Of a DNA stretch of 64,000 nt, positions 1 through 64,000 are shown in pieces. How positions within the stretch are numbered: position 1 is the first letter of the stretch; every line of letters begins with the position of its first letter. The position numbers and the translations under genes are program-made. The stretch comes from Candidatus Aminicenantes bacterium. Lineage in GTDB: Bacteria > Acidobacteriota > Aminicenantia > Aminicenantales > Aminicenantaceae. Under the pieces are notes generated by a model that was not told the origin of the DNA, searched no databases, and saw only the letters and a list, made by a program, of their open reading frames with translations. Where the stretch lies: the NCBI GenBank assembly GCA_021162615.1, contig JAGGYH010000080.1, positions 34,899-98,898 of the forward strand. The letters are read 5' to 3'.

Positions 1-29
1 AAAGAAAAAAATCATCAATACTTTCCCAA

Positions 30-995
30 TTGAGTCAAATCGGATTTCAAAAAAAATTACTTAAGAACGAAATCATCCTGAACCAGACAAAACTCAAAAA
101 AGCGAATCAGGAACTTTCAGTATTAGAGAAAAAAATTCCCTCTATTCAAAAAAAACTGGAAGAAGAAAAGCAGGCTGTTGAGAAAATACTGGTAGCTTTG
201 TACAAGCTTGGGAAAATAGACTATTTTGAACTCATGCTCAAAGTTAATGACGCTGCTGGATTTTTAATTGAAAACAAACATCTCACCCTTATAGCAAGGC
301 ATCAAGAAAAAAAAATATCCGAGTATCTATATACTCTGGATGAATTAAACGAATCTCTTTCCGAAGCAGAAAAAAAGAAAAAAGAAATAAAGGCTCTGGT
401 CCTCAGTTCCGAGCAGAAGAATCAAGAACTCATTTCCCAGGAAAAGAGATACACTTCACTTATCAATAGAATAAACAGCAACAAAGAATCCTATCAAAAA
501 ACCATAAAGGAACTGCAAGAAAGATCTGAACAACTGCAAAATCTAATGGAGAAAATACTTAAAAATCCGAGTTCCATTCCTGTTAACCTTATTCCCATGT
601 ACGAAAAAAAAGGATCCCTGCCGTGGCCCATACAAGGAAAAGTCATATCATCATTCGGACTTAAAAGGCATCCGAAATTCAACACCATAACAAAAAACAA
701 CGGCATAGAGATATCACCGGGGGGAAATTCTGTAGTAAAATGCATACACCCGGGCATAGTCGTGTATACAGACTATTTCCAGGGATACGGGAATCTCATA
801 ATCATAGACCATGGGATGTCCTATTATTCTCTTTATGGTCACTGCTCGAGTTTCATCGTTTCTAAGGGCGATGCCGTGAATTCAGGCCAGCCTATTGCCA
901 TAGTGGGAGATACCAGCTCCCTATCCGGAAAAAGCCTGTATTTTGAGGTCCGCTATAAGACCAAACCTCTAGATCCCTTGAAATGGCTGAAATAA
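30..995 (+). CDS. envC: Murein hydrolase activator EnvC-like: N-terminal coiled coil plus C-terminal M23/LytM peptidase domain. Reading frame is open to position 1, so the gene may start upstream of the window.
   Basis: ORF-track protein has a long K/E-rich coiled-coil N-half and a C-terminal LytM-like block (GNLIIIDHG..YYSLYGH..IAIVGDTS..LYFEVR). TTG start at 30 with no upstream in-frame stop. Followed by S41 peptidase and a yibQ-like gene, as in the enterobacterial envC neighbourhood. Confidence 0.7.
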   Translation: MSQIGFQKKLLKNEIILNQTKLKKANQELSVLEKKIPSIQKKLEEEKQAVEKILVALYKLGKIDYFELMLKVNDAAGFLIENKHLTLIARHQEKKISEYLYTLDELNESLSEAEKKKKEIKALVLSSEQKNQELISQEKRYTSLINRINSNKESYQKTIKELQERSEQLQNLMEKILKNPSSIPVNLIPMYEKKGSLPWPIQGKVISSFGLKRHPKFNTITKNNGIEISPGGNSVVKCIHPGIVVYTDYFQGYGNLIIIDHGMSYYSLYGHCSSFIVSKGDAVNSGQPIAIVGDTSSLSGKSLYFEVRYKTKPLDPLKWLK

Positions 996-1032
996 AGATG
1001 GTACAATCAGATAGCATCAAGGATGTGAGACC

Positions 1033-2175
1033 ATGGGCTTTATGAAAAAAAGAATTTTTCTTTTTACTCTATTAGGCGCTGTCAGCGTGTTTTTTATCCT
1101 GGAAGGGAATCTTTTAAAAAACCCGAACACACTTCTGGAATCAGATAACAGTTTCATCATCCTGGCCAGAGCCATAAACCTCATCAGAAGCGAGTATGTT
1201 GAGGAACCAGCTCCCGGCAAAACAATGGAAGGTGCCTTTAAAGGGCTGGTCAATTCTCTTGACATCCGTTCCAGTTACCTGGATGAAAAAAGTAAGGAAA
1301 AATTCAAACGCCTCAATGGAACCCCAGCTTATGAAACCGGCCTGGTTCTGTATAAAACCTATAACTCTTTTCCCGTGGTCATAGGGATCAAAGAAAATTC
1401 CCCGGCAGAAAAACAGGGAATCGAACTGGGAGAGAGCATCGGGACGATTAACGGTATGTCTACTTTAGAAATGAGTATGATAGAGGCTGATCTATCACAA
1501 AAAAGTGAAAAAGCCGATAGTATCACCATCAAAATCCTTAGAAGAACAAAGGATGAAGAAATCACGCTCAAGAGAGAAAGAGTAAACCCAACGTTATATT
1601 CCTTTGAGCCTGAAAAAGGACCAGGAGGGATTTTAAAGGTCCATGTTCTGTTCCCGCCCGCAGTCAAAGAGATAAAAAAGAATGTGATCCCTCAAATCTC
1701 AACCGCCAACTCCCCTTTGATCATTGACCTAAGATGCTGTCACGAAGGTACCCTGGAAGAAGCATGGGGCCTCATAAACATCTTCATGCAAAAAAAGGAC
1801 ATCGGGTATATGGAGACAAAAGGAAACAAAAAACAAGCTGTCAACTGTCTGGAGACCGCACTGCTTCCTGAAATACCCCTTCTTTTATGGACAAACCAGG
1901 CAACAATAGGAGCTTCAGAAGCAGCGGCCTTTGTTTTGCAGAAATACAGAGATGCGACAGTAATCGGGATGAAGACACCCGGCCTTATGTCAGATGAAAA
2001 ACTCATCTCCTTAAACGACGGAACGGGAATTGTCCTGACCACGGGTATATTTCATCCATTTTCAAAAGCTGAATCATGGAATCAAGGAATCGATCCTGAC
2101 ATAACACTGAAAAAAACCGACTTAAGTTTAAAAGCCTATCTCGAAGCTTCCCTCAAGTCGCTTTCTAAAACATAA
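1033..2175 (+). CDS. S41 family C-terminal processing peptidase (tail-specific protease) with signal anchor and PDZ domain
   Basis: N-terminal hydrophobic segment, PDZ-like block (GLVLYKT..PAEKQGIELGESIGTINGMS) and S41-like catalytic region (TNQATIGASEAAAF). 380 aa is typical of CtpA-type enzymes. Confidence 0.7.
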   Translation: MGFMKKRIFLFTLLGAVSVFFILEGNLLKNPNTLLESDNSFIILARAINLIRSEYVEEPAPGKTMEGAFKGLVNSLDIRSSYLDEKSKEKFKRLNGTPAYETGLVLYKTYNSFPVVIGIKENSPAEKQGIELGESIGTINGMSTLEMSMIEADLSQKSEKADSITIKILRRTKDEEITLKRERVNPTLYSFEPEKGPGGILKVHVLFPPAVKEIKKNVIPQISTANSPLIIDLRCCHEGTLEEAWGLINIFMQKKDIGYMETKGNKKQAVNCLETALLPEIPLLLWTNQATIGASEAAAFVLQKYRDATVIGMKTPGLMSDEKLISLNDGTGIVLTTGIFHPFSKAESWNQGIDPDITLKKTDLSLKAYLEASLKSLSKT

Positions 2176-2182
2176 AACTCAA

Positions 2183-3319
2183 TTGAACAGAGACAATCAC
2201 AAAATCCTGACTCTTTACCTGGTATTGACTTGTTTAGCCATTATCTCGTTTCTTGGCCTCGATTATATTGACTGGAGAAAAGGAAACATTTCGGTTGTTT
2301 TTTCCGCTTTTTCCAGGAAGGAAAAAATCCCTGAGAGAAAAAAAAATCTGGTCCGAATCGTCGAACAAACAGTCCTTACTCAACAGATCCCGCAAAAAAA
2401 TATAAGCAAATACACAGATGAATATGGAGTATGTCATATTATGATCGGCCTGGATATGAAAAAATACAGTCTCCTAGAAAAAACCCTTGAAGAAAAATTC
2501 CGAAAAATAGATGCCTCCATCCAAAAAAAAAGTGAGCAGCAGAAAAAGGATAGAAACTATCTTCTATGGGAAGTGGATAAAAAAGGAGAAACATCCCTCT
2601 CTCTCCTTTTTTCTATTGAACCTGAAAAAAAGACAGAAAAATTACATATCCCCCAAAATCAGGCTGCTCTCATCATAGATGACATGGGATATTCCATGGA
2701 AAATATGGAAGATATCTGTTTAATGAAAAAAGACCTGACCGTCGCTATCCTCCCTTTCAGCCCTCATGCTGAAGAGACAGCTGAGGTTGCAAGAAAAAAC
2801 GGGATTGAAATCATCCTTCATCTGCCTCTTGAATCAATGAACAATACCTATGACAACGAACACACGGAAGGGCTCATAAATTCCAGGATGAGCCGGAAGG
2901 AAATCATAGATATTTTAGATTCCAATCTGAAACAAGTCCCTTTCATCTCAGGTGTTAACACTCATATGGGATCTAAAGTAACCAAAGACAAAGTGCTTAT
3001 GGAAATCATCCTTGAAAACATAAAGGAGAGAGACCTTTATTTCATAGACAGCCGGACCACAGCCGATTCAGTAGCCTATGAAGTGGCCCAAAAAATGAAT
3101 ATTCCTTCTGCCTACCGGCAAATTTTTCTCGATAGTGAAACCGAACCGGAATTTATAAAGAACCAGCTCATCAAGCTTTTCAAAACAGCTGAAAAAAAAG
3201 GGAAAGCGGTAGGCATATGTCATCCCTTCCCGGAGACCATGAAAGTTTTAAAGGAAAATATATACAAAGCAGAAAAGTATAACGTAAGTCTTGTGTTTGC
3301 ATCCAAAATAGTTCATTGA
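2183..3319 (+). CDS. Divergent polysaccharide deacetylase family protein (YibQ-like) with N-terminal TM anchor
   Basis: TTG start, TM helix (ILTLYLVLTCLAIISFLGL), then a YibQ/DUF610-like C-terminal region (LIIDDMGYS..VAILPFSPHAEE..GVNTHMGSKVT..GICHPFPETMK). Synteny after envC-like gene. Confidence 0.6.
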   Translation: MNRDNHKILTLYLVLTCLAIISFLGLDYIDWRKGNISVVFSAFSRKEKIPERKKNLVRIVEQTVLTQQIPQKNISKYTDEYGVCHIMIGLDMKKYSLLEKTLEEKFRKIDASIQKKSEQQKKDRNYLLWEVDKKGETSLSLLFSIEPEKKTEKLHIPQNQAALIIDDMGYSMENMEDICLMKKDLTVAILPFSPHAEETAEVARKNGIEIILHLPLESMNNTYDNEHTEGLINSRMSRKEIIDILDSNLKQVPFISGVNTHMGSKVTKDKVLMEIILENIKERDLYFIDSRTTADSVAYEVAQKMNIPSAYRQIFLDSETEPEFIKNQLIKLFKTAEKKGKAVGICHPFPETMKVLKENIYKAEKYNVSLVFASKIVH

Positions 3320-3399
3320 ACAGATTATGGTTATTGATCTGGATTAAGTATTTGCTAAATGACAAAGCTTTATCTATATTTAATGATGAGGAGGAAAAA

Positions 3400-3969
3400 A
3401 TGAAAAAAAGAAGCCCGTTTGCCACCGCTACTTCCCTCTTTTTTCTTTTAACAGCATTAATGACCCTGGGAAACAGTTGTACGAAGGCAATGAGTCCTGA
3501 AGAATTGAAATCTTCCATTGAACTAACGGATATCGAGACAAGATGGGAAAAAAAATATTACCAGCCCTGGCCTCCCAAGCTGATTCTGGTCCCTGCCATT
3601 AGTTTCAAAGTCAAGAACATAGGAGAAGAGCCTTTATCCTATATCTACTTCAACGGGATATTCCGTTTTGTTGGAGAAAAAGAAAACATGGGAGATAATT
3701 TCTTAGCAGGGATACACGGAAAACCTCTTATGCCCGGAGAGACAAGCGAAGACATAACACTGCAGAGCAACTTTGGTGTGGAGGGCGATAATGTGAATCA
3801 TTTTAAAAACAATCCTGAATGGAAAACAGCTGAAGTGAGGATATTTGCCAAATCAAAAGGTGCCCAATATGTACTTCTGGATGAATACACCATATCAAAA
3901 AAGATCAATTTTAAAGAACCGGAACCAGTAGGAAAAGGAGAAGAAAAAAAGAAGAATCCTAAAAAGTGA
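3400..3969 (+). CDS. Hypothetical secreted/lipoprotein-like protein
   Basis: ORF 3316..3969 trimmed to the internal ATG at 3400, which is preceded by AGGAGG. Signal-peptide-like N-terminus (MKKRSPFATATSLFFLLTALMTLGNSC). No recognisable domain. Confidence 0.45.
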   Translation: MKKRSPFATATSLFFLLTALMTLGNSCTKAMSPEELKSSIELTDIETRWEKKYYQPWPPKLILVPAISFKVKNIGEEPLSYIYFNGIFRFVGEKENMGDNFLAGIHGKPLMPGETSEDITLQSNFGVEGDNVNHFKNNPEWKTAEVRIFAKSKGAQYVLLDEYTISKKINFKEPEPVGKGEEKKKNPKK

Positions 3970-4043
3970 AACAGAGAATTTAATCCATACGAAACTGATT
4001 TTTTTCAAAGAAACAAAAAAAATAAAATAATGGAAAACGAACC

Positions 4044-5369
4044 ATGAGTAATAAAAAAAAGAAAATCAGCAGAAGAAAGTTTTTAAAGAATGCATCACTG
4101 GCAGCGGCCGGCCTCGCTGCATCTCCCTACATCATACCCTCGTCTGTAATGGGGTTAAAGAAAAATACGCCTCCGAGCGATAAAATAGTCATGGCCGGAG
4201 TCGGCTTCGGAATGATGGGTATCCCAAATATGCAAAACTTTCTGAGTAAGGATGAAGTACAGTGGGTCGCTGTTTGCGATATAGACCAGAATCATCTCAT
4301 CCAAGCAAGAGATATTGTGAATGAGAAATACGGAAACAAAGACTGCGCCGCTTATCATAACTTCAGGGAACTTTGCACAAGAGAGGACATCGATGCTGTT
4401 TGTCTGGCTTTACCGGATCACTGGCATGCGATCGCTGCCATATACTGCGCCCGGGCTGGGTTTGACATATACGGAGAAAAGCCTTTCACCCATAGCCTTA
4501 GGGAAGGCCGCGCCGTATGCAATTCCATTAAACGATATAGCCGCATCTGGCAGACCGGAAGCTGGCAGAGATCTGTCGCCAATTTTCATAGAGCAGCCGA
4601 ACTTGTGCGCAATGGACGTATAGGGAAAGTGAAAAAAATCGAGGTCGGTCTTCCCCAGGGGCACCATGACTTTGCCGGAACAAAGGGCCAGGAAACAATG
4701 GGGCCTCCTCCAGCTTATCTGGACTATGACTTCTGGCTGGGCCCAGCTCCTTACGCTCCCTATTGTCCGGCACGGGTGCATAGAAACTGGAGATGGAACA
4801 TGGATTACGGTGGAGGCCAACTCATGGATTGGGTGGGCCACCATGTGGACATCGCTCACTGGGGGATGGGATATGATTCGACAGGACCTGTGGAAATCAA
4901 AGGAACCGCACAGTACGATCGCGCTGGAGTCTGGAACAGTCCGACTCGGTATTACATTGAACTCAAGTATGCGGACGGAACCCCCATGACCGTAGCCGGA
5001 GGTTATCCTGAAATCCGGAGCGGGACAAAATGGATCGGTGAACACGGGTGGGTATGGTGTGATAGGGGCGGTTTTGAAACCCATCCTGCATCACTGATCA
5101 AGGAATTTATTGGGCCGGATGAGACAAAACTATATCAAAGCAGTGACCATTATCAAAACTTTCTGGACTGCATAAAAACAAGAAAAACGACCATAACCCC
5201 TGCTGAAACAGCTCACAGATCTGCTAGTGTGGGTCACCTTGGAGTGATCGCTATTGAAACAGGACGCAAAATACACTTTGACCCGGAAACAGAGACCATA
5301 AAGAATGACCCAGAAGCTCAACGCCTTCTAAGCCGTTCCTTTCGTAAACCCTGGCAACTTCCAGAATGA
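4044..5369 (+). CDS. Gfo/Idh/MocA family oxidoreductase, Tat-exported (putative periplasmic glycoside/sugar dehydrogenase)
   Basis: Twin-arginine motif SRRKFLKNASLAAAGLAASP. Rossmann VMAGVGFGMMG, CDID, and the GEKP motif typical of this family. Confidence 0.8.
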   Translation: MSNKKKKISRRKFLKNASLAAAGLAASPYIIPSSVMGLKKNTPPSDKIVMAGVGFGMMGIPNMQNFLSKDEVQWVAVCDIDQNHLIQARDIVNEKYGNKDCAAYHNFRELCTREDIDAVCLALPDHWHAIAAIYCARAGFDIYGEKPFTHSLREGRAVCNSIKRYSRIWQTGSWQRSVANFHRAAELVRNGRIGKVKKIEVGLPQGHHDFAGTKGQETMGPPPAYLDYDFWLGPAPYAPYCPARVHRNWRWNMDYGGGQLMDWVGHHVDIAHWGMGYDSTGPVEIKGTAQYDRAGVWNSPTRYYIELKYADGTPMTVAGGYPEIRSGTKWIGEHGWVWCDRGGFETHPASLIKEFIGPDETKLYQSSDHYQNFLDCIKTRKTTITPAETAHRSASVGHLGVIAIETGRKIHFDPETETIKNDPEAQRLLSRSFRKPWQLPE

Positions 5370-5397
5370 ATGGAATCCCATATCAAAGAGGCGAAAC

Positions 5398-7377
5398 ATG
5401 AAAAGAAGAAAAAACAACATAACATATTTGATCCTAATCGGTATCCTGTTTTTTGGATTTTCAGGAGCCTTCCTTTGTTCAGCCCAGGGAAAAAAGCTCT
5501 TATCTCTTCTCAAACAGCTTGAAACATATGAAGAGGGTGAAAACGACAATCTTGTTCTTGAATTAAACGCCTATATCCGCTCTCACAGAGCCACAAAAGA
5601 ACAACGCCTGGAATGCGAACGCCAGCTCCTTTCTTTCCTCAAAACAAATGCCTCTGAAACCGCAAAAATGCTGGCCTGCCGTCACTTGAGGATCATCGGA
5701 ACTAAAGAATCAATCCCTGTACTTAAAGACATGCTTTTAAAAAAGGAAACCACGGATATGGCGAGATATGCTCTGGAAAAAATACCGGATAGGGCTTCTG
5801 ATAAGGCCCTGTTAAGTGCCCTACACAACAGCAGCGGCCTTATCAAAGCGGGGATCATTTCTTCTTTAGGGCACAGAAAAGTCTCCGAGGCGGTCCCCTC
5901 CCTTAAAGAAATCCTGAATGAAAACACCGGTTCATCCCTATCCCTTGCTGCTGCTGCAGCGTTGGGGCATATAGGAAATTCTGGAGCCGCAGATGCGCTT
6001 TCCCTTGCCCTTTCTCAGACTGAAGGAGAGCTTAAGGTTCAGGTTGCAGGGTCGCTTTTAAAATGCGCGGAGCAGTATCTTTCAGATGGAGATAATGAGC
6101 AAGCCGCGCATATCTATGACCGGATCCTTACCGCAGACCTTCCGTCATCCCTGCACAACAGTGCAGTCAGAGGGAAAATAAATGCAGCGGGTGAAGAGGG
6201 AACAAAGTACATTCTTGAAGCCCTTAAAAACAAAAAAAAAGAAATCAATCCTTCCTGTATTGAGATGATCCCGGAATGTTTTGATTCTTCAAATATCGCC
6301 AGTGTGTGCGCTCTGCTCCCTACACTGCCCCCCTCGGCAAAAGCCCAACTGATCTCAGTCCTTTCCCTGTACCCGGATAAGGGAGTGCGGCAAGCTGTCC
6401 TTGATTCAGCACAAAACAGTTCCCCAGCCGTAAGGATCGCTTCTCTGAAAACTTTAAAGCAAATAGGTGACTCATCTACGGTCGCTTTCCTCGCTCAATA
6501 TGCGGCCTCCTCCCAAGGAGAGGACCAGCAGCAGGCCCGAATAAGCCTTTTGGGGCTTAAAGGGGACGGCATTGACAGCACCATCATCTCAAACCTGAAC
6601 AGCGAAAAAACTCCTGAGATACAAATAGAATACCTCAAAGCCTTGGAACAAAGGCAGGTGTATTCAGGAAAGGATGTTGTTTTTGAAACATTAAGCTCTT
6701 CAATCCCGGAAGTACGGCTTCAGGCTATCAAATCCATAAAACAAATATCCTCTCCGGGGGACATCCCGAGGCTCCTTGAATTCCTCATAAAAACGGAAAA
6801 CGATACGGACAGGGAAGAAATGATAAACACCATTGTTTTCACAGCTTTAAAAATACAGGACCCCCTGCACAGAGGAGAGTCCGTCAAAACAGTCCTCCCT
6901 CAAGTCCAAGATCCCCGTGCCCGCTCATCCCTTTATCTTCTCCTCGGAAGGATAGGCGATGACAGCACTCTTCCCGTACTTCGGTCAGGATTGAGTGAAA
7001 AAAACGAGATGGTTCATGACTCAGTCACGAGAGCCTTTGCCAGCTGGCCCACTTCCACAGCCGCGGAAGACGTCCTCTATATTGCCGAAACATCCAATAA
7101 ACCGGAATACCGGATCCTCTGCCTCAGGGCCTATATAAGAATGGTTGAAATGGAGCCTTATCAAAGGCCTGAGGCTGCGGTCCGATCCTTAGAAAACGCC
7201 CTGAACCTCACTGAAAGGGTCCAGGAAAAGGTCTTGATTCTGGGAGCGCTTCAAAAATTCCCATGCGATCGCGCGGCAAACGTTACGGAGCGGCTCACGA
7301 AAGACGGCGATGTTGAACAGGAAGCCAAAAAAACACTTATTCTTATTAAAGATAAACTAAAGAAAGGGGGAGAATAA
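5398..7377 (+). CDS. Secreted HEAT-repeat (PBS-lyase-like) protein
   Basis: Signal peptide, then many about 30-aa repeats of the HEAT-like pattern A..ALG.IG...A...L. No CxxCH motif. AGAGG RBS before the ATG. Confidence 0.6.
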   Translation: MKRRKNNITYLILIGILFFGFSGAFLCSAQGKKLLSLLKQLETYEEGENDNLVLELNAYIRSHRATKEQRLECERQLLSFLKTNASETAKMLACRHLRIIGTKESIPVLKDMLLKKETTDMARYALEKIPDRASDKALLSALHNSSGLIKAGIISSLGHRKVSEAVPSLKEILNENTGSSLSLAAAAALGHIGNSGAADALSLALSQTEGELKVQVAGSLLKCAEQYLSDGDNEQAAHIYDRILTADLPSSLHNSAVRGKINAAGEEGTKYILEALKNKKKEINPSCIEMIPECFDSSNIASVCALLPTLPPSAKAQLISVLSLYPDKGVRQAVLDSAQNSSPAVRIASLKTLKQIGDSSTVAFLAQYAASSQGEDQQQARISLLGLKGDGIDSTIISNLNSEKTPEIQIEYLKALEQRQVYSGKDVVFETLSSSIPEVRLQAIKSIKQISSPGDIPRLLEFLIKTENDTDREEMINTIVFTALKIQDPLHRGESVKTVLPQVQDPRARSSLYLLLGRIGDDSTLPVLRSGLSEKNEMVHDSVTRAFASWPTSTAAEDVLYIAETSNKPEYRILCLRAYIRMVEMEPYQRPEAAVRSLENALNLTERVQEKVLILGALQKFPCDRAANVTERLTKDGDVEQEAKKTLILIKDKLKKGGE

Positions 7378-7468
7378 AACTTTAAAATTTTTGAAAAATT
7401 TAAGGACATGGATTAAACTATTATTCTCTCTGACAAGTTTTTTTATCCTATGAACAGGAGGTCAAATA

Positions 7469-8641
7469 ATGACCCAAATAAAAAAACAAAACAAGCATCC
7501 TAAAAAACTGACATACGGCATGGTCGGAGGAGGAGAGGGGGCTTTCATCGGAGATGTGCACCGGAAAGCCATCGCCATGGACGGAAAAGCAGAACTTGCT
7601 GCAGGGTGTTTCTCCAGGGATTTTGAGAACACCAAAAACACAGGCCAAAGGCTGGGACTGGACAGCAGCCGGTTATACCCCACATACAAAGACATGTTTG
7701 AAAAGGAGAGCCAAAGAGAGGACGGCATTGACTTTGTGGTCATTGTCACTCCTAATAACACCCACTTCTCCATTTCAAAAGCTTCCCTGGAGCACGGAAT
7801 CCATGTGGTGTGTGACAAGCCCCTCACCATATCCAGCCGGGAGTCTGAACAGCTGGCTGAGATATCAGACGAAAAAGACCTCTTATTCTGTGTGACATAC
7901 ACCTATACCGGTTACCCCATGGTCAAGCAGATGAAAGCAATGATAGCCAACGGAGAACTGGGAGAAATCCGCTTCATAAACGCAGAATACCCTCAGGAAT
8001 GGCTGGCGGCCTCTATAGAAAAAACGGGGCAGAAACAATCCGTTTGGAGAACAGATCCCTCCCAGTCCGGTGCCTCGAACTGCGTGGGAGATATAGGGAG
8101 CCATATCGAAAATATGGTCTCTTATCTAACGGGCTTAAAAATCACATCTCTTTGTGCCCGTCTGGATACCTTTGTGGAAGGCAGGATTCTTGACGACAAT
8201 GCATCCATACTGGTGGAATATGACCGCGGGGCTAAAGGCCTCTATTGGAGCAGCCAGGTCGCCATTGGACATGATAACGGACTGAAAGTCAGAATATACG
8301 GGAAAAAAGCTTCCATTGAATGGTTTCAAGAAAATCCCAACTCCTTCAGGATATCTTATCTTGATAAACCCACAGAGATCATATCGCGAGGAAGAGACAA
8401 GATGGCCCTCTCCGCAGAAAGAGTATCGCGTGTCCCAGCTGGCCACCCTGAAGGCTATTTCGAAGCCTTTGCCAATATATACAGCACATTCCTCACAGCA
8501 CTTGACAAAAAAATCAATAAAATACCTCTAAAGGAAGAGGACGCAGACTATCCGGGTATCAAAGAAGGATATCAAGGAGTGAGGTTTATAGAAAGATGCG
8601 TTGAAAGTTCCCAGAAAGGAACGGTATGGGTTGACTTTTAA
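7469..8641 (+). CDS. Gfo/Idh/MocA family oxidoreductase (cytoplasmic, no signal peptide)
   Basis: GMVGGGEGAFIG Rossmann motif and CDKPLT motif. AGGAGG RBS. Confidence 0.8.
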   Translation: MTQIKKQNKHPKKLTYGMVGGGEGAFIGDVHRKAIAMDGKAELAAGCFSRDFENTKNTGQRLGLDSSRLYPTYKDMFEKESQREDGIDFVVIVTPNNTHFSISKASLEHGIHVVCDKPLTISSRESEQLAEISDEKDLLFCVTYTYTGYPMVKQMKAMIANGELGEIRFINAEYPQEWLAASIEKTGQKQSVWRTDPSQSGASNCVGDIGSHIENMVSYLTGLKITSLCARLDTFVEGRILDDNASILVEYDRGAKGLYWSSQVAIGHDNGLKVRIYGKKASIEWFQENPNSFRISYLDKPTEIISRGRDKMALSAERVSRVPAGHPEGYFEAFANIYSTFLTALDKKINKIPLKEEDADYPGIKEGYQGVRFIERCVESSQKGTVWVDF

Positions 8642-8664
8642 TACGCACATAAAAGGAGGATAAA

Positions 8665-9660
8665 TTGGAAAGACCCGTCACATTATTTACCGGACAATGG
8701 GCAGATATGGCTTTTAAGGATATCTGCAAAAAAGCAAAAGAATGGGGTTATGACGGCCTTGAGATCGCTTGCTGGGGCGATCATATGGAAGTGAATAAAG
8801 CTGATAAAGATCCTGATTATATCAGCAGGAAAAAACAAATACTGGAAAAAAACGGGCTGAACTGCTGGGCTCTCGGAGCTCATCTGGCAGGCCAGTGTGT
8901 GGGCGACCTTTATGATGACCGCCTGGACGGATTCGTCCCGGATAAAGCAAAAGGAAATCCTGAAAAAATGAGAGCGTGGGCCATTGAGCAGATGAAAACA
9001 ACAGCCAAAGCCGCCAAAGATATGGGATGCTCGGTGGTCAACGGTTTTATGGGTTCCCCTATTTGGAAATTCTGGTATTCATTTCCCCAGACTACAGAAC
9101 AAATGATAGAAGCGGGTTTTAAAGAGATAAAAAAACTCTGGACGCCGATTTTAGATGAATTCGACCGCTACAAAGTCAAATTCGCTCTGGAGGTCCATCC
9201 CACTGAGATTGCATTTGATTTCTATACCACGCAAAAACTGTTCAATGTCTTTGAACACAGACCCACCCTCGGATTGAACTTTGACCCCAGTCATCTGGTC
9301 TGGCAGGGAATGGACCCAAAACTTTTCATACGCGAATTTTCCGATCGGATCTATCATGTCCATATGAAAGATGTGGCCGTGACCCTTGACGGAAAATCCG
9401 GCATACTGGGCTCTCACCTTCCGTTCGGCGACCTCAGAAGAGGATGGAACTTCAGGTCACTTGGCCACGGAGATGTTGACTTTGAAGAGATCATACGGGA
9501 ATTGAACGATGCCGGATACACAGGCCCTCTATCAGTGGAATGGGAAGATAACGGCATGGACCGGGAGTACGGAGCACAGGAATCTGTGGAATTTGTCAAA
9601 AGCATCAATTTTTCGCCATCAGAAGTCGCTTTTGATAAAGACATGAAAACTGAAAAATAA
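8665..9660 (+). CDS. Sugar phosphate isomerase/epimerase (xylose isomerase-like TIM barrel)
   Basis: TTG start 8 nt after AAAGGAGGA. TIM-barrel-like sequence (YDGLEIACWGDHMEV.., metal-ligand-like E/D/H pattern). Common partner of Gfo/Idh/MocA enzymes. Confidence 0.6.
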   Translation: MERPVTLFTGQWADMAFKDICKKAKEWGYDGLEIACWGDHMEVNKADKDPDYISRKKQILEKNGLNCWALGAHLAGQCVGDLYDDRLDGFVPDKAKGNPEKMRAWAIEQMKTTAKAAKDMGCSVVNGFMGSPIWKFWYSFPQTTEQMIEAGFKEIKKLWTPILDEFDRYKVKFALEVHPTEIAFDFYTTQKLFNVFEHRPTLGLNFDPSHLVWQGMDPKLFIREFSDRIYHVHMKDVAVTLDGKSGILGSHLPFGDLRRGWNFRSLGHGDVDFEEIIRELNDAGYTGPLSVEWEDNGMDREYGAQESVEFVKSINFSPSEVAFDKDMKTEK

Positions 9661-9710
9661 AGATTACCTTATTCAACGACCGGCCCGAAAAAGAGACAAG
9701 GAAAAGAAAG

Positions 9711-11084
9711 ATGTCTGACAAAAACAAACCAAAAAAATCCGGTTCCCTGTCCAGAAGAGATTTTCTGAAATCATCTGCATGGGCAGGCCTGGGAACAGCC
9801 CTTTCTTCACGGATGCTGAAAGCAAAGTCACCCGCAGCCGTACAGTCTGCCCAAGAATCATCTGACAGAATCAATATCGCTGTCATCGGAGTAGGAACTC
9901 AGGGCAGAGTGCTTGTGGAATCATGCCTCCGCATTCCTGATATCCATTTTCAAGCCATCTGCGACATATGGGAATACAGCCAAGTCTATGCCAGCCGTTA
10001 TCTGCAGAAATACGGATATAAGGTCAATATCTATGAAGACTACAGACAGCTTCTTGAAAAAGAAAAGGGTCTTGATGCAGTGATCATCGCAACCCCGGAT
10101 TGGATGCACGCTGAACACGCCAATGCCTGTATGGAACAGGGACTTCATGTTTATTGTGAAAAAGAGATGTCTAATTCCCTGGAAAAAGCACAAAGCATGG
10201 TAAGGACATCAAGGCGAACGGGAAAGCTTCTTCAGATCGGTCACCAGCGCCGGAGCAACCCCAGATACATCCATGCCATAGACAGGCTGATCCATGAAAA
10301 ACAGCTTTTAGGTCGGGTATCCCAATCATACGCTCAATGGAACAGATCTAAAAGTGATATGCTTGGCTGGCCCAAAAAATACACGATACCGCCTGAAAAA
10401 CTCGAGAAATACGGATACAGATCCATGACTGAGTTCAGGAACTGGCGGTGGTTCAAAAAATACGGTGGAGGACCTATCGTAGACCTGGGGTCTCACCAAA
10501 TAGACCTGTTTTCGTGGGTCTATGGCACCAATCCCTCCTCTGTCACCTCCTGCGGGGGAACCGATTATTATGATAAAAGAGAATGGTACGATAATGTGAT
10601 GGCGATCTATGAATTCAAGACTGTCCAAGGAACATGCCGGGCCCTTTATCAAGTCCAGACAACCACCAAATACGGAGGTTTCTACGAAGCCTTCATGGGA
10701 GATAACGGGACCATCGTGCTTTCAGAAGTCCCTCAATTCGGAAATTGGGCTATGAGAGAAGCCCATGCCCCGGAATGGGATTCCCTGGCAAAAGACGGCC
10801 TTTTGGAATCAGAAACTCCGCCTATCCAGAAAGTGGATACCAAAAACGTATTCCTTGATGTGAGGGTCACACAGGAAGCCGGCAGATGGCCGCTCCCTGT
10901 GGAACTGGCCAAACCTCCGCACCAGCCGCATCTTGAAAATTTCTTCAGCGCCATAAGAGCCGGAGCGTCTCTCACATGTCCTGGAGAAGTGGGGTATGAA
11001 ACCGCTCTAACAGTCTTAACTACAAACAAAGCTGTTGGATCACCGAGGAAGCTCAGATTTCAAAAAGAACAGTTCAAAGCATGA
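9711..11084 (+). CDS. Gfo/Idh/MocA family oxidoreductase, Tat-exported
   Basis: SRRDFLKSSAWAGLGTALS Tat motif, VIGVGTQG Rossmann motif, CEKEM motif. Stop overlaps the next start (ATGA). Confidence 0.8.
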   Translation: MSDKNKPKKSGSLSRRDFLKSSAWAGLGTALSSRMLKAKSPAAVQSAQESSDRINIAVIGVGTQGRVLVESCLRIPDIHFQAICDIWEYSQVYASRYLQKYGYKVNIYEDYRQLLEKEKGLDAVIIATPDWMHAEHANACMEQGLHVYCEKEMSNSLEKAQSMVRTSRRTGKLLQIGHQRRSNPRYIHAIDRLIHEKQLLGRVSQSYAQWNRSKSDMLGWPKKYTIPPEKLEKYGYRSMTEFRNWRWFKKYGGGPIVDLGSHQIDLFSWVYGTNPSSVTSCGGTDYYDKREWYDNVMAIYEFKTVQGTCRALYQVQTTTKYGGFYEAFMGDNGTIVLSEVPQFGNWAMREAHAPEWDSLAKDGLLESETPPIQKVDTKNVFLDVRVTQEAGRWPLPVELAKPPHQPHLENFFSAIRAGASLTCPGEVGYETALTVLTTNKAVGSPRKLRFQKEQFKA

Positions 11085-13417
11085 AACAAAAACCAATACA
11101 AATCATCTTTTTCCTTATCTTTTTAACCGGACTTTCTCCTGCTTTCGCACAGGAGAAAAAAAAGATACCCTGGGACGGCAACAGAACGGTCCCTGTGCAT
11201 AACATTCCTTTAAGGGACGAATTCAATGAAACGATCATTCCCACAGAATCTTTCCCTCTCCCTTATTCTTCCAGATACACATGCGAACCCTGCCATGCCT
11301 ACGGCCGGATAAGCCAGGGGCTTCATTTCAATGCCTTCTCTTCTGACAGGCACGGAAGACCGGGAGAACCATGGATATGGGTTGACAGGGATACAGGATC
11401 CTCAATCCCTGTTTCCTACCGGGACTGGCCGGGCGTCTTTCGTCCTGAGGAACTCGGCCTGACTTTCTGGGAATTCACCCTGCTTTTCGGAAGGCACATG
11501 ACCGGCGGAGGCGTCGGAGAGCCGGCCGTGGATGAGAGAAGCCCTGATTCAAGGTGGAATGTATCCGGGACACTTGAAATCAACTGTCTCGCCTGCCATA
11601 ATAATTCCAGAAAACAGAGCCACAGTGAATGGGCTTTCCAAATACTCCGTCAAAACTTCCGCTGGGCAGCCGTTGCTTCTTCCGCCCTTGGAGAAGTGGG
11701 AGGCATGGCTTCAAGACTATCCGGAACATGGGATATCTATGACGGATCAAACCCGGATGACTCCGAGTATGCCATTGCCCCTTATGTCCGGTATGACAAG
11801 ACCCAGTTCAACAGCAAGCACGAGGTGTTCTTTGACATCAACCACAAACCCAATGACGAACGCTGTCTTGCCTGCCACTCTGTTTCACCTGCTTCGCAAA
11901 GCCAGTTCCTGGCAGAAAGCGATGTGCACACCGCAGCAGGCATTAAATGTGCGGACTGTCATAGAAATGACATATCGCACACCATGATAAGAGGTTATGA
12001 AGGGGAATCCGAGCAATATAAAAATCCGTCTGCCTCTGATTTCACATGCCGCGGCTGTCATTTAAGAGAAAAAAAATCACAAAAACAAGGCGTCTCCTCA
12101 GGCCGGTTGGGAGCTCCTTATCCCATTCATAAAAAAATCCCCCCGATCCACATAGAAAAACTCTCCTGCACAGCATGCCACTCAGGATCCCTTCCTCAAA
12201 AGAAATTGACCCGGGTAAAGACCTCACGGGCCAACCGCTTGGGGATCTACGGTATAGCCCGCTGGGACATGGACTTTCCTGCTGTTCAGGAGCCTGTGTT
12301 TCACAGAGACTCAAACGGCAGGCTGACTCCAAACCGCCTTGTCTGGCCGAGTTTCTGGGGATGCCTTGAGGGAGAAGAGATCAGCCCATTAAGGCCTGAG
12401 ACTGTAAAAAAGGCTGCCGGTCCGATACTCTATCCGGAGTCAGAGGCCGCAGAAATCCTATCCGCGCTCTCTATGATCCCTAATCTCAAAGGCACGCCGG
12501 TTTTTGTCTCTTCCGGAAGGGTCTATGAATTAAACTTTGACGGAGAACTGGATGCCTCTGAATATTCCGGAGAGATACCTGAAGTAGGATTATTCTGGGC
12601 CTTCAAAAAAAACAATTCCCTGTCCCCCCTCATTCCTGAGTTTGACAGGGAATCAGACGCCCTTGACAGGGAAATAGAATACAGGATCCAAGATACTCTG
12701 GAAGCTTTAAATAAAGTTAAAAAACAGCTTTATGAGCCTTCCGTGATCTACGGAAACAAAGTCTATCAAATATCAGAAGGATACTTTGAGATAAAGGAAT
12801 GGAATGGAAAAACACAGGATTTCCCGAGACTCTGCTGGCTTAAAGACAATGAGATAAAAAACCTGATTTCTGAATTCAATCTGAACGCCATTAAAGAAAC
12901 AGTAGGATACTCCGAACTCCTAAGTGAAGAGCAGGTTAAAAAAATCCTTACAGCCCTTTCTGAAGCAGATGCCTCTCAAGACTCTGAAACAAACAAAGAA
13001 TATGTCTATATATCCAACGGGAAGATGTTTCGAATCAACCAGCAAGGTTCCCTGGAATCATCCGAACATCCGGCATCAGAACCTGTCTTGTGGCCCCTGG
13101 CCCATCAGGTAAGGCCTGTCCAGCAGTCCCTTGGGATCAACGGATGTTCGGACTGCCATTCATGGGATTCAAATTTTTTCTTCGCTGATGTAACGGCCGC
13201 AGGCCCTTTGAACACAAAAATTTCAGCTGAGCGCTCTGCTCATTCCTTTATGGGATTGGGGGGACTTTATCAAAAAATATTCGGCCTTTCCTTTTATGCC
13301 CGTCCATTTTTAAAGGTCATCCTCTTTATTGCCGCACTTTTTTTGGGATCTATCCTTATCATAACTTTTGTCAAAACTCTGGGCTTTCTCACAGGCCTGC
13401 TTGAGAAAAGGAGATAA
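11081..13417 (+). CDS. Heptaheme c-type cytochrome with signal peptide and C-terminal transmembrane anchor
   Basis: Seven CxxCH motifs seen in translation: CEPCH, CLACH, CLACH, CADCH, CRGCH, CTACH, CSDCH. N-terminal signal peptide and a hydrophobic C-terminal helix (FLKVILFIAALFLGSILIITFV). Translationally coupled to the upstream dehydrogenase. Confidence 0.8.
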   Translation: MKQKPIQIIFFLIFLTGLSPAFAQEKKKIPWDGNRTVPVHNIPLRDEFNETIIPTESFPLPYSSRYTCEPCHAYGRISQGLHFNAFSSDRHGRPGEPWIWVDRDTGSSIPVSYRDWPGVFRPEELGLTFWEFTLLFGRHMTGGGVGEPAVDERSPDSRWNVSGTLEINCLACHNNSRKQSHSEWAFQILRQNFRWAAVASSALGEVGGMASRLSGTWDIYDGSNPDDSEYAIAPYVRYDKTQFNSKHEVFFDINHKPNDERCLACHSVSPASQSQFLAESDVHTAAGIKCADCHRNDISHTMIRGYEGESEQYKNPSASDFTCRGCHLREKKSQKQGVSSGRLGAPYPIHKKIPPIHIEKLSCTACHSGSLPQKKLTRVKTSRANRLGIYGIARWDMDFPAVQEPVFHRDSNGRLTPNRLVWPSFWGCLEGEEISPLRPETVKKAAGPILYPESEAAEILSALSMIPNLKGTPVFVSSGRVYELNFDGELDASEYSGEIPEVGLFWAFKKNNSLSPLIPEFDRESDALDREIEYRIQDTLEALNKVKKQLYEPSVIYGNKVYQISEGYFEIKEWNGKTQDFPRLCWLKDNEIKNLISEFNLNAIKETVGYSELLSEEQVKKILTALSEADASQDSETNKEYVYISNGKMFRINQQGSLESSEHPASEPVLWPLAHQVRPVQQSLGINGCSDCHSWDSNFFFADVTAAGPLNTKISAERSAHSFMGLGGLYQKIFGLSFYARPFLKVILFIAALFLGSILIITFVKTLGFLTGLLEKRR

Positions 13418-13423
13418 ATCCAC

Positions 13424-14062
13424 ATGTTCTCAATGATAAGTTTCGTTTCCTTTATATCAGTGGCCGCATTCCTTGTCACTTTCAGTTACACAAAACAGAA
13501 AAAAGCAAAAAAAGAAAGCCCGGACAAAAAGCAAGCCCAAAATTTTTCAGACTGGCTTGTCAGCGGACTTCGTTCTTTTTTTAAAACTTCTCTTAAGAAC
13601 CGGATAAAAAAAATCAACCGGAAGCATCTCATCTCAGAACTATCCATAACTGAAAAAATTATCTGGGGAGGCCTTGTGTTCAGTTTTCTTTATCTTTTCC
13701 TGAGCGGATTCTTCTTCTCTCTCTTCAGTCTGCGCCAAATGTTTGGGGTTCCTCTTCTATTCCATATCGTCCTTGGCGGTCTTTTTGCAGTGTTTCTTTG
13801 TGTTTGTTTGTTTCTCTCTGCCGAAAAATTCAGTCTTTCCTTATCATTCAGCTTCAAAAATATCCTCTTCTGGATTTTCATGTTATCAGGCCTTTTTCTT
13901 GCCGGCACTTCTTTATGCATGATGGTCCCCCTCTTTACGTACCGAACACAGCTGTTCCTCTTCGAACTTCACAGATACAGTGCGCTCACAGCAACTCTTG
14001 CTGCTGTCCTTTTCCTGTATACGGTATTCTCAAACAATGAAAAAAGAAAAAATCGGGGATAA
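13424..14062 (+). CDS. Small polytopic membrane protein (possible b-type cytochrome or quinone-side partner of the multiheme cytochrome; function unknown)
   Basis: Five or six predicted hydrophobic helices with conserved-position His residues (FHIVLGG, ELHRYS). GGAG RBS. Confidence 0.45.
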   Translation: MFSMISFVSFISVAAFLVTFSYTKQKKAKKESPDKKQAQNFSDWLVSGLRSFFKTSLKNRIKKINRKHLISELSITEKIIWGGLVFSFLYLFLSGFFFSLFSLRQMFGVPLLFHIVLGGLFAVFLCVCLFLSAEKFSLSLSFSFKNILFWIFMLSGLFLAGTSLCMMVPLFTYRTQLFLFELHRYSALTATLAAVLFLYTVFSNNEKRKNRG

Positions 14063-14933
14063 ATCTGTTCTCCGTTTTTCCCACGAGGCCATGGGGACCT
14101 TCTTTGAAATCCTTCTCACTGATATAGACCAGGGTTACGCCCGGCAGGTCTCACAGGCAGTTTTTAATGAAATAGATAGATTAGAAAAAGAACTCTCCCG
14201 GTTCAATCCGAGCAGCGATATAGGTCAGATAAACAATCTAAAACCAGGACAGTCCTGCGCTGTTCAGGTGGACGTGTTTGAGTGCCTTCAAAAAGCATGC
14301 CGTATCCAGCATGAGACCGGCGAAGCCTTTGCCATAAATTATGCTTCCTCTCTGCGTTATTTTAAGAAGCAAAAAACAGCCGGCCTTCCGATAAAAATGT
14401 CCCGTTCCTCGGGGAGATTTAACATAACCTTTGAAAAAAGGGAGGTATTCGCAGGAACAGAAAGCCTCATGATTGACCTGGGAGGCATTGGCAAAGGTTT
14501 TGCCCTGGACAAAGCCGCAGACCTTTTGCTGGACTGGGATGTCTCCAAAGCCCTGCTCCACAGCGGCACCAGCACAGCTCTGGCTGTAGGAGCCCCCAAC
14601 GGTAAGGAAGGGTGGGCCATAGGCGTCATAGGAAATGGAGACAGTCCTTTTGTTCCCGGAAGAATCATGGTCAAAAACCGCGCTGTCAGCGGTTCGGGAA
14701 AGCAGGTAAAAGGGGAGCACATCATAGACCCCAGAACAGGAGCCCCTGCCTCAGGTCATGAGGCCGCATGGGTGTCTCATCCCTCCGCAGCCGCAGCCGA
14801 TGCCCTTTCCACTGCTTTTGTGGTGATGAAGACCCCGGAAGTGGAGACATTCTGCCTTGAAAACAAGCATCTCTGGGCTGCAGTGTTAACAAATGGAGGG
14901 CATCATAAAATTTTTAACCAAAATAGTATATAA
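14037..14933 (+). CDS. apbE: FAD:protein FMN transferase (ApbE family)
   Basis: DLGGIGKGFALDKAADLL and C-terminal ADALSTAFVV signature blocks of ApbE. Start placed at the internal ATG (MKKEKIG) rather than ORF-track 13980 to limit overlap with the upstream gene. Confidence 0.75.
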   Translation: MKKEKIGDKSVLRFSHEAMGTFFEILLTDIDQGYARQVSQAVFNEIDRLEKELSRFNPSSDIGQINNLKPGQSCAVQVDVFECLQKACRIQHETGEAFAINYASSLRYFKKQKTAGLPIKMSRSSGRFNITFEKREVFAGTESLMIDLGGIGKGFALDKAADLLLDWDVSKALLHSGTSTALAVGAPNGKEGWAIGVIGNGDSPFVPGRIMVKNRAVSGSGKQVKGEHIIDPRTGAPASGHEAAWVSHPSAAAADALSTAFVVMKTPEVETFCLENKHLWAAVLTNGGHHKIFNQNSI

Positions 14934-14953
14934 TGCCTTTAAAGGAGTGTGTC

Positions 14954-15652
14954 ATGATAAGAAAAGTTTGTATATCCCTATTCATATTGATCATCTCTCT
15001 GTCCTTTTCCGGAGCCGCATGTTTATTCGGTCAGGAAAAACAGGATAAACAGGATAAAAAAGAAGTCCTGCAACTGGAGCTTCCCAAACCCATGTTCGTG
15101 GGAACACCCACCAATATCCGCACGCCTAACCTTGAGAAAATAACAGGAAAAAGGAGGGGGCCGTTTTATGTTCCCAAAGGAACCAAGCTCCTTTCTCTCG
15201 ATAAATCCGTGACTTCCAGCGATATGATGCCCATCATAGGAGAGATCGAATACGTGACAGACGGAGAAAAATCAGGAGAAGCCGGTTATTATGTGGAACT
15301 CGGTCCCGGCTCCCAGTACGTTCAGATAGACCTCGGCGCTTCTTATGCCATCCATGCCATACTTGTGTGGCATTTCCACAGCCAGGCCCGGGTTTACAGA
15401 GATGTGGTGGTGCATGTAAGTGATGACCCTGATTTTATATCTGAAGTCAAAACCGTATTCAACAACGACCACGACAACTCCTCCGGACTGGGGATAGGAA
15501 GAGACAAGGAATATATCGAGACCAATGAAGGCAGGCTGATCGATACAAGAGGGATCAGCGGGCGCTATGTGCGCCTTTACAGCAGCGGCAACACATCCAA
15601 TGATATGAACCATTATGTTGAAGTGGAGGTCTACGGCACTGAGGTGAAATGA
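14954..15652 (+). CDS. Secreted discoidin (F5/8 type C)-like domain protein
   Basis: ATG at 14954 preceded by AAAGGAG (ORF-track start 14933 is less likely). Signal peptide, then a beta-sandwich-like region ending RYVRLYSSGNTSNDMNHYVEVEVYG. Confidence 0.5.
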   Translation: MIRKVCISLFILIISLSFSGAACLFGQEKQDKQDKKEVLQLELPKPMFVGTPTNIRTPNLEKITGKRRGPFYVPKGTKLLSLDKSVTSSDMMPIIGEIEYVTDGEKSGEAGYYVELGPGSQYVQIDLGASYAIHAILVWHFHSQARVYRDVVVHVSDDPDFISEVKTVFNNDHDNSSGLGIGRDKEYIETNEGRLIDTRGISGRYVRLYSSGNTSNDMNHYVEVEVYGTEVK

Positions 15653-17202
15653 GCAGAAAAGTCTTCGCCGGCCTGTTTGCCCTCATAGTGCTGCTGGGGC
15701 TGTTCTTTCGCTTCTTTAACCTTGATCTGCGGCCAGTGCATCATGATGAGGCGAATCAGGCTGTCAAATTCGGAGTTCTTCTGGAAAAAGGAGAATACAC
15801 ATACGATTATTTTGACCACCACGGGCCTTCTCTCTACTATATGACACTCCCTTTGGCTCTGGCCTTCACAGGAAAAGACTTTGCTGCGCTCAACGAAAGC
15901 ACCCTCCGTTTTCTTCCCGCCCTCTTCGGATCAGGACTCCTTCTTCTCCTCCTCCTCCTTAAGGGCCGATTGGGATTAAAAGCGGTTCTGTTTTCAGCTC
16001 TCTTTATAAGCCTCTCTCCCCTAATGGTCTTTTTCAGCCGCTTTTACATTCAGGAAATGCTTCTCGCCTTTTTTACCCTTGGATTTATCATATCACTCTG
16101 GCTGAGTCTGGATACAAAAAAAATTCACTGGTATATAACAGCCGGATTAATGGCTGGCTTTATGTTCGCCACAAAGGAGACCTCCCTTATCCTCTTCGGT
16201 TCCCTGCTCGGCTCATTTATTCTCTTAAAGATCTCCCATGCTTCCGGATCAAAGAGCAAACACATCTCCCATTCCCTCCTTTCCCTTAATACCTTTTTCT
16301 TTCTCGGGGCGGCCTTTGTCGTATGGCTGCTCTTTTATTCCTCCTTTTTCCATAATATGAACGGACTCTGGGACTCCATCCGTTCTTTAGGAGTCTATTT
16401 CAAGCGCGCCGGTGAGGCAGGAGCTCACGCTCATCCCTGGTATTACTATCTCAAAATGCTGGCCTTTTCCCGATACGGCAACGGACCTTTATGGAGCGAG
16501 GCTTTGATCCTGGTTTCTGCTCTTATAGGAAGTATCTCCGCATTCACTAAAAAGGAAAAGGCACGCCATGATACCTCTTTTATCCGCTTTGTCTTTTTCT
16601 ATACCCTCATTTGCACTCTTGTTTTTTCTCTTGTATCCTATAAAACTCCCTGGAACATCGTCCCTTTTTATCTGGGGATGCTGGTGCTAGCCGGGTGCGG
16701 GATTTCCTTTCTCATTGACTTGTGCCAAAAAATCTGGCTTAAGTCAGCGGCCTTATCCCTGATTTTCATCGGCATCTTTCATCTGGGCTGGCAGAGCTGG
16801 AGAGCCAATTTTGTCTTTTACGCAGACGTCCGGAATCCCTATGTCTATGCGCAAACCAGTACGGACTTTCTTAACCTGATCCGCAGAATAAACCATATCT
16901 CCAAAGTCCATCCGGAACACAAGAATATGCTGATCAAAGTGATCGCTGATCCTCATATGATATGGCCTCTACCCTGGTATCTCCGGGAATTCAAACGGGT
17001 TGGTTACTGGACAGAGGCCGAAGAGGCGGGTCCCATAGAGGGAACACCCGTTTTAATCAGCTCCATGGAACAAGCCAAACGCATCGGGCCTCTGGTCGGG
17101 GACCGGTATGTATCCGAATTTTACGGACTTAGAAATGAAGTCCTTCTATCCGTGTATATAAGACTTGATCTGTGGAACCGGTTTTTAGAAAATAGGCGCT
17201 GA
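15649..17202 (+). CDS. GT-C fold membrane glycosyltransferase (PMT/ArnT-like; polyprenol-phosphate-sugar dependent)
   Basis: Polytopic. First periplasmic-loop HHDE motif right after TM1 (FRFFNLDLRPVHHDEANQ), as in PMT/ArnT/TIGR03663-type GT-C enzymes. Start overlaps the previous stop. Confidence 0.6.
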   Translation: MSRKVFAGLFALIVLLGLFFRFFNLDLRPVHHDEANQAVKFGVLLEKGEYTYDYFDHHGPSLYYMTLPLALAFTGKDFAALNESTLRFLPALFGSGLLLLLLLLKGRLGLKAVLFSALFISLSPLMVFFSRFYIQEMLLAFFTLGFIISLWLSLDTKKIHWYITAGLMAGFMFATKETSLILFGSLLGSFILLKISHASGSKSKHISHSLLSLNTFFFLGAAFVVWLLFYSSFFHNMNGLWDSIRSLGVYFKRAGEAGAHAHPWYYYLKMLAFSRYGNGPLWSEALILVSALIGSISAFTKKEKARHDTSFIRFVFFYTLICTLVFSLVSYKTPWNIVPFYLGMLVLAGCGISFLIDLCQKIWLKSAALSLIFIGIFHLGWQSWRANFVFYADVRNPYVYAQTSTDFLNLIRRINHISKVHPEHKNMLIKVIADPHMIWPLPWYLREFKRVGYWTEAEEAGPIEGTPVLISSMEQAKRIGPLVGDRYVSEFYGLRNEVLLSVYIRLDLWNRFLENRR

Positions 17203-17203
17203 A

Positions 17204-17932
17204 ATGATTGACCTTTCACTTGTGATTCCTGCCTATAACGAAGAAAACAAAATAAAAAAAGACATAGAGAGGGCTGCGTTTTTCTTAGAGGAAAACCACA
17301 TGGTGGGAGAAATCATTGTCGTGGATGACGGAAGCCGTGACAACACCTCTGCCGCTGCTTCCAAAGCTTGCACAAATCCCTCGGTTGAATTGAAAATCAT
17401 CCGGCTTGAGAAAAACAAAGGCAAAGGATTTGCGGTTAAAACAGGAATACTGGCATCCAAAGGTGAGGTCGTGCTTTTCGCGGACAGCGGGACCTGCATC
17501 CCCTATGAAAACGCCCTTCCCTTTATCAAGAAAATCAGGGCCGGGGAAGTGGCTATCGCCCTGGCTTCTCGATATGCCAAAGGCACGGTCATCCGCAGAA
17601 ACCGTCCTCTTTCAAGGCGCATCCTTTCCAGACTCTTTCACTGGGCTGCGGTTTTTATAGCCGGCCTTCCAAGAAAAATCACAGACTCTCAATGCGGATT
17701 TAAAATCTATAACGGAGACGCTGCCAGGAAGCTCTACAGTCAGTGCGGGCTCCATGGTTTTCTTTTTGACCTGGAGATATTGATTCGGGCCCTCAGAGAA
17801 GGACACAGTATCACTGAATTTCCTGTTGAATGGACCTGCGACCTGGACTCTCGCCTGCGCCCAGCCTCTGAAGCCGGAGATATACTCAGAGACCTCTTTG
17901 AGGTAAGAAAGATAGCCAAAAAAAAGTTATGA
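17204..17932 (+). CDS. GT2 polyprenol-phosphate glycosyltransferase (Dpm1/GtrB-like)
   Basis: LSLVIPAYNEE..IIVVDDGSRDNT..EKNKGKGFAVKTG motifs of dolichol-P-mannose-synthase-like GT2 enzymes. Soluble form (no C-terminal TM). Confidence 0.75.
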   Translation: MIDLSLVIPAYNEENKIKKDIERAAFFLEENHMVGEIIVVDDGSRDNTSAAASKACTNPSVELKIIRLEKNKGKGFAVKTGILASKGEVVLFADSGTCIPYENALPFIKKIRAGEVAIALASRYAKGTVIRRNRPLSRRILSRLFHWAAVFIAGLPRKITDSQCGFKIYNGDAARKLYSQCGLHGFLFDLEILIRALREGHSITEFPVEWTCDLDSRLRPASEAGDILRDLFEVRKIAKKKL

Positions 17933-18712
17933 GATTTCGCGTATCCAGATATTTCTGTAACGAACCGGGTTTCCGTGGTCCTGCAGGGAAAGAGGAAGTT
18001 TCTCCGGATGAGCTTTGTAGGAAGGCCTTTTTTTCCACGCTGTAGGGCCCGTCAGCACCACATCATTATGGATGAGAACATGGTTGTGAAACACGGTCAT
18101 GCGGGCCGGCTCTTTTAATTGTCCGTTCTCATTAAAAAAGGGAGCCGTAAAGATAATATCAAAACACTGCCATTCACCCGGAGGACGGCACACATTGACC
18201 AAAGGAGGATACTGCCCGTACACAGCTCCGGCCATGCCGTCTGCATATGTCCTGTTCTCAAAGTTATCCAGCACCTGTACTTCATAGAGCCCCATTAAAA
18301 ACACACCGCTGTTTCCACGGCCCTGTCCTTCTCCGGATACTTCCGCAGGGGATGCCCACTCGATATGGAGCTGGCAGCTTCCAAACTCTTTTTTTGTCTG
18401 GATGGAGCCTGTTTTTTTCACGACTTCCAAATATCCGTTTTCCACCTTCCATTGAGCCTCGTTTCCTTTGCTGTCTTCCCATTGGGAAAGGTCTTCCCCG
18501 TCAAAAAGAACTTCCGCATCTGAAGGCGCAGGAACAGGAAGCATTGAAGGGCCCGGATCCACAACAGGGGGCAAGGGCCTGTCTTTGTCGTGTATTTTCC
18601 ACTTCTTTACAGAAGCCATTTCCGAATTCACTTCTTCATTCTCCTGACAGTTAATGACACCAAAGAGAAAAAAAACAAAAACCAGCAAGACAAAACCCAC
18701 TGCTTTTTTCAT
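17927..18712 (-). CDS. DUF1080 family protein (3-keto-disaccharide hydrolase-like), secreted
   Basis: Signal peptide plus concanavalin-like DUF1080 region (GNSGVFLMGLYEVQVLDNF..HNHVLIHN..HGNPVRYRNIWIREI). AAAGGAG RBS. Confidence 0.7.
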   Translation of the reverse strand: MKKAVGFVLLVFVFFLFGVINCQENEEVNSEMASVKKWKIHDKDRPLPPVVDPGPSMLPVPAPSDAEVLFDGEDLSQWEDSKGNEAQWKVENGYLEVVKKTGSIQTKKEFGSCQLHIEWASPAEVSGEGQGRGNSGVFLMGLYEVQVLDNFENRTYADGMAGAVYGQYPPLVNVCRPPGEWQCFDIIFTAPFFNENGQLKEPARMTVFHNHVLIHNDVVLTGPTAWKKRPSYKAHPEKLPLSLQDHGNPVRYRNIWIREIS

Positions 18713-18729
18713 GACCAGCTCCTTTTAAC

Positions 18730-20118
18730 TTAAAGAGACCAACCTTTTCGGTATTCAGTATGAAGAAAATTGTTGGCTTCCGGAAGGTTTTTGAATTCCA
18801 TTTTCTTCCCGTCCCATTCCAGCTTGGTGTTTTTTGCCTTTGTGGCTACGGCTACATTTCCCAAAAGCATGACTTCAGTCAAAGTCCCGGAGTATGAAAA
18901 ATCCGTAGTGGATTTTTCGCCTTTTTTAATGGCTTCCACCCATTCCTCGTGGATGCCTGGAGAGCGCGGAATTGTTTTTTCCGGTCTTTTGTATTCCTGC
19001 ATCTTTGATTCCGGAATAATACGCGGATTGTTTCCATAAGTGCTATACATTAACATCCCTTTATCACCCACAAACAATCCTCCTCCTCCGGAGTCGCCCA
19101 TCATGCGGCCATCTTCCAGTTCAGCCGGCCTGGGAGGCATGATCCCTCCGTCATACCATTTGAGGGTTACAGGCGGCATTTTCCCCCTGGCCGGGAATTC
19201 ATAAGTCACCACCTCAGCAACAGGATAAGAGTCCTTGGTGAATTTGGTGGAACTGGCCTGAACAGATGTGGGATGTCCCAGCTTTAGGGCCCAAAAGGGG
19301 TGGTCCAGTATGTGAGCTCCCATATCTCCCAGAGCTCCTGTTCCAAAATCCCACCAGCCTCTCCAGCTAAAGGGATGATAAGCCGGATGATAGGGCCTGT
19401 ATGGAGCCGGTCCAAGCCAAATATCCCATGCCAATTCATCAGGCACAGGAGGCGTATCTTTGGGAGCCTCAATGCCCTGGGGCCATATGGGCCGGTTTGT
19501 CCAGCAGTGGACTTCCCTTACATCGCCTATGGCTCCGTCCCAGATCCATTCATTGATCAGACGGCCACCTTCTCCGGCATGACCCTGGTTGCCCATCTGG
19601 CTGACGATCCCTGCTTTTTTCGCAGCCTGAGCCAGCAGCCTCGCCTCTTTTACAGTGTGGGTCAAAGGCTTTTGAACAAAGACATGCTTGCCTCTTTTTA
19701 TGGCATTCATGGCGATCACAGCATGGTTGTGATCCGGGGTCGTAACCGTGACTGCATCTATGTTTTTCTCTTTATCCAGAAGCACCCGAAAATCTTGATA
19801 CTTATTCGCTTTCTCATACATAGCCTTCTGTTCGGGAGTGTTATGTTCCGAACCCAGGAATTTGGCCATTTCCCTGTCATCCACATCACACAACGCCACA
19901 ATATTTTCTGAACTCACGCTGCGGATATCAGAAGAGCCTTTTCCTCCGACCCCGATGCTTCCTATATTTAAGGTGTCACTGGGTGCTTTATACCCGGCTC
20001 CTCCCAGGACGTGACGGGGAATAATCATAAATCCAGCGGCAGTAGCCGCGCTTCGTCCTATAAATTCTCTTCTGGTTAAGGTTTTTTTTGATTCGCCTTT
20101 TTCTTTCTTGTTTTTCAT
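18730..20118 (-). CDS. Gfo/Idh/MocA family oxidoreductase, Tat-exported
   Basis: TRREFIGRSAATAAGFMIIP Tat motif, GSIGVGGKGSSD Rossmann motif, VQKPLT motif. Start trimmed to MKNKKEK (ATG at 20118, RBS AGAAGGGTG) from ORF-track 20154. Confidence 0.8.
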   Translation of the reverse strand: MKNKKEKGESKKTLTRREFIGRSAATAAGFMIIPRHVLGGAGYKAPSDTLNIGSIGVGGKGSSDIRSVSSENIVALCDVDDREMAKFLGSEHNTPEQKAMYEKANKYQDFRVLLDKEKNIDAVTVTTPDHNHAVIAMNAIKRGKHVFVQKPLTHTVKEARLLAQAAKKAGIVSQMGNQGHAGEGGRLINEWIWDGAIGDVREVHCWTNRPIWPQGIEAPKDTPPVPDELAWDIWLGPAPYRPYHPAYHPFSWRGWWDFGTGALGDMGAHILDHPFWALKLGHPTSVQASSTKFTKDSYPVAEVVTYEFPARGKMPPVTLKWYDGGIMPPRPAELEDGRMMGDSGGGGLFVGDKGMLMYSTYGNNPRIIPESKMQEYKRPEKTIPRSPGIHEEWVEAIKKGEKSTTDFSYSGTLTEVMLLGNVAVATKAKNTKLEWDGKKMEFKNLPEANNFLHTEYRKGWSL

Positions 20119-20171
20119 AATCACCCTTCTTTCATCTAAAGTTTGAAAAATCAAGTCTAATGATAACTATA

Positions 20172-20200
20172 ATATATATAGTTCTAAAAGCTCGAGTCAA
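20172..20200 (-). promoter_or_regulatory. Putative sigma70-type promoter for the Gfo/Idh/MocA gene
   Basis: On the minus strand: TTGACT, 17-nt spacer, ATATAT/TATAGT, about 45 nt upstream of RBS and start. Confidence 0.3.
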
Positions 20201-20247
20201 CAAAATAATCATATATATCACATGAAAGATCTGTTATAACTAGCCTG

Positions 20248-20961
20248 GATGATGAACGAGTCGAGGTTGCTGTGTTATTGCGAAGAACAAAGTGATGAAG
20301 CAATCTCATTGTGAAACGAAGCGTCATGAGATCACCACGCCGCTGCGCTCCTCGTGATGATAAGGGAGCTCAGGCCACGCCACCTTTTAACCTTGCGAAA
20401 TTCAGGTATGGCCTGTGCTCCCTTCAGATTTTTAACGCCATTCTTCTTCGTTTTTCTCGGCTCCTGCGTAACTCCCCCCGTCCGTGGGTCAGACATACTC
20501 GGAGCCCGGCTTAGCCGGGTTCCCTCAAAAAGCCTCATCCGAAGGCTAAATCTTCAATGTCGCCACGTCCACACCTGGTTTTCGTAAGGTTAACGTTTAT
20601 CCTATAAGATAAATAGTATTACGCACAATCCCAACTTTCAGTCAGGCTGGGTGGTTCTGAAGTCATCCGGAGGCGAGCGGGCATGGTTCCTCGCAGAGGG
20701 GAGCGAGCCGAGGAATAAGCTGATTTTACTCGCTGGGGAAAATCAGCGGGCTGAAGAACCAGCTTGCCTGATGAAAGCCGGGAGCACAGACCGCGCCTGA
20801 ATTTCACATCGGCTTGCCTCAAAAGTAAAAAAAAGACGATTAAAATGAAATACCTAACCAGGAAAAGAGCTGCTATCGTCATTCTTAATATAATCTTGCA
20901 TATCGCTGGAACAAAATGAATAATAAATACATCGCCATTTTATTATGAATAGGTCAGGCTA
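20248..20961. repeat. Copy 1 (longest, about 714 bp) of a mosaic non-coding intergenic repeat family (modules A-B-C-D-E plus an internal inverted copy of C/D)
   Basis: Shares a 5' module GATGAT..AGTCGAGGTTGCTG, an internal CAACTCCCCCCGTCC(A/G)TGGGT module, about 110 nt of near-identical sequence (GAGCGAGCCGAGGAATAAGCTGATTTTACTCGCTGGGGAAAATCAGCGGGCTGAAGAACCAGCTTGCCTGATGAAAGCCGGGAGCACAG) and a 3' terminus CATCGCCATTTTATTATGAATAGGTCAGGCT with copies at 33716-33977 and 44894-45254. No credible ORF. Confidence 0.8.
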
Positions 20962-20970
20962 AAGACAGGT

Positions 20971-21774
20971 ATGATGATTCTAAAAAGGAATGAAGCCGGG
21001 CTGGCTCTGGGCAGCGGTGCAGTCAGAGGCTATGCCATTTTCCCCATTATCAACAGAATAAAAAAAGAAGGCATCAACATAACAGCTGTGAGCGGTTCAA
21101 GCATCGGAGCCTTGATAGGAGCCTATTACGCTCTTCATGGAGAGGCCGACTCGCTCCTGAAACAGGCCGTAAAATTAAGGAAAAAGGACTGGTTAAGACT
21201 CGTTGACCCCAACAAACCAAATATTTCCCTCATCAAAGGAGAAAAAATAAAAAAATTTCTCTCAAACCATTATTATGGAGACGCAACCTTTAAAGACACC
21301 AAGGTCCCTCTGGTTGTATGCGCCACTGACCCGATTAAGAGAAAAAGCGTGTATCTCGACGGAGGGAAAATCATTGATGCGGTCATGGCATCCATATCCA
21401 TCCCCGGGATTTTCCCTCCTTATAAGATCAATAACCGGTTGTTAAATGACGGCGGGATCCTGGACCCTGTCCCGGTCAAACCTCTCAGAGATATGGGGAT
21501 AAAGAAAATCGTGGGCATAAACCTTATGGGATATATAGAGCCGAATCCGGATAAGGATATGGACCTCATCTCTTCCCTTTTGAACACATCCTATATGATG
21601 ATGGAGCAGATCTCAAAAAGAGAGGGAAATAAAAATCTCTTTATACTCGAGCCGAAATTCACTCCAGACCCTCCCCATATGCTTTCCTTCTATAAATGGA
21701 AGGACAAGCATAAAATCGGCCGGCAACTTATAGATAAGAAGATAAACGAATTAACAGCCTGGCTTAAAAAGTAA
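20971..21774 (+). CDS. Patatin-like phospholipase
   Basis: Oxyanion GSGAVRG, nucleophile elbow GSSIG, and catalytic Asp in LNDGGILD. Confidence 0.8.
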   Translation: MMILKRNEAGLALGSGAVRGYAIFPIINRIKKEGINITAVSGSSIGALIGAYYALHGEADSLLKQAVKLRKKDWLRLVDPNKPNISLIKGEKIKKFLSNHYYGDATFKDTKVPLVVCATDPIKRKSVYLDGGKIIDAVMASISIPGIFPPYKINNRLLNDGGILDPVPVKPLRDMGIKKIVGINLMGYIEPNPDKDMDLISSLLNTSYMMMEQISKREGNKNLFILEPKFTPDPPHMLSFYKWKDKHKIGRQLIDKKINELTAWLKK

Positions 21775-21787
21775 AAAGGAGGTCAGG

Positions 21788-23884
21788 TTAATTAAGCCCT
21801 CTCTTCTCCAGCAGATACTTGACATCAGGCTCTTTTCCTCTGAAGTTCATGTACAGCAGCATGGGATCCTGGGTCCCGCCTTTTTCAAGAACATTGGTTC
21901 TAAAAGAAAGCGCTGTTTCCTTATCAAAAAGGCTGGTCTCCTTAAAGGCATGAAAAGCATCGCAGTCAAGGACTTCTGACCAGATATAGCTGTAATACCC
22001 GGATGCATATCCTCCTGAAAAGATATGCTGGAAATAAGGAGTCCTGTAGCGCACTACGATCTCTGGAATCATTCCGATCTTCTCCATGGACTTGTTTTCA
22101 AATTCCAAAGCATCGTATTCCGCAGGCTCGGACAAAATGTGCCAATCCATATCCAGCAGCGAAGCAGCGACATATTCCACAGTGACAAATCCCTGGTTGA
22201 AATGTCCGGCTTTTTCAATCTTATCAATTAATTCCTGCGGAATCGGCTCTCCGGTCTCATAGTGTTTGGCGTAGATTTTCAGCACATCCGGTTCCGCTGC
22301 CCAGTGCTCCATGATCTGAGAAGGAAGCTCTACAAAATCCCTGGGAACAGAAGTACCGGAAAGTCTCGGATAGGTGCAGTCAGAAAGCAGCCCATGGAGC
22401 GCATGCCCGAATTCGTGGAAGAGGGTTGTGGCCTCATCAAATGTCAGAAGCGTGGGGCTTTCGCCGCTGGGCTTGGTGAGATTCAAATTGTTTGTCACAA
22501 TAGGAGTGGTCTCTTTTCCTTCCAGCCTGTACTGCTTCCGAAAACTGTTCATCCATGCCCCGCCTCTCTTGGAAGCTCTGGAATAATAATCGGCAAAAAA
22601 GATCCCGATATGGGAGCCGTCTTTTTCTTTGACTTCAAATACTTTTACATCGGGGTGGTATTTTGGCAAGTCCGTCCTTTCAACAAACTGAATGCCATAA
22701 AGCTGATTGGCTACGTAAAAGGCTCCTTCTCTCACATTGTTCAGTTCAAAATAGGGCTTGATCATCTCATCAGAAAGGTCGTATTTTTTCTTTTTTAATT
22801 TTTCTGTATAATACCACCAATCCCAGGGCTCGAGTTTAAAATCTTTGCCTTCCTCACGTATCAATTTCTGGAGCTCGCTTCTTTCCTGTTTTGCTTTTTC
22901 CAGAGCAGGTTCCCATATTTTGAACAGCAGGTCATATACATTCTCCGGCTTCTTGGCCATGTTTTCTTCCAACACATAATGCGCATGCGTTTCATATCCG
23001 AGAATATGAGCCCTTTTCGCCCGAAGATATGCGATTCTGGATGCGATCTCCTTGTTGTCCAATTCATCGTCGTGGTTGCCTTTGTTTATATAAGCTTTGA
23101 AAATCTCTTCTCTCAAGCCCCTCTTTTCTGAATAGGTCAAAAACGGAGTGATGCTTGACCGGTGAAGAGTAAAGACCCATTTCCCGTCATGACCTCTGTC
23201 TTTGGCTGCTTTGGCTGCTCCATCGATCACAGATTGGGGAAGGCCGGCAAGGTCTTCCTCGCTTTCTACAACCAATTCATAACGGTTGTTTTCCTTCAGC
23301 ACGTGCTGGCCGAACTTCATAGTGAGATTCGAGAGTTCTTCATTGATTTTCCTTAATTCAGCTTTGTCTTCCTCGCTCAGATTGGCACCGCCCCGAACAA
23401 AATCCAGATAGTATTTTTCAAGAAGAGTGGCCTGTTCCTCTGTCAAATCAAGCTCCGCTCTCTGGTCATGAACTGTTTTGATGCGTTGGAAAAGCGCCTC
23501 ATTAAAAAGCATGTCATCCCTGTGATTGGATAAAAGAGGCGTGACCTGCTCGTCGATTTTCTGCATCTCATCATCTGTCATGGATCCGTTCAATACATTG
23601 AAGACACTGGACACTTTCCTCAGAAGAGCCCCGCTTTCTTCCAGAGCTTCTATGGTGTTTTCAAACGTGGGTTCGCTCTGGTCGGCGACAATTTTCTCAA
23701 TATCTCCTTTTTGCTGTTCGATACCCTTACGAAAAGCAGGAAGGTAATGCTCCTTGCTGATCTGGTCAAACCGAGGGACCTCAAATTCAGTCTTCCACTC
23801 ACTAAAAAATGGATTCTTTTCCTGTTTGGTGCAGGTGACCGCACAGAGACAAGCGATTATGACCATAATAAACACCTTCTTCAT
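21788..23884 (-). CDS. M3 family metallopeptidase (peptidyl-dipeptidase Dcp / oligopeptidase A-like), secreted
   Basis: HEFGHALH zinc motif, about 700 aa M3 architecture, signal peptide. Confidence 0.8.
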   Translation of the reverse strand: MKKVFIMVIIACLCAVTCTKQEKNPFFSEWKTEFEVPRFDQISKEHYLPAFRKGIEQQKGDIEKIVADQSEPTFENTIEALEESGALLRKVSSVFNVLNGSMTDDEMQKIDEQVTPLLSNHRDDMLFNEALFQRIKTVHDQRAELDLTEEQATLLEKYYLDFVRGGANLSEEDKAELRKINEELSNLTMKFGQHVLKENNRYELVVESEEDLAGLPQSVIDGAAKAAKDRGHDGKWVFTLHRSSITPFLTYSEKRGLREEIFKAYINKGNHDDELDNKEIASRIAYLRAKRAHILGYETHAHYVLEENMAKKPENVYDLLFKIWEPALEKAKQERSELQKLIREEGKDFKLEPWDWWYYTEKLKKKKYDLSDEMIKPYFELNNVREGAFYVANQLYGIQFVERTDLPKYHPDVKVFEVKEKDGSHIGIFFADYYSRASKRGGAWMNSFRKQYRLEGKETTPIVTNNLNLTKPSGESPTLLTFDEATTLFHEFGHALHGLLSDCTYPRLSGTSVPRDFVELPSQIMEHWAAEPDVLKIYAKHYETGEPIPQELIDKIEKAGHFNQGFVTVEYVAASLLDMDWHILSEPAEYDALEFENKSMEKIGMIPEIVVRYRTPYFQHIFSGGYASGYYSYIWSEVLDCDAFHAFKETSLFDKETALSFRTNVLEKGGTQDPMLLYMNFRGKEPDVKYLLEKRGLN

Positions 23885-23969
23885 TTTTTTACTCCTTTAT
23901 AAAATTAGGGGGAAATTCCGTATAACCATCAGATTCATTATATTTATTTCAATTTTTTTTATCAATGCC

Positions 23970-26162
23970 TTATTTGTTTTCTTTTGAATCCCTCATTTCC
24001 TTTATATAATCCAAAATCTGCTCTCTTTGATACTCATCCTCAATGAACACCAACGCCCTCTCCAGCAAAGACATCACTTCATCTCCTGAAAGCCCGTTGC
24101 AAAGAGGTTCGGGCAGGGCGATTTGAGCCATCACACCTGCCGCCTGTTCTCTCAGCTCCTCATTTTCCAGAAAAAAAGCCGCCTCTTTCATAGAACAAAG
24201 CGTCTTTATCTCTCCCAGACCTGAAAGAAAAAGTCTTTTCTCTTCGACCTCCTGCGGTATGCCTTTGACCCTGTGCATCATGGCTGATTTTTCCTCACCA
24301 TCCAGTTCTGATCCGGTTACAATGCGGATATAAGACCTTAACGCCAGATATCTGTATTTTTTATCAGAAGTTTCCCTGCATGCGGCGAGCAGTTCATCTG
24401 ATGCTTCAAGTCCTTTCCACTGAACCAGAGCAGAGAAGGCTTCCAGGCTCACTTTCGGGTTTTTACTCTGCCGCGCCTCTAAAACAGCGTCCAGGGCTTT
24501 TATACCTCCGATTTCCGAGAGCGGCCTGAGAAAGAGAAGCTTTTTCTCGCCCTCTGCTTCAGCCAACGCGCTTATGACCTTATCAGCCCGCATCTCCGGA
24601 GTCTCAATGAAACCACAGGCAGATTGCAGCGCCTTTTGGAGCCAAAGTATCTCTTTTTTATCAGCCGCCTGCCCCAGAAGATCAATGAGCATTGAAATAT
24701 CGTCTTCATCCACAATGCTCTCCAGGCTCAAAAGAGCGGTCTTTCTCAGATCCTCATCTCCGGTCTCAATCTGAGAAACAACCAAATCAACACAGTCAAA
24801 AGCACGCTTCTCGGAAATCACCTCCATAAGAGCCATGCGGGCCTTCACAGGCATTTCTTTAAACCTTGTTTTTATCTCCGGAATCACAGCCTCTGCCTTA
24901 AAACCAAGAAGCGCCTTTTTGACAAGCTGTATCTCCTCCTCTTTACCAGAGCGCAGAAGTCCGAATAAATCTGTAACTGCCTTTTGCCCTTCACCAGCAC
25001 ACAGCGGCATCACAGCCGCCATCCTAATGACATGGCTTTCGCTGTGAAGTTTTTTCCGAAAAAAAGGAGCCAAAGATTTATCATCTGTTTTCCCGAGCAT
25101 GGTCAGGATTTCGGCCTGTACTTCAGGAGACACTTCCTTTGTTTTCTGTATCCATTTCTCCCTCATTCCAGCACTGTAAAGGCCCAAGGACAGTTCAAGA
25201 GCCTTTCGACGCAGTTCCATATTCTGGCTTCCCGCAGCTTCCAGAAGGTCACCCCTGGCCTCTTCCCCGGCAATGCTCACAAGCAGATCCAGAGCAGAAC
25301 ACGAAATCTGGCTTTCATCCTCTGCTGTATAACCGGCTATCATATCCCTGCAAATATTCATGCTTATCTCTTTATAACCAGCCTCTGCGAGGCGGCTTAC
25401 ATAAAGAAGATAAACAAGGGGAGCTCTTTTCCTTTCATATACGGATGATCTGAGCCTTGCCTTCCCCATCAAATCCATACAGGAAGGATCTCCTGTATTT
25501 GCCAGGGCAAATAAAGATACTCTTCGGAGATCGCTGTCCTGGCTTGAAACATAAGGCCTGATTTTCTTAACAGCTTTTCTGCTGCGAAGCTCACCCAGAG
25601 CTTTGATCACCGTGACAAGCCGATCACCGGAAGCCGTATCCAGGGATTTAATGAAAGCCTTTTCCGCTCTTTCTGTTCCTATTGAAAGCAGGACTCTGGC
25701 CGCAGGTTCACACAGTGTCCTGTCTGTCAAATACCGGGCGACCGGTTTCACTGCCTCTCTTTTTCCGATGAGCTGAAGCTGACTGAGGATAAATCCCTTT
25801 GTGTTCTTGTCTTTCAAAAATTTTAAAGATCTGATAAAGGCCTTGGAAGCCAAAAACCGGTCATCCTCTCTCAAAAATCTTGCTGTTGAGACCGCCAAGC
25901 CGTGAACCGCATATTCAGCGCTTGTTCTTTTTGCTTCTTCATCGCTCTCAAGCATCAAACACAGATCGACAATTCCGTCTCTGCCGAGTCCCAAGATCTC
26001 AGAAGCCAATTCTTCCATATCAGCGGAACTCTCAGCAGGAAATTCAGCAAGTATATTGATGATATCTTCGGGGGATGCTTTTTTAAGCACCGATCCATAG
26101 ACAGAGGCGGTCATAAAAAAGAGAGTCGTGACAACAGCTAATGTTCTTGTCCCTTTTCTCAT
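23970..26162 (-). CDS. Secreted HEAT-repeat protein (paralogue of 5398-7377)
   Basis: Signal peptide. Repeated A..ALG.IG..A...L units (for example ALANTGDPSCMDLM). No CxxCH. Confidence 0.6.
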   Translation of the reverse strand: MRKGTRTLAVVTTLFFMTASVYGSVLKKASPEDIINILAEFPAESSADMEELASEILGLGRDGIVDLCLMLESDEEAKRTSAEYAVHGLAVSTARFLREDDRFLASKAFIRSLKFLKDKNTKGFILSQLQLIGKREAVKPVARYLTDRTLCEPAARVLLSIGTERAEKAFIKSLDTASGDRLVTVIKALGELRSRKAVKKIRPYVSSQDSDLRRVSLFALANTGDPSCMDLMGKARLRSSVYERKRAPLVYLLYVSRLAEAGYKEISMNICRDMIAGYTAEDESQISCSALDLLVSIAGEEARGDLLEAAGSQNMELRRKALELSLGLYSAGMREKWIQKTKEVSPEVQAEILTMLGKTDDKSLAPFFRKKLHSESHVIRMAAVMPLCAGEGQKAVTDLFGLLRSGKEEEIQLVKKALLGFKAEAVIPEIKTRFKEMPVKARMALMEVISEKRAFDCVDLVVSQIETGDEDLRKTALLSLESIVDEDDISMLIDLLGQAADKKEILWLQKALQSACGFIETPEMRADKVISALAEAEGEKKLLFLRPLSEIGGIKALDAVLEARQSKNPKVSLEAFSALVQWKGLEASDELLAACRETSDKKYRYLALRSYIRIVTGSELDGEEKSAMMHRVKGIPQEVEEKRLFLSGLGEIKTLCSMKEAAFFLENEELREQAAGVMAQIALPEPLCNGLSGDEVMSLLERALVFIEDEYQREQILDYIKEMRDSKENK

Positions 26163-26191
26163 CTATACATCTCCAGATGGAATGAGAGGCG

Positions 26192-27466
26192 CTACATATG
26201 CCATGGCGCCCTCATTGGCTGATGGAGAAGCCTGTCGGCCTGCGGGTCTCCGATAAAACACTGCTTATCAGGGTCAAACCTCAGAGGCCTTCCTAAACGC
26301 ACGGCTATCTTGCTGAGATTTACGATAGTGCATGACCGGTGCCCGTTTTCCTCGTTCAAAGCAAATTTTTTTCTCTTCCTGACAGCGTTCGAAAAATCAG
26401 TTTCCTGCTGCGCAGGATCAGGAAGCCGGGCTAATCTTTGTTTGAAATCCAATATATCTGATCGGATTCCTCTGAATATCTTTCCTTCAGGCCCTTCAAT
26501 AAAAGGCACTTTTTTATCCCTGTTCTCTCCATCCAGGATGATCTTACACCCATCCGCATATTTCAGCTCGATCCTCCTCCATGTGAGGCAGGCATCAGGA
26601 TGCTGCTGAGAGCAGTCAGCCTCTATTTCAACGGGGCTGGTCCCGTCTTTTTCCAGAATGTACTGCACCGGGTCAAGGTAATGCATCCCCATATCTCCAA
26701 GTCCTCCTCCGTCATAATCCCAGTAACCCCGGAAAGTGGTATGGACCCGGTGAGGGTGATAAGGCTTCAAAGGAGCAGGCCCGAGCCAGAAGTTGTAATC
26801 AAGCTCCTTTGGTACGCGCTGAGGCTTTAAATCTGTCCTGCCCTTCCAGTAAAACTTCCAATCAAAACCTGTGACTCCGCTCACCGTCACTTTCAAAGGC
26901 CATCCCAACATCCTGTTCATCACTGCTTTTTTAATGGGCTGCACAGTAGACCCCAATTTATAAAAAGGATCACTGAATCTGAACCAGGTGTTCACCCTAA
27001 AGATCCGCCCGTTCTTCTGAACAGCCCGGACGACTTTTTTCCCTTCCTCTATGGTGCGGGTCATAGGTTTTTCACACCAGATGTCTTTTCCTGCTTCAGC
27101 AGCGGTTTTAGATATAATGCCATGCCAATGGGGAGGTGTGGCTATATGAACGATATCTATATCGCTTCTTTCCAGTACTTCACGAAAATCCTTATAACCC
27201 TTAACATCCGGCCCAGCCATCTCTAAAGCAAGTTTCAGGTGTTTCTCATCCACATCACAGACAGCCATCAACCTCGCTCCGGGGTAATGCAAATGGACTC
27301 TTCCCATACCTCCCACGCCTATGACAGCTTTGGTCAGCTGATCACTTGGGGAAGTGAATCCCTTACCACCCAAAACAGCCCTGGGAACGATGACAGCAGC
27401 TGCCGCAGCCTGGATCCCTTTTTTTATAAAAATTCTGCGGCTGACGGATCTGTCTCTGTCTGACAT
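26192..27466 (-). CDS. Gfo/Idh/MocA family oxidoreductase, Tat-exported
   Basis: VSRRIFIKKGIQAAAAAVIVP Tat motif, IGVGGMGRVH Rossmann motif, CEKPMT motif. Confidence 0.8.
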   Translation of the reverse strand: MSDRDRSVSRRIFIKKGIQAAAAAVIVPRAVLGGKGFTSPSDQLTKAVIGVGGMGRVHLHYPGARLMAVCDVDEKHLKLALEMAGPDVKGYKDFREVLERSDIDIVHIATPPHWHGIISKTAAEAGKDIWCEKPMTRTIEEGKKVVRAVQKNGRIFRVNTWFRFSDPFYKLGSTVQPIKKAVMNRMLGWPLKVTVSGVTGFDWKFYWKGRTDLKPQRVPKELDYNFWLGPAPLKPYHPHRVHTTFRGYWDYDGGGLGDMGMHYLDPVQYILEKDGTSPVEIEADCSQQHPDACLTWRRIELKYADGCKIILDGENRDKKVPFIEGPEGKIFRGIRSDILDFKQRLARLPDPAQQETDFSNAVRKRKKFALNEENGHRSCTIVNLSKIAVRLGRPLRFDPDKQCFIGDPQADRLLHQPMRAPWHM

Positions 27467-27640
27467 TTTTTCTCCGGATGGTTATCCAAGACCAATTTTA
27501 CTGTAAAGACAAAAAAAATCAATGATTGAATTTGAGTAAAAAGCATTTCATGAGAGGTTCTGCGTTTATGACCTTGAATTGATTGTGAAAAAAAAATAAT
27601 ATGAGAAGGCTAATCATTTCAAATCCATAAGGAGCGTTAA

Positions 27641-28387
27641 ATGAAAAGAATATGCGCAGTCCTTTTTATCTTGTTATGGACCGGTATCACTCTCCAATCA
27701 TATGAAAATCGAGATACAGAAAAGAGAACAGCCCTTTTCGTCTGGGGAGGATGGGAAGGACACGAACCAAAGAAATGTGTAGATATTTTTGCTCCCTGGC
27801 TTGAAAAACAGGGATTTGATGTTGAGATCTCAAACACTCTGGATTCTTATCTTGATGTTGAGAAGCTGAAATCACTGGATCTTATCGTTCAGGCTGTTAC
27901 CATGTCATCCATCACTTCCGAGCAGGAACAAGGGCTGCTGGAAGCAGTCAAAAGCGGCGTGGGACTAGCAGGATGGCACGGAGGCCTCGCCGATTCATTC
28001 AGGCAGAACACAGAGTACCAATTCATGGTCGGCGGCCAGTGGGTGGCTCATCCGGGAGGTGTCATCGATTATGAAGTCACTATATCAAACAAAGAACATC
28101 CCATAACCAAAGGCCTGTCTGATTTTAAAATGCATTCAGAACAGTATTATATGCATGTAGATCCCATAAATCATGTCCTTGCCACTACCACCTTTTCCGG
28201 CCAGCACGCCTCCTGGATCAAAGGCGTTGTCATGCCCGTGGTATGGACAAAAAAATATGGAAAAGGCAGGGTCTTTTACACATCCCTCGGTCATGTCTCA
28301 AAAGATTTCGATGTGCCGGAAGCCAGGGAGATCGTGAAAAGAGGTATGCTTTGGGCTGCTGGATGCCTCAATGAAAAGAATGATTAA
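27641..28387 (+). CDS. ThuA family (trehalose-utilisation, GATase1-like) protein, secreted
   Basis: [26 protein letters not shown] blocks typical of ThuA. Signal peptide. AAGGAG RBS. Confidence 0.7.
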
Positions 28388-29381
28388 AGAGTTCGGAGAA
28401 TTCTTTATAAGGATCCGGTATTTTAATCTCTATATAACTTTTTTCTCTCAGTTCTTCCAGGTATTTAATCGTCTTTTCCTGACGCTCCCTCTGAAAGATT
28501 CTGTTTTCGATCTCTGCTCTGACTTCATCAAAATCCTTGACATGTTCCTCCTCTTTATCAACCAGCTTCAACAAATACCACCCATTGCTTGTTTGTATCC
28601 AAGGCGTGACTTCTCCGACTTCGATTTTCTCCACCGCTTGCTCCAGAGTTCTGTCCAAGGTCCCCTTTTTGAAACTGCCTAATTCTCCCCGGTTCTCTTT
28701 ATAAGGACCTTCAGAATATTTTTCCGCCAGGTCCTCAAACATCTCCCCAGCATCTAATTTGCCTTTGATCTCATCCATCTTTCCGTTGAGTTCTTCCTGA
28801 ACTTTCCCTGTGCCAGAAAGATATATGGCTTTCAGCTCAAAACTAGCCGGCTCTATGAATTCCTCCTGATGCTGTCTGTAGTAATTAATGACCTCCGTAT
28901 CATCCACCACAATGTCTTTGCCGAACGAATAAAACAGAACACCCTCTTTCAGAAGCTCTCTCTCCTGATGATCCAGCCAAATATCATAATCGACCCCATG
29001 CTGCCCCATCGCCCTTCTAAGATCTTCAATAGAACTAAAGCCATACTGTTCCATCATGTCCTCTACCATTTTTTCCTTCTGTGTGTTCACATCAATTTCC
29101 TGTTTTTTTGCCTCCTGAACAAGCAGAAAATCCGTGATCATCCCGTCCAGAAGATTTTTTTTGCTCTTCTCATATGCCTCCCTGAGTTCCTCTCCTCTAT
29201 ATTGAGATGCCAGTGACTGATACAGGATTTCATCCTGCTTCTTGAAATCAGACAAAGCAATGATATCCCCGTTAACGACAGCGACGATGGCATCTATGAC
29301 TTCATTTCCGCTGACTTGCAATCCTGCGCATATCAGAATCATTAAAATGGCTGCTGTTTTTATGTTTCTATTCATATTCAT
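28368..29381 (-). CDS. Peptidyl-prolyl cis-trans isomerase, SurA/parvulin-like, secreted
   Basis: Signal peptide, SurA-like chaperone region, then parvulin block ([21 protein letters not shown]). 3' end overlaps thuA by 20 nt (convergent). Confidence 0.7.
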
Positions 29382-30357
29382 TCCTCTGATAAGAAAAGCT
29401 CAGCCTATCAGGATAAAAATTCCAATCAAGATCTGATTTCAACTTATCTTGGTAATTGTGCATAAATTCATTTATCTTTTGATTAAGGATCTTCATTTCT
29501 ATTTTTGAAGAAATCTCCTCGTCAGGTTTATCAGGCAAAGGAGCGCTTTTTATGATCTCATCAACCCGAAAAATGTGATAACCGTATTCAGATTCTATGA
29601 CCTGACTTACCTGTCCCTGTTTCAAAGAGAAGACCACTTTATCCATCTCAACAGGGAGTTGGCCTAATTCAAAAATCCCCATCACTCCTCCCCGGGAAGC
29701 TTCCACTCCTTCAGACTCTTCTCTGGCGACCTGCTGGAATCTCTCTTCTGACGCTCCCTTAACCAGTTTATATATTTCTATGGCTCTCTCTTCGGTCTTC
29801 AGAAGGATCTGACTGACCCGCCTCTGTTCATTTTGTAAAAACTCTCTTTTGTTTGAGCTGTAATATTCCCGTATTTCCTCAGGATCCACACTTATATCCT
29901 CCACAAGACCAAGAGTGAACTTTTCTATGAGAAGTTTCTCTAAAAGCGTGTCTATCTTGACTTCTTTTTGAATCATTCTCTCACTCAGTTTGAATTCATT
30001 AGAAAGCCGGGCTATATATGCTTTTTTTTCTTCGTCTGTTAAAAACATTCCCTTGCCTTTGGCAGCCTCTAATAAGAGTTTTTCCTCTACGAAACTATCC
30101 AACATCCTGCTTAAACTCAAATCCGGCATCTCTCCATAACCTTCTCCCACGGTCAATAAAAGATAATCCTTAAAATCAGAATTTGTGTAAAATGAATCCT
30201 CTATCTTCAATATGACCTCATTCTCCTGAGTGTTATAATGAGAATCCTCTACAGCCTTTTCTTCAGGGGCTTTTCCTGCACACGTCACAAGCACAAAGCA
30301 GACCACTGCCAGCAAAGCGTCCTTTTTCAACTGAAATAAACTCATTTCTATTCTCAT
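29368..30357 (-). CDS. Peptidyl-prolyl cis-trans isomerase, SurA/PrsA-like, secreted
   Basis: Signal peptide plus parvulin block (RGGVMGIFELGQLP..EYGYHIFRVDE). Confidence 0.7.
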   Translation of the reverse strand: MRIEMSLFQLKKDALLAVVCFVLVTCAGKAPEEKAVEDSHYNTQENEVILKIEDSFYTNSDFKDYLLLTVGEGYGEMPDLSLSRMLDSFVEEKLLLEAAKGKGMFLTDEEKKAYIARLSNEFKLSERMIQKEVKIDTLLEKLLIEKFTLGLVEDISVDPEEIREYYSSNKREFLQNEQRRVSQILLKTEERAIEIYKLVKGASEERFQQVAREESEGVEASRGGVMGIFELGQLPVEMDKVVFSLKQGQVSQVIESEYGYHIFRVDEIIKSAPLPDKPDEEISSKIEMKILNQKINEFMHNYQDKLKSDLDWNFYPDRLSFSYQRNEYE

Positions 30358-30383
30358 GCTATCAAGAGTCCAGCCTCATTATA

Positions 30384-33300
30384 TTACAATAAAGTTAACT
30401 GCTTCAAGATACATATCGTTTCATGCAGTATGTTTGACTCATTTTCCGATCCCAACATTAATGTCACTATTCCCTGCGGAGTCATGGACCCGGAATATTT
30501 CTCAACCAGGCCGATTAATTTTGAAACATCGGCGGTCGAATCCGCAAAAAATTTAAGAACGATCTTGTTTCTCATTCTGTCTAAAGTTTCTATTCCTGCT
30601 TTTTGGGCAAGCAACTTTATCTTTCCGTAATCAAACAGGTTCATAACGCTCTGAGAAAAAGAACCGTACCTGTCCCTTATCTCCTCCTTTATCTTATCCA
30701 GTTCAGAGAGCTCTTCTATGGAAGATACACGCTTGTACAGATCCATTCTTAAGCTGAGCTGGGGAATATACGCATCAGGAATCCTTATATTGACTTTCAA
30801 ATCAATCCGGCTCTTTCTGGGTTCTGTTTGCTCTCCTCTCAGCTTCTTGACTGTTTGGTCCAGAAGGAACATGTAGTATTCAAACCCCACGGCTTCCATG
30901 AAGCCGTGCTGTTCCTCGCCAAGAAAATTTCCGGCTCCTCTTATTTCAAGGTCTTTTGCAGCCAGTCTGAAACCTGAGCCCAATTCAGCAAACTCCTGTA
31001 TGGCGATCAGCCTTTCCTTGGCCTTTCTGGTGAGTTTGGAAGAAGGGGAGACCAAAAAATAAGCAAATGCCTGACGTGATGAACGCCCCACTCTTCCCCG
31101 GAGCTGGTACAGCTGGGCCAATCCAAACCTTTCCGCCCTGTTGACGATAAGAGTGTTTACCAGCGGGATATCAATCCCGTTTTCAATGATTGTCGTAGAA
31201 ATCAGGACATTGTATTTCCCCTGAATAAAATCAAGCATTCTTTTCTCTAACTGCGCCCCTCTCATTTTCCCATGGACAGTAACCACATGGGCCTGAGGAA
31301 CCCACTTTTTTATCATCCCGGCCATTGTATCAATATCCTCAACTCTATTATGAACAAAATAAACCTGCCCATTTCTGTTCAATTCCCTTTTTATGGCAGA
31401 GGAAATCAGTTTTTTACTGTAAAGAGTCACGATGGTGTGGATAGCCAGTCTGTCCTTTGGGGGAGTTTCAATAAGGCTGATGTCCTTGAGCCCGCTCAAT
31501 GAAAAATTTAAAGTCCTTGGGATGGGAGTCGCTGTCATTGTCAAAACATCTATATCTGACTTCATCTTCATTATCTTCTCTTTGTGTTTCACGCCAAATC
31601 TCTGTTCCTCATCAACGACCAGCAATCCAAGGTCTTTGAACTCCACATCCCCGGAAATCAGTCTGTGGGTGCCTATGACGATATCGACTAAACCTTTTTT
31701 GATGTCCCTCACGATATTTTTCTGGACACTTTGAGACTGCAGCCTGGTCAATCCTTCAACCCTCACCGGAAAAAGGAGCATCCGGTTCTGGAATGTCTTT
31801 AAATGCTGGCTGGCGAGAACAGTAGTGGGGCAAAGAACAGCTACCTGTTTGCCATCCATAACCGCTTTAAAAGACGCCCTTAAAGCGACTTCTGTTTTTC
31901 CATATCCCACATCTCCGCATAAGAGCCGATCCATGGGCAGAGATGATTCCATATCATCCATGACTTCTTTTATGGCGAGTTCCTGGTCACCGGTTTCCTC
32001 ATATTCAAAGGTTTTTTCAAAATCAGACTGCCACATTCCTTTCTGGCTGAAGGCGTACCCTTCCTGAGCCATTCTCTTGGCATAGAGGTGCAGAAGCTCC
32101 TTGGCCATTTTTTCAATACCTTTTTTAACCCTCTCTCTTGATTTGACCCACTGTGGGGAACCGAGTTTGCTCAGGTTAGGGAAAGCAGCGCCGACTCTTG
32201 AATATCTCTGGACTAAGTTCAAATCCTGAACAGGAACAAATAGTTTGTCATCATCCCTATAATTGATTTCTATAAACTCCTGCTTCCCGCCGTCCACCCC
32301 CATCTCTACCAAACCTTTAAAAATCCCTACGCCATAATCTGTATGCACCACATAGTCACCAGTCTTCAAGTCCTGAAAATGTGAAAGAAAGGCTTTGGTT
32401 TTAGGACGGCTTACAAGAACCTTCTCTTCTGTAAAAATATCATTCTCGGAAAAATAATTGATTTTCAGCTCAGGATAACTGAAACCCCGGCCCATTTTGC
32501 CTATCAGTAAAACAACGGATCCATCCTTTGCTTCAATAAAAGGGTGGTCTGCTTCCAGGAACGGAATCTCATTTTCCGATAAAATGAGAGAGACCTTTTC
32601 CCTAACTCCTTTGCTGGAGATATAAATCGCGCTTCTCTCCGATTCCTTCTGCAGCTTCTTTAAGTAGGTGAGGAAGAAGGGAATCTTATTTTTAAAAGTG
32701 GGGACAGACTGAAAGGAAAAAGCAATATGTTCCTTTAGGCTCGAGGAAGGTATTTCATTCAGACGTACTGCGCTGTCCTTCACTTCATCCAAGAAAGGGA
32801 ATTCGAAAATTTCTTCGGGGGATAGAGAGAAAATATTTCTTTTTCTGAGCTTTTCATATTGTTCCTTAAACTCTTTCTGGAGCTGTCCCCACTCCTTCTT
32901 GACCTCATCATAATCGTCAATGACATATATACAGTCCCCAAGGTATTCTTTCAAACGGCAGAAAGGCTGCTCATTGACTTTACTGTGGAAAACAAAACAA
33001 GGTTCAGAATCCTTTGCGGCCGGAAATTCTCTCATGGAAGGTATGTGAAGAAAATCAATTCTCTCGACCGAACGCTGGGAAGATGTCTCGAATTTTCTCA
33101 GAGACCTGACTGTCTCTCCGCTGAATTCAATGCGGAAAGGGTATGATTCCAGAGGAGAAAAAACATCAACAATCCCGCCCCTGAAGGCATATTCTCCATG
33201 CGAATTGATGATATCCTGTCTCTCATATCCATAGTTTTCAAGGACCCCAATCAGGTCCTCACGGTCCAATGTGACTCCATTTTCTATCTCCAGGAACAGC

Positions 33301-33713
33301 TTCTTCAGGGCTTTCTTACAGGGAACCGGCATCAACAGCGCAAGCAGATTGGTTATGACTATGGAGTTCTGTTCCTGGTTCCATTTCCGAAAAAACCTCA
33401 TTCTTGAAGAGACTGAATCCATAGAACAAGGAGTATCCTGATAAGGGCTGTCAGCCAAATGAGGGAAAATGTCAGACTCCTGATTCATCGACAACTGGGA
33501 AAGAAAAAAATCGCATTTTTCCTTAACGTTTTGTAGCGATGAGCTCACAGGGCAGAGAAACACAATGTTTTTCTCAGTCTCCCTCTTTATTGAAGACAAA
33601 AAATAAGGTTTTGCCTGATCAATGACCCCGGATATACTGAGGGCCTTTCCACTGCTTAATCCGCTTATCAGCTTCTTAAATTCTTCTGTTTTTGTTATAA
33701 AATCAATACTCAT
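30384..33713 (-). CDS. mfd: Transcription-repair coupling factor Mfd
   Basis: UvrB-homology N-region, RNAP-interaction domain, helicase motifs GDVGYGKTEVA / DEEQRFGV, TRG region. Start trimmed to MSIDFIT (ATG at 33713, RBS AGGTGA). The ORF-track extension to 33791 would read through a conserved repeat module. Confidence 0.85.
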   Translation of the reverse strand: MSIDFITKTEEFKKLISGLSSGKALSISGVIDQAKPYFLSSIKRETEKNIVFLCPVSSSLQNVKEKCDFFLSQLSMNQESDIFPHLADSPYQDTPCSMDSVSSRMRFFRKWNQEQNSIVITNLLALLMPVPCKKALKKLFLEIENGVTLDREDLIGVLENYGYERQDIINSHGEYAFRGGIVDVFSPLESYPFRIEFSGETVRSLRKFETSSQRSVERIDFLHIPSMREFPAAKDSEPCFVFHSKVNEQPFCRLKEYLGDCIYVIDDYDEVKKEWGQLQKEFKEQYEKLRKRNIFSLSPEEIFEFPFLDEVKDSAVRLNEIPSSSLKEHIAFSFQSVPTFKNKIPFFLTYLKKLQKESERSAIYISSKGVREKVSLILSENEIPFLEADHPFIEAKDGSVVLLIGKMGRGFSYPELKINYFSENDIFTEEKVLVSRPKTKAFLSHFQDLKTGDYVVHTDYGVGIFKGLVEMGVDGGKQEFIEINYRDDDKLFVPVQDLNLVQRYSRVGAAFPNLSKLGSPQWVKSRERVKKGIEKMAKELLHLYAKRMAQEGYAFSQKGMWQSDFEKTFEYEETGDQELAIKEVMDDMESSLPMDRLLCGDVGYGKTEVALRASFKAVMDGKQVAVLCPTTVLASQHLKTFQNRMLLFPVRVEGLTRLQSQSVQKNIVRDIKKGLVDIVIGTHRLISGDVEFKDLGLLVVDEEQRFGVKHKEKIMKMKSDIDVLTMTATPIPRTLNFSLSGLKDISLIETPPKDRLAIHTIVTLYSKKLISSAIKRELNRNGQVYFVHNRVEDIDTMAGMIKKWVPQAHVVTVHGKMRGAQLEKRMLDFIQGKYNVLISTTIIENGIDIPLVNTLIVNRAERFGLAQLYQLRGRVGRSSRQAFAYFLVSPSSKLTRKAKERLIAIQEFAELGSGFRLAAKDLEIRGAGNFLGEEQHGFMEAVGFEYYMFLLDQTVKKLRGEQTEPRKSRIDLKVNIRIPDAYIPQLSLRMDLYKRVSSIEELSELDKIKEEIRDRYGSFSQSVMNLFDYGKIKLLAQKAGIETLDRMRNKIVLKFFADSTADVSKLIGLVEKYSGSMTPQGIVTLMLGSENESNILHETICILKQLTLL

Positions 33714-33715
33714 AA

Positions 33716-33977
33716 GTGATTCACCTGTAATATTCACAAGTCGAGGTTGCTGCAGATGCGAGGCCCAGGGTGCGAAGCTGTGGTCCTTCACCGCGAGTGC
33801 CCTGTAACGAAGCAGATGCAGTGAGATCGGCTTGCCTAAAAGGTAAAAAAACGGCGATTAAAATGAAAGTGAAAAAAGCAATAACATTTCATTTATCATT
33901 TTTATAAAAAACATGTCTATCCTGTAAAGCAAAACAAAAAAATACTCATCGCCACTTTTTTATGAATAGGTCAGGTT
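33716..33977. repeat. Copy 2 (shortest, about 262 bp) of the mosaic intergenic repeat family (modules A, partial middle, D, E)
   Basis: GTGATTCACC..AGTCGAGGTTGCTG at the 5' end, ATCGGCTTGCCTAAAAGGTAAAAAAACGGCGATTAAAATGAAAG (module D) and CATCGCCACTTTTTTATGAATAGGTCAGGTT (module E), matching copies 1 and 3. Its 5' end lies 3 nt from the mfd start codon. Confidence 0.75.
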
Positions 33978-34092
33978 CATTATAAAAGATTTTTGTTTGG
34001 GAGGCTAGGGGTGTTGCCTTAGTGACAGGTAATAAGGGTTGAAAGAGTGTTGGGAAAAGTGTAATGTTTTGATTGAAAGAGCCAGGGACCTT

Positions 34093-34365
34093 ATGAAAAA
34101 GAAAAAAGACTCTGTTCCCAAGGCGGATAAACCATGCGCCCAATTTTATTCAGGCTATAAAAGCCATGAGACTCCGAGGTCAATAATCATCGGAGAGAAG
34201 GAATACCCCATAAAAAAAATCACGGAACAAAAAAGAATAACAGATTTTAAATCAGGGGAGAGATACAATCTGTTTGTTTGTGAAACAGAGAACAAGACCT
34301 ATTCCATCAAAGTCTTTGATTCCGGAAAAACAGATAAGGTGGATGTTTATAAAGGAAAAAAATAG
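34093..34365 (+). CDS. Hypothetical small protein (start uncertain; ORF-track TTG at 34039)
   Basis: Only ORF support. No recognisable domain, K-rich. Confidence 0.3.
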   Translation: MKKKKDSVPKADKPCAQFYSGYKSHETPRSIIIGEKEYPIKKITEQKRITDFKSGERYNLFVCETENKTYSIKVFDSGKTDKVDVYKGKK

Positions 34366-34425
34366 AGAATATCCATAGATTGAAAAAATGAGGAACAAAG
34401 GAATTCGATTAAATTGAGGTGCAAC

Positions 34426-35592
34426 ATGACAAAAAGAAACATAGTCAGCGGTCTGCTTTTATTATTACTAACTTTTTTTCTTTTCTGCGGAACCCCTGCT
34501 CCCGAACACGAATTAAATTATTTTGACAGAGACTCGCTTCCCACAGAAAATATCCGATTATCCATACTCTATCCTTCTCCAGGCAGCCTAAACTCCCTAA
34601 TAAAACTGAAGGAGAGAGGAATATTCGGCGACGAAAATTTAGAGATAGTGGGTATTTTTCATCAAGATGAACGTACGGATTATCAAAAATCCCTGGCCCT
34701 GGTCAAAGAAAAAAATCTCAACTGGATAAAATTCCACAGATTGACAGGAAGCCTTACCAAAGACAGTCTTTTTCAAGAAAATGAATTGACACCTGAATTC
34801 AAAAAAATCGTTGCCCGCTCCGATGGAATGATCTTCTTCGGAGGAGCTGATATTCCCCCTTATATATACGGAGAGAAAACAAATCTGCTTACTTCCATAA
34901 GCACGCCGATAAGGCATTTCCTTGAGCTGTCTTTTGTGTTCCACCTCTTAGGAGGTTATCAAAACAGTGATTTTATTCCCCTCCTGGAATCATATCCGGA
35001 CTTTCCTGTTCTCGGGATATGTCTTGGGGAACAAACCCTGAATGTAGGCACAGGAGGAAGCATGATCCAGGACATATGGTCAGAAAAATATGAAAAATAT
35101 TCCCTGGAGGATGTCCTGTCTCTCCACAAAAACAATTGGCATTACAATCCCTACTCAAGACTTTATCCTGAAAAAAACCTTTTCCGCTATAATCTTCATC
35201 CCATCAGATTTTCCCCGGATGGCCTTTTTGTCAGGAAATTCGGATTCAGCCCTCAGGAAACGCCTCTTATTTGCAGCTCTCACCACCAGGCGGTGGACAG
35301 CCTCGGAAAAGGAATGAAGGTTTGTGCTACGACCCTTGACGAAAATGTCATTGAAGCTGTTGAGCACGAAAAATACAGAAATGTACTGGGTATCCAATTC
35401 CATCCGGAATTTCCCCTTCTTTGGGACCAGGAGGCTTCTTTCCTCTTTTCACCCCAGGACGAAGAAGAATTCATTCCTCTGGAAACTCTGAAAAACTCGC
35501 CGCCCAGCTTTTCCTTTCATAAAAAAATCTGGTCCTGGTTCTATGAAAGCCTCAAAGAATTCCATCAAAGCAAGCTTAAAAATCAAAAATGA
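34426..35592 (+). CDS. Peptidase C26 / class-I glutamine amidotransferase-like hydrolase (gamma-glutamyl hydrolase family), lipoprotein-like
   Basis: GICLGEQ (nucleophile Cys), HHQAV and GIQFHPE motifs of the GATase1/C26 triad. N-terminal hydrophobic signal. Start set at the ATG after GAGGTG. Confidence 0.65.
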   Translation: MTKRNIVSGLLLLLLTFFLFCGTPAPEHELNYFDRDSLPTENIRLSILYPSPGSLNSLIKLKERGIFGDENLEIVGIFHQDERTDYQKSLALVKEKNLNWIKFHRLTGSLTKDSLFQENELTPEFKKIVARSDGMIFFGGADIPPYIYGEKTNLLTSISTPIRHFLELSFVFHLLGGYQNSDFIPLLESYPDFPVLGICLGEQTLNVGTGGSMIQDIWSEKYEKYSLEDVLSLHKNNWHYNPYSRLYPEKNLFRYNLHPIRFSPDGLFVRKFGFSPQETPLICSSHHQAVDSLGKGMKVCATTLDENVIEAVEHEKYRNVLGIQFHPEFPLLWDQEASFLFSPQDEEEFIPLETLKNSPPSFSFHKKIWSWFYESLKEFHQSKLKNQK

Positions 35593-35605
35593 ATACCAAT
35601 CCTGT

Positions 35606-36088
35606 TTAGTTCCTGTTTAGCTTGAGGACCTTTTCAATGATTTCGGTTGTCGAAGAACCGGGAAGATAAGGGACCACCACTACCTCTCCTCCTGCTGACT
35701 CGACCTCTTCCCTTCCCACGATTTCATCTTCTCCCCAATCCCCGCCCTTTATTAAAACATCCGGAAGGATAAGGGAAATCAGCTTTTTAGGTGTTTCTTC
35801 TTTAAAGGACACTAAAAAATCAATGGTTTCCACCGCTTCCAGAATTTCTAGTCTTTCATTCAGTTTAAAAATGGGCCTATTGGGACCTTTTACCCTTGCT
35901 ATGGAAGCATCATCATTCAGGGCAACGATAAGAACATCCCCGTATCTTTTCGCTTTTCTGAACAAATGGATATGACCTGCGTGCAGAAGGTCAAAACATC
36001 CATTTGTCATCACGACCTTTTTCCCTGAGCTTTTTAATTTCTTCCTGATGCTGAGGAGTTCTTCAATTGTTTTTGACTTTTTACCCAT
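35606..36088 (-). CDS. D-glycero-beta-D-manno-heptose 1-phosphate adenylyltransferase-like (RfaE domain II, cytidylyltransferase fold), stand-alone
   Basis: VVMTNGCFDLLHAGHIHLF nucleotidyltransferase H-x-G-H motif. 160 aa, no kinase domain. Confidence 0.75.
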   Translation of the reverse strand: MGKKSKTIEELLSIRKKLKSSGKKVVMTNGCFDLLHAGHIHLFRKAKRYGDVLIVALNDDASIARVKGPNRPIFKLNERLEILEAVETIDFLVSFKEETPKKLISLILPDVLIKGGDWGEDEIVGREEVESAGGEVVVVPYLPGSSTTEIIEKVLKLNRN

Positions 36089-37376
36089 GCTGTTTCTCTT
36101 TTTCGGATTGTTTTTTTTTAGTGATTTTTATACCTGGAGAAAATTTCCAGGAGTGCTGCGGCCTATAGATACCGCTATCAATAAATTTAGAAGAAATCAT
36201 AAAAGAATACAGATTGCGGTGATAATCATAAGGGAATCCATCCTGCCTGTGCGCCGCCACATCCAGATAATACGTGCCGTTTATAAGGTCGAGAGATTTT
36301 ATTAGAAAAGAGACCTTCCCTCTGCCCTGGACGGACTCACTTTTAAAACCTTCAAGGACCGTGTTCGTGCCATAGCAGCACACTCCCTGAGAATTGAACA
36401 TTCCTATCCCAAAAACAAAATCCTTTATGGGATTTTTTGTATGGAAATCCATTTCTATGACCATGCCGTCAGAGGGAGTAAACACACGTTTTTCCCTGCC
36501 GCTTAGGTCCATTAACCTGACTTTTTCGATCTCTATCTCCCGGTTACCCCATCTGTTTTCCCTTCGCTCCTGATCCAGATCCCCCTGAGCCTCTTCTTCC
36601 TGCTGTTTTTTTTCAAAGTCCTTCTCTTTTTTGGACTTCACATCCTGGATATACTGGTCTATAACCCTTTTCGGGTCCCCGAGTGCTTTCATTTTCCCGT
36701 TTTTCAGCCAGGCAACCCTGTCACATATTTTTTCTACTGTAATCAGGTCATGGCTGACGAAAAGGATGGTCTTTTTCCTTCGGCGGAATTCATCAATCCG
36801 CTCCAGGCACCTTGGGACAAAGGAAGCATCCCCAACGGCCAGCACTTCATCCACAAGCAGAACATCCGGATTGACATTAATGGCTATGGAAAAGCCAAGG
36901 CGCATATACATCCCTGAAGAATAGGTTTTGACAGGGGCATCAATAAAATCCTCCAGTTCAGCGAACCTGACGATATCATTGAATTTTTTGTCTATTTCCT
37001 CCCTGCTGAGTCCCAGCATCACTCCATTGATGTATATATTCTCACGGCCTGTTATCTCAGGATGAAACCCTGCGCCGAGTTCTATAAGGGCTGAAACCTT
37101 TCCATTGACGAGAACACGCCCTGAAGTGGGCTTGGAAATACCGGAGACCACTTTCAGCAGCGTGCTTTTTCCGGAACCATTTTCCCCTATGACACCAAAC
37201 GTGGTGCCTTTTTCCACTTTGAAACTGATATTATCCAGAGCCATGACTTTTTCATCGGACTTCAAGGATTTGAACAGATCTCCCTTTAAAATAGCGCTCT
37301 TGAATGTCTTGAACCGGTGCTGCTCCGAATATTTTCTGTATATTCTGGATAGGTTTTCAATTTCTATGGCAGGCAA
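36081..37376 (-). CDS. ABC transporter ATP-binding protein, Wzt/TagH-like polysaccharide exporter with C-terminal carbohydrate-binding-like domain
   Basis: Walker A GENGSGKST, signature YSSGMYMRL, Walker B LLVDEVLAVGD. About 170-aa C-terminal extension as in O-antigen Wzt. Confidence 0.8.
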   Translation of the reverse strand: MPAIEIENLSRIYRKYSEQHRFKTFKSAILKGDLFKSLKSDEKVMALDNISFKVEKGTTFGVIGENGSGKSTLLKVVSGISKPTSGRVLVNGKVSALIELGAGFHPEITGRENIYINGVMLGLSREEIDKKFNDIVRFAELEDFIDAPVKTYSSGMYMRLGFSIAINVNPDVLLVDEVLAVGDASFVPRCLERIDEFRRRKKTILFVSHDLITVEKICDRVAWLKNGKMKALGDPKRVIDQYIQDVKSKKEKDFEKKQQEEEAQGDLDQERRENRWGNREIEIEKVRLMDLSGREKRVFTPSDGMVIEMDFHTKNPIKDFVFGIGMFNSQGVCCYGTNTVLEGFKSESVQGRGKVSFLIKSLDLINGTYYLDVAAHRQDGFPYDYHRNLYSFMISSKFIDSGIYRPQHSWKFSPGIKITKKKQSEKEKQHG

Positions 37377-38246
37377 TCAAACCTCCTCAGGAAACGAATC
37401 TCGAAGTCTGTCAAACACATAATACCCGATAAAAAGCAAGATTATGGAAACCAAAAAAGTCACCCCGAGCCGCTTCCAGTGTATCAGCTCTCCATAATAA
37501 ACACAGCTCTGGTATCCCGACATGATATGAGTCATGGGATTTAGATTAAGGAACAGCTTTAGTAGGGGATGTTTCTGGACCGGCTCGAAAGTCATGGCAT
37601 AAATGATGGGGGTCGAGAAAAACCAGAACGTCAAAAGATTCGTTAAGATATCCTTGATGTCACGAAAATGGACAGTCAGAGACGAAACCAAAAAACAGAA
37701 TCCCAGGGTGAATACGTACTGGACCAGGATGACGACCGGCAAAAACAAAAGATAAGGCGTGTAGGTCTTTCCCATTAAAGGCACGAACAGCAAAAGAATG
37801 GGGAGTCCGAAAAGAAAGTGAACGAAATTACTCGTCACTGAGACAATAGGAAGGATCTCTGTCGGGAACAGCATCTTTTTGATAAGGTTCCCCTGCGCTA
37901 TGAGAATATTGGCTGATTCCTGCGATGAAGCGGCAAACCAGACCTGCCACGGCAGGATACCGCAAAAAAGAAAAAGCGCATAGGACCAGGGAGACGCATC
38001 GAAACTGGGGTCTCTGGGCCTGAGAATAAATCCAAACACAAAAGTATAGACAGTAAGCAGAAGCAGAGGATTCACAAAAGACCACACAAATCCCAGGACA
38101 GTTCCTCTGTAGCGCGCTTTGAGCTCCCGTCCGACAAGAGTCCGGATGAGGACTCTGTATTTGTACAAGCCTTTAAGTTTTTTTATTAAACGAAGCATAC
38201 GCTCTCCCGGAAAAAATCTGTTCGGCCTCTTCGGAATAACGGCCAT
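37377..38246 (-). CDS. ABC-2 type polysaccharide export permease (Wzm-like)
   Basis: Six hydrophobic helices. Conserved N-terminal LVGRELKARYRGTVLGFVW motif of ABC-2 permeases. True start may be the ATG at 38198. Confidence 0.75.
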   Translation of the reverse strand: MAVIPKRPNRFFPGERMLRLIKKLKGLYKYRVLIRTLVGRELKARYRGTVLGFVWSFVNPLLLLTVYTFVFGFILRPRDPSFDASPWSYALFLFCGILPWQVWFAASSQESANILIAQGNLIKKMLFPTEILPIVSVTSNFVHFLFGLPILLLFVPLMGKTYTPYLLFLPVVILVQYVFTLGFCFLVSSLTVHFRDIKDILTNLLTFWFFSTPIIYAMTFEPVQKHPLLKLFLNLNPMTHIMSGYQSCVYYGELIHWKRLGVTFLVSIILLFIGYYVFDRLRDSFPEEV

Positions 38247-38902
38247 CCGTATTATAGAGGATCAAAGGTTTCATATAACTCGTTTTCTCAGTCCTGAAAT
38301 CACATTCAGATAAAAAAAGATTGGACTCCTCTCCCTTATACGGAAGGATATGCCTTTCCTTTTTTATTTTAAGTCCGTTTCTGTGAACAGCCTCAATAAA
38401 ATCATCCCTCCGCCTGAATGAAAAAACAAAGTAAGCTCTTCCTTTTTCATGCAGCAGTTCAGCTGTTTTGCGCATCACATCAAAAATGTTACATTTTACT
38501 TCATGCTTTGCAATGGATATTTCCATTGACTGGCTCATCCGGCCGGTATTTTTTTCATAATAAGGCGGATTCGCAAACACAATATCATACTTTCTCCCCG
38601 GACTAAACATCCTTAAATCCTGACACATGACCTTAATGCGTTGCTGCAGATTGTTTAACGCAACATTCCTGCAGGCTAATTCAACAAGCGCCTCCTGGAT
38701 CTCCAGTGCCAAGAGACTTTTAAACGGCTTGATGCTTACCAGTAAAGATATGATGCCATTTGCTGTACCGAGCTCAATCAATTCATCTTCAGGGTAAGTT
38801 TTGATGAAGTCAGCGAGGAGAGGGGCTTCGATTGAAAACCGGTACCCCAGACTTTTCTGTATGATGCGGATTTTTCCGTGATAAAATGCATCCAGGGTCT
38901 CA

Positions 38903-40707
<1,805 letters not shown>

Positions 40708-40716
40708 TCACTGTTA

Positions 40717-43836
<3,120 letters not shown>

Positions 43837-44361
43837 TGATAGCAGACTGGAGTTCAGGGGTCATCCTTTTCCTTATCCTGTCTGCGGCCGCTTTGGTCGT
43901 TATTTCCGCTGCATACACTCTGAGCTCTTTTATTCCTGAAGCATAAAGAGAATCGATTTCCTGTTTAGTCAGTTCTTTCAGGCGTTGGGCCTCCTGCCTG
44001 GCACTCTCTATGATGTCTTCTTTTTGCTTTTTGCCTTCTGATTCGGCTTCTTCCTTCATTTTTTTTACTTCTTCGTAAATCTCCTCCAACCTCCCCATAG
44101 CTCCCTTTAACTTCTTTTCCGATCCTTTCCTGGCTTCCACAGCCTCTTTTATGGAAAGGTCTGTTTTTTTGCTTCGTTCGTCCAGATAATTTTTTATGGG
44201 TTTTCTAAGGAGTAAAAAAAGCCCGCCGAAGAGCACTGTAAAATTGACAACTTTCCCCAAAAATTCCCCTGAATTTGATGTATGGCCTGTATTCTCAGGA
44301 GACATACATAGGAAAATGGGAATAATGAATAAAAGGATCCAAAAAACGTTTTTATCGGACA

Positions 44362-44778
44362 TCATTCTAATATTTTATCTTCTATCTTTTTTGCCAGATC
44401 TCCACTCTCTTTATGTATCTTTTTTTTCAACTCATTTATCTGTTTATCCAGCACTCTTTGCGCTTCCTTGACCTGATCCCGGCACTCGGAAGATATATCT
44501 GACAGCATTTTTTCCTTTTCTTCCAGAGCTTCCTTTTCAAACTTATCTTTTATTTTAACAGAAGAATTTTTAGCTGCCTTAAGGTCCTCTTCAATCTTTT
44601 TTATGATTTTTTCATATTTCTCATCCGCCTTTTTCCCGGCTTTTGCGTCATCTGATATTTTTGAATGCCTTTTCTTCATCACATTCCGGACCGGATTGAA
44701 ATATATTTTGGTAAGAACAGCCAAGAGAACCCATATGAGGATAAAAACGACCACTAAACTTATATCGACCGAAATCAT
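44362..44778 (-). CDS. F0F1 ATP synthase subunit b' (second b-type subunit)
   Basis: N-terminal TM helix plus K/E coiled coil, directly upstream of atpF. No atpB/atpE genes follow upstream. Confidence 0.7.
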   Translation of the reverse strand: MISVDISLVVVFILIWVLLAVLTKIYFNPVRNVMKKRHSKISDDAKAGKKADEKYEKIIKKIEEDLKAAKNSSVKIKDKFEKEALEEKEKMLSDISSECRDQVKEAQRVLDKQINELKKKIHKESGDLAKKIEDKILE

Positions 44779-44893
44779 TTTAAAATCAAATTAGTGCAAA
44801 AAAATTAAAGGGGAAATGTACCACTTTTTCCCTAAAAAAGCAAGAACTCAAAGCCCCAAAAACGTGACCCCAGAAAATCATGTCTCTAACTTC

Positions 44894-45254
44894 GATGATT
44901 CACCAGTCGAGGTTTCTGCGCAACTCCCCCCGTCCATGGGTGATCCTGGTCATTCATAAAATATGGTTGCGTTTCCAACACATTTACCATGATCGGCTCT
45001 CTTATCATTCTTAATTCATTAAGAACATACTTCTTACGTTGGTACATGTAATAATTTTACTTTATGCAACCATATTTTACCTTCATAGGCGAGCCGAGGA
45101 ATAAGCTGATTTTACTCGCTGGGAAAAATCAGCGGGCTGAAGAACCAGCTTGCCTGATGAAAGCCGGGAGCACAGGCCACACCTTAATTTCAGATCGGCT
45201 CGCCTGAAATGCAAAACAATGAACATCGCTGTTTTTTTATGAATTGTTCAGGCT
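44894..45254. repeat. Copy 3 (about 361 bp) of the mosaic intergenic repeat family (modules A-B-unique-C-D-E)
   Basis: GATGATTCACCAGTCGAGGTTTCTG, CAACTCCCCCCGTCCATGGGTG, then near-identical GGCGAGCCGAGGAATAAGCTGATTTTACTCGCTGGGAAAAATCAGCGGGCTGAAGAACCAGCTTGCCTGATGAAAGCCGGGAGCACAGGCC, then TTATGAATTGTTCAGGCT at the 3' end, which overlaps the folC stop. Confidence 0.8.
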
Positions 45255-46535
45255 AACCGCTTTTTTCATCTCTCCCACAATATATAAAGATCCTGCAATC
45301 AATATGGAACCGGTCCTCCCCGCGTAACAAAGAGCCGACCTAAATGCCTGAACCGGATCAGGCTCACACGTGATTTTATGCTTATGATGGAGGGTTTCGG
45401 ACAGTATCTCTTCCGGAGAGGCCGCTCTGTAAAATCGAAATCTGGTGACAATGACCCTGTCTGCTTTTGGAAACAGTATATCAGAGATCTCCTTTATTTT
45501 CTTCCCTTTCATCACTGCAAATATCAGCACGGAAACAGAACCTGTAAATTCGTCCAGGTACTCTCTCAAAGCCTTGGCGCCTTCGATATTATGGGCGCCA
45601 TCCATAATAATCAGAGGTTTTCTAGAAATGATTTCCAGCCTGCCCGGCCATTCTGCTGACTCGATCCCTTTAATGATCTTCTCTTTATCCAGCTTCCGGC
45701 ATCTTTGATGGATCTGTTCAGCGATCCCAATGGCTATGGCCGCATTTTTTCCCTGATGAACTCCGGGTAAACATGTTGAATACCTGTACGCTTTATCATT
45801 GAGAATATAATCAAAGATAAACCGGTCCCTTATTTTTTTCTTCATAAAGCTCGTGTTATTCCCGAACACATCAAAAAACGGAGCCTTGAGCTCTTCGGCT
45901 CTCTTTTGAATGACCCTCTTCGGGTCTTCATCAATGACACCTGAGACGACAGGAACTCCCGGCTTAATGATTCCTGCCTTTTCAAAAGCGATTTGAGAAA
46001 GACTTTCCCCCAAATACTCCTGGTGTTCTCCTGAAATGGTCGTGATCGCCGTTACCACAGGGTCCACAGCTGTAGTGGCATCAAATCTTCCCCCCATCCC
46101 GACCTCCAGCACTGCCATGTCAACACAACTCTCTTTAAAATAAAGCACCGCCAAGAGGGTCATGAGCTCAAAATAGGTAGGAGGCGTTTTAAGTACACCC
46201 CTGTCTATCAGATTTTGTATTTTTTGTTTTAAAAACTCCAGCAGCCGGCAAAATTCCGTTCTGTGAATAAGGTCATCTCCAATCCTTATCCGTTCCTCAA
46301 TGTCAACCAGATGGGGAGATGTGAAAAGCCCGCACTTTATTCCATGTGAGGTCAAAATCCTTGTCACCATCGCACACACAGAGCCCTTCCCGTTTGAACC
46401 GGCGACCTGGATTGTTTTGAAGTCTTTTTGAGGATCGCCCAATTCGCTCATTACAGCACGGACATTATCAAGACCGAATTTTATGCCCAAGGATTGTATA
46501 CGTGCTAGATAACTCAGACAATCCCGGTAATTCAT
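45237..46535 (-). CDS. folC: Bifunctional folylpolyglutamate synthase / dihydrofolate synthase
   Basis: Mur-ligase P-loop QVAGSNGKGS. Central and C-terminal Mur ligase domains. Confidence 0.85.
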   Translation of the reverse strand: MNYRDCLSYLARIQSLGIKFGLDNVRAVMSELGDPQKDFKTIQVAGSNGKGSVCAMVTRILTSHGIKCGLFTSPHLVDIEERIRIGDDLIHRTEFCRLLEFLKQKIQNLIDRGVLKTPPTYFELMTLLAVLYFKESCVDMAVLEVGMGGRFDATTAVDPVVTAITTISGEHQEYLGESLSQIAFEKAGIIKPGVPVVSGVIDEDPKRVIQKRAEELKAPFFDVFGNNTSFMKKKIRDRFIFDYILNDKAYRYSTCLPGVHQGKNAAIAIGIAEQIHQRCRKLDKEKIIKGIESAEWPGRLEIISRKPLIIMDGAHNIEGAKALREYLDEFTGSVSVLIFAVMKGKKIKEISDILFPKADRVIVTRFRFYRAASPEEILSETLHHKHKITCEPDPVQAFRSALCYAGRTGSILIAGSLYIVGEMKKAVSLNNS

Positions 46536-47323
46536 GAAGCCAGATTAAGGAAAACGCGTAAGGCGCAGATAAGATAGGAACGCAGATTTTTTCTTTCCAC
46601 CACATCATCCAGCATACCATGTTCAAGCAAAAATTCAGCACGCTGGAATCCTTTAGGAAGCTTTTCTTTTATGGTCTGTTCAATAACTCTCGGACCTGCA
46701 AATCCAATCAATGCGTTGGGTTCGGCTATATTGATATCCCCAAGCATGGCATAACTTGCTGTCGTCCCTCCTGTGGTGGGATCCGTGATCACGGAAATAT
46801 AAGGAATTCCCGCCTGATCAAGCCTTCCAATAGCTGAGCTTGTCTTCATCATCTGCATCAAAGACAGAACGCCTTCCTGCATCCTTGCCCCGCCTGAACA
46901 CGAAACCACGATCACGGGAATTTTTTCATCCAGAGCCCTCTCAAAGGCCCTAGTCACTTTTTCTCCGACAACAGAGCCCATGCTCCCTCCCATAAAAGAA
47001 AAGTCCATGGCTGAGATGAGGACCTTGATTCCTCCCATGAAACCTTCTGCATTCAAAACCGCATCCTTGAGAGATGTTTTTTTTCTTTGCTCTTTCAGAC
47101 GATCCGAGTAATCTTTAGAATCTTTAAAACCAAGGGCATCCATGGAAGATATATTTTTATCATAAAGTTTATATTCTCCGTTATCATAAAGAAGTTCCAG
47201 TCTTTTTTTTGCTGATATCCTGAAATGAAAACCACAGGCAGGGCAGACATAAAGATTGTCTAAAATATCCTGTTTGTAAAGGATTCTCCGGCAGTTGTTA
47301 CACCGACTCCAGCGGTCCCCCAT
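46532..47323 (-). CDS. accD: Acetyl-CoA carboxylase carboxyltransferase subunit beta
   Basis: N-terminal C4 zinc finger CNNCRRILYKQDILDNLYVCPACGFH, then the carboxyltransferase domain. Confidence 0.85.
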   Translation of the reverse strand: MGDRWSRCNNCRRILYKQDILDNLYVCPACGFHFRISAKKRLELLYDNGEYKLYDKNISSMDALGFKDSKDYSDRLKEQRKKTSLKDAVLNAEGFMGGIKVLISAMDFSFMGGSMGSVVGEKVTRAFERALDEKIPVIVVSCSGGARMQEGVLSLMQMMKTSSAIGRLDQAGIPYISVITDPTTGGTTASYAMLGDINIAEPNALIGFAGPRVIEQTIKEKLPKGFQRAEFLLEHGMLDDVVERKNLRSYLICALRVFLNLAS

Positions 47324-47326
47324 TTT

Positions 47327-47779
47327 CTATTTTCCCTTCTTTTCCATTTGTTTGACAATTTCAATGACAGCTTCGGGCTCCAGCAAGTCGTCCTCAATAT
47401 TTACTTCATCATGAAGCAGCCTGTTTACCGCATCCAGCAGTTTTTCCTTATCATAAGGCTTCTCAAAATAAGCAGCTGCCCCAAAAGACCTTATGGCTTC
47501 GTTCCTGTACTGGGCTCCCTTGTACAAACCTGTTACAATGATAATCGGAACTCCTCCCTTGGTCTCCTTAGAAATCTTCTGTGTAAGGTCAAATCCGTGC
47601 AGTTTCGGAAGCATCGCCTCAAGGATAATCAGGTCAGGCTTTTCCTCCTTGTACTTCTCATAAGCTTTTTGACCGTCGGCGGCTTTTATGACTTCCATGT
47701 TTTTTCCTGAAACCAAATCAGACAAAGCTTCCAGACTTTCAGTGTCATAATCAACGACCAATACTTTTTTCCCAGCCAT
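47327..47779 (-). CDS. Single-domain response regulator (CheY-like receiver, no output domain)
   Basis: KVLVVDYD..DLIILEAMLPKLHGFDL..IIIVTG..K pattern with conserved Asp/Lys positions. Confidence 0.7.
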   Translation of the reverse strand: MAGKKVLVVDYDTESLEALSDLVSGKNMEVIKAADGQKAYEKYKEEKPDLIILEAMLPKLHGFDLTQKISKETKGGVPIIIVTGLYKGAQYRNEAIRSFGAAAYFEKPYDKEKLLDAVNRLLHDEVNIEDDLLEPEAVIEIVKQMEKKGK

Positions 47780-47849
47780 TATAGCGCTCGTAATAACTTA
47801 AATTTTAGAAAACAAATCTTTTAATGTCAATCGACATGAATTATCCCAT

Positions 47850-48824
47850 TCAGGAGCTTAGCCATCCCTTGGCTTTGTACCATTCAATGGTTTTGCTGAT
47901 ACCAGTTTTAAAATCATGCTCCGGTGAATAGCCCAATTCATTTTCAGCTTTGCCTATGGACAGAGGTTTTGAATGTGAAAAAAAAGCCAGTTTACCCATG
48001 GTAAGAGGAGCTTCCCTGCTTAGAGTTTTATAACCGTTTTCTAAAAGAAAAGCAACCATTTTAACAAACCACAGCGGCAGAGGGAATGAAGGGAAACTGA
48101 CTCCCGCTGCACCGGCAATCTCCTCACAGATTGCCCTGACAGTCATTATCTCATTTCCTGCCAGGTGATAGATCTGCGCTTTTTCCCCTTTATCAGCGCA
48201 AAGTACGGCCCCGTGAACAAGGTCACTGATATAGACAGGCGTTTGAAAGGCTTTCTTGCCTGTAACGAAAATAAAATTTTTTTTAGCAATAGCCCTAATA
48301 AGCTTAAACGTTCTCCGGTCTCCTGGCCCATAGACCCATCCCGGCCGTACGACCACAATACCCATCCCCCTTCTGGCAAAATCAAGGGCTATGTCCTCCC
48401 CTTCCAGCTTGCTCCGGTCATACACGTTTATCGGATTTCTCACATAATCTTCTTTGACCCCATAGGCCCCTTTGACAGAGCCAAGAACTCCTGCAGAACT
48501 AAAATGAACACATCTTCTTACTCCTTGGTTCCCAGCAGCTTCATACACAACTCTTGACCCTTCCTTATTTACCCGAAAAAATTCTTTCTCACTTACATGA
48601 GAGGCGCCCATGGCTGCTGCCAGATGATAAAGCACATCCACATTTTCCAGGGCCCTTCTCAAAGTCCGCGAATCACAGATATCCCCCTTATACACACGGC
48701 ATAGATTCTCTTCAGGCAGACCTCTTTCATGGACAAAGGCGTTCACCCTGTGATTTTCTCTGATAAGCTCTTTGACAAGAGCCCTTCCGATGAATCCGGA
48801 TGCCCCTGTTACACAAACGTTCAT
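47850..48824 (-). CDS. NAD-dependent epimerase/dehydratase (SDR superfamily)
   Basis: VTGASGFIGRALVKEL Rossmann motif and the YxxxK region. Confidence 0.8.
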   Translation of the reverse strand: MNVCVTGASGFIGRALVKELIRENHRVNAFVHERGLPEENLCRVYKGDICDSRTLRRALENVDVLYHLAAAMGASHVSEKEFFRVNKEGSRVVYEAAGNQGVRRCVHFSSAGVLGSVKGAYGVKEDYVRNPINVYDRSKLEGEDIALDFARRGMGIVVVRPGWVYGPGDRRTFKLIRAIAKKNFIFVTGKKAFQTPVYISDLVHGAVLCADKGEKAQIYHLAGNEIMTVRAICEEIAGAAGVSFPSFPLPLWFVKMVAFLLENGYKTLSREAPLTMGKLAFFSHSKPLSIGKAENELGYSPEHDFKTGISKTIEWYKAKGWLSS

Positions 48825-48836
48825 GATTTCTATGTG

Positions 48837-50006
48837 TTATCCATTTTTGTGTTTAAACGCTTTTTCTAAGACCTGTTCTATTTTCTGCTTGTATCTCGAA
48901 AATGTATAATTCTTTTGAGACATTTTCCGTGCCGCCTCTGCCCTTTCTCCCGCCTCATCACTGGAAAGCGCAAACTCAATCCCTTTGGCCATCTCTTCGG
49001 GCTCCGGTTTTACGAGAATACATATCTTTTCATTCAACACCTGTGTATGCGTCCACAGGTCCGTGGCCACCAGCGGCTTTCCTGATTTAAGATAAGAATA
49101 GATCTTAAGCGGAGTGTTTGTCCCTGATAGACGCGGGGAGACAAGCACATCGGCCAATCTTATGTATAAAGGGATCTCAGAAGGATCCACCTGTCCGGTC
49201 AAATGGATTTTCTGAAGGACCCTCTCCTGCTCTGCTTTCTTCTTTATTCTCTCCACCGATGAGCGGGCCCCCCCTACAAGGAGAAAGACCACATTCTTGC
49301 TGCGTATGCCGGATACAGCTTTAAGCAGCATCTCAATACCCTGGTAAGCCTGAAAATTTCCTGTATACAGGACTATTTTCTCCTCATTCGAACAGATTTC
49401 ACTGCGTCTCTCCATCACCTCTTCCTCGGATAAGGAGGCAGGCTCAAAATCCAGGAAATTCTCCAGCAGGACTCCTTTCTTTTCATAGCCGGCGCGCTTG
49501 ATCTGATTGTAGAGGTCTTTGCATATGACTATGACGGAATGGGAATGTTTCAGTATGAACCTCTCAAGCCAGTTGAAAAGAGATTTCATTAATTGTGATT
49601 TTGAAAAATTAAAATTTTCAAGCTGCTGGGGAAGGCTGGAATGCATATCATAGATATGCGGGAGATTCCACATTTTGGATAGAAGGACTCCAAGAAGGGC
49701 CGCCTCTTCATGAGAAAATATCAGGTCATATCTCTTCCTTAAAAGCTGAGAAAAGGCCTTAATAAAAAGCAGGAAATCAAGAGGGATCTTTGCCCATGAA
49801 GGGCCTATTTTTATATTTCTTATGGAAAAGAGATCAGCGATCCTCATGATATTGACGTTTTTGAAGGTTCTGTCTTCACCCATATGATACGTCACCAGAT
49901 CCACCTCATGGCCCAGGGAAGACAGTGCTTTCAAACGAAAATACACGCTTATCGGAGTTCCCCTCGATTGAAAATAAGGTTCGGGGGCAAACATAAGAAT
50001 TTTCAT
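48837..50006 (-). CDS. Glycosyltransferase family 4 (GT-B fold)
   Basis: GT4-like C-terminal domain, about 390 aa. Confidence 0.65.
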   Translation of the reverse strand: MKILMFAPEPYFQSRGTPISVYFRLKALSSLGHEVDLVTYHMGEDRTFKNVNIMRIADLFSIRNIKIGPSWAKIPLDFLLFIKAFSQLLRKRYDLIFSHEEAALLGVLLSKMWNLPHIYDMHSSLPQQLENFNFSKSQLMKSLFNWLERFILKHSHSVIVICKDLYNQIKRAGYEKKGVLLENFLDFEPASLSEEEVMERRSEICSNEEKIVLYTGNFQAYQGIEMLLKAVSGIRSKNVVFLLVGGARSSVERIKKKAEQERVLQKIHLTGQVDPSEIPLYIRLADVLVSPRLSGTNTPLKIYSYLKSGKPLVATDLWTHTQVLNEKICILVKPEPEEMAKGIEFALSSDEAGERAEAARKMSQKNYTFSRYKQKIEQVLEKAFKHKNG

Positions 50007-50017
50007 TTAAATCCAGT

Positions 50018-50998
50018 CTAGTCAGAACCTATTTCCGAATCAGATTCATATATGTCTCGAATATAATATATCCTTTTCCCAATGGATTCATGATATGCGC
50101 GAACGAGAATTTCAGCTAAAAGCCCCAGAGTGATAAACTGAAACCCCACCACCATAAGGAGAACAGCTAAAAGAAGTAAAGGCCGGTCAGCTATTCCCTG
50201 TTTCAGAACCAGCCTCTGATAAGAGAGAATGGCACCGATCACTCCTCCCGCCATACCGCTTATAAGGCCAAAAATTCCGAATATCTGGAGCGGCCTGGTA
50301 GCGTAGCTCAACATAAACTTCACGGTTAAAAGGTCCAGCACCACTTTTGTAAAGCGCATCAAGCTGTACTTTGATTTTCCGTGGCGTCTGGGGCGGTGGT
50401 TGACTTCAACTTCTGCAATAGTTATCCCAATATTGCTGGCAATCGCAGGGATAAACCGGTGCATCTCCCCATATAGATTGATATTCTTGACCACTTCCCT
50501 TCGAAAAGCTTTTAAGGTGCATCCGTAATCATGGAGCTTGACCCGGGTTATCACGGATATTATCCAGTTAGCCATCATCGATGGAAGGCGGCGTGTGAAT
50601 AATTTATCCTTTCTTTTTTTCCTCCAGCCGCTTACCAAATCATATCCTTCTTCCATCTTATCGATAAGCATCCCAAAGTCCTCCGGGTCGTTCTGCAGAT
50701 CAGCATCAAGAGTGATGATAATATCACCGCATGAATGATCAAATCCCGCAGACAGGGCCGCTGTCTGCCCAAAATTCTTTCTCAGCCGGATAACGCATAT
50801 TCTTGGATCTCTCTTCTGCAGCCGGATGAGCACATTCAATGAATCGTCCGTACTCCCGTCATCAATAAAAATCACTTCATAAGATTTGTTCAGCTTTTCA
50901 CAGGATACGGTGATCTCCTTATATAGCTGGTCCAGACTTTCCTGTTCATTAAAAACCGGAATAACCAGGGATAGATCACATTTCCTTTTTTTCATCAT
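50018..50998 (-). CDS. GT2 polyprenol-phosphate glycosyltransferase with C-terminal TM helices (ArnC/GtrB-like)
   Basis: LSLVIPVFNEQESL..IFIDDGSTDDS motifs and two C-terminal hydrophobic helices, as in undecaprenyl-phosphate sugar transferases. Confidence 0.75.
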   Translation of the reverse strand: MMKKRKCDLSLVIPVFNEQESLDQLYKEITVSCEKLNKSYEVIFIDDGSTDDSLNVLIRLQKRDPRICVIRLRKNFGQTAALSAGFDHSCGDIIITLDADLQNDPEDFGMLIDKMEEGYDLVSGWRKKRKDKLFTRRLPSMMANWIISVITRVKLHDYGCTLKAFRREVVKNINLYGEMHRFIPAIASNIGITIAEVEVNHRPRRHGKSKYSLMRFTKVVLDLLTVKFMLSYATRPLQIFGIFGLISGMAGGVIGAILSYQRLVLKQGIADRPLLLLAVLLMVVGFQFITLGLLAEILVRAYHESIGKRIYYIRDIYESDSEIGSD

Positions 50999-51076
50999 CG
51001 GGGTAAATATATCATAACGTTAAAAAAATGACCACCCATGTTTTTTTCTATGTGAGAAAAAGAATCAGAAGGCCTG

Positions 51077-51105
51077 GATTGACTTAAATATTTGTAACAT
51101 ATATC
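51077..51105 (+). promoter_or_regulatory. Putative sigma70-type promoter for the symporter gene
   Basis: TTGACT (51077-51082), 17-nt spacer, TATCAT (51100-51105). 23 nt upstream of the ATG at 51129. Confidence 0.35.
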
Positions 51106-51128
51106 ATAACTCTCTAAAAAAAATTTAA

Positions 51129-52361
51129 ATGAAAAAAATAAAACTCCACACCAAGATATTCCTGGGGCTGGTAGTTGGAATCATCGCCGGCATTATTTTC
51201 GGAGAAAAAATCCTTATTATCGAACCCATAGGCACTGTGTTCCTTCACCTTATCACAATGATCGTCGTTCCATTGGTCTTTGTCTCTTTGATGCTCGGCA
51301 CAGCCAGCCTGGGAGATGTCAGAAAACTTGGAAGGATAGGAGCCAAAACAGCCGCCTATTTTATCATAACCACTATTATAGCTATCGTAGTCGGTCTGTT
51401 TCTGGCCAATGCGGTCCAGCCCGGGAAGGGACTTTCTCCGGATGTCCAGGAACAGCTCTATAAAAACTTCGAAGCCAAAGCACAGGCCGGCCTTAAACAT
51501 ATGGAAGAAAAGCCTTCAATCATAGAAGTCATCGTTAATATCGTCCCTGAAAATCCCATCAGGGCCTTTATTGATGGAAACATGCTTCAGATCATATTCA
51601 TGGCTCTTCTCTTTGGGGTTGTGCTGACTCTTATCAAAAAAGACAAATCAAAACCTATCATCACCTTTCTGGACGGACTCAATGATGTTTTCATCCAGGT
51701 CGTTCACATCGTGATGAAACTGGCTCCCTACGGTGTGCTGGCGCTCAGTGCGGCTGTGGTGGGCCAGTTCGGTACGGATATCCTTATAACGCTTCTTAAG
51801 TATTCCATGGTCGTGCTGGGAGGCCTTTTTCTCTACACGGTCAGCGTCAACAGCCTTTCCATAAGGCTTTTGGGCAGGATGAGCCCTCTTCGTTTTTTCA
51901 AGGCCGTTAAAGAAGCCATAGTCATCGCCTTCAGCACATCAAGTTCCATGGCCACCCTCCCTGTAGCAATGGACGATGTCGAAAGCATTGGCGTCAAGCG
52001 TGAATACTCGAGCTTTGTAATCCCTCTGGGTGCCACGGTCAACATGGACGGGACAGCTCTCTACCAGGGAGTCTCAGCCGTTTTTATAGCACAGATATAC
52101 GGCATCCATCTGGGGATCACCGGGCAGGTCACCATAGTGCTTATGGCCGTTCTTTCCTCCATCGGTACGGCCGGAGTTCCCATGGCCGGGATCATAGCTC
52201 TTGCCCTTGTCCTGAAACAGCTGGGTATTCCCCTTGAAGGAATAGCTCTCATTCTGGGAGTAGAAAGACTTCTGGACATGGTCAGAACCAGTACAAACGT
52301 CATTGGAAATATGGCGTGTTCTGTTGTGATCCAGCAGCTGGAAGAGAAGGGGAACAAATGA
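51129..52361 (+). CDS. Dicarboxylate/amino acid:cation symporter (GltP/DctA family)
   Basis: About 410 aa polytopic protein with the conserved SSSMATLP and AxxNMDGTALY family motifs. Confidence 0.85.
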   Translation: MKKIKLHTKIFLGLVVGIIAGIIFGEKILIIEPIGTVFLHLITMIVVPLVFVSLMLGTASLGDVRKLGRIGAKTAAYFIITTIIAIVVGLFLANAVQPGKGLSPDVQEQLYKNFEAKAQAGLKHMEEKPSIIEVIVNIVPENPIRAFIDGNMLQIIFMALLFGVVLTLIKKDKSKPIITFLDGLNDVFIQVVHIVMKLAPYGVLALSAAVVGQFGTDILITLLKYSMVVLGGLFLYTVSVNSLSIRLLGRMSPLRFFKAVKEAIVIAFSTSSSMATLPVAMDDVESIGVKREYSSFVIPLGATVNMDGTALYQGVSAVFIAQIYGIHLGITGQVTIVLMAVLSSIGTAGVPMAGIIALALVLKQLGIPLEGIALILGVERLLDMVRTSTNVIGNMACSVVIQQLEEKGNK

Positions 52362-53335
52362 ATATCATAAATTACTGGCTCCGCCTTCTGAGACTGTTTT
52401 ATCACTATCAAAAGAATTCGACGCATCTCCCTTATCTCCCCATACGGCTCTGGATCGAAGCAACGAGTCACTGCAACTTCCGCTGTGTGATGTGCCCCAA
52501 CAAGGACCTTAAAAAACAGGACAAAGGATTCATGGAATTCGATGTCTACAAAAAAATTATCGATGAAGCCAAGGAATTTGTTTCTGATATAAACCTTGCC
52601 CACAGAGGAGAATCTCTCCTTCACCCTAAAATCGGCGATATGATCCGTTTGGCCAAAGATAATCACATTTATACCAAACTCCACACAAACGGATCCCTGC
52701 TTACTGAAAAAGTTTCCCGCGACATCATATCCTCCAGCCTGGACAGACTGTCCTTTTCCTTTGATGGTTTTAAAAAAGAGACGTATGAAAAAATAAGAGT
52801 GGGCGGCAATTTCAACAAAACGGTTCATAATATAAAAAGGTTTTTAGAGATAAAAAAATCACTGGCTTCAAAAAAGCCGTTTACTGTCATAGAAGTGATC
52901 AATTTCGATAATTTTCCCGAGCTGCAGTTAAAAAAAGAAAAGGAGATTTTTCTCAATCGATTTAAAGGGCTTCCTTTGGACAGCTTCATTGCCAAAGAAC
53001 TGCATAACTGGGCAGGCGAGATAGAAAAAAAGGCAAGTCAAGGGAAATACTCCAAATGCCCGTTCCCCTGGAATGCCATGATCATTTTCTGGAACGGAGA
53101 TGTTTCTCCCTGCACTCAGGACTTTTTCGGTGCCTACATAACAGGCAATGTAAAAGAAAATTCTCTAAAAGAGATATGGAACGGGCCTCCTATGGTTCAG
53201 CTCAGAAAAAAACTGGTCCGAAAAGACATCGGCGATCTCAAGACCTGTTCCAGCTGCGACAGAATCTGGAGACAGGGACTCCTTGGAGTTCCGAAAGAAT
53301 ACTTGTGGAAATTTATCACAAAGCGGATGCCCTAA
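52358..53335 (+). CDS. Radical SAM protein with C-terminal SPASM/twitch-like cysteine cluster
   Basis: CNFRCVMC (CxxxCxxC) near the N-terminus and a C-terminal Cys cluster (C..C..CSSCDRIW). Start set at the ATG overlapping the symporter stop. Confidence 0.7.
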   Translation: MNIINYWLRLLRLFYHYQKNSTHLPYLPIRLWIEATSHCNFRCVMCPNKDLKKQDKGFMEFDVYKKIIDEAKEFVSDINLAHRGESLLHPKIGDMIRLAKDNHIYTKLHTNGSLLTEKVSRDIISSSLDRLSFSFDGFKKETYEKIRVGGNFNKTVHNIKRFLEIKKSLASKKPFTVIEVINFDNFPELQLKKEKEIFLNRFKGLPLDSFIAKELHNWAGEIEKKASQGKYSKCPFPWNAMIIFWNGDVSPCTQDFFGAYITGNVKENSLKEIWNGPPMVQLRKKLVRKDIGDLKTCSSCDRIWRQGLLGVPKEYLWKFITKRMP

Positions 53336-53448
53336 TAGCCGTTCTGACGGGATTGGGATAATGCCAGAAACAATTATATTCCTGGATTTATTATCAGGAA
53401 AATTGATTGCTTTTCCGAATTCAGCTAGAATTCAATCGTGATGCTGCC

Positions 53449-55413
53449 ATGAAATATAAAAAATTCAGCTTTCTCATTTTCTGTCTCGCTGTTTTTGTTC
53501 TGGTATCAACCGGCTGCAAAAAAACACAAACCCCAGAGTTCAAGGTATACAGGTTTATCGATCATCTGGAAAAAGCAAATATCATCACATCTCCCTTCGA
53601 GCAAACAGAGATCCTGACAAATGACCTTTTCCCGATAAAATCAGCCCCCATGAATGACCTTGGAATAGGAGAAAATCCTTATCAACTGAAAAGAAAACTC
53701 AGACAGGGAAGCGGAGTCGTCAGCACGCTTTTTGCTCCCCCTGAGACTCACTACAGATTCGAGACCGAAATTCCTGAAGGGAGCATTTTTGAATTCAGCA
53801 TTGGGATCACAAAGGATGAAAACTCGGCAAAAAAAACAATCCCCGCAGATTCACAGGAGGACGGCGTTGTGTTTTTGGTCACAGTGGGTAAGGAGGCAGG
53901 AGAAAAAATTATCTTTCAAGAATACATTGATTCTCCTCCGGAAACAGACAATCCCAGCTTTTTCCAAAAATTCCACAGCATCCAGCTGCCTCAAAGCCCT
54001 AAAAAAACCTTTATTTCTATCAAGACAAAGGGAGAAAAACCCTGCTTCTCTTATTGGATAAATCCGGTCATTTACAGAAAACAAAATAAAGGAACGAATG
54101 TCATTCTTATCTCCATTGACACTCTCCGCGCCGATCATTTAGGGTGCTATGGATACAAGAGAGACACGAGCCCTCATATAGACAAATTCGCCTCCGAAGG
54201 ATCTCTCTTTATGAACTCCTTTTCCACCTCTCCGTGGACACTGCCTTCTCATGTCTCCATAATGACCTCCCTGTACGGAATCCATCACCAGGTCTATTAC
54301 AGCGGTGAAAAAATAGCTCCCTCTGTTTTAACCCTGGCGGACCTATGTAGAAAAAATGGCTTTTTCACCTGTGCGTTTACAGGCGGCGGATTTGTAAGCG
54401 CCCAATACGGCTTTGCCAAGGGATTCGATGCCTACTATGAGGGAAGGGGAGGCGTCTTCCATATGAACTCCGCAGAGCTTATCTATGACTCCTTTTCCAA
54501 CTGGGTCGATAACAACAGGGGAAAAAGATTCTTTCTTTTTCTTCACACGTACCAGACTCACAACCCTTATGTCTGCCCTCACCCTCACAACACTCTTTTC
54601 CTGGACGAAGACGCACAGTGGAAGCATATAAATTTCCTTGGTTACCTCGGCGGCAAACCAGGAATTTACAAAACACTTCCCGAGACAGAGAGAAAAAACG
54701 CCGTCGGTCTCTATGACGGAGAAATAAGCTACCTGGATGAGAACCTCATAGGACCTCTGGTATCGAAGCTCAAAGAGACAGGCTTGTATGAGAAAACAAT
54801 GATCATATTTACCAGCGACCACGGGGAAGAATTTTTTGACCATAAGGCTTGGGATCACGGGCATAGTCTGTACAACGAATCCATTAGGGTTCCGTTGATC
54901 ATAAAATTCCCTGAAGATAACTTCAGCGGTGTGAAAATCCCTTACACTATCTCCCTTGTGGATATCATGCCCACTATCCTGGAAGAGGTGGGAATCGAGT
55001 GCCCTGATACCTTCTTTGACGGAAAAAGCCTCTTTCCCCTGCTCAAAGGCAGGGAGAAGGGACACAGGACTTTTCTTGCAGACATAGGCGCTAATGTCCT
55101 GAACTCACATATCCCCCAGAAGATCTCCATGAACAAAGGAAAATACAAACTGATCCTTAATAAAGAATTCAGTCAAGAAGACTTAGGCTATTTCATCGCT
55201 CCTCCTCCTGAGACAGTGCAGATAGAGCTTTTCGACCTTTTGAATGATTTTAAGGAGGAAAACAACATTGCAGAAAAAAATCCCGGTCTCACCAATTCGA
55301 TCCTCCAGAAAATCAATGACATCTACAGCCAGGCAAAAAAAAGAAATTCAGAAAAAACAGAAATCGATGAAAAATTAAAGGAACAACTGAAAGCTTTGGG
55401 ATATATCCATTAA
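53449..55413 (+). CDS. Sulfatase-like hydrolase/transferase (alkaline phosphatase superfamily) with an extra N-terminal domain of about 200 aa; lipoprotein
   Basis: Lipobox-like VSTGC. Catalytic-domain blocks ILISIDTLRADHLG, FTSDHGEEF, ESIRVPLII. The nucleophile region reads STSPWTLPSH rather than C/S-x-P-x-R. Confidence 0.7.
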   Translation: MKYKKFSFLIFCLAVFVLVSTGCKKTQTPEFKVYRFIDHLEKANIITSPFEQTEILTNDLFPIKSAPMNDLGIGENPYQLKRKLRQGSGVVSTLFAPPETHYRFETEIPEGSIFEFSIGITKDENSAKKTIPADSQEDGVVFLVTVGKEAGEKIIFQEYIDSPPETDNPSFFQKFHSIQLPQSPKKTFISIKTKGEKPCFSYWINPVIYRKQNKGTNVILISIDTLRADHLGCYGYKRDTSPHIDKFASEGSLFMNSFSTSPWTLPSHVSIMTSLYGIHHQVYYSGEKIAPSVLTLADLCRKNGFFTCAFTGGGFVSAQYGFAKGFDAYYEGRGGVFHMNSAELIYDSFSNWVDNNRGKRFFLFLHTYQTHNPYVCPHPHNTLFLDEDAQWKHINFLGYLGGKPGIYKTLPETERKNAVGLYDGEISYLDENLIGPLVSKLKETGLYEKTMIIFTSDHGEEFFDHKAWDHGHSLYNESIRVPLIIKFPEDNFSGVKIPYTISLVDIMPTILEEVGIECPDTFFDGKSLFPLLKGREKGHRTFLADIGANVLNSHIPQKISMNKGKYKLILNKEFSQEDLGYFIAPPPETVQIELFDLLNDFKEENNIAEKNPGLTNSILQKINDIYSQAKKRNSEKTEIDEKLKEQLKALGYIH

Positions 55414-55419
55414 TCATTC

Positions 55420-57054
55420 ATGAAAAAACTTATAAATCTCTCAATAACAGATTTTCTTCATGAAGAGGCAAGGCCTTTTCCAAAAGCACTTTTCCTTATT
55501 TTGATCCTAAGCTTTGTCCTTAACATCATTGGCATTAACTGGGGGCTTCCCAGCCCCAGCTCACGGGGATGGGCTGCAGATGAAATAACACCCGTATCTG
55601 TATTAAACGGGATGGAAATGAAATTTTCCAATGGCTGGACAGCCAGGTTCCCCCCTCTTCATTTTTACACTCTTTCTCTTTTTTATCTTCCTGTTTGTTC
55701 CCTGGATGCCCTGAATATCATAAACCTGCCGGATTCACTGCTTAATACGGTCTTTTTTATTATCAGTAGACTGATCAGTGTTTTTATGGGGACAGTCCTT
55801 GTGTTTATGGTTTATCTTTGCGGCTGTGAAATAACAGATAAAAGGTCAGCTCTTTTTGCCTCGCTCATTACGGCGCTGACCCCGCCTTTTGTCTATTACT
55901 CAAAAACATCAAACACAGATATCCCTTATCTCTTCTGGTTTATCCTAGCTCTTTATTTTTTCATACGGATATTGAAATACCATCACACATTTGACTATAT
56001 TCTCTTTGCTGCCGCAGCTGTATTTTCCATCTGCACCAAGGACCAGGCCTACGCTCTCTTTGTTCTGACCCCGTTCATCATCATCATTTCTTTATTCCGA
56101 CACAATAAAGCTCACTACAAAAAGACAACCTGGCTCAAATCCGTATTCAACAGAAAAACACTATCAGCCCTTATCACGGGAACTTCTTTGTTTGTCATTA
56201 TTTATAACCTTGTCTTTAATCTCCAAGGATTCAAAAGACATTTTTCTTTGATCACGGGCGCTGCCAGGGGCGTAAGGATTTTCAGCAATGATATTTTGGG
56301 TCATTCCAGAATGCTCTGGCAGACTGTAAAGCATTTGAATTTCATCCTGAGCTTTCCGGTATTTGTCATATGCATCCTGGGTTTCCTTTATGCCCTGACA
56401 CGGAAAAAGAAAAATCCCCTTCTTTTTATTGTTTTTTTGCTGGCCCCTTCTTATTATATTTTTTTCATAAGCGTTCTGGGCAGAAATTATGTGAGGTATC
56501 TTCTCCCCGTATACATCATTTTGTCTTTTTTCGGGGGACTGTGCCTTTCCTACTTTCTCCATTCATCAAGAAGATTCAAATTTATAAAATATCTGCTTGT
56601 CATTCTTCTTTTTGTCAATTCTGCGGCCTACTCGCTTTCTGTGGATGTCATTATGGTCAATGACTCGCGGTATTATGTGGAACAATGGATGGAGCAGCAT
56701 ATCAAACAGGATGAATCCATATTGTTCATCGGCTTTTTAAATTTTCTGCCGCGCAATAAAGGCTTCACCCATGCCCGCTACATCCTCCGCCCGAGCTACA
56801 ATCAAATAATAAAGTCGAAGGCTCATTATATAGTATTCAATTCCGACCTTGTTAAATCCAAAACCCCTGTCCTGTATAAGAAAATAATAGATAATGAGGA
56901 TGAATACAAACTGGTCCTGAGATACAAGTCTTCTCCCTGGCTGGATCTTCTGCCCGAACATCAAATAAGAGAGGATGGAAACAAAACAATCATCACAAAT
57001 CTGAACCTCATAAATCCTGAAATCATGATCTTTCAAAAACAGGAAGGCTCTTAA
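55420..57054 (+). CDS. GT-C fold polytopic membrane glycosyltransferase (ArnT/PMT-like)
   Basis: More than 10 hydrophobic helices. Acidic DE motif in the first extracytoplasmic loop (GWAADEITP). Confidence 0.5.
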   Translation: MKKLINLSITDFLHEEARPFPKALFLILILSFVLNIIGINWGLPSPSSRGWAADEITPVSVLNGMEMKFSNGWTARFPPLHFYTLSLFYLPVCSLDALNIINLPDSLLNTVFFIISRLISVFMGTVLVFMVYLCGCEITDKRSALFASLITALTPPFVYYSKTSNTDIPYLFWFILALYFFIRILKYHHTFDYILFAAAAVFSICTKDQAYALFVLTPFIIIISLFRHNKAHYKKTTWLKSVFNRKTLSALITGTSLFVIIYNLVFNLQGFKRHFSLITGAARGVRIFSNDILGHSRMLWQTVKHLNFILSFPVFVICILGFLYALTRKKKNPLLFIVFLLAPSYYIFFISVLGRNYVRYLLPVYIILSFFGGLCLSYFLHSSRRFKFIKYLLVILLFVNSAAYSLSVDVIMVNDSRYYVEQWMEQHIKQDESILFIGFLNFLPRNKGFTHARYILRPSYNQIIKSKAHYIVFNSDLVKSKTPVLYKKIIDNEDEYKLVLRYKSSPWLDLLPEHQIREDGNKTIITNLNLINPEIMIFQKQEGS

Positions 57055-57059
57055 CCTGG

Positions 57060-59447
57060 TTAATAGCGGGGATTAAACTTCAGAAAAAAGGGCGCCCTTG
57101 ATGCATCTGGAGAGACCCGCTCGACCTGAATATCCACCCTGTAAAGATGGGTGTTCCTGTAAGAATAAAAGGGAAGCTCAGTAAGCGCCACGGATTTTTC
57201 TTGTTCCGTGGTCCTGCCTTTAAAAAACACCCTGTCAAAATAGCGGCATTCGACGCTGTGCTCGCCTCTTGAAGAACGGAATCCGACCTCTAATTTTTTT
57301 ATTTCCCGCCATGAGGTAAAGAAGAATTGGTAATTTCTGTTGTCTTGAGAGATCCTGAACTCACCGGGTTTTTGCATTTCAACCAAACGGCTTAATGAAT
57401 AAAAAGTCAGCTTCTCTCCTTTGGGGAAATCCGCTTTCTGGGGGTGGATCAGAACCGCTCTGGGATAAAGCGCCAGCCACCAAAAAAGAAAGATAAAACC
57501 TATGATGGTGAACACCGGCGCCGCATCTATTTTTTTCCTGAAAAAACAATCCTTCTTTATGATGTATCCTAAGAGGAAAACAAGGATGAGTCCGAGCCAT
57601 ATGTAATTCGGCACATAGGACAGATTATTGACTTTAATGAAGGAAGGAAGAAATCCGGGAACAGAGAGATTCAGGCTGCTGAGGAATAAAAACAGGTCCC
57701 CGGCTCTGAACGTATGGATATGGGTCGTGGATTGATAGAGAAAGGACGGATGGAAAAGCAGCAGGACCGCGATGATGAAACTAAAGGCACATCCAATGGA
57801 AAAAAGCCGGGAATAGACCTTTTTCCTGTTATAAACAAAAAAATAACCCACAAACACGATCAGGATCCAGGATAAAGGAGTCAGAATCCTTCCCTGGGGG
57901 CAAAATCCCTGCCTGTGAGTCAAAAAGGCGTAGTTCAAAAGAAAGGGAACGGAGATAAAGAGAAGAGCGATGAGGTCTTTTTTGGAGCGCCTGAACATCT
58001 CCACAATCCCGGTAAAGAAAAAAAAGTAAAAAGGGGCGTACAAAAGCAGGCCGTCTCTCTGGTCAAGAAAGTAATCAAAAAAACTATCAATCCTCAGCCA
58101 CACCGGGATACTCAAAACCAGGTCTTTAAAAGCCTTTAGTTTCTCCGGCGTCATCATGCCTTCGTATATGGAAATGGGATTGACAGTGCCGTAAAGGGAA
58201 TAAACAAAAGAATAAAACAGGACCACGGATACGGCTGGTAAGCTCAGAAAATAGACGACTCGCCACCTGACCCTGTGTTCTTTCAATAGAAAATAAACAG
58301 CTACCAGCAAAAGGGGCCAGAAGACCATATTGTACTTTAAACCGAACCAGAAAAAGGTTGAAAGAAAAAGTCCGCAAAGAACAAGCTGAAAAACAGATAA
58401 AGGCTTTTGAGAGCGCACTTTCCTGAACACATACAAAGAGAAAAACGCGACCACTATTTCCGGATAAAGATGTATGGAATAAAAAAGCACCGGCACTGTG
58501 AAAGAATACAGGAACCAGAAAAAAAGAGAGACTTTTTCTTTTCTCCAGAGCTCCTGGAAAAAAAGAAAAAGCTGGATTCCGAGAAGGCACGCCCAGAAGG
58601 AGAGGCTCACGCTTAAGACAAACGTGCGGGCTTCCCCATTAAAAAAACGGCTCAGCCAGTAATAAGGCAGCATAAGAACGGATATGCCGGGAAGGTTTAT
58701 GGGGTAGATGTGTTGATTCCCCTTTTTTCCGGCGCGGGCGTATATCCCCAACTTTAAATCAGGATATTTTTCTTTTGAATAAAAATGATAATAATCTTTA
58801 TTCAAATAATTGTTGGCCACGTTGATATCCTGGTCCTTATAAAGGCTGTGGGTCGTGAGAAGATAATAGGGCTCGTCCCCTGTAAAATCCCTTCCGTTCC
58901 GGATCAGAAAAAAACTGCAAAGATTATAGATGAAAAAAGAAGCTATAAAGAGGATGAAGATCTTCTTTCTCAGGGAAAACGCTCGGAACCAGCTCCCTAT
59001 TTTTTCAGCAGCTTCACGCACCCTTTCCAATCGGCTGACCTGGACCCATTTGATGATAAGAAAACCAAACACCATAAGCGCGGCAAGGATTTTCAGCCTG
59101 ACCTTTAAATCCCCTGCAGTCAGGTAATGAGAAAGGAGAAAAGGAGAGAGAAGAGAGAGGCTCAGCGGCACAAAGGCAAACAAATCCTTCCTGAGAAAAA
59201 AAGAAAAGTCCTTTTTAAAAAAGCGGCTCTCTACGGAAGCTGTGCCTTTCCAGAAAAGAACGAGCGCGATAAAAAAAACAGCGGTCAGCAGGATCAGAAA
59301 CAAAACCGAAGGATGAAAGCCGTGGTCATCTATTGTGAAAGTATTTGATTTTATACAAATAAAGAAATAAAAGGAAAGACCCACGGCAATGGAAAACAAA
59401 AAAATCAGCGCCGCAGTAAAATGTGTTTTTTTCTTGTTAAGAATCAC
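57060..59447 (-). CDS. Large polytopic membrane protein (possible GT-C-like glycosyltransferase/polymerase; function unknown)
   Basis: 795 aa and about 20 hydrophobic segments. No soluble catalytic domain recognised. Confidence 0.4.
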   Translation of the reverse strand: MILNKKKTHFTAALIFLFSIAVGLSFYFFICIKSNTFTIDDHGFHPSVLFLILLTAVFFIALVLFWKGTASVESRFFKKDFSFFLRKDLFAFVPLSLSLLSPFLLSHYLTAGDLKVRLKILAALMVFGFLIIKWVQVSRLERVREAAEKIGSWFRAFSLRKKIFILFIASFFIYNLCSFFLIRNGRDFTGDEPYYLLTTHSLYKDQDINVANNYLNKDYYHFYSKEKYPDLKLGIYARAGKKGNQHIYPINLPGISVLMLPYYWLSRFFNGEARTFVLSVSLSFWACLLGIQLFLFFQELWRKEKVSLFFWFLYSFTVPVLFYSIHLYPEIVVAFFSLYVFRKVRSQKPLSVFQLVLCGLFLSTFFWFGLKYNMVFWPLLLVAVYFLLKEHRVRWRVVYFLSLPAVSVVLFYSFVYSLYGTVNPISIYEGMMTPEKLKAFKDLVLSIPVWLRIDSFFDYFLDQRDGLLLYAPFYFFFFTGIVEMFRRSKKDLIALLFISVPFLLNYAFLTHRQGFCPQGRILTPLSWILIVFVGYFFVYNRKKVYSRLFSIGCAFSFIIAVLLLFHPSFLYQSTTHIHTFRAGDLFLFLSSLNLSVPGFLPSFIKVNNLSYVPNYIWLGLILVFLLGYIIKKDCFFRKKIDAAPVFTIIGFIFLFWWLALYPRAVLIHPQKADFPKGEKLTFYSLSRLVEMQKPGEFRISQDNRNYQFFFTSWREIKKLEVGFRSSRGEHSVECRYFDRVFFKGRTTEQEKSVALTELPFYSYRNTHLYRVDIQVERVSPDASRAPFFLKFNPRY

Positions 59448-60205
59448 GAATGATGATCCTGGCCGGATTTGTTTCTTTGTTTTACCTTTCTTGCGGGAAC
59501 ACCCACAGCAATGGAATATTCGGGAAGCGATTTGTTGACCACAGCTCCGGCTCCGATCACAGAACCCTTTTCTATGTTGACTCCATCCAAAACCACGACA
59601 GAGGCTCCCAGCCAGCAGTCATCCCTGATGCGAATGCCTCCCCTGTCCAGAGAAGGCTGCAGCATAATGGGTATATCGGTCCTGTCAAACCTGTGGTTCC
59701 CTCCGGCCACCAGATAGCAGTGACCGGCAAGAAACGTATACGCACCCACTTCAATAATGGTCTCAGAAAGAAGAGAACAATTCGCGGAAATATTGGAATA
59801 ATCCCTGAGAAATATGCTCCCGCCTTTACAGCTCAATGTGGTGTTGCGCCCGATATAGGTGTTTTTGCCGATCCTGATCCCTTCATTATCATCCCCTTTG
59901 GCATCCAGTACGGAATAGTCATCTATGAACGAATTGTCAGAGATGGATATCTTGTGAGGATGCCGGATGGTGATGTGATGTCCAAAAGCCACTCCCTTTC
60001 CCACTCTTTGAAACAGAAACGGATAAAAGATCTTTCTCATAAAGATACCCAGAGCTCCGGGCACCCAGGAAAACAGCAGGATAATAAGCTCGTATCGAAT
60101 GAAACTCCAGAGGCCGCTTTGGCCGATAAAAAGGTCCCGGTATTTCTGAGAGGCGGATTTTTCCCCGATCAGTTCTTTCTGAACACTGGCTTTGTGTTCT
60201 TTCAT
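59444..60205 (-). CDS. Hexapeptide-repeat (LbH) sugar O-acetyltransferase, WcaF-like, with N-terminal membrane anchor
   Basis: Tandem [LIV]-G-x-x-x-x hexapeptides (IGRNTTLSCKGG..VGAYTFLAG..LGASVVVLDGVNIEKGSVIGAGAVV). Confidence 0.75.
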   Translation of the reverse strand: MKEHKASVQKELIGEKSASQKYRDLFIGQSGLWSFIRYELIILLFSWVPGALGIFMRKIFYPFLFQRVGKGVAFGHHITIRHPHKISISDNSFIDDYSVLDAKGDDNEGIRIGKNTYIGRNTTLSCKGGSIFLRDYSNISANCSLLSETIIEVGAYTFLAGHCYLVAGGNHRFDRTDIPIMLQPSLDRGGIRIRDDCWLGASVVVLDGVNIEKGSVIGAGAVVNKSLPEYSIAVGVPARKVKQRNKSGQDHHS

Positions 60206-60289
60206 GCGGTCCTTCCTTAAGAGGTCAATTTATCTTACTCTAATTAACGTTAAAATTCAAAATCTAAATAACCTGGGGACATCCCATTA

Positions 60290-60494
60290 GGTACCACCCT
60301 ATAGAACCCCTATTTACGTACGTAGCTTACTACCAGAATACAAGCTTCCCTTGTCCTGCCTAATCATAACCCACTCCATGGGGGGGCTTGCGGCTGCAGG
60401 ATTGCGGTTGCGTATTAAATGGAAATATTTCAGAGGGGGATAATCTGTAATATTTTTTTAATAACCAACGGATTCAGTAATATAGGGTAGTACC
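60290..60494. repeat. Non-coding island with inverted repeats (GGTACCACCCTATAG / CTATAGGGTAGTACC) and reiterated CCCTATA(G) half-sites; contains a fragment resembling module B of the repeat family in inverted orientation
   Basis: Seen directly: arms at 60290-60304 and 60481-60494 match 13 of 14 positions as a reverse complement. CCCTATAG at 60297 and 60507. ACGTACGTA palindrome at 60316. CCATGGGGGGGCTTGCG (60376-60393) resembles the reverse complement of CAACTCCCCCCGTCCATGG. Confidence 0.5.
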
Positions 60495-60515
60495 TTGTGG
60501 AGCGTCCCCTATAGA

Positions 60516-61637
60516 TCAATCCGCTATGTATCCTGCCCGGTGGGTGATCCTGAAGCGGCCTGTTGTGACTTTTACTTCTATCTTGTGGAACTTATTATCC
60601 GCTTTGTAATCTTTGGGTGTGTAGTAGAGAAGATAATAATTCTCAGATGCGGATGAAGCACGCTTGAAGGCCAACGAGGCGTTGGCTGAGACATAGGTTT
60701 CCCCGCCTGTTGTTTTGGCGATTTCATAAAAAGCACTAAACACGTCCATGGAGATGTCTGATAAAGACCTATGCAGTCCCCCCATCTGTTGAATATCGAG
60801 CGTGCCTACCAGCTCCTTTGTTAAAAAGATAAAATGAGTGGTTATTTCAGAATCAGCAAAGATCTGTTTTATTTTTTTTGTATCAAACGGGATGCTTTCA
60901 AGCGTCTCTAGTTCCTCCATTTCTGCAGGCACGGGAATCTCCTCTTTTTGATAGAAGAGAAAGATATGCTTCTGCCCTTGAATGTGCTTAAGAAAATTTG
61001 AAACATTTTCCATTTTATGTTCATCAAAATATTTATAATCCCTAAGCCTTTTGAACATATCTTGAACGAGCATTAGGCTTATTCTCCCTGTCAGACCTTC
61101 AAAAGAAATGATATCCCGCATAAGACTTTTGTATCCCATATTTCCTTCTATGATGTCTTTCCTTAAAAGGCTCTTCAATTGACTTCCGATCTGGTCTTTA
61201 GGCATCTGCTTCAAAGCTCTTTCACTCAGATTATAGGATTTAACAGGGGTTGTGACGATCAAGTAATCTCCAGGCTGATAAACCGTATCGAAAAAATAAT
61301 CAATCAAATCATTGATCCGGGGAAGCCAGTTAATGACTTCGAACACAAGTACAAAACACCTCGAAACCTCGGGAACAGGGATTTTTTCTGTCTCCGCTGC
61401 CTTTTCTTTTCTCTGGACTTCTGTCTTTGTTATGAGATAAACCGCTTCGATCTTTTGTAAAATCCCATCTTCGTAGACTTCAAAATCCTCAATGGTCAGG
61501 CTGTCTATGAAGGCATCTCCTTTATAGACCCGAACTGGGACCTCAATGTTGATGGCCACTACTTCATGCTGTATATTTTGGAATGCGAGATTCAAAAACA
61601 ATAATAACAGGATATTTATAGATAACATGTATTTCAC
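60516..61637 (-). CDS. Secreted VWA-related domain protein (TIGR03436-like, the family first described in Acidobacteria)
   Basis: Signal peptide. C-terminal signature YYLLYYTP..KFHKIEVKV..RFRITHRAGY resembles the conserved C-terminus of the Acidobacterial VWFA-related family. Confidence 0.45.
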   Translation of the reverse strand: MKYMLSINILLLLFLNLAFQNIQHEVVAINIEVPVRVYKGDAFIDSLTIEDFEVYEDGILQKIEAVYLITKTEVQRKEKAAETEKIPVPEVSRCFVLVFEVINWLPRINDLIDYFFDTVYQPGDYLIVTTPVKSYNLSERALKQMPKDQIGSQLKSLLRKDIIEGNMGYKSLMRDIISFEGLTGRISLMLVQDMFKRLRDYKYFDEHKMENVSNFLKHIQGQKHIFLFYQKEEIPVPAEMEELETLESIPFDTKKIKQIFADSEITTHFIFLTKELVGTLDIQQMGGLHRSLSDISMDVFSAFYEIAKTTGGETYVSANASLAFKRASSASENYYLLYYTPKDYKADNKFHKIEVKVTTGRFRITHRAGYIAD

Positions 61638-61795
61638 ACTCTTTTTAAATGAAATTAACCCCTTATATTTTCATATCATATTTTTTTTAAATGCAAGTAA
61701 AAATTAAAAGTGGGCTCTTTTGAACAGGAAAATATCATTGAAAAAATAAAAAATCTCAGGTGGAATAGTAGGGGAAATAATCATAAAATAAAGCT

Positions 61796-62584
61796 ATGAA
61801 AAGGAATGACCGAAAATCTATGGGCCAGCACTTTTTGACCAATCCCTACACGCTCAACAAGATCATTGACTGCATAGCGCCCCAAAAAAAGGAACTTATC
61901 ATTGAAATAGGTGCCGGCAAAGGCTCTCTCACCCGTCTGTTGGCTGAAAAAGCCGGCCGGGTCATTGCCCTGGAAAAAGACGCATCGCTCATCCCGTATC
62001 TCGAAAAAAACAAACCCTCTAATCTGGAAATCCGGCAGGAAGATGTTCTTGAAACCGACTTCAGCAGCCTGGCCAAACAGGAGAAAACCAAGTTAGCCGG
62101 AAATCTTCCTTTCTCCATATCCTCCCAGATCCTTTTCAAACTGCTCGAAGAGCATGATATGACCCGGGAATGCCACTTCATGCTGCAGAAAGAAGTGGCA
62201 GAAAGGGTGTGCGCGTCTCCTGGTTCAAAAAAATACGCTCCTCTCTCCATTCTCCTGCAAAATATATTTTCCGCCAAAATCCGGTTTCTTCTTTCTCCCG
62301 GAAGCTTCACTCCTCCCCCCAAGGTGAGATCAGCGTTTATCACCCTTAAAAAAAGAACCGCGCCTCTTTATCCTTTTATGAATACAGACGGATTTAAAAG
62401 CTTTATAAAACAGGCTTTTTCGCAAAGAAGGAAAAAACTTAAAAACAGTCTCAAGCCCATGGGATTCGCGCCAGAGCAGATGAAAGAAAGTTTCCGGAAA
62501 TGCGGCCTGGATCCCAATATCCGAGCGGAAAAAGTATCTATAGATGATTTTGCCTGCCTGTACCTGAATCTTACAGAAGCATAA
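61796..62584 (+). CDS. rsmA: 16S rRNA (adenine1518/1519-N6)-dimethyltransferase
   Basis: GQHFLTNPYTLNKII and EIGAGKGSLT motifs of KsgA/RsmA. Confidence 0.85.
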   Translation: MKRNDRKSMGQHFLTNPYTLNKIIDCIAPQKKELIIEIGAGKGSLTRLLAEKAGRVIALEKDASLIPYLEKNKPSNLEIRQEDVLETDFSSLAKQEKTKLAGNLPFSISSQILFKLLEEHDMTRECHFMLQKEVAERVCASPGSKKYAPLSILLQNIFSAKIRFLLSPGSFTPPPKVRSAFITLKKRTAPLYPFMNTDGFKSFIKQAFSQRRKKLKNSLKPMGFAPEQMKESFRKCGLDPNIRAEKVSIDDFACLYLNLTEA

Positions 62585-62665
62585 AAGAGGCAATAAACTT
62601 CACCTCCACTCCCATCCTGGTAAATAGCTTCAATCATGTTCGTCAAATATGGTATAATTTTTGGG

Positions 62666-64000
62666 ATGGCGCAAAGAAAAAAACCGCTTAGAAAAACAAA
62701 AAAGACAAAAAAAGAATCCCAGAACCGTATAAAGCGGGATGTATCAGGTGTTCTGCTTATTCTGCTTTCTGTTTTCATCCTCATAAGCCTTTTAAGCTAC
62801 AATCCTGACGACCCGTCATGGGCCTCTGTATCAACAGTGAGCCAAAAAGTCCAGAATTACGGAGGAAAAGTCGGGGCTTCCTTATCAGAAGCACTCCTTC
62901 AGTTTCTCGGATTCACTTCATTCGTCCTTTCCATCGCCCTGATTTTCCTTGGCTTTCAAGCATTTTTCCCAAAAAAGAAAGGGGGATTCCTCTCAAGGAC
63001 AGGAGAGAGCCTTCTCATATGCCTCCTGCTCAGCCCTCTCTTCTCTATGATATTCCATACAGCTTCATGGAAGGGGAGTGACCTTTCTGCAGGAGGAGTC
63101 ATCGGAGACCTTCTTTCTTCATTTTTGATAAAATACTTCAATCATCTGGGTTCTATTCTTATCTTATTCGGCCTGCTTCTGGTTGTTATTCTTTTCTCGA
63201 CCCATATACAGATAAGAACCATCTTTTATTATTTCCTCAGGTTTTTTAAATTCCTGTTTAAAGAACTGAGGGTCAGAATCACTGACTATAAAAAGCAGAA
63301 AAACAAAGACAAAATGAGAAAAAGAGTCGTGGAGAAGTATTCAAAAACCAAACCCAAATCCAAACCCAAAAAACAGATTATCATAAAAAAACCCGGCCCT
63401 GTACAAAAGCCGGCCTCTCAAAAGGAGCCAACGTCTCCCGAGGAGGAATTCCTGTTTCCGGAAATGAAAAACAAGGGGGACTACCGGTTTCCCCCGTTAA
63501 GCCTGCTGGACCCGGGAAAGGAAGCGGACAAAATAGACAAAAACGAGCTGTATGAAAAAAAACAGATCATTGAAGATAAGCTCTCTCAGTTCAGAGTCAT
63601 CGGAGAGGTGAAAGAATACCATCCCGGCCCTATCGTCACCACCTATGAATTCTACCCAAGCCCGGGAGTCAAAGTCAGCCAGGTCTCCAGCCGGACGGAA
63701 GACCTTTCCCTTGCCCTTGGCGCAGAGTCCCTCAGAATACAGCGCATACCTGGAAAATCCTCCCTGGGAATTGAAATACCGAACAATAAGAGAGAGATCA
63801 TCAAACTCAGGGACATCATCCAAACGAAAAAATTTATGGAATCTCCCTCCAAGCTGACCATCGGTCTCGGTAAGGACATCCATGGAGAACCCTATATCAC
63901 CGACCTTTCCGTCATGCCTCACCTCTTGATAGCCGGGGCCACGGGAACGGGAAAAAGTGTGGCTTTGAACTCCATCATTGCAAGCATCCTGTACAAAGCA
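62666..64000 (+). CDS. ftsK: DNA translocase FtsK (N-terminal membrane domain, linker and start of motor domain); 3' end beyond window. Not in the ORF track because no stop is reached.
   Basis: Translated by hand from the ATG at 62666: four N-terminal TM helices, K/P-rich linker, then motor domain with Walker A LLIAGATGTGKSVALNSII. No in-frame stop up to position 64000. Confidence 0.8.
   Translation, partial: MAQRKKPLRKTKKTKKESQNRIKRDVSGVLLILLSVFILISLLSYNPDDPSWASVSTVSQKVQNYGGKVGASLSEALLQFLGFTSFVLSIALIFLGFQAFFPKKKGGFLSRTGESLLICLLLSPLFSMIFHTASWKGSDLSAGGVIGDLLSSFLIKYFNHLGSILILFGLLLVVILFSTHIQIRTIFYYFLRFFKFLFKELRVRITDYKKQKNKDKMRKRVVEKYSKTKPKSKPKKQIIIKKPGPVQKPASQKEPTSPEEEFLFPEMKNKGDYRFPPLSLLDPGKEADKIDKNELYEKKQIIEDKLSQFRVIGEVKEYHPGPIVTTYEFYPSPGVKVSQVSSRTEDLSLALGAESLRIQRIPGKSSLGIEIPNNKREIIKLRDIIQTKKFMESPSKLTIGLGKDIHGEPYITDLSVMPHLLIAGATGTGKSVALNSIIASILYKA

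Follow-up and report, generated by a model that had tools for sequence, protein, structure and literature searches.

What do five dehydrogenases of the Gfo/Idh/MocA (GFO) family do side by side in one bacterium, and where do the electrons taken up by the exported ones go? These questions are raised by a locus from an uncultured sediment bacterium of the Aminicenantes lineage, of which a stretch of 64,000 nucleotides (the window) was analysed. The original prediction was an island at 4044-20118 with GFO genes in two-gene modules, each with a different partner, for the degradation of glycosides by the 3-keto route. The genes of the cluster are as follows:

GFO1, 4044-5369, plus strand: 441 aa, Tat-exported Gfo/Idh/MocA protein of the PF19051 subtype
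HEAT1, 5398-7377, plus strand: 659 aa, secreted HEAT-repeat partner of GFO1
GFO2, 7469-8641, plus strand: 390 aa, cytoplasmic Gfo/Idh/MocA protein, candidate 3-keto-sugar reductase
TIM, 8665-9660, plus strand: cytoplasmic xylose-isomerase-like TIM barrel, candidate 2-hydroxy-3-keto-glucal hydratase or lyase
GFO3, 9711-11084, plus strand: 457 aa, Tat-exported Gfo/Idh/MocA protein of its own subfamily
CYT, 11081-13417, plus strand: 778 aa, heptaheme c-type cytochrome
MEM, 13424-14062, plus strand: five-helix membrane protein, divergent cytochrome b561/FdnI type (PF01292)
ApbE, 14037-14933, plus strand: 298 aa, FAD:protein FMN transferase family
F58C, 14933-15652, plus strand: 239 aa, membrane-anchored discoidin/CBM32-like carbohydrate-binding protein
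PMT2, 15649-17202, plus strand: 517 aa, GT-C membrane glycosyltransferase/flippase-associated, Agl23-like
GT2, 17204-17932, plus strand: 242 aa, small family-2 glycosyltransferase
DUF1080 protein, 17927-18712, minus strand: 261 aa, secreted, PF06439
GFO4, 18730-20118, minus strand: 462 aa, Tat-exported AL3/BT2158-like homologue
HEAT2, 23970-26162, minus strand: 730 aa, second secreted HEAT-repeat partner, downstream of GFO5
GFO5, 26192-27466, minus strand: 424 aa, Tat-exported core member of the PF19051 subtype
ThuA, 27641-28387, plus strand: 248 aa, Sec signal, divergent from GFO5

The predicted genes were all found. Each of the five GFO proteins matches Pfam PF01408 and a GFO C-terminal domain, and the four expected RR-Tat signals are there as an S/T-R-R-x-F-[LI] motif in GFO1, GFO3, GFO4, and GFO5; GFO2 has no export signal. 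Domain matches also agree with the predicted partners (two HEAT proteins, a TIM barrel, the heptaheme cytochrome, and a DUF1080 protein) and with a ThuA gene nearby. The predicted span was too short, leaving GFO5, HEAT2, and ThuA outside. GFO4 and the HEAT2/GFO5 part are separated by a patatin-like lipase and an M3 peptidase, which seem unrelated. Five further genes had been omitted, namely those for the cytochrome b-like protein, ApbE, the CBM32-like protein, GT-C, and GT2, which are densely packed in the same direction as the cytochrome gene. The cytochrome does not form a simple two-gene module with GFO3, as had been proposed, but sits in a conserved seven-gene unit (GFO3, heptaheme cytochrome, cytochrome b, ApbE, CBM32-like lectin, GT-C, and GT2). 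For GFO4, the open reading frame extends to a TTG at 20154; the ATG at 20118 was chosen, which agrees with the 462-aa gene call. Gene callers place the start of TIM at about 8707 (317 aa).

The arrangement was compared with 80 mapped loci from different species. The modules recur in these loci and the arrangement exceeds chance. The cluster is not mobile, as the word island implied, but a chromosomal cluster conserved vertically. The description "massively paralogised" is also misleading, since the five GFOs share just 22-33% pairwise identity, in a gene order kept across about 80 Aminicenantes species. On these identities they are old, separate subfamilies and no recent paralogues: five ancient and distinct Gfo/Idh/MocA subfamilies, each tied to its own partner. 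The partners are co-conserved across the loci, and on this point the original reading was not refuted.

The GFO4-DUF1080 module is the closest to characterised enzymes. GFO4 matches NF058561 (BT_2158_fam) over its full length with 550 bits, below the 750-bit equivalog cut-off, and the structure of AL3 (8tdf) with 389 bits and 45% identity over 424 columns; the sugar-site motifs of AL3 (MGNQG, RPIWPQG, and GDMxxH) are kept. The DUF1080 protein matches PF06439 (142.6 bits) and PDB 4qhz (230 bits), and its E-x-Q (YEVQV) and Q-x-H (LQDHG) motifs resemble the reported channel residues of BT2, a likeness of motifs rather than a residue-by-residue alignment. In the PDB search, the solved AL/BT lyases gave no match to the DUF1080 or TIM protein at E<=0.001. 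The DUF1080 gene comes after GFO4 in 16 of 18 related loci. By homology and synteny, the pair corresponds to the glycoside 3-dehydrogenase and 3-keto-glycoside lyase/hydratase of Bacteroides/Alistipes, and the DUF1080 protein is a candidate 3-keto-glycoside 1,2-lyase or 2-hydroxy-3-keto-glucal hydratase. It had been called a 3-keto-disaccharide hydrolase; DUF1080 enzymes are now termed 3-keto-glycoside lyases/hydratases.

GFO2 contains PF01408, PF02894, and PF22725, and its best solved relatives (3v5n with 392 bits, 7d5m, and 3dty) are all uncharacterised oxidoreductases. Its partner TIM matches PF01261 (148 bits); the closest structure is 2zds (375 bits, uncharacterised), and a match to 8ro4, annotated as 2-hydroxy-3-keto-glucal hydratase, was also found (167 bits, E 4e-48). 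GFO2 is followed by TIM in 46 of 46 related loci. In Agrobacterium, the hydratase AtHYD and the oxidoreductase "Gfo Oxo" were cloned together, and their accession numbers are two apart (PMC10628242). Homology and synteny thus make the cytoplasmic GFO2-TIM pair the counterpart of the Agrobacterium Gfo reductase and 2-hydroxy-3-keto-glucal hydratase.

GFO1 and GFO5 both match PF19051 (118.6 and 453 bits) besides PF01408. GFO1 carries the motif RRKFL and matches TIGR01409 above its cut-off, while GFO5 carries RRIFI. Against AL3 (8tdf), GFO1 scores 89 bits over the N-terminal ~235 residues only and GFO5 99 bits over the N-terminal ~230. A HEAT gene is the next after GFO1 in 24 of 25 related loci. 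HEAT1 and HEAT2 (127 and 94.5 bits to HEAT_2) belong to the same family, with 21% identity over 574 residues (E 2e-19), and both have an N-terminal signal. Neither contains CxxCH, and the HEAT partner family has no conserved Cys or His. Relatives elsewhere are fused to ThuA, DUF1080, or TIM domains; in sister lineages the partner of GFO1 is a ThuA-HEAT fusion. A PF19051-type GFO gene lies directly upstream of a HEAT gene in two Planctomycetes contigs and in one metagenomic contig of unassigned origin. Judged by homology and synteny, the pairing of a PF19051-type GFO with a HEAT protein is a widespread module, represented here by GFO1-HEAT1 and GFO5-HEAT2(-ThuA). HEAT1 is probably a scaffold or adaptor; such a protein, lacking a cofactor of its own, might dock the dehydrogenase to 3-keto-sugar enzymes. 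ThuA matches PF06283 (177.5 bits), and its orthologue in relatives (69-77% identical) adjoins DUF1080-GFO4.

In the central unit, GFO3 lies directly upstream of CYT in all 68 loci with room for both. The stop codon of GFO3 overlaps the start codon of CYT (ATGA) in the window and in at least 42 of 72 loci, and the two genes are still linked in L072, L077, and L084, which are distant and rearranged. GFO3 has PF01408 and an RRDFL motif, with a Pfam TAT_signal match below threshold (20.0 bits, cut-off 22.7); its orthologues are 59-92% identical, and its best solved match is DgpA (64 bits, Rossmann part only). CYT carries a Sec signal and is anchored in the membrane at its C-terminus; 270 of its residues form a domain without heme. 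In 52 relatives, all seven CxxCH motifs are invariant, as are eight other histidines, which would be enough for bis-His ligation of all seven hemes. The AlphaFold model is mostly confident at residues ~400-670 (means of 10-residue blocks 70-96) and ends with a long helix at 728-771. No fold match was found in the PDB at E<=0.001. There are more than 1400 relatives, and every one with a named source is labelled Aminicenantes or Acidobacteriota. L089 has a further multiheme cytochrome near the cluster.

PF01292 is matched by 28 of 32 MEM orthologues (best E 3.5e-8). Two histidines only, H114 and H183, are invariant. In the distant loci L072, L077, and L079, the gene at this position encodes a protein that clearly matches PF01292 (50-69 bits, cut-off 30), and MEM is likely to be a quinone-facing anchor subunit. 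ApbE matches PF02424 (141 bits), and 57 of 61 loci encode it after the cytochrome; none of 40 orthologues has a signal peptide. No protein of the cluster, in the window or the 80 loci, has a conserved [S/T]GA[S/T] flavin attachment motif. F58C matches PF22633 (29.5 bits, cut-off 27.8), and PF00754 below threshold. Its AlphaFold model (pLDDT 79) consists of an N-terminal helix and a beta sandwich, with CBM32 modules as the top Foldseek matches (E 5e-9). It has at least 7999 relatives, and identity is ~70% among the 120 listed.

The conservation of a seven-gene unit including cytochrome b, ApbE, a lectin, and two glycosyltransferases suggests a connection to the quinone pool. We propose, with a probability of roughly 55%, that Aminicenantes have conserved this cluster vertically for the oxidative (3-keto type) processing of sugars or glycosides in the periplasm, and that it includes a GFO3-cytochrome sugar:quinone oxidoreductase. 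The central unit would be a membrane-bound respiratory complex. GFO3 would be exported folded with NAD(P) bound and would oxidise a sugar held by the CBM32-like subunit. Electrons would then pass from GFO3 through the seven bis-His hemes of the anchored CYT to cytochrome b and menaquinone, and the nicotinamide cofactor, which cannot exchange, would be re-oxidised by this chain. ApbE (flavin attachment) and GT2/GT-C (lipid-linked sugar transfer) might be maturation factors of the complex, and a covalent flavin might serve as the two-electron/one-electron converter between NAD(P)H and heme. We know of no case in which enzyme-bound NAD(P)H passes electrons directly to heme, which counts against the proposal, as do the missing flavin attachment motif, the lack of an export signal in ApbE, and the mere two histidines kept by the cytochrome b of the window. 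How the tightly bound cofactor is re-oxidised was stated to be unresolved in the Bacteroides/Alistipes work (Liu 2021, PMC8121099; Nasseri 2024, bioRxiv 10.1101/2024.03.25.586180), and cytochromes were named as a possible route (Nasseri 2024, bioRxiv 10.1101/2024.03.25.586180). If true, our proposal would be a candidate answer to how periplasmic GFO enzymes dispose of electrons, a point left open in the literature.

The sequence does not fix the direction of electron flow. In a reductive or redox-balancing role, electrons would pass from menaquinol through cytochrome b and CYT to GFO3, which would reduce periplasmic keto-sugars (e.g., 3-keto-glucose to glucose) as an electron sink or finishing reductase. 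PF01292 cytochromes b occur in quinone-reducing and quinol-oxidising complexes alike, and Aminicenantes MAGs come mostly from anoxic sediments, where electron sinks are valuable. The pathway as published has no net redox change, and in its last step 3-keto-glucose is reduced by that same bound cofactor. However, menaquinol is a weak donor for the formation of NAD(P)H, and periplasmic dehydrogenases that deliver electrons to quinone typically combine a Tat-exported catalytic subunit with a cytochrome b and an electron-transfer subunit. The reductive direction is thus unlikely.

The glycosyltransferases suggest that the unit from GFO3 to GT2 might instead build or remodel a cell-envelope glycan or glycoprotein. 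GT2 would load polyprenyl phosphate, GT-C would transfer the sugar outside, and the CBM32 protein would bind it, while GFO3 would oxidise the sugar towards a keto or amino sugar and the cytochromes would just remove electrons. GT2 matches PF00535 (85 bits) and resembles polyprenyl-phosphate hexose synthases, with sub-threshold NCBIfam similarity to PpgS, AglJ, ArnC, and dolichyl-phosphate hexose transferase. PMT2 matches TIGR03663 (203 bits, cut-off 126) and PF13231. Both are conserved in the unit (GT-C in 43 of 53 loci). The closest cluster representatives of ApbE include GT-C-ApbE fusions, whose N-terminal part is 32-40% identical to PMT2, and GFO3 has sub-threshold similarity to the NCBIfam model of UDP-GlcNAc 3-dehydrogenase (83 bits). 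No sugar transporter, regulator, or glycoside hydrolase that would back a catabolic role is encoded in the 64-kb window, and the lack of catabolic transporters also fits glycan building. On the other hand, both flanks are modules homologous to catabolic 3-keto enzymes, the linkage to GFO-HEAT modules is kept after rearrangement, and an aminotransferase or other sugar-modifying enzyme is absent. The Alistipes catabolic fosmid has GT2 and GT39 beside the AL genes, and thus such neighbours are compatible with catabolism. Envelope glycan synthesis is therefore improbable as the role of the unit.

Most of the GFOs might also be inositol, aldose, or other polyol dehydrogenases, and the cluster a set of independent periplasmic oxidoreductases without glycoside cleavage. 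None of the five reaches an NCBIfam equivalog cut-off, and GFO1, GFO2, GFO3, and GFO5 have sub-threshold matches to models of inositol 2-dehydrogenase, xylose dehydrogenase, and levoglucosan dehydrogenase. Only 130-260 N-terminal residues of GFO1, GFO3, and GFO5 match AL3 (in GFO3 these cover the Rossmann domain, in GFO1 and GFO5 also the start of the C-terminal domain), so their substrates cannot be assigned from it; similarity in the Rossmann domain does not reveal the substrate. Yet the best NCBIfam match of four of the five is the glycoside 3-dehydrogenase family, no inositol catabolic genes are present, and the strictly co-conserved partners are DUF1080, an AtHYD-like TIM protein, ThuA, and HEAT proteins fused elsewhere to these domains. 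Such a set of independent dehydrogenases is very unlikely. The predicted 3-keto-glycoside route thus holds in part: it is supported by GFO4-DUF1080, GFO2-TIM, and the fusions and neighbours of the HEAT proteins, but among the GFOs a close relation to a characterised glycoside 3-dehydrogenase is seen in GFO4 alone. That CYT works mainly in a conduit for metal or humic-substance reduction, with GFO3 as one of several donors or an accessory, is hardly credible: its weak Pfam similarity to cytochrome c7/c3 and MtrC/MtrF domains and the second multiheme cytochrome of L089 would fit, but the modelled C-terminal helix anchors CYT in the inner membrane, the conserved unit lacks an outer-membrane porin and further cytochromes, and CYT never occurs without GFO3 in 68 loci.

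The sugar:quinone oxidoreductase proposed here can be compared with several known systems. Zymomonas glucose-fructose oxidoreductase (GFOR), a GFO enzyme that is likewise exported by Tat, does not release its NADP. Its similarity to GFO2 and GFO3 extends over the Rossmann domain, that to GFO4 and GFO5 is weaker, and GFO1 gave no match. It differs from the proposed complex in that no redox partner protein takes part and a second sugar substrate regenerates the cofactor. The [NiFe] hydrogenase HyaABC and formate dehydrogenase FdnGHI share a Tat-exported catalytic subunit, a C-terminally anchored electron-transfer subunit, and a PF01292 cytochrome b. In the window, however, the electron-transfer subunit has c-hemes instead of iron-sulfur clusters, the catalytic cofactor would be NAD(P), and the cytochrome b keeps two of the usual four heme-ligand histidines. 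In outline, the path from a periplasmic sugar 3-dehydrogenase through c-type heme to the respiratory chain is that of the lactose 3-dehydrogenase LacABC and the FAD glucoside 3-dehydrogenase, and flavoprotein-cytochrome c sugar dehydrogenases are often encoded near DUF1080 (PMC9007349). Their catalytic subunit is an FAD-dependent GMC oxidoreductase, whereas that of the window is a nicotinamide-dependent GFO, and the 778-aa heptaheme protein is unrelated to their cytochrome and comes with a separate cytochrome b.

The GFO2-TIM pair resembles the Agrobacterium tumefaciens set of AtOGE, AtHYD (8ro4), and "Gfo Oxo" (PMC10628242), where a TIM-barrel hydratase homologue is beside a cytoplasmic GFO; the identity of TIM to AtHYD is moderate, and in A. 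tumefaciens the first oxidation is by an FAD enzyme and not a GFO. In its gene neighbourhood, GFO5-ThuA is like the ThuAB trehalose/disaccharide 3-dehydrogenase of rhizobia and Agrobacterium as outlined in PMC8121099, where a ThuA-family gene is beside a GFO gene. Compared with that outline, GFO5 and ThuA of the window both have export signals, with a large HEAT-repeat protein as their integral third partner.

The cluster is also like Bacteroides thetaiotaomicron BT2156-BT2160 and Alistipes AL1-AL5 (PMC8121099; bioRxiv 10.1101/2024.03.25.586180), in which a Tat-exported GFO dehydrogenase with tightly bound NAD adjoins a secreted DUF1080 protein, and the set further includes a cytosolic GFO and a TIM-barrel enzyme. 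The TIM protein of the window is cytoplasmic and of the AtHYD type, while the BT1/AL1 type is secreted, and the window is without a SusR-like regulator. It adds three GFO subfamilies with HEAT or cytochrome partners and has a dedicated heme chain, while cofactor recycling in Bacteroides is believed to proceed through the reduction of 3-keto-glucose.

Gene content agreed with the original prediction. ORF listing together with Pfam and NCBIfam scans bore out the five Gfo/Idh/MocA oxidoreductase genes (GFO1 to GFO5), their named partners and the ThuA gene nearby. Tat signals had been predicted on four of the five, and GFO1, GFO3, GFO4 and GFO5 indeed start with the motif S/T-R-R-x-F-[LI], while GFO2 is without any signal. 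The genes of the region are as follows.

Genes of the region, with their coordinates in the window
4044-5369, plus strand, GFO1, with Tat motif, followed by HEAT1
5398-7377, HEAT1, HEAT-repeat partner of GFO1
7469-8641, plus strand, GFO2, followed by TIM
8665-9660, TIM, xylose-isomerase-like TIM barrel, partner of GFO2
9711-11084, plus strand, GFO3, with Tat motif, followed by CYT
11081-13417, CYT, heptaheme cytochrome of 778 aa with seven CxxCH motifs, partner of GFO3
13424-14062, same direction as CYT, MEM, small membrane protein and cytochrome b candidate
14037-14933, same direction as CYT, ApbE (PF02424)
14933-15652, same direction as CYT, F58C, discoidin-domain protein
15649-17202, same direction as CYT, PMT2, GT-C family protein (TIGR03663 at 203 bits)
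17204-17932, same direction as CYT, GT2, family-2 glycosyltransferase
17927-18712, DUF1080 protein (PF06439), partner of GFO4
18730-20118, minus strand, GFO4, with Tat motif, followed by the DUF1080 gene
23970-26162, HEAT2, HEAT-repeat partner of GFO5
26192-27466, minus strand, GFO5, with Tat motif, followed by HEAT2
27641-28387, divergent from GFO5, ThuA (PF06283 at 177.5 bits)

The genes for MEM, ApbE, F58C, the GT-C protein and GT2 were absent from the original prediction. They are tightly packed: neighbours overlap or are separated by no more than 6 bp. A single co-directional array spans 4044-17932, and GFO4-DUF1080, on the opposite strand, converges with it at its end. Patatin and M3 peptidase genes stand between this main block and HEAT2-GFO5-ThuA. 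Directly after ThuA there are two tandem SurA-like PPIase chaperone genes (28368-30357, minus strand), followed by Mfd (30384-33791). The remainder of the window is housekeeping, and no sugar transporter, regulator or glycoside hydrolase was found in the 64 kb. Further along, a radical-SAM/SPASM protein (52316-53335) precedes a sulfatase (53407-55413) and looks like its anaerobic maturase. A second PMT_2-type GT-C (55420-57054) follows the sulfatase, and a 795-aa ORF at 57060-59447 (minus strand) had no Pfam match at E ≤ 1e-4. Promoter and terminator counts in the window were near the shuffled expectation, and at that level plausible promoters lie upstream of 4044 and of 20118.

The exact CYT sequence was found on metagenomic contigs. 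CYT has more than 1400 relatives, and every one with a source name is labelled Candidatus Aminicenantes or Acidobacteriota. A scan for the CYT family with one genome per species gave 314 relatives, and the best 80 of these 314 loci were mapped by tblastn with all window proteins as queries. In the 80 mapped loci the usual order is GFO1, (ThuA-)HEAT, GFO2, TIM, GFO3, CYT, MEM and ApbE, followed by the discoidin protein, GT-C, GT2, (ThuA), DUF1080 and GFO4. The arrangements below were counted only in loci with enough flanking sequence.

Conserved arrangements among the mapped loci
GFO3 directly upstream of CYT, 68/68 loci
MEM directly after CYT, 61/68 loci
ApbE downstream of CYT, 57/61 loci
Discoidin protein downstream of CYT, 50/58 loci
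GT-C downstream of CYT, 43/53 loci
GFO2 then TIM, 46/46 loci
GFO1 then HEAT, 24/25 loci
GFO4 then DUF1080, 16/18 loci

Thus, the GFO genes and their partners are co-conserved in related genomes. In the window, the stop codon of GFO3 overlaps the ATG of CYT (ATGA), and at least 42 of 72 loci share this overlap. The most distant loci are L072, L077 (labelled Nitrospirales) and L084 (labelled Verrucomicrobia); in these the gene order is shuffled, GFO3-CYT is unbroken and GFO-HEAT modules are still near. Since the GFO3-CYT linkage outlasts rearrangement, it argues for function and not for frozen synteny. A long ORF in one locus (L066) was considered as a GFO3-CYT fusion and rejected, because the genes lie in separate reading frames and a GC-rich frame had produced the long ORF as an artefact.

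The region had been described as an island. Gene order across the loci shows it to be a conserved chromosomal cluster and not a mobile island. GC content rises at the left edge of the cluster from 0.38-0.40 (window 1-4000) to 0.46-0.49 (4000-20000), which hinted at horizontal transfer. This explanation was rejected because the gene order is conserved across the class, and the step is probably a compositional effect rather than a sign of recent transfer.

The description "massively paralogised" overstates recent duplication, since pairwise identity among the five GFO proteins is 22-33% and they match separate subfamilies. Judged by their sequences, they are old, distinct subfamilies, five lineages in one place. 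NF058561 (BT_2158_fam, glycoside 3-dehydrogenase), which has an equivalog cut-off of 750 bits, matched GFO4 over its full length at 550 bits, under that cut-off. It scored 161 bits on GFO5, 153 on GFO1 and 95 on GFO3, all N-terminal only, and 47 on GFO2. GFO4 is 45% identical to the Alistipes glycoside 3-dehydrogenase AL3 (structures 8tdf, 389 bits, and 8tdh, 379 bits). Its MGNQG, NRPIWPQG and GDMGAH align with the AL3 motifs that hold the sugar-site Gln, Arg...Trp and Asp...His, and its Tat signal is RREFI. Of these sugar-site residues, only the Asp...His pair, which is common to the whole family, is retained in GFO1, GFO3 and GFO5. GFO1 and GFO5 are both of the PF19051 type (GFO5 at 453 bits) and resemble AL3 only over the N-terminal 230-260 residues, a stretch that covers the Rossmann domain and the beginning of the C-terminal domain. 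For GFO3 there is no close relative of solved structure; its top match, DgpA (64 bits), is confined to the Rossmann domain. GFO3 is more conserved among orthologues (59-92% identity) than CYT (42-88%). GFO2 falls in a cytoplasmic group whose representatives are uncharacterised structures such as 3v5n (392 bits).

The DUF1080 protein matched PF06439 at 142.6 bits (cut-off 26.8) and has an N-terminal signal. It adjoins the Tat-type GFO4 in the window, as it does in 16 of 18 loci. Its YEVQV and LQDHG, compared by eye and not by residue-by-residue alignment, resemble the Glu-x-Gln and Gln-x-His of the BT2 channel, and the sole solved relative found for it was 4qhz. In the BT2156-2160 and AL1-5 systems, a Tat-exported GFO oxidises the 3-OH with a tightly bound NAD, and the DUF1080 protein (BT2157/AL2) is a 3-keto-alpha-glucoside lyase and 2-hydroxy-3-keto-glucal hydratase (PMC8121099; bioRxiv 10.1101/2024.03.25.586180). 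GFO4 and the DUF1080 protein reproduce this core arrangement. On the Alistipes fosmid that was the source of the cloned AL enzymes, GT2 and GT39 genes stand beside the AL genes, which parallels the GT2 and PMT_2-type GT-C genes beside DUF1080-GFO4.

TIM matched PDB 8ro4 at 167 bits (E 4e-48) over residues 20-326, and the deposition names that structure a 2-hydroxy-3-keto-glucal hydratase. The putative Agrobacterium hydratase AtHYD was cloned along with a "Gfo Oxo" oxidoreductase, and their accession numbers are two apart (PMC10628242). This match and this pairing make it plausible that the cytoplasmic GFO2 and TIM are a finishing pair, which would carry out hydration and then keto-sugar reduction. 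A literature search by PDB code found no functional data for the solved relatives of GFO2, TIM and the DUF1080 protein. The region can also be compared with ThuAB: a ThuA protein with a GFO neighbour is present, and ThuA-HEAT fusions adjoin GFO1 orthologues. A ThuA orthologue (69-77% identical) adjoins DUF1080-GFO4 in six loci (L022, L041, L050, L051, L053 and L064), and the window ThuA adjoins GFO5 instead. HEAT1 of the window has no fused ThuA domain, unlike its counterpart in sister lineages. The original prediction had assigned the whole set to the periplasmic 3-keto route. This is supported for GFO4, DUF1080 and TIM, which are homologous to characterised enzymes, but GFO1, GFO3 and GFO5 match the AL3 type N-terminally only. 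Overall, the region is quite probably a general 3-keto toolkit.

The HEAT partners have 77 relatives, among which there are three kinds of fusion. ThuA-HEAT fusions are many and about 940 aa long, and in sister Aminicenantes they accompany GFO1 as its partner. HEAT-DUF1080 fusions are 836 aa long, and one of them is labelled Phycisphaerae by NCBI. There is one HEAT-TIM fusion, of 957 aa. Outside the Aminicenantes set, a PF19051-type GFO lies directly upstream of a HEAT gene in three contigs, two from NCBI Planctomycetes/Phycisphaerae assemblies and one from a JGI metagenome. A cofactor-binding role for the HEAT family was rejected because 14 diverse members share no conserved Cys or His. We infer that the HEAT proteins may be cofactor-free scaffolds or adaptors that join a dehydrogenase to 3-keto-sugar enzymes. 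A JGI metagenome contig (L086, 803-7874) has three tandem PF19051 GFO genes followed by a HEAT-TIM fusion. A Planctomycetes assembly (L087, 1-11632) encodes a DUF6807-DUF1080 fusion, three PF19051 GFOs, and a ThuA-HEAT fusion with a further, separate HEAT protein after it.

CYT contains seven CxxCH motifs and eight further His, all invariant in 52 relatives. These are enough to bis-His-ligate every heme, and the predicted ligation pattern fits electron transfer rather than catalysis. In CYT, a Sec signal precedes six hemes within the first 370 residues, and a non-heme domain, the seventh heme and a long C-terminal membrane helix follow. The non-heme domain is a beta-rich stretch of 270 residues between hemes 6 and 7 (about residues 400-670, window 12280-13100). 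It was modelled mostly with confidence (pLDDT means of 70-96 for 10-residue blocks), and the heme-rich N-terminal half (about residues 18-400) mostly at low confidence. A Foldseek search of the non-heme domain against the PDB gave no relative at E ≤ 0.001; the best E was 0.095, sliding-clamp noise. MEM has two invariant His, H114 and H183, which by reading of the sequence would be at periplasmic helix ends. The window MEM scored 15.4 bits on PF01292 against a gathering threshold of 30.1 and has two invariant His against the four heme-ligand His of that family. PF01292 matched 28 of 32 MEM orthologues (best E 3.5e-8), and in the distant L072, L077 and L079 an unambiguous PF01292 cytochrome b (50-69 bits) is encoded at the MEM position. 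MEM is therefore a predicted cytochrome b, assigned by family and by position. With GFO3 as the Tat-exported catalytic subunit, CYT as the electron-transfer subunit anchored in the membrane and MEM as the cytochrome b, the layout has three parts, like that of periplasmic respiratory dehydrogenases such as HyaABC and FdnGHI.

ApbE scored 141 bits on PF02424, and the DLGGIGKG, IIDPRTG and DALSTAF motifs are conserved. No signal peptide was found on the window protein or on 40 orthologues, and ApbE appears to be cytoplasmic, as is known in Klebsiella. A flavin step would then fit only a Tat substrate modified before export. A regex search for conserved [S/T]G[AGSNC][S/T] over orthologue alignments of 14 cluster proteins and a six-frame scan of the window and 80 loci for the canonical [S/T]GA[S/T] gave only chance or out-of-frame matches, and none of the cluster proteins has a conserved [S/T]GA[S/T]. 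Among the closest ApbE cluster representatives there are six GT-C-ApbE fusions (P0357, P0360, P0363, P0400, P0401 and P0422). They join an N-terminal TIGR03663-type GT-C, with 32-40% identity to the window GT-C, to a C-terminal ApbE. The match to the window GT-C is nearly full length in four of the six. These fusions tie ApbE functionally to the GT-C protein. F58C was modelled as an N-terminal helix and a beta sandwich, and its top structural matches are CBM32 modules (E 5e-9). The family has at least 7999 relatives of about 229 aa, and the 120 matches listed are about 70% identical, an unusual conservation. In a locus labelled Planctomycetota (L088, 2-4388), a longer F58C relative precedes a 990-aa HEAT protein and ECF sigma factors.

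From these features we propose that GFO3 is a periplasmic dehydrogenase acting on a sugar or glycoside, possibly one presented by the CBM32 subunit. Electrons would pass from GFO3 through the seven hemes and cytochrome b to menaquinone, so that the heme chain and cytochrome b would be the outlet for a non-exchangeable nicotinamide cofactor. A covalent flavin installed by ApbE would be a natural two-electron/one-electron converter between NAD(P)H and heme, and the GT2/GT-C pair might glycosylate or otherwise mature a subunit. We give the combined reading, a 3-keto toolkit with respiratory coupling, a probability of roughly 0.55. Respiratory coupling taken separately is possible, at somewhat below even odds. 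A heme chain running in the reductive direction, from quinol through GFO3 to a keto-sugar, fits the data less well. So does a central unit (GFO3 to GT2) that builds an envelope glycan, an idea prompted by the presence of GT2, GT-C and CBM32 genes and the lack of transporters. Like these two, the view of the GFO proteins as generic inositol or aldose dehydrogenases accounts less well for the 3-keto modules on either side, for the anchoring in the inner membrane or for the strict pairing with GFO3. On the same grounds, an extracellular electron-transfer conduit is a poorer fit for CYT. If the respiratory coupling is true, periplasmic sugar oxidation could feed anaerobic respiration directly in Aminicenantes, a widespread sediment lineage, and two uncharacterised accessory families, the HEAT scaffold and the CBM32-like protein, gain clear partners. 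A further proposal is doubtful: that GFO3, CYT and cytochrome b form a new respiratory complex with an ApbE flavin, GT-C glycosylation and a CBM32 lectin, in which hemes carry electrons from the exported nicotinamide-cofactor dehydrogenase to the quinone pool, and that the HEAT proteins are a second, cofactor-free docking system. If it is true, such a complex would give the periplasmic 3-keto-glycoside pathway the electron outlet it is missing, and it would be the first known case of c-type cytochromes serving an enzyme with bound NAD(P)H. Should the inference be wrong, the region would remain a well-defined set of new members of a known pathway.

Recent work has established oxidative (3-keto) glycoside cleavage as a broad alternative to the classical glycosidases (PMC8121099; bioRxiv 10.1101/2024.03.25.586180). 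The pathway is already known, and GFO4-DUF1080 and GFO2-TIM are new representatives of known types. In the incomplete literature searched, there was no earlier description of the PF19051-GFO and HEAT module, of the unit formed by GFO3, heptaheme cytochrome, cytochrome b, ApbE, CBM32, GT-C and GT2, or of GT-C-ApbE fusions, and nothing relevant on GFO with multiheme cytochrome, ThuA with HEAT and DUF1080, or Aminicenantes with GFO. LacABC and other FAD-type glucoside 3-dehydrogenase-cytochrome c enzymes may work in a similar way, but their FAD GMC subunit is missing here, and no GMC or FAD domain was found in any gene between 4 and 28 kb. HyaABC and FdnGHI are alike in layout, but their iron-sulfur subunit is missing. 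For the BT2156-2160 and AL1-5 systems, it was left open how the non-exchangeable NAD of the exported dehydrogenase is re-oxidised in vivo (PMC8121099; bioRxiv 10.1101/2024.03.25.586180), and Nasseri et al. named cytochromes as possible re-oxidants (bioRxiv 10.1101/2024.03.25.586180). The cluster offers a concrete and very strongly co-conserved candidate for this outlet, a GFO translationally coupled to a heptaheme cytochrome and accompanied by a cytochrome b. The gene catalogue would not surprise a specialist, but the pairing with CYT makes the question left open in those systems directly testable.

Follow-up and report, generated by a model that had tools for sequence, protein, structure and literature searches.

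Formate dehydrogenase-N and the membrane-bound NiFe hydrogenases are built from a Tat-exported catalytic subunit, an electron carrier with one C-terminal membrane helix and a quinone-reactive cytochrome b. Sugar dehydrogenases of the LacABC type consist of a GMC flavoprotein, a small Tat hitch-hiker subunit and a three-heme cytochrome. To our knowledge, the known cytochrome-c-linked glucoside 3-dehydrogenases (e.g., LacABC) are FAD/GMC enzymes and not members of the Gfo/Idh/MocA superfamily, so that the statement of an earlier note on this DNA, that glycoside 3-dehydrogenases of this superfamily pass electrons to cytochrome c, does not hold. The LacABC-type FAD-dependent membrane enzymes are part of the 3-keto-glycoside pathway (PMC8121099). 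A route of oxidative glycoside breakdown has been described recently in which periplasmic Gfo/Idh/MocA enzymes are the driving force; they bind NAD(P), in the BT2158/AL3 type NAD, too tightly for it to exchange. What re-oxidises them in the cell was left open in the published work, which names a second sugar as re-oxidant and offers "specialised proteins such as cytochromes" only as speculation (PMC8121099; bioRxiv 10.1101/2024.03.25.586180). ApbE flavinylation clusters contain membrane cytochromes of the PepSY, MsrQ and DUF4405 types (Méheust et al. 2021; Huang et al. 2024; PMC8238504, PMC11334425), and a term search of the main texts of both papers did not find ‘Gfo’.

We analysed a window of 64,000 nt from Candidatus Aminicenantes bacterium (GCA_021162615.1, contig JAGGYH010000080.1, positions 34,899 to 98,898, forward strand). 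Its gfoT, cyt and mem genes resemble FdnGHI and Hya/Hyb in their three-part plan: a proposed catalytic subunit predicted to be exported by Tat, an electron carrier anchored at its C-terminus, and a cytochrome b assigned by transitive homology to the PF01292 family. They differ in that a Gfo/Idh/MocA protein of the NAD(P) type stands where the known systems have a molybdo- or NiFe enzyme, that a heptaheme cytochrome c takes the place of the iron-sulfur protein, and that mem, unlike FdnI/HyaC, keeps only the periplasmic-side heme ligands. With LacABC and the FAD-glucose and gluconate dehydrogenases, the triad would share the oxidation of a sugar in the periplasm and the passage of electrons through a c-type cytochrome subunit to the respiratory chain; it differs from LacABC in that its cytochrome has seven hemes and, in addition, a novel domain, that cytochrome b is encoded by a gene of its own, and that Pfam scans of conserved cluster proteins detected no GMC or FAD-binding domain. 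The Tat signal and the Rossmann NAD(P) domain of gfoT are shared with Zymomonas glucose-fructose oxidoreductase and BT2158/AL3, which differ from the triad in lacking a cytochrome partner and in using a second sugar to recycle the NAD(P) that they bind. The neighbours known from BT2158/AL3-type systems, namely DUF1080, TIM-barrel and cytosolic Gfo proteins, are present in the window too (PMC8121099; 10.1101/2024.03.25.586180). As in the flavinylation clusters, apbE is next to genes for extracytosolic redox proteins and for a small cytochrome b of the membrane in which pairs of histidines are conserved, whereas the ApbE of the window is predicted to be cytoplasmic, the extracytosolic carrier is a multiheme cytochrome, and neither FMN-bind, DUF2271 nor another motif-bearing substrate was found at the locus. 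Literature searches that paired Gfo/Idh/MocA with multiheme cytochromes or ThuAB with cytochrome c, or that targeted the cytochromes of Aminicenantes, listed no paper describing the triad, in agreement with the earlier note, which considered this not a described system.

The triad of dehydrogenase, cytochrome c and putative cytochrome b

The earlier note had proposed a run of four genes (dehydrogenase, cytochrome, membrane protein and ApbE), and all four were recovered in that order and place (Table 1).

Table 1. Features of the triad and its surroundings, in window coordinates
Feature	Coordinates	Strand	Description	Family match
gfo1	4044..5369	+	second Tat-signal Gfo/Idh/MocA (C2 type), RRKFLK motif	PF19051 118.6 bits
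HEAT-repeat protein	5398..7377	+	predicted periplasmic, signal peptide, hydrophobic N-terminus 7-31	PF13646 127.4 bits
gfo2	7469..8641	+	predicted cytoplasmic Gfo/Idh/MocA, without signal sequence	PF01408, PF22725, PF02894
TIM-barrel protein	8665..9660	+	xylose-isomerase-like (sugar isomerase/eliminase type)	PF01261 148.1 bits
gfoT	9711..11084	+	Tat-signal Gfo/Idh/MocA (NAD(P)-type) dehydrogenase; proposed catalytic subunit	see text
cyt	11081..13417	+	778-aa heptaheme c-type cytochrome; proposed electron-transfer subunit	see text
mem	13424..14062	+	212-aa, five-helix membrane protein, putative cytochrome b of the PF01292 (FdnI/HyaC) family; proposed quinone-reactive subunit	see text
apbE	14037..14933	+	FAD:protein FMN transferase family protein; without signal peptide, predicted cytoplasmic	PF02424 140.9 bits
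disc	14933..15652	+	signal-anchored F5/8-type-C (discoidin/CBM32-like) protein	PF22633 29.5 bits
GT39	15649..17202	+	GT39/GT-C membrane glycosyltransferase (PMT_2; Agl23-like)	TIGR03663 203 bits (cut-off 126); PF13231
GT2	17204..17932	+	polyprenyl-phosphate sugar synthase-like glycosyltransferase	PF00535 84.9 bits
DUF1080 protein	17927..18712	-	3-keto-disaccharide hydrolase, signal peptide	PF06439 142.6 bits
gfo3	18730..20154	-	Tat-signal Gfo/Idh/MocA, closest to BT_2158 glycoside 3-dehydrogenase	see text

Gfo/Idh/MocA oxidoreductases are defined by an N-terminal Rossmann NAD(P)-binding domain with GxGxxG and a C-terminal alpha/beta domain, and by its family scores gfoT is assigned to them (PF01408 65.5 bits, cut-off 24; PF22725 49.4, cut-off 27; PF02894 43.2, cut-off 22.9), with G.G..G, EKEMSN and DLGSHQID kept across 120 orthologues. 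Tat substrates carry an S/T-R-R-x-F-L-K motif followed by a moderately hydrophobic region. By its twin-arginine motif SRRDFLK, which scored 17.0 against TIGR01409 (cut-off 16.7) and 20.0 against PF10518 (just under the cut-off of 22.7), gfoT is a predicted Tat substrate, and RR.F is present in at least 90% of 67 orthologues. By sequence, gfoT is distant from every characterised enzyme: its nearest solved structure is DgpA, with PDB matches restricted to the Rossmann part; NF058561, the NCBIfam model of BT_2158-type glycoside 3-dehydrogenases, matched the N-terminal half only, with 95.2 bits against an equivalog cut-off of 750; and the C2-type C-terminal domain of gfo1, gfo3 and gfo4 is missing from gfoT in the Pfam comparison.

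The reading frames of gfoT and cyt overlap by ATGA, and seven CxxCH sites were found in cyt (residues 68, 169, 262, 290, 323, 363 and 689), both as the earlier note had described. All seven sites are invariant in 77 homologues, as are eight further histidines. Hydropathy places a signal peptide at residues 5-24 and a C-terminal membrane anchor at 733-775, and the Pfam scores exceed their cut-offs (PF14522 32.6, cut-off 24.8; PF14537 29.2, cut-off 25). Judged by several CxxCH heme-attachment sites, Sec export and distal histidines, cyt is a predicted multiheme c-type cytochrome, the heme region of which resembles the c7, c3, NrfB and MtrC-type families. Its non-heme domain of ~270 aa (residues about 400-670) was modelled by AF2 with a pLDDT of about 90 and had no PDB or Pfam match; the heme domain had a pLDDT below 50 and gave no usable model. 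We rejected an assignment of cyt to the nitrite, hydroxylamine or tetrathionate reductases (NrfA, HAO, octaheme): the sequence contains no CxxCK site, its scores lie far under the cut-offs (22.5 against 166.6 for NrfB, 18.2 against 375 for octaheme_Shew), and its sole similarity to NrfA is a 58-residue local match (E = 2.5e-4). Thus, membership in a known nitrite or hydroxylamine reductase family, which the earlier note had named as evidence against its proposal, was not found. The cyt family is widespread and comprises 912 clusters at 50% identity, with seven hemes in 124 of the best 150, and its named members come from Aminicenantes, Verrucomicrobia, Hydrogenedentota and Calditrichota; within the 64-kb window, cyt is the sole c-type cytochrome. 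An apparent gfoT-cytochrome fusion at locus L063 was rejected, as the cytochrome frame there extends upstream across the gfoT region in a high-GC genome.

The mem gene starts 6 nt after cyt, behind an AAGGAG ribosome-binding site; of the spacings given in the earlier note, the overlap stood (26 nt between mem and apbE), and the gap of 7 nt did not. The mem protein of the window scored 15.4 bits against PF01292, under the cut-off of 30.1, whereas two distant orthologues scored 39.6 and 37.6 bits, 19 of 21 orthologues matched the family (best 1.2e-7), and a mem HMM recognised distant orthologues with E-values down to 1.5e-36. Given a window protein below the cut-off and orthologues above it, we tentatively assign mem to the FdnI/HyaC cytochrome b family by transitive homology. 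The mem profile matches FdnI (1KQF_C, E = 8e-4), with H114 opposite the heme ligand His57. H114 and H183, conserved in 93% and 96% of sequences, lie at the periplasmic ends of helices 3 and 5, respectively; the equivalents of FdnI His18 and His169 are not histidine, so that mem retains two of the four heme ligands known from FdnI. A third histidine occurs in 48% of sequences, and the four-histidine, two-heme-b arrangement of the PF01292 family was not found in mem.

We compared two sets of loci, 80 GTDB species loci from Aminicenantes and two Verrucomicrobia (related set) and 80 metagenome loci with a cytochrome subfamily of 600-660 aa that is only 38-44% identical (distant set). Among the related loci, gfoT lies directly upstream of the cytochrome in 63/63 cases having upstream DNA, an arrangement far beyond chance, and a mem reading frame is present in 61/73. 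In the distant set, a gfoT-like gene directly precedes the cytochrome in 49/53 loci, and a mem homologue was found in 53/60 of the downstream reading frames. Dehydrogenase, cytochrome c and cytochrome b thus form a fixed, strictly co-conserved triad. Of the co-conservation proposed for four genes, the part concerning gfoT, cyt and mem holds, whereas ApbE is associated more closely with the discoidin, GT39 and GT2 genes; the strict co-conservation of the triad supports the proposed wiring of a dehydrogenase to a heptaheme cytochrome and the membrane.

Genomic surroundings of the triad

A co-directional row of 11 genes is headed by gfo1, which, together with the HEAT-repeat protein, is conserved upstream of the triad, Verrucomicrobia included; the HEAT-repeat protein may serve as a scaffold. 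On the far side, gfo3 matched NF058561 over its full length with 550 bits (equivalog cut-off 750), and in 24/40 distant loci the DUF1080 gene lies directly upstream of gfoT. The window as a whole holds ThuA, three Tat-Gfo paralogues besides gfoT, and two HEAT proteins. A scan for promoters and terminators gave counts near shuffle expectation and no operon boundary. By these family assignments, the triad is surrounded by genes of the 3-keto-glycoside pathway, and the most likely substrate of gfoT would therefore be a glycoside or sugar hydroxyl.

Direction of electron flow

From the domain identities, signals, topology and strict co-conservation, which were seen directly, we infer the formation of a complex, its substrate, the direction of flow and a quinone site. 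The reading that we favour, with moderate confidence, is that gfoT, cyt and mem form a three-subunit periplasmic dehydrogenase:quinone oxidoreductase, like formate dehydrogenase-N. Under this assumption, gfoT would fold around NAD(P) in the cytoplasm, be exported by Tat and dock onto the heptaheme cytochrome, held at the membrane by its C-terminal helix; the heme chain would pass electrons to mem at its single conserved heme site on the periplasmic side, and mem would exchange them with the quinone pool, (mena)quinone being the acceptor. The bound nicotinamide would in this way be re-oxidised without a sacrificial keto-sugar. The translational coupling of the genes (ATGA overlap, 6-nt gap and 26-nt overlap) speaks for such a complex, and delivery of electrons to the quinone pool, one of the two outlets named in the earlier note, fits the tentative assignment of mem to the quinone-type cytochromes b.

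The same complex might run in reverse, with quinol being oxidised on the periplasmic face of cytochrome b and electrons moving through the seven hemes to gfoT, which would reduce a periplasmic keto compound (a 3-keto-sugar or another carbonyl), making the module a terminal reductase or a recycling reductase. Quinol-oxidising sites have their heme ligands at the periplasmic side, and only the periplasmic-side ligands are kept in mem; judging by record titles, anoxic sediments and peat are the source of most Aminicenantes homologues. However, the transfer of electrons from menaquinol (about -75 mV) to NAD(P)+ (about -320 mV) is uphill, and the neighbourhood, with its hydrolase, isomerase and transporters, is catabolic. 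Although Gfo/Idh/MocA enzymes can work in both directions, and the reduction of 3-keto-glucose serves to re-oxidise BT/AL3 (10.1101/2024.03.25.586180), we regard reversed flow as unlikely.

Alternatively, cyt and mem could be a general periplasmic electron hub, for example from quinol to an extracellular or soluble acceptor, with gfoT merely co-regulated or its electrons leaving the cell. The likeness of the heme region to the c7, c3, NrfB and MtrC-type families is compatible with such a role, and the four Tat-Gfo paralogues and two HEAT proteins of the window could use one sink. Yet it is the gfoT subfamily, and not the other paralogues, that is fixed to the cytochrome in both sets of loci, often with overlapping codons; hydropathy anchors cyt to the inner membrane; and the annotated and scanned parts of the neighbourhood, where some window reading frames had no family match, yielded neither a porin gene nor one for an outer-membrane cytochrome. 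We consider a hub of this kind quite unlikely.

A chemical puzzle attaches to the favoured quinone-reducing complex, in that a hydride carrier would have to reduce one-electron hemes. Hydride transfer from bound NAD(P)H to such hemes normally requires a flavin, and the absence of a flavin-binding domain or flavinylation motif from the scanned cluster proteins counts against the complex; in cyt, FMN_bind had no match even at E<=10. Further points against the complex are the low PF01292 score of the window's own mem and its two kept heme ligands out of four, the low-confidence model of the heme domain, the distance of gfoT from characterised enzymes, and the loci in which apbE is parted from the triad or missing nearby.

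ApbE and its conserved partners

The start of apbE was placed at the ATG at 14037, on which the N-termini of orthologues and two independent gene callers concur, and these rejected a GTG at 13980. The motifs DLGGIGKG..ALD, HIIDPRTG and DALSTA align with TM1553 and other solved ApbEs; in 53 orthologues, DLG..GKG.ALD and DALSTAF are conserved, as are, at the 90% level, only the histidine and proline of HIIDPRTG. The protein is thus predicted to have the ApbE fold with its catalytic and Mg/FAD motifs. ApbEs typically, though not universally, carry an N-terminal lipoprotein or secretion signal, whereas neither a signal peptide, a lipobox nor a hydrophobic N-terminus was found in the window protein or in about 80 orthologues. 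The usual mode of flavinylating extracytoplasmic proteins is therefore not predicted for this ApbE, contrary to the role that the earlier note had assigned to it.

A search for the acceptor motif D-x-x-[S/T]-G-A-[S/T], suggested in the earlier note as D-x-x-S/T-G-A-T, was equally negative, with no match in the 64-kb window among reading frames 80 aa or longer, no motif-like conserved column in 12 conserved orthologue groups, and two sporadic matches only in the 80 distant loci. Several other candidates were rejected as acceptors: ‘DRDTGSS’ at cyt residue 102, where homologues have V, L, I or F in place of the acceptor; the cytoplasmic C-terminal tail of cyt, [S/T/A]-G-[LF]-[IL]-E-K-R-R, in which the S/T position is often Ala; ‘SGAS’ of gfo2 (residues 200-203), the usual glycine-rich motif of its family, which varies (AGIS, AGLS, TGIS and others) and is missing as ‘SGAS’ from the cytoplasmic Gfo of distant loci; and the conserved Ser/Thr residues of gfoT (120 orthologues), none of which stands in a G-A-[S/T]-like context.

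ApbE, disc, GT39 and GT2 make up a conserved accessory set, which stays near the triad with varying gene order. In 40/45 loci apbE is followed by disc, which in turn is followed by GT39 in 37/37; disc proteins are 55-90% identical across related loci, have at least 8000 close homologues and are also found in distant loci. GT2, the AglJ/PpgS-like matches of which are under their cut-offs, is kept nearby, on the opposite strand in distant loci. In one clade, genes for glutamate dehydrogenase, a PPDK_N-domain protein and a beta-propeller lie between the triad and the apbE-disc-GT39 block, and in 6/42 loci no apbE lies within 10 kb of the triad; ApbE is tied more closely to the discoidin, GT39 and GT2 genes than to the triad.

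These observations bear on the question of whether ApbE is connected to the electron transfer of the triad at all. The four genes could be a separate envelope-modification unit, for example for Ppm1/Pmt-like glycosylation of proteins or glycans, in which the ApbE-like enzyme would have a different target in the cytoplasm or serve as an FAD pyrophosphatase; such a unit might be needed only for the maturation of exported proteins, or be a mere neighbour. The regular succession of apbE, disc and GT39, their movement as a block when parted from the triad, the predicted cytoplasmic location of ApbE and the lack of a flavinylation motif in the triad are all consistent with this possibility. On the other hand, ApbE remains near the triad in both cytochrome subfamilies despite changed and even inverted gene order, the block lying within about 10 kb (inverted in L148 and L164), and such persistence argues for a functional tie; moreover, apbE overlaps mem in the window, and no alternative ApbE target is visible either. 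We treat a separate unit as possible but doubtful.

Our preferred reading of ApbE, itself a weak guess, is that it installs covalent FMN on a subunit at a non-canonical site before Tat export, this FMN acting as a converter from two-electron to one-electron transfer between NAD(P)H and heme. The specific form in which a signal-less cytoplasmic ApbE flavinylates gfoT or another subunit at such a site, yielding a wire from nicotinamide through flavin, seven hemes and heme b to quinone, is improbable in our estimate. If true, this would add a new class to the respiratory sugar dehydrogenases and another to the substrates of ApbE, and possibly provide a common electron sink for paralogous periplasmic 3-dehydrogenases by way of the HEAT-repeat proteins.

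Newly recognised here are mem as a probable cytochrome b, the fixed triad, its 3-keto-glycoside context, the accessory set around apbE and the signal-less ApbE itself, an orphan subfamily predicted to be cytoplasmic and without recognisable substrate. The triad is a concrete candidate for how periplasmic Gfo/Idh/MocA enzymes shed their electrons. Aminicenantes-type sediment and peat bacteria are usually described as fermenters; if the proposed complex is real, periplasmic sugar oxidation would feed respiration directly in these abundant bacteria.

Gene row and heptaheme cytochrome

Eleven co-directional genes follow one another closely, either overlapping or no more than 91 nt apart, and Pfam and NCBIfam bear out their domain identities. 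The earlier note had proposed an operon of a Tat-exported Gfo/Idh/MocA dehydrogenase (gfoT), a heptaheme cytochrome, a membrane protein (mem) and ApbE; its gene description stands for the domain families, the seven CxxCH sites and the ATGA shared by the end of gfoT and the start of the cytochrome gene, and needs correction in the spacing before mem, which is 6 nt (not 7) and is accompanied by an AAGGAG site. The start of apbE is the ATG at 14037, on which orthologue N-termini and two independent gene callers concur.

Genes of the row and related features elsewhere in the window
Feature	Position	Strand	Remark
gfo1, Tat Gfo/Idh/MocA	4044-5369		
HEAT-repeat protein	5398-7377		periplasmic
gfo2, cytoplasmic Gfo/Idh/MocA	7469-8641		
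TIM barrel	8665-9660		xylose-isomerase-like
gfoT, Tat Gfo/Idh/MocA	9711-11084		
Heptaheme cytochrome	11081-13417		
mem	13424-14062		
apbE	14037-14933		
disc, discoidin-domain protein	14933-15652		
GT39/PMT_2 membrane glycosyltransferase	15649-17202		
GT2	17204-17932		
Second Tat-Gfo(C2)-HEAT pair	27466-23970	-	Gfo: PF19051, 453 bits; HEAT protein: 730 aa, periplasmic
ThuA	27641-28387	+	signal peptide, periplasmic; divergent beside second pair
GT2-like ORF	50018-50998		judged from N-terminal sequence only
Sulfatase	53407-55413		Pfam match
Second PMT_2 membrane glycosyltransferase	55420-57054		Pfam match
DUF1080 3-keto-disaccharide hydrolase		opposite	
BT_2158-like Tat dehydrogenase		opposite	550 of 750 bits needed

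The heptaheme protein is the sole c-type cytochrome in the whole 64 kb, and its close homologues carry the names Candidatus Aminicenantes or Acidobacteriota and are labelled just 'hypothetical' or 'cytochrome c3 family protein'. Among 77 homologues, all seven CxxCH sites and eight more histidines (H40, 82, 139, 283, 300, 350, 357 and 675) are invariant, a histidine count that would suffice for seven bis-His hemes. A signal peptide at residues 5-24 shows up in the hydropathy profile, as does a C-terminal membrane helix at ~733-775 with a basic tail behind it. In the structure model, the heme half is unreliable. Generic multiheme families (c7, c3, NrfB-like, MtrC domain) match only the segment ~240-370. 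Membership of the cytochrome in a nitrite or hydroxylamine reductase family was among the outcomes that the earlier note had named as counting against its operon, and it was not found: matches to the nitrite, hydroxylamine and tetrathionate reductase families stay below every family's cut-off, and CxxCK is absent from the sequence. The short predicted cytoplasmic tail (window 13385-13417), G-[LF]-[ILM]-E-K-R-R, is strongly conserved in Aminicenantes orthologues, which is unusual for a plain stop-transfer and hints at a contact in the cytoplasm or with cytochrome b.

Conservation of the neighbourhood

The scan of one genome per GTDB species turned up 136 relatives, and the 80 best loci were retained; their titles are mostly Aminicenantes/Acidobacteriota or placeholders, and two are Verrucomicrobia. 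All 63 loci with enough DNA carry gfoT immediately upstream of the cytochrome gene, often overlapping it, and the mem ORF comes next in 61 of 73. Within 1.5 kb downstream, 44 of 65 loci have an apbE gene. The next gene after apbE is disc in 40 of 45 loci, and disc is in turn succeeded by GT39 in all 37 of 37. In one Aminicenantes clade (L063, 12991-18867; L076, 14881-20701), an insertion of genes unrelated to the module, encoding a beta-propeller (DUF5128), glutamate dehydrogenase and a PPDK_N-domain protein (1061 aa), separates the cytochrome b gene from apbE and splits the cluster into two blocks. As an alternative, ApbE, the discoidin protein, GT39 and GT2 may form a functionally separate unit, for example a Ppm1/Pmt-like glycosylation system.

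A search of 1.84 billion representatives with the cytochrome profile yielded 912 clusters (422 at E ≤ 1e-30); among the best 150 of these 912, 124 have seven CxxCH with the spacing kept, and many are just 600-660 aa long. Named members of this wider family are from Hydrogenedentota and Calditrichota. In 80 sampled metagenome loci of the short subfamily, the cytochromes are 38-44% identical to that of the window, a gfoT-like gene (44-57% identical) is immediately upstream in 49 of 53, and cytochrome b comes next after the cytochrome, followed in two loci studied closely by a cytoplasmic Gfo/Idh/MocA and/or a transporter. The order further downstream is disc-GT39-apbE, with GT2 on the opposite strand, and this whole block is reversed in L148 and L164. 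On the upstream side, DUF1080 and HEAT proteins are joined by several BT_2158-like dehydrogenases. Because the neighbourhood is kept despite shuffled gene order, it provides strong evidence for a functional link of its genes. For gfoT, the cytochrome and mem, the lack of co-conservation that the earlier note had named as the main objection to the operon is clearly contradicted; for apbE, too, this objection largely falls. Among the 42 loci with the full 10 kb downstream, apbE is adjacent in 26, displaced in 10 and absent from 6.

In the Verrucomicrobia locus L077 (93-8575), the triad (gfoT, cytochrome and mem) has a HEAT gene upstream and, ahead of that gene, three Gfo(C2) paralogues of Tat type and an FAD_oxidored protein; a single cytochrome module is thus surrounded by several dehydrogenases.

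Predicted membrane cytochrome b and ApbE

By itself, the mem protein of the window has no significant Pfam match; of its orthologues, 19 out of 21 give a hit to PF01292 (prokaryotic cytochrome b561 / Ni_hydr_CYTB), the best at E = 1.2e-7. As the distant-subfamily counterpart passes the PF01292 cut-off (39.6 and 37.6 bits vs. 30.1) and is picked up by the mem HMM (E down to 1.5e-36), the kinship of mem with the cytochrome b family is well supported through its relatives. The orthologue profile also matches FdnI, the cytochrome b556 subunit of formate dehydrogenase-N (1KQF_C, E = 8e-4), with H114 on His57 and H183 six residues ahead of the position of His155. In FdnI, His57 and His155 are the ligand pair of the periplasmic-side heme; the positions aligned to His18 and His169, the ligands of the cytoplasmic-side heme, are not histidine. 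By positive-inside counting, H114 and H183 lie on the periplasmic side, at the ends of helices 3 and 5. The protein probably binds one heme.

The ApbE motifs DLGGIGKG..ALD, HIIDPRTG and DALSTA align with solved FMN transferases, the nearest being TM1553 (5.8e-17); the first and third are conserved in 53 orthologues, and within HIIDPRTG the 90% level is reached by the histidine and the proline alone. Orthologue N-termini are short and hydrophilic, with no signal peptide or lipobox in ~55 close and 23 distant sequences. Cytoplasmic ApbEs are known, e.g. in Klebsiella, and the canonical acceptor motif is D-x-x-[S/T]-G-A-[S/T] (PMC12052999). The motif search suggested in the earlier note gave no match in any window ORF of at least 80 aa; there was no motif-like conserved column in 12 orthologue groups, and the 80 distant loci had two sporadic matches only. 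Conventional flavinylation of an extracytoplasmic partner by ApbE finds no support here. Three tempting flavinylation-like sites were checked and discarded. The cluster's only motif lookalike, 'DPSQSGAS' in gfo2 (residues 196-204, window 8054-8080), has one residue too many; G201 and S203 are kept by 90% or more of the 38-39 orthologues, and its other positions vary.

Proposed function and glycoside-pathway context

In formate dehydrogenase-N and NiFe hydrogenases, a Tat catalytic subunit is joined by a tail-anchored electron carrier and by a cytochrome b of the PF01292 family. The triad copies this three-part architecture, with a nicotinoprotein in place of the metallo-enzyme and a heme wire in place of the iron-sulfur subunit, and from this likeness we slightly favour the reading that it is a periplasmic sugar (glycoside) dehydrogenase:quinone oxidoreductase. 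Reverse electron flow through the complex and a role as a general electron hub are less likely alternatives. The weak point of the oxidoreductase proposal is chemical, at the NAD(P)H-to-heme step: bound NAD(P)H donates hydride and hemes accept single electrons, so that a flavin is normally needed. The conserved cytoplasmic ApbE would be the obvious candidate supplier, perhaps acting ahead of Tat export; that it does supply flavin to the complex is purely conjectural and, in our view, improbable.

The second Gfo(C2)-HEAT pair mirrors gfo1-HEAT (4044-7377), and this recurrent pairing suggests that HEAT proteins are dedicated partners of exported Gfo(C2) dehydrogenases. The families encoded in the rest of the window (DUF1080 hydrolase, BT_2158-like dehydrogenase, Gfo(C2)-HEAT pair, ThuA) are exactly those of a published oxidative glycoside pathway, whose periplasmic dehydrogenase holds NAD tightly according to its authors, who also raise re-oxidation by 3-keto-sugar or by 'specialized proteins, such as cytochromes' (PMC8121099; 10.1101/2024.03.25.586180).

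The discoidin protein is the cluster's most conserved (55-90% identity across related loci, 65-66% in two Verrucomicrobia loci), has at least 8000 database homologues at E ≤ 1e-5, and on a Planctomycetota contig (L081) its gene adjoins that of a 990-aa HEAT-repeat protein. GT39 has an HHDEA stretch right behind helix 1, and PMT-type enzymes have their catalytic Asp-Glu just after helix 1; with GT2 it forms a Ppm1/Pmt-like pair (15649-17932). Further envelope-sugar genes occupy 50018-57054. GT2 and GT39 genes are also reported for the Alistipes fosmid from which the AL1-AL5 oxidative glycosidase cluster came (10.1101/2024.03.25.586180), a parallel that may be more than coincidence.

In the literature searched we found no description of the module and nothing relevant pairing Gfo/Idh/MocA with multiheme cytochromes, and a term search for 'Gfo' in the main text of two surveys of ApbE-associated electron-transfer clusters (PMC8238504 and PMC11334425) gave no occurrence. 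The parts of the module and its overall architecture are of known kinds; their combination is new.

Follow-up and report, generated by a model that had tools for sequence, protein, structure and literature searches.

Prokaryotic MITEs are defined as small elements with inverted repeats and flanking direct repeats that have no transposase and occur in multiple copies (PMC10969869). The Coxiella QMITE and the Correia elements of Neisseria are shorter than 500 bp, carry inverted and direct repeats, lack a transposase and are multicopy and intergenic. In these respects they resemble the repeat family described here, three copies of which lie in a 64-kb stretch of Aminicenantes DNA (the window). 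Transcripts of QMITE and Correia elements form stable stem-loops (PMC10969869), a further trait that they share with the Aminicenantes family. The latter differs from both in its G+C-rich interior, in compensatory changes between species, in a fold that belongs to one strand, in a 3:1 bias towards the sense orientation and in its interchangeable apical modules.

IS5 makes 4-bp duplications of the form 5'-YTAR-3' (PMC5009759), a preference that IS5-group insertion sequences and the MITEs derived from them share with the Aminicenantes family. As in the Aminicenantes family, the terminal inverted repeats of the IS5 group are short and its targets are intergenic and A+T-rich. No IS5-family transposase, and no full-length element with the ends of the present family, was found in the loci examined. 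As far as we know, the ends of IS5-group elements begin with GG or GA, whereas those of the Aminicenantes family begin with CCTG.

Two other kinds of repeat invite comparison. Pneumococcal BOX elements and enterobacterial BIMEs are intergenic and hairpin-forming and combine a few modules in varying ways, and the same is true of the Aminicenantes family. To our knowledge, neither BOX elements nor BIMEs combine inverted repeats with target-site duplications of a regular kind, and unlike them the Aminicenantes mosaic arises by nesting and recombination inside a transposon frame. Foldback-type and nested MITEs insert into one another and contain long internal palindromes, as is seen here, and like them the present family has short derivatives, of 122 and 146 bp, that keep only the ends. 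In contrast to these MITEs, a nested unit of 409 nt keeps two almost invariant cores in 39 metagenome contigs, a constancy that simple decay does not predict.

We conclude that the three segments are very probably copies of a non-autonomous MITE that is abundant in uncultured Aminicenantes; their inverted repeats, duplications, copy number and lack of a transposase agree with the published definition (PMC10969869). A non-autonomous mobile element was one of two readings offered in an earlier note on this DNA, and the inverted repeats, 4-bp duplications, an empty site, the copy number and the absence of a transposase all bear it out. The same note called the family novel. This holds for the family, which is undescribed and includes nested and recombined members (in the literature we found nothing that links Aminicenantes with MITEs or structured RNAs), and not for the class of element, which is well known and ordinary in bacteria. 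What goes beyond an ordinary MITE is the depth of compensatory change, the one-strand fold with its sense bias and the near invariance of the core that we call core B.

Structure of the three window copies

All three copies lie on the plus strand. Copy 2 (33724..33975) is a canonical 252-bp MITE with both structured domains, matching the family profile over its full length (E = 9e-68). It is flanked by an exact target-site duplication, TTCA (33720..33723 and 33976..33979), which is not of the preferred YTAR type. Copy 3 (44890..45252) is a decayed chimera of 363 bp with a degenerate 5' inverted repeat, CTTCGATGATTCA, and lies between exact copies of CTAA (44886..44889 and 45253..45256). Copy 1 (20244..20958) is a composite MITE of 715 bp, in which the family ends are intact and the interior has been swapped for nested modules. 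Its left flank, the duplicated target CTAG (20240..20243), agrees with its right flank, CTAA (20959..20962), at three of four positions. Copies 2 and 3 fall below the 500 bp that typically bounds MITEs in size, and the composite copy 1 exceeds it.

The segments delimited in the earlier note stand, with their edges moved by a few bases. The modules reported as common to them were all recovered with a repeat finder and with pattern searches, in the order described and on the plus strand. The pattern searches, which allowed mismatches, gave overall counts in the window of 3-4, against 0-0.75 expected from shuffles. Module AGTCGAGGTTGCTG is present in the three copies and in one unrelated near-match (0.28 expected), ATCGGCTYGCCTNAAA in the three copies (0.22 expected), TTATGAATAGGTCAGG likewise in three copies, and AACTCCCCCCGTCCRTGGGT in copies 1 and 3 (0 expected). 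The repeat finder also aligned a 134-nt stretch of copy 1 (20703-20836) with one of copy 3 (45089-45222) at 91% identity. The elements had been described as without coding capacity; in agreement, their longest internal open reading frames do not exceed 87 aa, and none of the small frames has a Pfam match.

Ends and distribution of the family

One genome per prokaryotic species was searched with a degenerate 21-nt pattern for the 5' module, ATKMACNAGTCGAGGTTKCTG, which matched more than 108 genome stretches. Three of the matches listed, in Planctomycetota, Saccharibacteria and Prevotellaceae, fall in coding DNA and were set aside as chance. The others all belong to Aminicenantes (OP8) assemblies or to bins with these elements, at least 29 assemblies at the species level, one of which contributes 22 contigs. 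Viral contigs gave chance matches only. A search with the family profile gave 135 matches in 0.82 Mb of loci examined.

The 21-nt pattern starts 8 nt inside the element and in most copies the 3' terminus follows ∼245 nt after the start of the pattern, which gives a canonical unit of ∼252 bp; in about 50 copies its length is 244-262 bp. An alignment of 50 copies defines the ends as CCTGGATTATTCA on the 5' side and TGAATAGGTCAGG or TGAATAATTCAGG on the 3' side. These form imperfect terminal inverted repeats of 13 nt, complementary at 10-12 of the 13 positions and conserved throughout the alignment.

Many family matches are located at contig ends, and five independent metagenome contigs from the same species as the window (L003-L007) stop within or just after copy 1. 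This indicates that the dispersed repeat breaks short-read assemblies, and so explains breaks in Aminicenantes metagenome assemblies. The family also offers a ready marker for strain-level variation in this uncultured phylum. Aminicenantes elements are carried by assemblies labelled "uncultured Eubacteriales bacterium" (L095 and other CAZ*/CAY* loci). L095 shows synteny with the window, at 79-85% identity, and the "Eubacteriales" labels are probably wrong.

Target-site duplication and evidence for mobility

The 4-nt flanks are identical on the two sides in 27 of 59 copies, whereas shuffling the pairs 5000 times gave 5.1 on average and never more than 13; in 41 of the 59 the flanks agree at three or more positions. 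The dominant tetranucleotides CTAA, TTAA, CTAG and TTAG, which together correspond to YTAR, account for 35 of the 59 left flanks. Matching duplications outside this consensus are also seen, namely ATAA, TGGA, TTTA and the TTCA of copy 2.

The flanks of each copy were joined and compared with all loci examined, and one filled/empty pair was recovered. The filled locus, L058, reads ...CTATACTTAA[251 bp]TTAATTTAATTATGAG, that is TTAA-[251 bp]-TTAA, and the orthologous empty locus, L025, reads ...CTATACTTAATTCAATTATGAG with a single TTAA. The flanks are otherwise 85% identical, and the difference between the two loci is exactly the element plus one TTAA. Presence also varies at the site of copy 1, in that the Gfo-patatin spacer of L095 contains a 55-nt inverted family fragment in its place, between genes that are 79-85% identical.

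The L058/L025 insertion site (L058:1640-1960, L025:2790-2880) lies in the loop of a long, near-perfect palindrome (GGGGGACACTATACTTAA...TTAAGTATAGTGTCCCCC) that may be another hairpin repeat or a terminator. The derivatives of 122 bp (L077:546-667) and 146 bp (L115:1525-1670) keep both ends and are flanked by an exact 4-bp duplication, so that transposition seems to need little beyond the ends.

Mosaic architecture of copies 1 and 3

Neither copy 1 nor copy 3 keeps the apex of the first internal hairpin (domain 1); both are composites in which other repeat modules have taken its place. The earlier note regarded their middles as unrelated; the middle of copy 3 is instead an inverted match to the family, and that of copy 1 consists of modules that are found again in further genomes and in metagenomes.

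The family profile matches copy 1 only at 20244-20273 (profile positions 1-30) and 20808-20958 (positions 103-252). At the 5' end (20244..20272, plus strand) lie CCTGGATGATGAA, an inverted repeat that varies from CCTGGATTATTCA, and GAGTCGA..., which belongs to the 5' strand of the first internal stem. An alternative apical hairpin, GTGATGAAGCAATCTCAT...ATGAGATCACCAC, occupies approximately 20273..20363 on the plus strand and is present also in L045, L077 and L092. In the 3' part (20808..20958, plus strand), ATCGGCTTGCC forms the other strand of that stem; this part also has the A+T-rich second domain, which GACGAT/ATCGCC closes, and TGAATAGGTCAGG as its 3' inverted repeat.

Nested within copy 1 is the 409-nt unit (20397..20805, plus strand), bounded by 26-nt inverted arms (20397-20422 and 20780-20805) and without a target-site duplication of its own. 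Units of 408-414 nt were found in 10 distinct contexts, usually inside family members or beside pieces of them and in either orientation, and the same layout is seen in 39 JGI metagenome contigs. The first of its two cores, core A (20423..20566, plus strand), is a conserved structured module containing AACTCCCCCCGTCCGTGGGT; 18 copies predict 51 pairs, of which 12 show compensatory changes. Core B (20633..20779, plus strand) is 147 nt long and almost invariant, with pairing between GACUUUCA and UGAAAGUC closing a Y-shaped fold. It is carried by 39 metagenome contigs (L118-L156) in which the flanks vary, and it has no Rfam match. The near-identical sequence of about 110 nt that had been noticed earlier in copies 1 and 3 stems from this core.

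A hammerhead reading of CUGAUGA in core B was rejected, as this stretch pairs with GACUUUCA in the closing stem. The A+T-rich spacer that precedes core B was likewise rejected as a promoter, its best hexamer scores (7.2) not exceeding those of shuffles (6.95). The core B copies of L147 and L149 lack an internal 26-nt hairpin, which therefore seems dispensable. An AGCGAG/CUCGCU pseudoknot is possible in core B; neither of its sides varies.

In copy 3 a degenerate 5' end and a short 3' end enclose a 23-nt piece of another module, an inverted and truncated domain 2 of the family itself, and the 3' half of core B. The inverted partial family copy (44945..45097, minus strand) comprises domain 2 and the first stem's 3' strand; the profile matches it on the minus strand from 45097 to 44950 (positions 104-246), and homologous segments are found in L066, L075 and L111. 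The truncated core B (45089..45191, plus strand) consists of the 3' half of the core and the right arm of the 409-nt unit. The junctions in copy 3 fall at short shared sequences such as GCGAGCCGA. Mosaics of this kind were probably generated by nested insertion, inversion and recombination at such shared sequences, the partners being other family members and the second, hairpin-bounded module of 409 nt.

Fold and orientation

The consensus fold, derived from 50 distinct copies, has 51 pairs, 17 of which have changed on both sides, and comprises three parts. The two inverted repeats pair with each other and close the whole fold. Within it, domain 1 is an irregular hairpin of ∼95 nt with conserved internal loops, closed by pairing of CGAGUCGA with UCGGCUCG, and domain 2 is A+T-rich and closed by a covarying stem, UGGCGAU with AUCGCCA. 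Pairing is kept in 98.0% of the cells of this structure and double changes occur in 147, values that none of 500 shuffles reaches, the copies from related genomes being not fully independent samples. When the partners are slid by 1-3 columns as a control, pairing falls to 27-40%.

The fold is specific to the plus strand, as follows from the excess of G·U cells (290, at 30 pairs) over A·C cells (12, at 8 pairs); read as the minus strand, the consensus fold drops to 87% pairing. Folding of copy 2 gives z = -4.84 for the plus strand and z = -1.96 for the minus strand. Copy 1 folds alike on both strands (z = -3.2 each).

Of the 32 copies that lie between co-directional genes, 24 are oriented in sense and 8 in antisense (p = 0.007). 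The direction of the copies follows neither the locus-wide GC skew (38 against 49) nor the overall coding strand, and a replication-strand cause was dropped for lack of a link with the skew. The fold itself is real. The sense bias hints at selection on the transcript, in which the fold would then act. Our tentative account, which we hold to be a little short of probable, is that the fold is kept because most copies are co-transcribed in sense with their neighbours, the compact structure making the insertion tolerable or stabilising the transcript.

The earlier note's other reading, a family of structured regulatory RNAs, finds little agreement with the surroundings of the copies. The neighbouring genes are diverse, including those for a Gfo oxidoreductase, a patatin, Mfd, a Mur ligase, ATP synthase subunit b and a TonB-dependent receptor as well as peptidases and ABC transporters. 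Consensus scans for a sigma-70 promoter or an intrinsic terminator in or next to the copies gave nothing above shuffled expectation, and copy 3 is a decayed chimera. The constant site upstream of one gene class that marks a riboswitch or leader was not seen, 8 of the 32 copies being antisense. No Rfam 15 model reached its gathering threshold in the window, L065 or L111, and E-value searches with copies 1 and 2 gave only noise. For the canonical unit an effect at the RNA level is nevertheless possible, given the strand-specific structural covariation and the orientation bias.

Alternative explanations

The compensatory changes, strand-specific fold and orientation bias exceed the needs of a purely selfish MITE, and the element may additionally be something else. 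It is conceivable, if somewhat doubtful, that the selected unit is a functional structured RNA, either a cis-acting mRNA element or a small RNA co-transcribed with its neighbours (one that stabilises the message, marks a processing site or insulates the genes of an operon from each other, for example), and that the transposon ends merely spread it. The strong covariation, the 290 G·U against 12 A·C cells, the far better folding of the plus strand of copy 2 (z = -4.84 against -1.96), the 24 sense against 8 antisense copies and the conserved folds of cores A and B all accord with such a unit. Against it are the want of a promoter or terminator consensus in or beside the copies, the lack of relation among the flanking genes, the absence of an Rfam match and the persistence of decayed, chimeric copies such as copy 3; kinship among the copies can also inflate the covariation counts, and MITE transcripts generally form stable hairpins (PMC10969869). 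A related idea, that the conserved folds of domain 1 and of cores A and B are a functional RNA carried as transposon cargo, is compatible with the covariation, the one-strand G·U pairs, the 3:1 sense bias and the near invariance of core B, and we consider it distinctly unlikely. In variants of this idea, the fold could tuck the insert away and bring an upstream stop codon next to a downstream ribosome-binding site, or the RNA could be a partner of the element's transposase. If the strand-specific fold is functional, the family would offer a clear example, in bacteria, of selection on the transcript shaping a MITE, and the almost invariant 147-nt core B would be a candidate for a new class of RNA.

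Pairing of the inverted repeats closes the whole fold and copy 1 folds equally on both strands, as might be expected if the fold worked on single-stranded DNA during replication or transposition, joining the ends and aiding the transposase. DNA hairpins, moreover, tolerate G·T pairs. Cut-and-paste DDE enzymes, however, act on double-stranded ends, and the orientation of the copies tracks the immediately adjacent genes rather than GC skew or the overall coding strand, so that a role of this kind appears unlikely. The modular mosaic with its nested hairpins, the common strand of the three window copies and the absence of a duplication around the 409-nt unit would also fit palindromic elements of the REP/BIME-like or IS200/IS605 type, moved on single-stranded DNA by an HUH (Y1) transposase. 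This is very improbable and is already contradicted for the outer element, which has inverted repeats, variable 4-bp duplications and one precise empty site; we know of no HUH-mobilised element that yields this combination, and no RAYT or TnpA gene recurs near the copies. A local duplication artefact or chance similarity, which the small number of copies in the window might suggest, can be dismissed almost with certainty. Further copies, the absence of which, together with that of a transcription signal, would have pointed to such an artefact according to the earlier note, were found beyond the window in many Aminicenantes assemblies; hundreds of copies in about 29 species and many metagenomes, with module counts far above shuffled expectation, already refute it.

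Transposase and proposed mechanism

With mobility as a MITE as the preferred reading, the 4-bp YTAR duplication, which is like that made by IS5, leads us to infer an IS5-type DDE transposase acting in trans; it is the duplication that suggests mobilisation by an enzyme of this type. Set against the MITE reading are the short, imperfect inverted repeats and the recovery of a single filled/empty pair. A DDE transposase encoded elsewhere would bind both ends, at their 13-nt terminal inverted repeats and over ∼30 conserved nt, cut the element out and paste it into YTAR sites in A+T-rich intergenic DNA, where staggered cleavage and repair would duplicate 4 bp.

Clustering of the open reading frames around the copies revealed no recurrent family, and comparison with Pfam, which included frames beside 5' ends that lack a 3' end, identified ordinary genes and no transposase. 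An autonomous partner would be bounded by CCTGGATTATTCA and TGAATARKTCAGG. Elements delimited by inverted repeats and exact duplications are just 122-356 bp long, and inverted-repeat pairs 500-3500 bp apart enclose ordinary genes and no transposase. No autonomous insertion sequence with the same ends was found in about 1.1 Mb of loci, insertion sequences being elements that assemble poorly in metagenome bins. One candidate partner of 1.9 kb, in L143, was rejected, as it encodes a sulfatase. At this locus (L143:6554-8482, also L118:6760-8689) the sulfatase gene lies between inverted solo family ends, CCTGAAATATTCATAA and CCTGAACTATTCATAA, 1.9 kb apart and flanked by ATAA and TTAA, and it may be a gene bracketed by element remnants.

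Possible effects on neighbouring genes

For annotation, the family carries the warning that G+C-rich intergenic islands of this kind represent copies of a transposon and should not be taken for regulatory RNAs that belong to the genes beside them. Two of the window copies may reach into the signals or coding sequence of a neighbour. The start codon of mfd (33713..33711, minus strand) is preceded 7 nt upstream by AGGTGA, a motif that resembles a ribosome-binding site (window 33711-33727). Half of this motif is the terminal three bases of the MITE (33724-33726) and the other half belongs to the duplicated target (33721-33723); the reconstructed empty site lacks it. At copy 3, the stop codon and the last four codons (LNNS*) of a Mur-ligase-like open reading frame (45237..46535, minus strand) lie inside the 3' inverted repeat, at 45237-45252, and the insertion seems to have given this frame a new C-terminal tail in place of the original one.

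Follow-up and report, generated by a model that had tools for sequence, protein, structure and literature searches.

Small non-coding transposable elements of the MITE type, with terminal inverted repeats (TIRs), short duplications and many intergenic copies, are represented in bacteria by the Correia elements of Neisseria, the enterobacterial ERIC/IRU sequences and the pneumococcal RUP and BOX elements. They often lie at gene ends, are modular or mosaic in build (BOX is assembled from boxA, boxB and boxC), fold strongly and can affect neighbouring transcripts. The repeat family described here, three members of which (copies 1, 2 and 3) lie in the 64,000-nt stretch of a Candidatus Aminicenantes contig that we analysed (the window), shares with these systems its small non-coding elements bounded by TIRs, its mosaic build and its strong folding potential. 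On the other hand, no sequence relation to any of them was found, and the present family differs in carrying the interchangeable cargo modules L, R and E. Compared with known MITE bodies, the R cargo has helices whose sequences are unrelated from subtype to subtype and a single-stranded core that stays invariant throughout, more in the manner of a functional RNA motif.

The family also resembles the REP/BIME and REPIN sequences in its short motifs set in mosaic, alternating orientation, its hairpins and its compensatory stem changes. However, those are RAYT-mobilised palindromes of 20-40 nt whose ends are not formed by TIRs plus a duplication, whereas TIRs and 4-bp duplications are found here and no RAYT-like gene was seen.

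As for the transposition machinery, the TIR of E. coli IS5 begins GGAAGGTG..., unlike the TIRs of this family, which begin CCTG. IS5 duplicates a 4-bp YTAR target (PMC5009759). The present family is like the IS5 group in its 4-bp duplication and in flanks dominated by TTAA, CTAA, TTAG and CTAG, but it also shows non-YTAR duplications (TTCA, TTTT and CTTT), and no transposase gene was found. Since no transposase turned up, IS5 is taken as a lead for the carrier and not as an assignment.

In copy 1, the initial annotation had placed a classic H-type pseudoknot on a 46-nt segment. The explanation that we favour, with moderate confidence, is that a larger structured domain (the R domain) is an optional cargo of the MITE family, and that the 46-nt segment comprises one arm of this domain together with the adjoining junction strand. 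The features on which this account is built are collected in Table 1.

Table 1. Positions of the repeat elements and their parts within the window.
Feature	Position	Strand	Description and evidence
Copy 1	20244-20958	+	composite MITE-like element, 715 bp from TIR to TIR; TIR pair CCTGGATGATGAACGA ... reverse of CCTGACCTATTCATAA
Left TIR of copy 1	20244-20272	+	F-type, CCTGGATGATGAACGAGTCGAGGTTGCTG; identical motif terminates many elements at other loci
L element	20397-20583	unassigned	187-nt independent structured unit; nhmmer, 164 hits; compensatory pairs in many helices
Spacer between L and R	20589-20633	unassigned	variable, AT-rich, TTATCCTATAAGATAAATAGTATTACGC...; copy alignment
R domain	20635-20777	+	long outer helix (arms 20635-20664 and 20749-20777) around a conserved core; ~145 nt
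R core	20667-20756	+	covariance model R1, 116 bits
Pb, 5' strand	20672-20674	+	GGC; partner 20707-20709
J1	20675-20688	+	invariant single-stranded GAGCGGGCATGGTT; most conserved core feature, invariant columns 9-22 of alignment A4
Pa hairpin	20688-20700	+	UCCUC-GCA-GAGGG; C-G to U-A compensation in X
S1, 5' strand (junction strand J2)	20702-20707	+	AGCGAG; last G (20707) also claimed by Pb
S2 hairpin	20719-20747	+	GCTGATTTT / AAAATCAGC, 11-nt loop that includes the S1 3' strand CTCGCT (20729-20734)
Tail	20780-20807	+	GGGAGCACAGACCGCGCCTGAATTTC, repeats the initial ~26 nt of L in inverted orientation; 83% complementary to 20394-20422
Module C	20808-20850	+	ATCGGCTTGCCT..AAAAAAAAGACGATTAAAATGAAA; always joined to the outer side of the tail motif
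Right TIR region of copy 1	20930-20958	+	module D, CATCGCCATTTTATTATGAATAGGTCAGG; TIR proper 20943-20958
Copy 2	33724-33975	+	252-bp element of the same family, cargo module E, neither L nor R; TIR search
Copy 3	44945-45252	+	rearranged 308-bp element, TIR to TIR; TIR search
Truncated R domain of copy 3	45083-45205	+	retains S1/S2 (45088-45133) together with the tail and the outer-helix 3' arm

A modular MITE family with exchangeable cargo

The repeat is a modular non-autonomous transposon family whose 4-bp duplications prefer TTAA/YTAR targets. Recurring end motifs (CCTGACCTATTCATAA... and CCTGGATTATTCACAAGTCGAGG...) are found in inverted orientation in the flanks of many copies, the carrier TIRs span ~16-29 nt (CCTGGATTATTCAC.../CCTGACCTATTCATAA...), and the ends of the family elements read CCTGGATTATTCAC/CCTGACCTATTCAT. 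The loci contain 94 TIR motifs in forward and 94 in reverse orientation. A systematic search returned identical 4-mers on both sides of 22 of the 41 TIR pairs, nine of these duplications being other than TTAA (ATAA, TTAT, CTAT, TTTT, CTTT, TCTA, TAAA, CTTA and TTCA), and 73 of 188 TIR ends are flanked by TTAA, CTAA, TTAG or CTAG. From TIR to TIR the elements measure 160-715 bp. With TIRs, a target-site duplication fixed at 4 bp and bodies that are small, non-coding and multicopy, the family has the properties of a MITE.

The family numbers dozens of copies, spread over four or more MAGs and over many sediment metagenomes, among them salt-marsh, hypersaline and hydrothermal ones. With an 18-nt anchor taken from the shared module, ~44 true copies were located in genome contigs, nearly all of them in four MAGs; two of these MAGs hold at least 23 and at least 14 matches, mostly within ~100 nt of contig ends, and contigs carrying the identical patatin gene end inside the repeat. 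A scan of metagenomes with the loop motif of the L element gave at least 120 loci. E. coli genomes and plasmids contained no homologues of the repeat, and viral contigs gave no match for either anchor. The copies are mosaic, truncated and nested.

No conserved ORF lies inside the element, its existence being excluded by a stop codon and by an indel that shifts the frame between copies. Clustering of the neighbouring ORFs gave only orthologues and no recurrent neighbour, be it transposase, TnpB/IscB, RT or RAYT, and ~1.5 Mb of flanking DNA yielded no autonomous copy with a transposase. Matching flanks were seen for just two long TIR pairs (L193 and L115), which enclose an aminotransferase-like and a beta-lactamase-like ORF, as read by eye from the translations. 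Module A had been considered as a coding segment (P-R/W-T-G-G-V...) and was rejected on account of a frameshifting indel and an in-frame stop between copies.

Copy 1 occupies most of the intergenic region between a GFO/IDH/MocA gene on the - strand and a patatin gene on the + strand. Its flanking 4-mers, CTAG (20240-43) and CTAA (20959-62), match at three of four positions and are both YTAR. Alignment of the copies showed that the conserved unit of full-length copies is ~410 nt long, corresponding to 20397-20807 of the window, and that the module described in the initial annotation is only its 3' third. This unit is composed of the 187-nt L element, the variable spacer, and the R domain of ~145 nt with its tail. 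Copy 2 is bounded by a perfect 4-bp target-site duplication (TTCA, 33720-23 and 33976-79); comparison of the 4-mers beside the TIR pair of copy 3 revealed no such duplication.

The L element is closed by a terminal helix (GAAATTCAGG.../...CCTGGTTTTC) and includes the invariant loop AACTCCCCCCGTCCGTGGGTCAGAC. Among the 86 assessable copies, 28 have L together with the R domain and 58 have L without it, which identifies R as an optional add-on. L folds better on the - strand, has abundant Watson-Crick compensation and shows no excess of G.U over A.C (78:112). Since L combines the absence of a G.U bias with a better fold on the opposite strand, part of the covariation in the family could arise at the DNA level, by palindrome correction or subfamily descent.

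A strand-specific fold in the R domain

Searches with nhmmer and a covariance model extended the R domain beyond the type found in the window (W) to three further subtypes: X (L183 twice, L124 and L192), Y (L163 and L200) and Z (L184). All four possess the outer helix, with sequences that are unrelated between them: ACUUUCAG..UUCUGAAG/CUGAAGAACCAGCUUGCCUGAUGAAAGU in W, AAGAAUCAGGUUAAUUGAU/AUCAACUAACCUGAUUCUU in X, GAAGGGCAUGGG/CCCUUGCCCUUC in Y, and a helix of ~27 bp in Z. Enclosed by it is a common core formed by Pb, the invariant strand GAGCGGGCAUGGUU, Pa (a stem of 5 to 8 bp, depending on the subtype), the strand (G)AGCGA, a linker and the S2 hairpin. J1 reads GCGGGCATGGTT in the Z subtype, and the apical loop of S2, (C)CUCGCUGGGG elsewhere, has the version CGGCUGGG in Z.

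On the + strand, the R domain folds with an MFE of -68.4 kcal/mol (z -4.4), the MFE structure being identical to the centroid. The - strand reaches -48.9 kcal/mol (z -2.6), so that the + strand is better by ~20 kcal/mol. G.U outnumbers A.C by 125:21 over all MFE helices of W and by 51:1 in the outer helix and S2 (tallied from the per-pair table), an excess made up for the most part of a few conserved G.U pairs inherited by descent, and hence of few independent events.

The S2 hairpin provides the strongest covariation. Both sides have changed at 5 of its 10 pairs in alignment A6 and at 4 of 10 in A5. Each count is conservative for one subtype, since Y or Z is out of register over S2 in the output of both MAFFT and cmalign. 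None of 500 shuffles attained the observed covariation score, and the slid controls all scored clearly below it; because every sequence analysed is a paralogue within a mobile family, the shuffles overstate this significance. By eye, the two arms read GCUGAUUUU/AAAAUCAGC in W, GCGGAUUUU/AAAAUCCGC in X, GUGAGAUUC/GAAUCGAAC with a tandem G.A in Y, and AGGGAUUUCC/GGAAAUCCCU in Z. The same tandem G.A as in Y is found in a W sub-class that apparently breaks the helix (GCUGAGAUUC/GAAGAUCAGC). ViennaRNA places S2 within the MFE structures of the W, X and Z domains. Judged from these copies, the S2 hairpin is evolutionarily maintained.

Pb and Pa point in the same direction. Two of the three Pb pairs have changed on both sides (G-C to C-G and C-G to U-A in Y; MAFFT alignment A4), and by eye the helix reads A-U, C-G, A-U in Z; in Pa the same holds for one of five pairs (A4). 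Taken globally, S2, Pa, Pb and the outer helix have been kept by compensatory or wholesale complementary change, and the fold is specific to the + strand.

Function at the RNA level, which the initial annotation had proposed for the module, thus keeps part of its support: a fold on one strand is under selection, as seen from the covariation of S2, Pa and Pb and from the strand asymmetry, but the pseudoknot is unsupported. Its wording "rather than a mere DNA repeat" sets up a false opposition, because a transposon-like DNA repeat with TIRs and duplications is what carries the structured module.

A purely DNA-level account would treat the helices as inverted repeats of the transposon, kept by master-copy descent or by templated quasi-palindrome repair, with no RNA function. 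It draws on the MITE nature of the carrier, on the mosaic, truncated and nested state of the copies and on the lack of a G.U over A.C bias in L. No sigma70-type promoter and no intrinsic terminator were called on the + strand of 20244-20958, nor was a sigma70-type promoter called in the spacer at 20589-20633. In addition, the copy 1 locus exists in a strain variant (L004) from which the whole interior between the outer-helix arms is gone, so the host tolerates loss of the R-domain interior. Against this account speaks the strong strand asymmetry of the R domain. Moreover, DDE transposition requires just the element ends, and an unpaired strand that stays invariant in four subtypes, next to helices whose sequences are unrelated between them, is the typical picture of a functional strand that folds and not of TIR recognition. 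Weighing both sides, we regard the DNA-level account as rather doubtful, and in what follows we retain R as a structured, optional cargo of the MITE family.

Several candidate identities and helices were rejected along the way. Rfam 15 at the gathering threshold gave no hits in the window, and permissive scanning of the window region and seven loci related to it, which taken together cover W, X, Y and Z, brought up only chance-level matches, namely C/D-box snoRNA look-alikes caused by UGAUGA/CUGA strings. A hammerhead, suspected from CUGAUGA...GAAA, had neither the stem II/III geometry nor an Rfam hit. The nested hairpin CGCUGG/UCAGCG of the short-context fold is not kept in Y and is gone from the whole-domain MFE. 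A long-range helix P1 (GCGAGCCGA/TCGGCTTGC) is an artefact of folding fragments, because most copies lack its 3' partner.

The interleaved stems and the evidence for S1

Both interleaved stems that had been described in copy 1 are present as written. AGCGAG pairs with CTCGCT over 6 bp (S1), and GCTGATTTT (20719-20727) pairs with AAAATCAGC (20739-20747) over 9 bp (S2), in the order S1-S2-S1'-S2' with loops of 11, 1 and 4 nt. The arrangement also exists in copy 3, where it extends one base beyond each end of the interval first given for it (45088-45133 instead of 45089-45132). The first base of S1 is a G in that copy, leaving a G.U end pair or an S1 of 5 bp, and loop 3 reads GGGA instead of the GGGG of copy 1.

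The frequency of such arrangements was estimated from dinucleotide shuffles of the 134-nt shared module, in which perfect interleaved pairs within 70 nt were counted. A combination of at least 6 bp and at least 9 bp appeared in 22 of 5000 shuffles (0.44%), a 6+6 pair in 255 of 2000 (~13%) and a 5+5 pair in 788 of 1000 (~79%). The rarity therefore rests on the 9-bp S2, to which an extra short interleaved stem comes cheaply. The interleaved arrangement of copy 1 is real and not a product of chance. That the complementarity as a whole is accidental and without significance is very improbable: short interleaved stems are indeed common, but the 6+9 pair is rare and S2 covaries, which contradicts chance for S2 and leaves room for it in S1 alone.

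The agreement between copies 1 and 3 had been offered as support for function at the RNA level, and it carries little weight. With one mismatch over their first 88 shared bases, the two copies are recent duplicates. Furthermore, copy 3 is without the 5' half of the R domain (J1, Pa and the outer-helix 5' arm are all missing), and covariance model R1 matches it only locally, at 45083-45142. Copy 3 is a recent truncated relic that is unable to form the R domain.

In its segment order, the locus is like a classic H-type pseudoknot, such as those of viral frameshift signals or of the TYMV 3' end, since S1-L1-S2-L2-S1'-L3-S2' is possible. It is unlike them in that S1 would lie inside a multi-helix junction with S2 outside it, L1 is partly taken up by pairing in Pb and so is no free loop, and S1 does not covary.

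A genuine pseudoknot would have the AGCGA of J2 and the UCGCU of the loop form S1, locking the S2 hairpin onto a three-way junction. In W, X and Y, few stretches of the core are indeed as well conserved as AGCG(A) and (U)CGCU, an invariance that this proposal would ascribe to strong constraint, and the three central pairs (G-C, C-G and G-C) are kept in 37-39 of ~40 scored rows. A C to U change in L050 preserves a wobble pair, the isolated S1 duplex is worth -7.8 kcal/mol (-5.2 for 5 bp) before any knot penalty, and the rarity of the 6+9 arrangement in the shuffles also counts in favour.

The variation in S1, on the other hand, is of the wrong kind. No pair has changed on both sides, and 3-4 of 5 pairs vary only by broken cells. 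Some eight independent substitutions (~8) break the stem; its terminal A-U is broken by three different substitutions, U to C and U to G included, in several lineages. The X copies L124, L192 and L183b carry an A.A mismatch, and S1 is limited to 3-5 bp in X, Y and Z, with AGC/GCU alone retained in Z. G20707 is needed for Pb as well. For H-type geometry, a loop 3 of 3-4 nt across an S1 of 5-6 bp would be tight. In energetic terms, a competing extension of S2 adds -5.1 kcal/mol free of any knot penalty, and the partial energies do not favour the knot.

This extension is the basis of a second proposal, according to which the hairpin is merely nested: S2 would continue via C85-G95 and CUC/GGG to a GCU triloop, and J2 would be conserved for another reason, for example protein binding. 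The extension pairs belong to the MFE structures of W, X and Z, with a related form in Y (ViennaRNA), and CUC/GGG is paired in 95% of cells. Where C replaces A at the loop base, a C-G pair arises and the helix runs on without a break; C85-G95 is found in 15 of the 27 distinct variants of the hairpin, among them every X and Y copy, and canonical W has A.G or A.A at this position. However, X copies with CCACGCU break the middle pair, and the extension does not covary either; as its 3' Gs are invariant, it is as uninformative in this respect as S1. We hold the nested hairpin tentatively, as conceivable and somewhat short of probable.

With no covariation in S1 and a competing extension of S2, S1 is only possible, and a genuine pseudoknot appears rather unlikely. 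The pseudoknot is unproven, S1 being, as far as the aligned copies tell, without evolutionary support, and the claim should not be carried forward as established. What survives of the pseudoknot conserved between copies is S2, maintained by compensatory change; S1 shows no compensation at all. Uncompensated breaks, which the initial annotation had named as the observation that would speak against it, were found for both stems: L071 (two changes), L010 and L034 in S1, and L116, L060 and L128 in S2.

As a side observation, uncompensated breaks are a weak criterion when applied to a decaying repeat family.

Possible roles and gene context of the R cargo

Mechanistically, a DDE transposase acting in trans, possibly an IS5-like one, would recognise the TIRs and mobilise the carrier, and the R domain would act as a folded single strand, most probably as RNA made from the + strand. 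Such an RNA might then serve as a protein-binding, processing or stability module, as in other bacterial MITEs. If S1 forms, it would do so as a tertiary contact of the S2 apical loop with junction strand J2, that is, as a loop-to-junction pseudoknot and not as a free-standing one of the H-type. At the level of function, we infer that this combination of a transposase-mobilised carrier and an R cargo acting as a folded + strand RNA module is the most likely mechanism.

A bolder version would see in the R core (Pb, GAGCGGGCAUGGUU, Pa, AGCGA and S2 with its GCUGGGG loop) an undescribed class of functional RNA, spread by the MITE and endowed with a specific biochemical role such as protein or ligand binding or self-processing. 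S1 would then be a real tertiary pseudoknot, and L a second RNA of this sort on the opposite strand. We consider this version quite unlikely.

If the favoured explanation of R as an optional structured cargo is true, the family is another bacterial MITE with strong folding potential, unsurprising in kind. Less ordinary is a cargo that combines an invariant unpaired strand with a covarying hairpin, on one strand only and in four subtypes whose remaining helices have no sequence in common; such a pattern is usually the mark of an RNA with a specific task. The dispersal of a functional RNA motif through a genome by a mobile element would, if true, merit attention at the bench.

For annotation, the family is of practical value: the repeat takes up entire intergenic regions, interrupts assemblies and provides the stop codon of folC, whose final codons and stop lie in the right TIR of copy 3. 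Its position relative to genes is also biased. In 25 of 40 cases, the R core is aimed at a convergent gene whose 3' end lies at a distance of 43-60 nt, an orientation that probably reflects insertion into TTAA/CTAA/TTAG targets containing stop codons.

Element ends and neighbouring genes

The repeat family consists of MITE-like elements with terminal inverted repeats (TIRs), and the right TIR of its copy 3 is entered by the reading frame of folC. Here, TTATGAATTGTTCAGG encodes the end of folC (..S L N N S stop), so that the C-terminus and the stop codon of this gene come from the mobile element. Copy 3 itself occupies the interval between folC and two successive ORFs at the head of an ATP synthase operon. 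The second of these ORFs has a Pfam match to ATP-synt_B, and the first was judged b-subunit-like by eye only; a gene for the a or c subunit is absent between the two ORFs and folC in the window.

In 25 of the 40 R cores (the interior of the structured R domain), a convergent gene terminates 43-60 nt past the core, its stop codon often coinciding with the element end. This frequent coincidence fits a TTAA/CTAA/TTAG target preference, because such targets contain stop codons. At two loci, an oppositely oriented tRNA gene (TGGCGAGGGACGGAATTGAACC...) has its 3' end directly against the R tail and the following module C.

The D-type TIR, which forms the right end of the window copies, holds an outward-facing ATG (TTTT-ATG-AAT-AAY-CAG-G). 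Since its frame remains open into the flanking DNA at some loci (MNNQD...), insertions of the family might act as donors of start codons. The ATGs of the D-type TIRs in the window yield only mini-ORFs of 5-7 codons.

Features of the repeat family and of adjoining genes (window positions unless a locus is named)
Feature	Location	Strand
L element (187 nt)	20397-20583	
Module E	33760-33826; flanks of L020, L031, L139, L184	
ATP synthase operon, first ORF	44362-44778	-
ATP synthase operon, second ORF	43781-44365	-
folC	45237-46535	-
End of folC running into right TIR of copy 3	45237-45260	
D-type TIR with ATG	20943-20958, 33960-33975, 45237-45252; L017, L021, L068	
tRNA gene junction	L037 and L080, right of R tail	
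SRP RNA	L200:370-639	-

L element and module E

The L element is an independent structured unit, very abundant, with many compensatory pairs and with the invariant loop AACTCCCCCCGTCCGTGGGTCAGAC. Folding favours the - strand (-66.7 kcal/mol, versus -53.7 for the + strand) and, unlike the adjoining R domain, the element presents no bias of G.U over A.C. Module E (GCAGATGCGAGGCCCAGGGTGCGAAGCTGTGGTCCTTCACCGCGAGTGCCCTGTAACGAAGCAGATGC), the third recurrent cargo of the family, replaces the L element between the F-type TIR (the left end in copy 1) and module C.

Variants and context of the R domain

L004 (JGI 3300016457), a strain variant at the locus of window 20640-20750, has lost the whole R-domain interior between the outer-helix arms, with the junction ..CTTTCAGGCAGGC|GGGCTGAAGAACC..; either the R core is naturally knocked out in this variant, or the assembly collapsed across the inverted repeat. 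A short form of the domain lacking 26 nt (the invariant strand J1 plus the hairpin Pa) persists at orthologous loci (L029, L060, L068, L080, L128), and apparently arose when GGAGGCGAGCG and GGGGAGCGAGC, which are direct repeats, recombined with each other.

Adjoining an R core of the Y subtype at L200 is a bacterial large (Alu-domain) SRP RNA (RF01854, 175 bits), which offers a hint of the lineage bearing these repeats.
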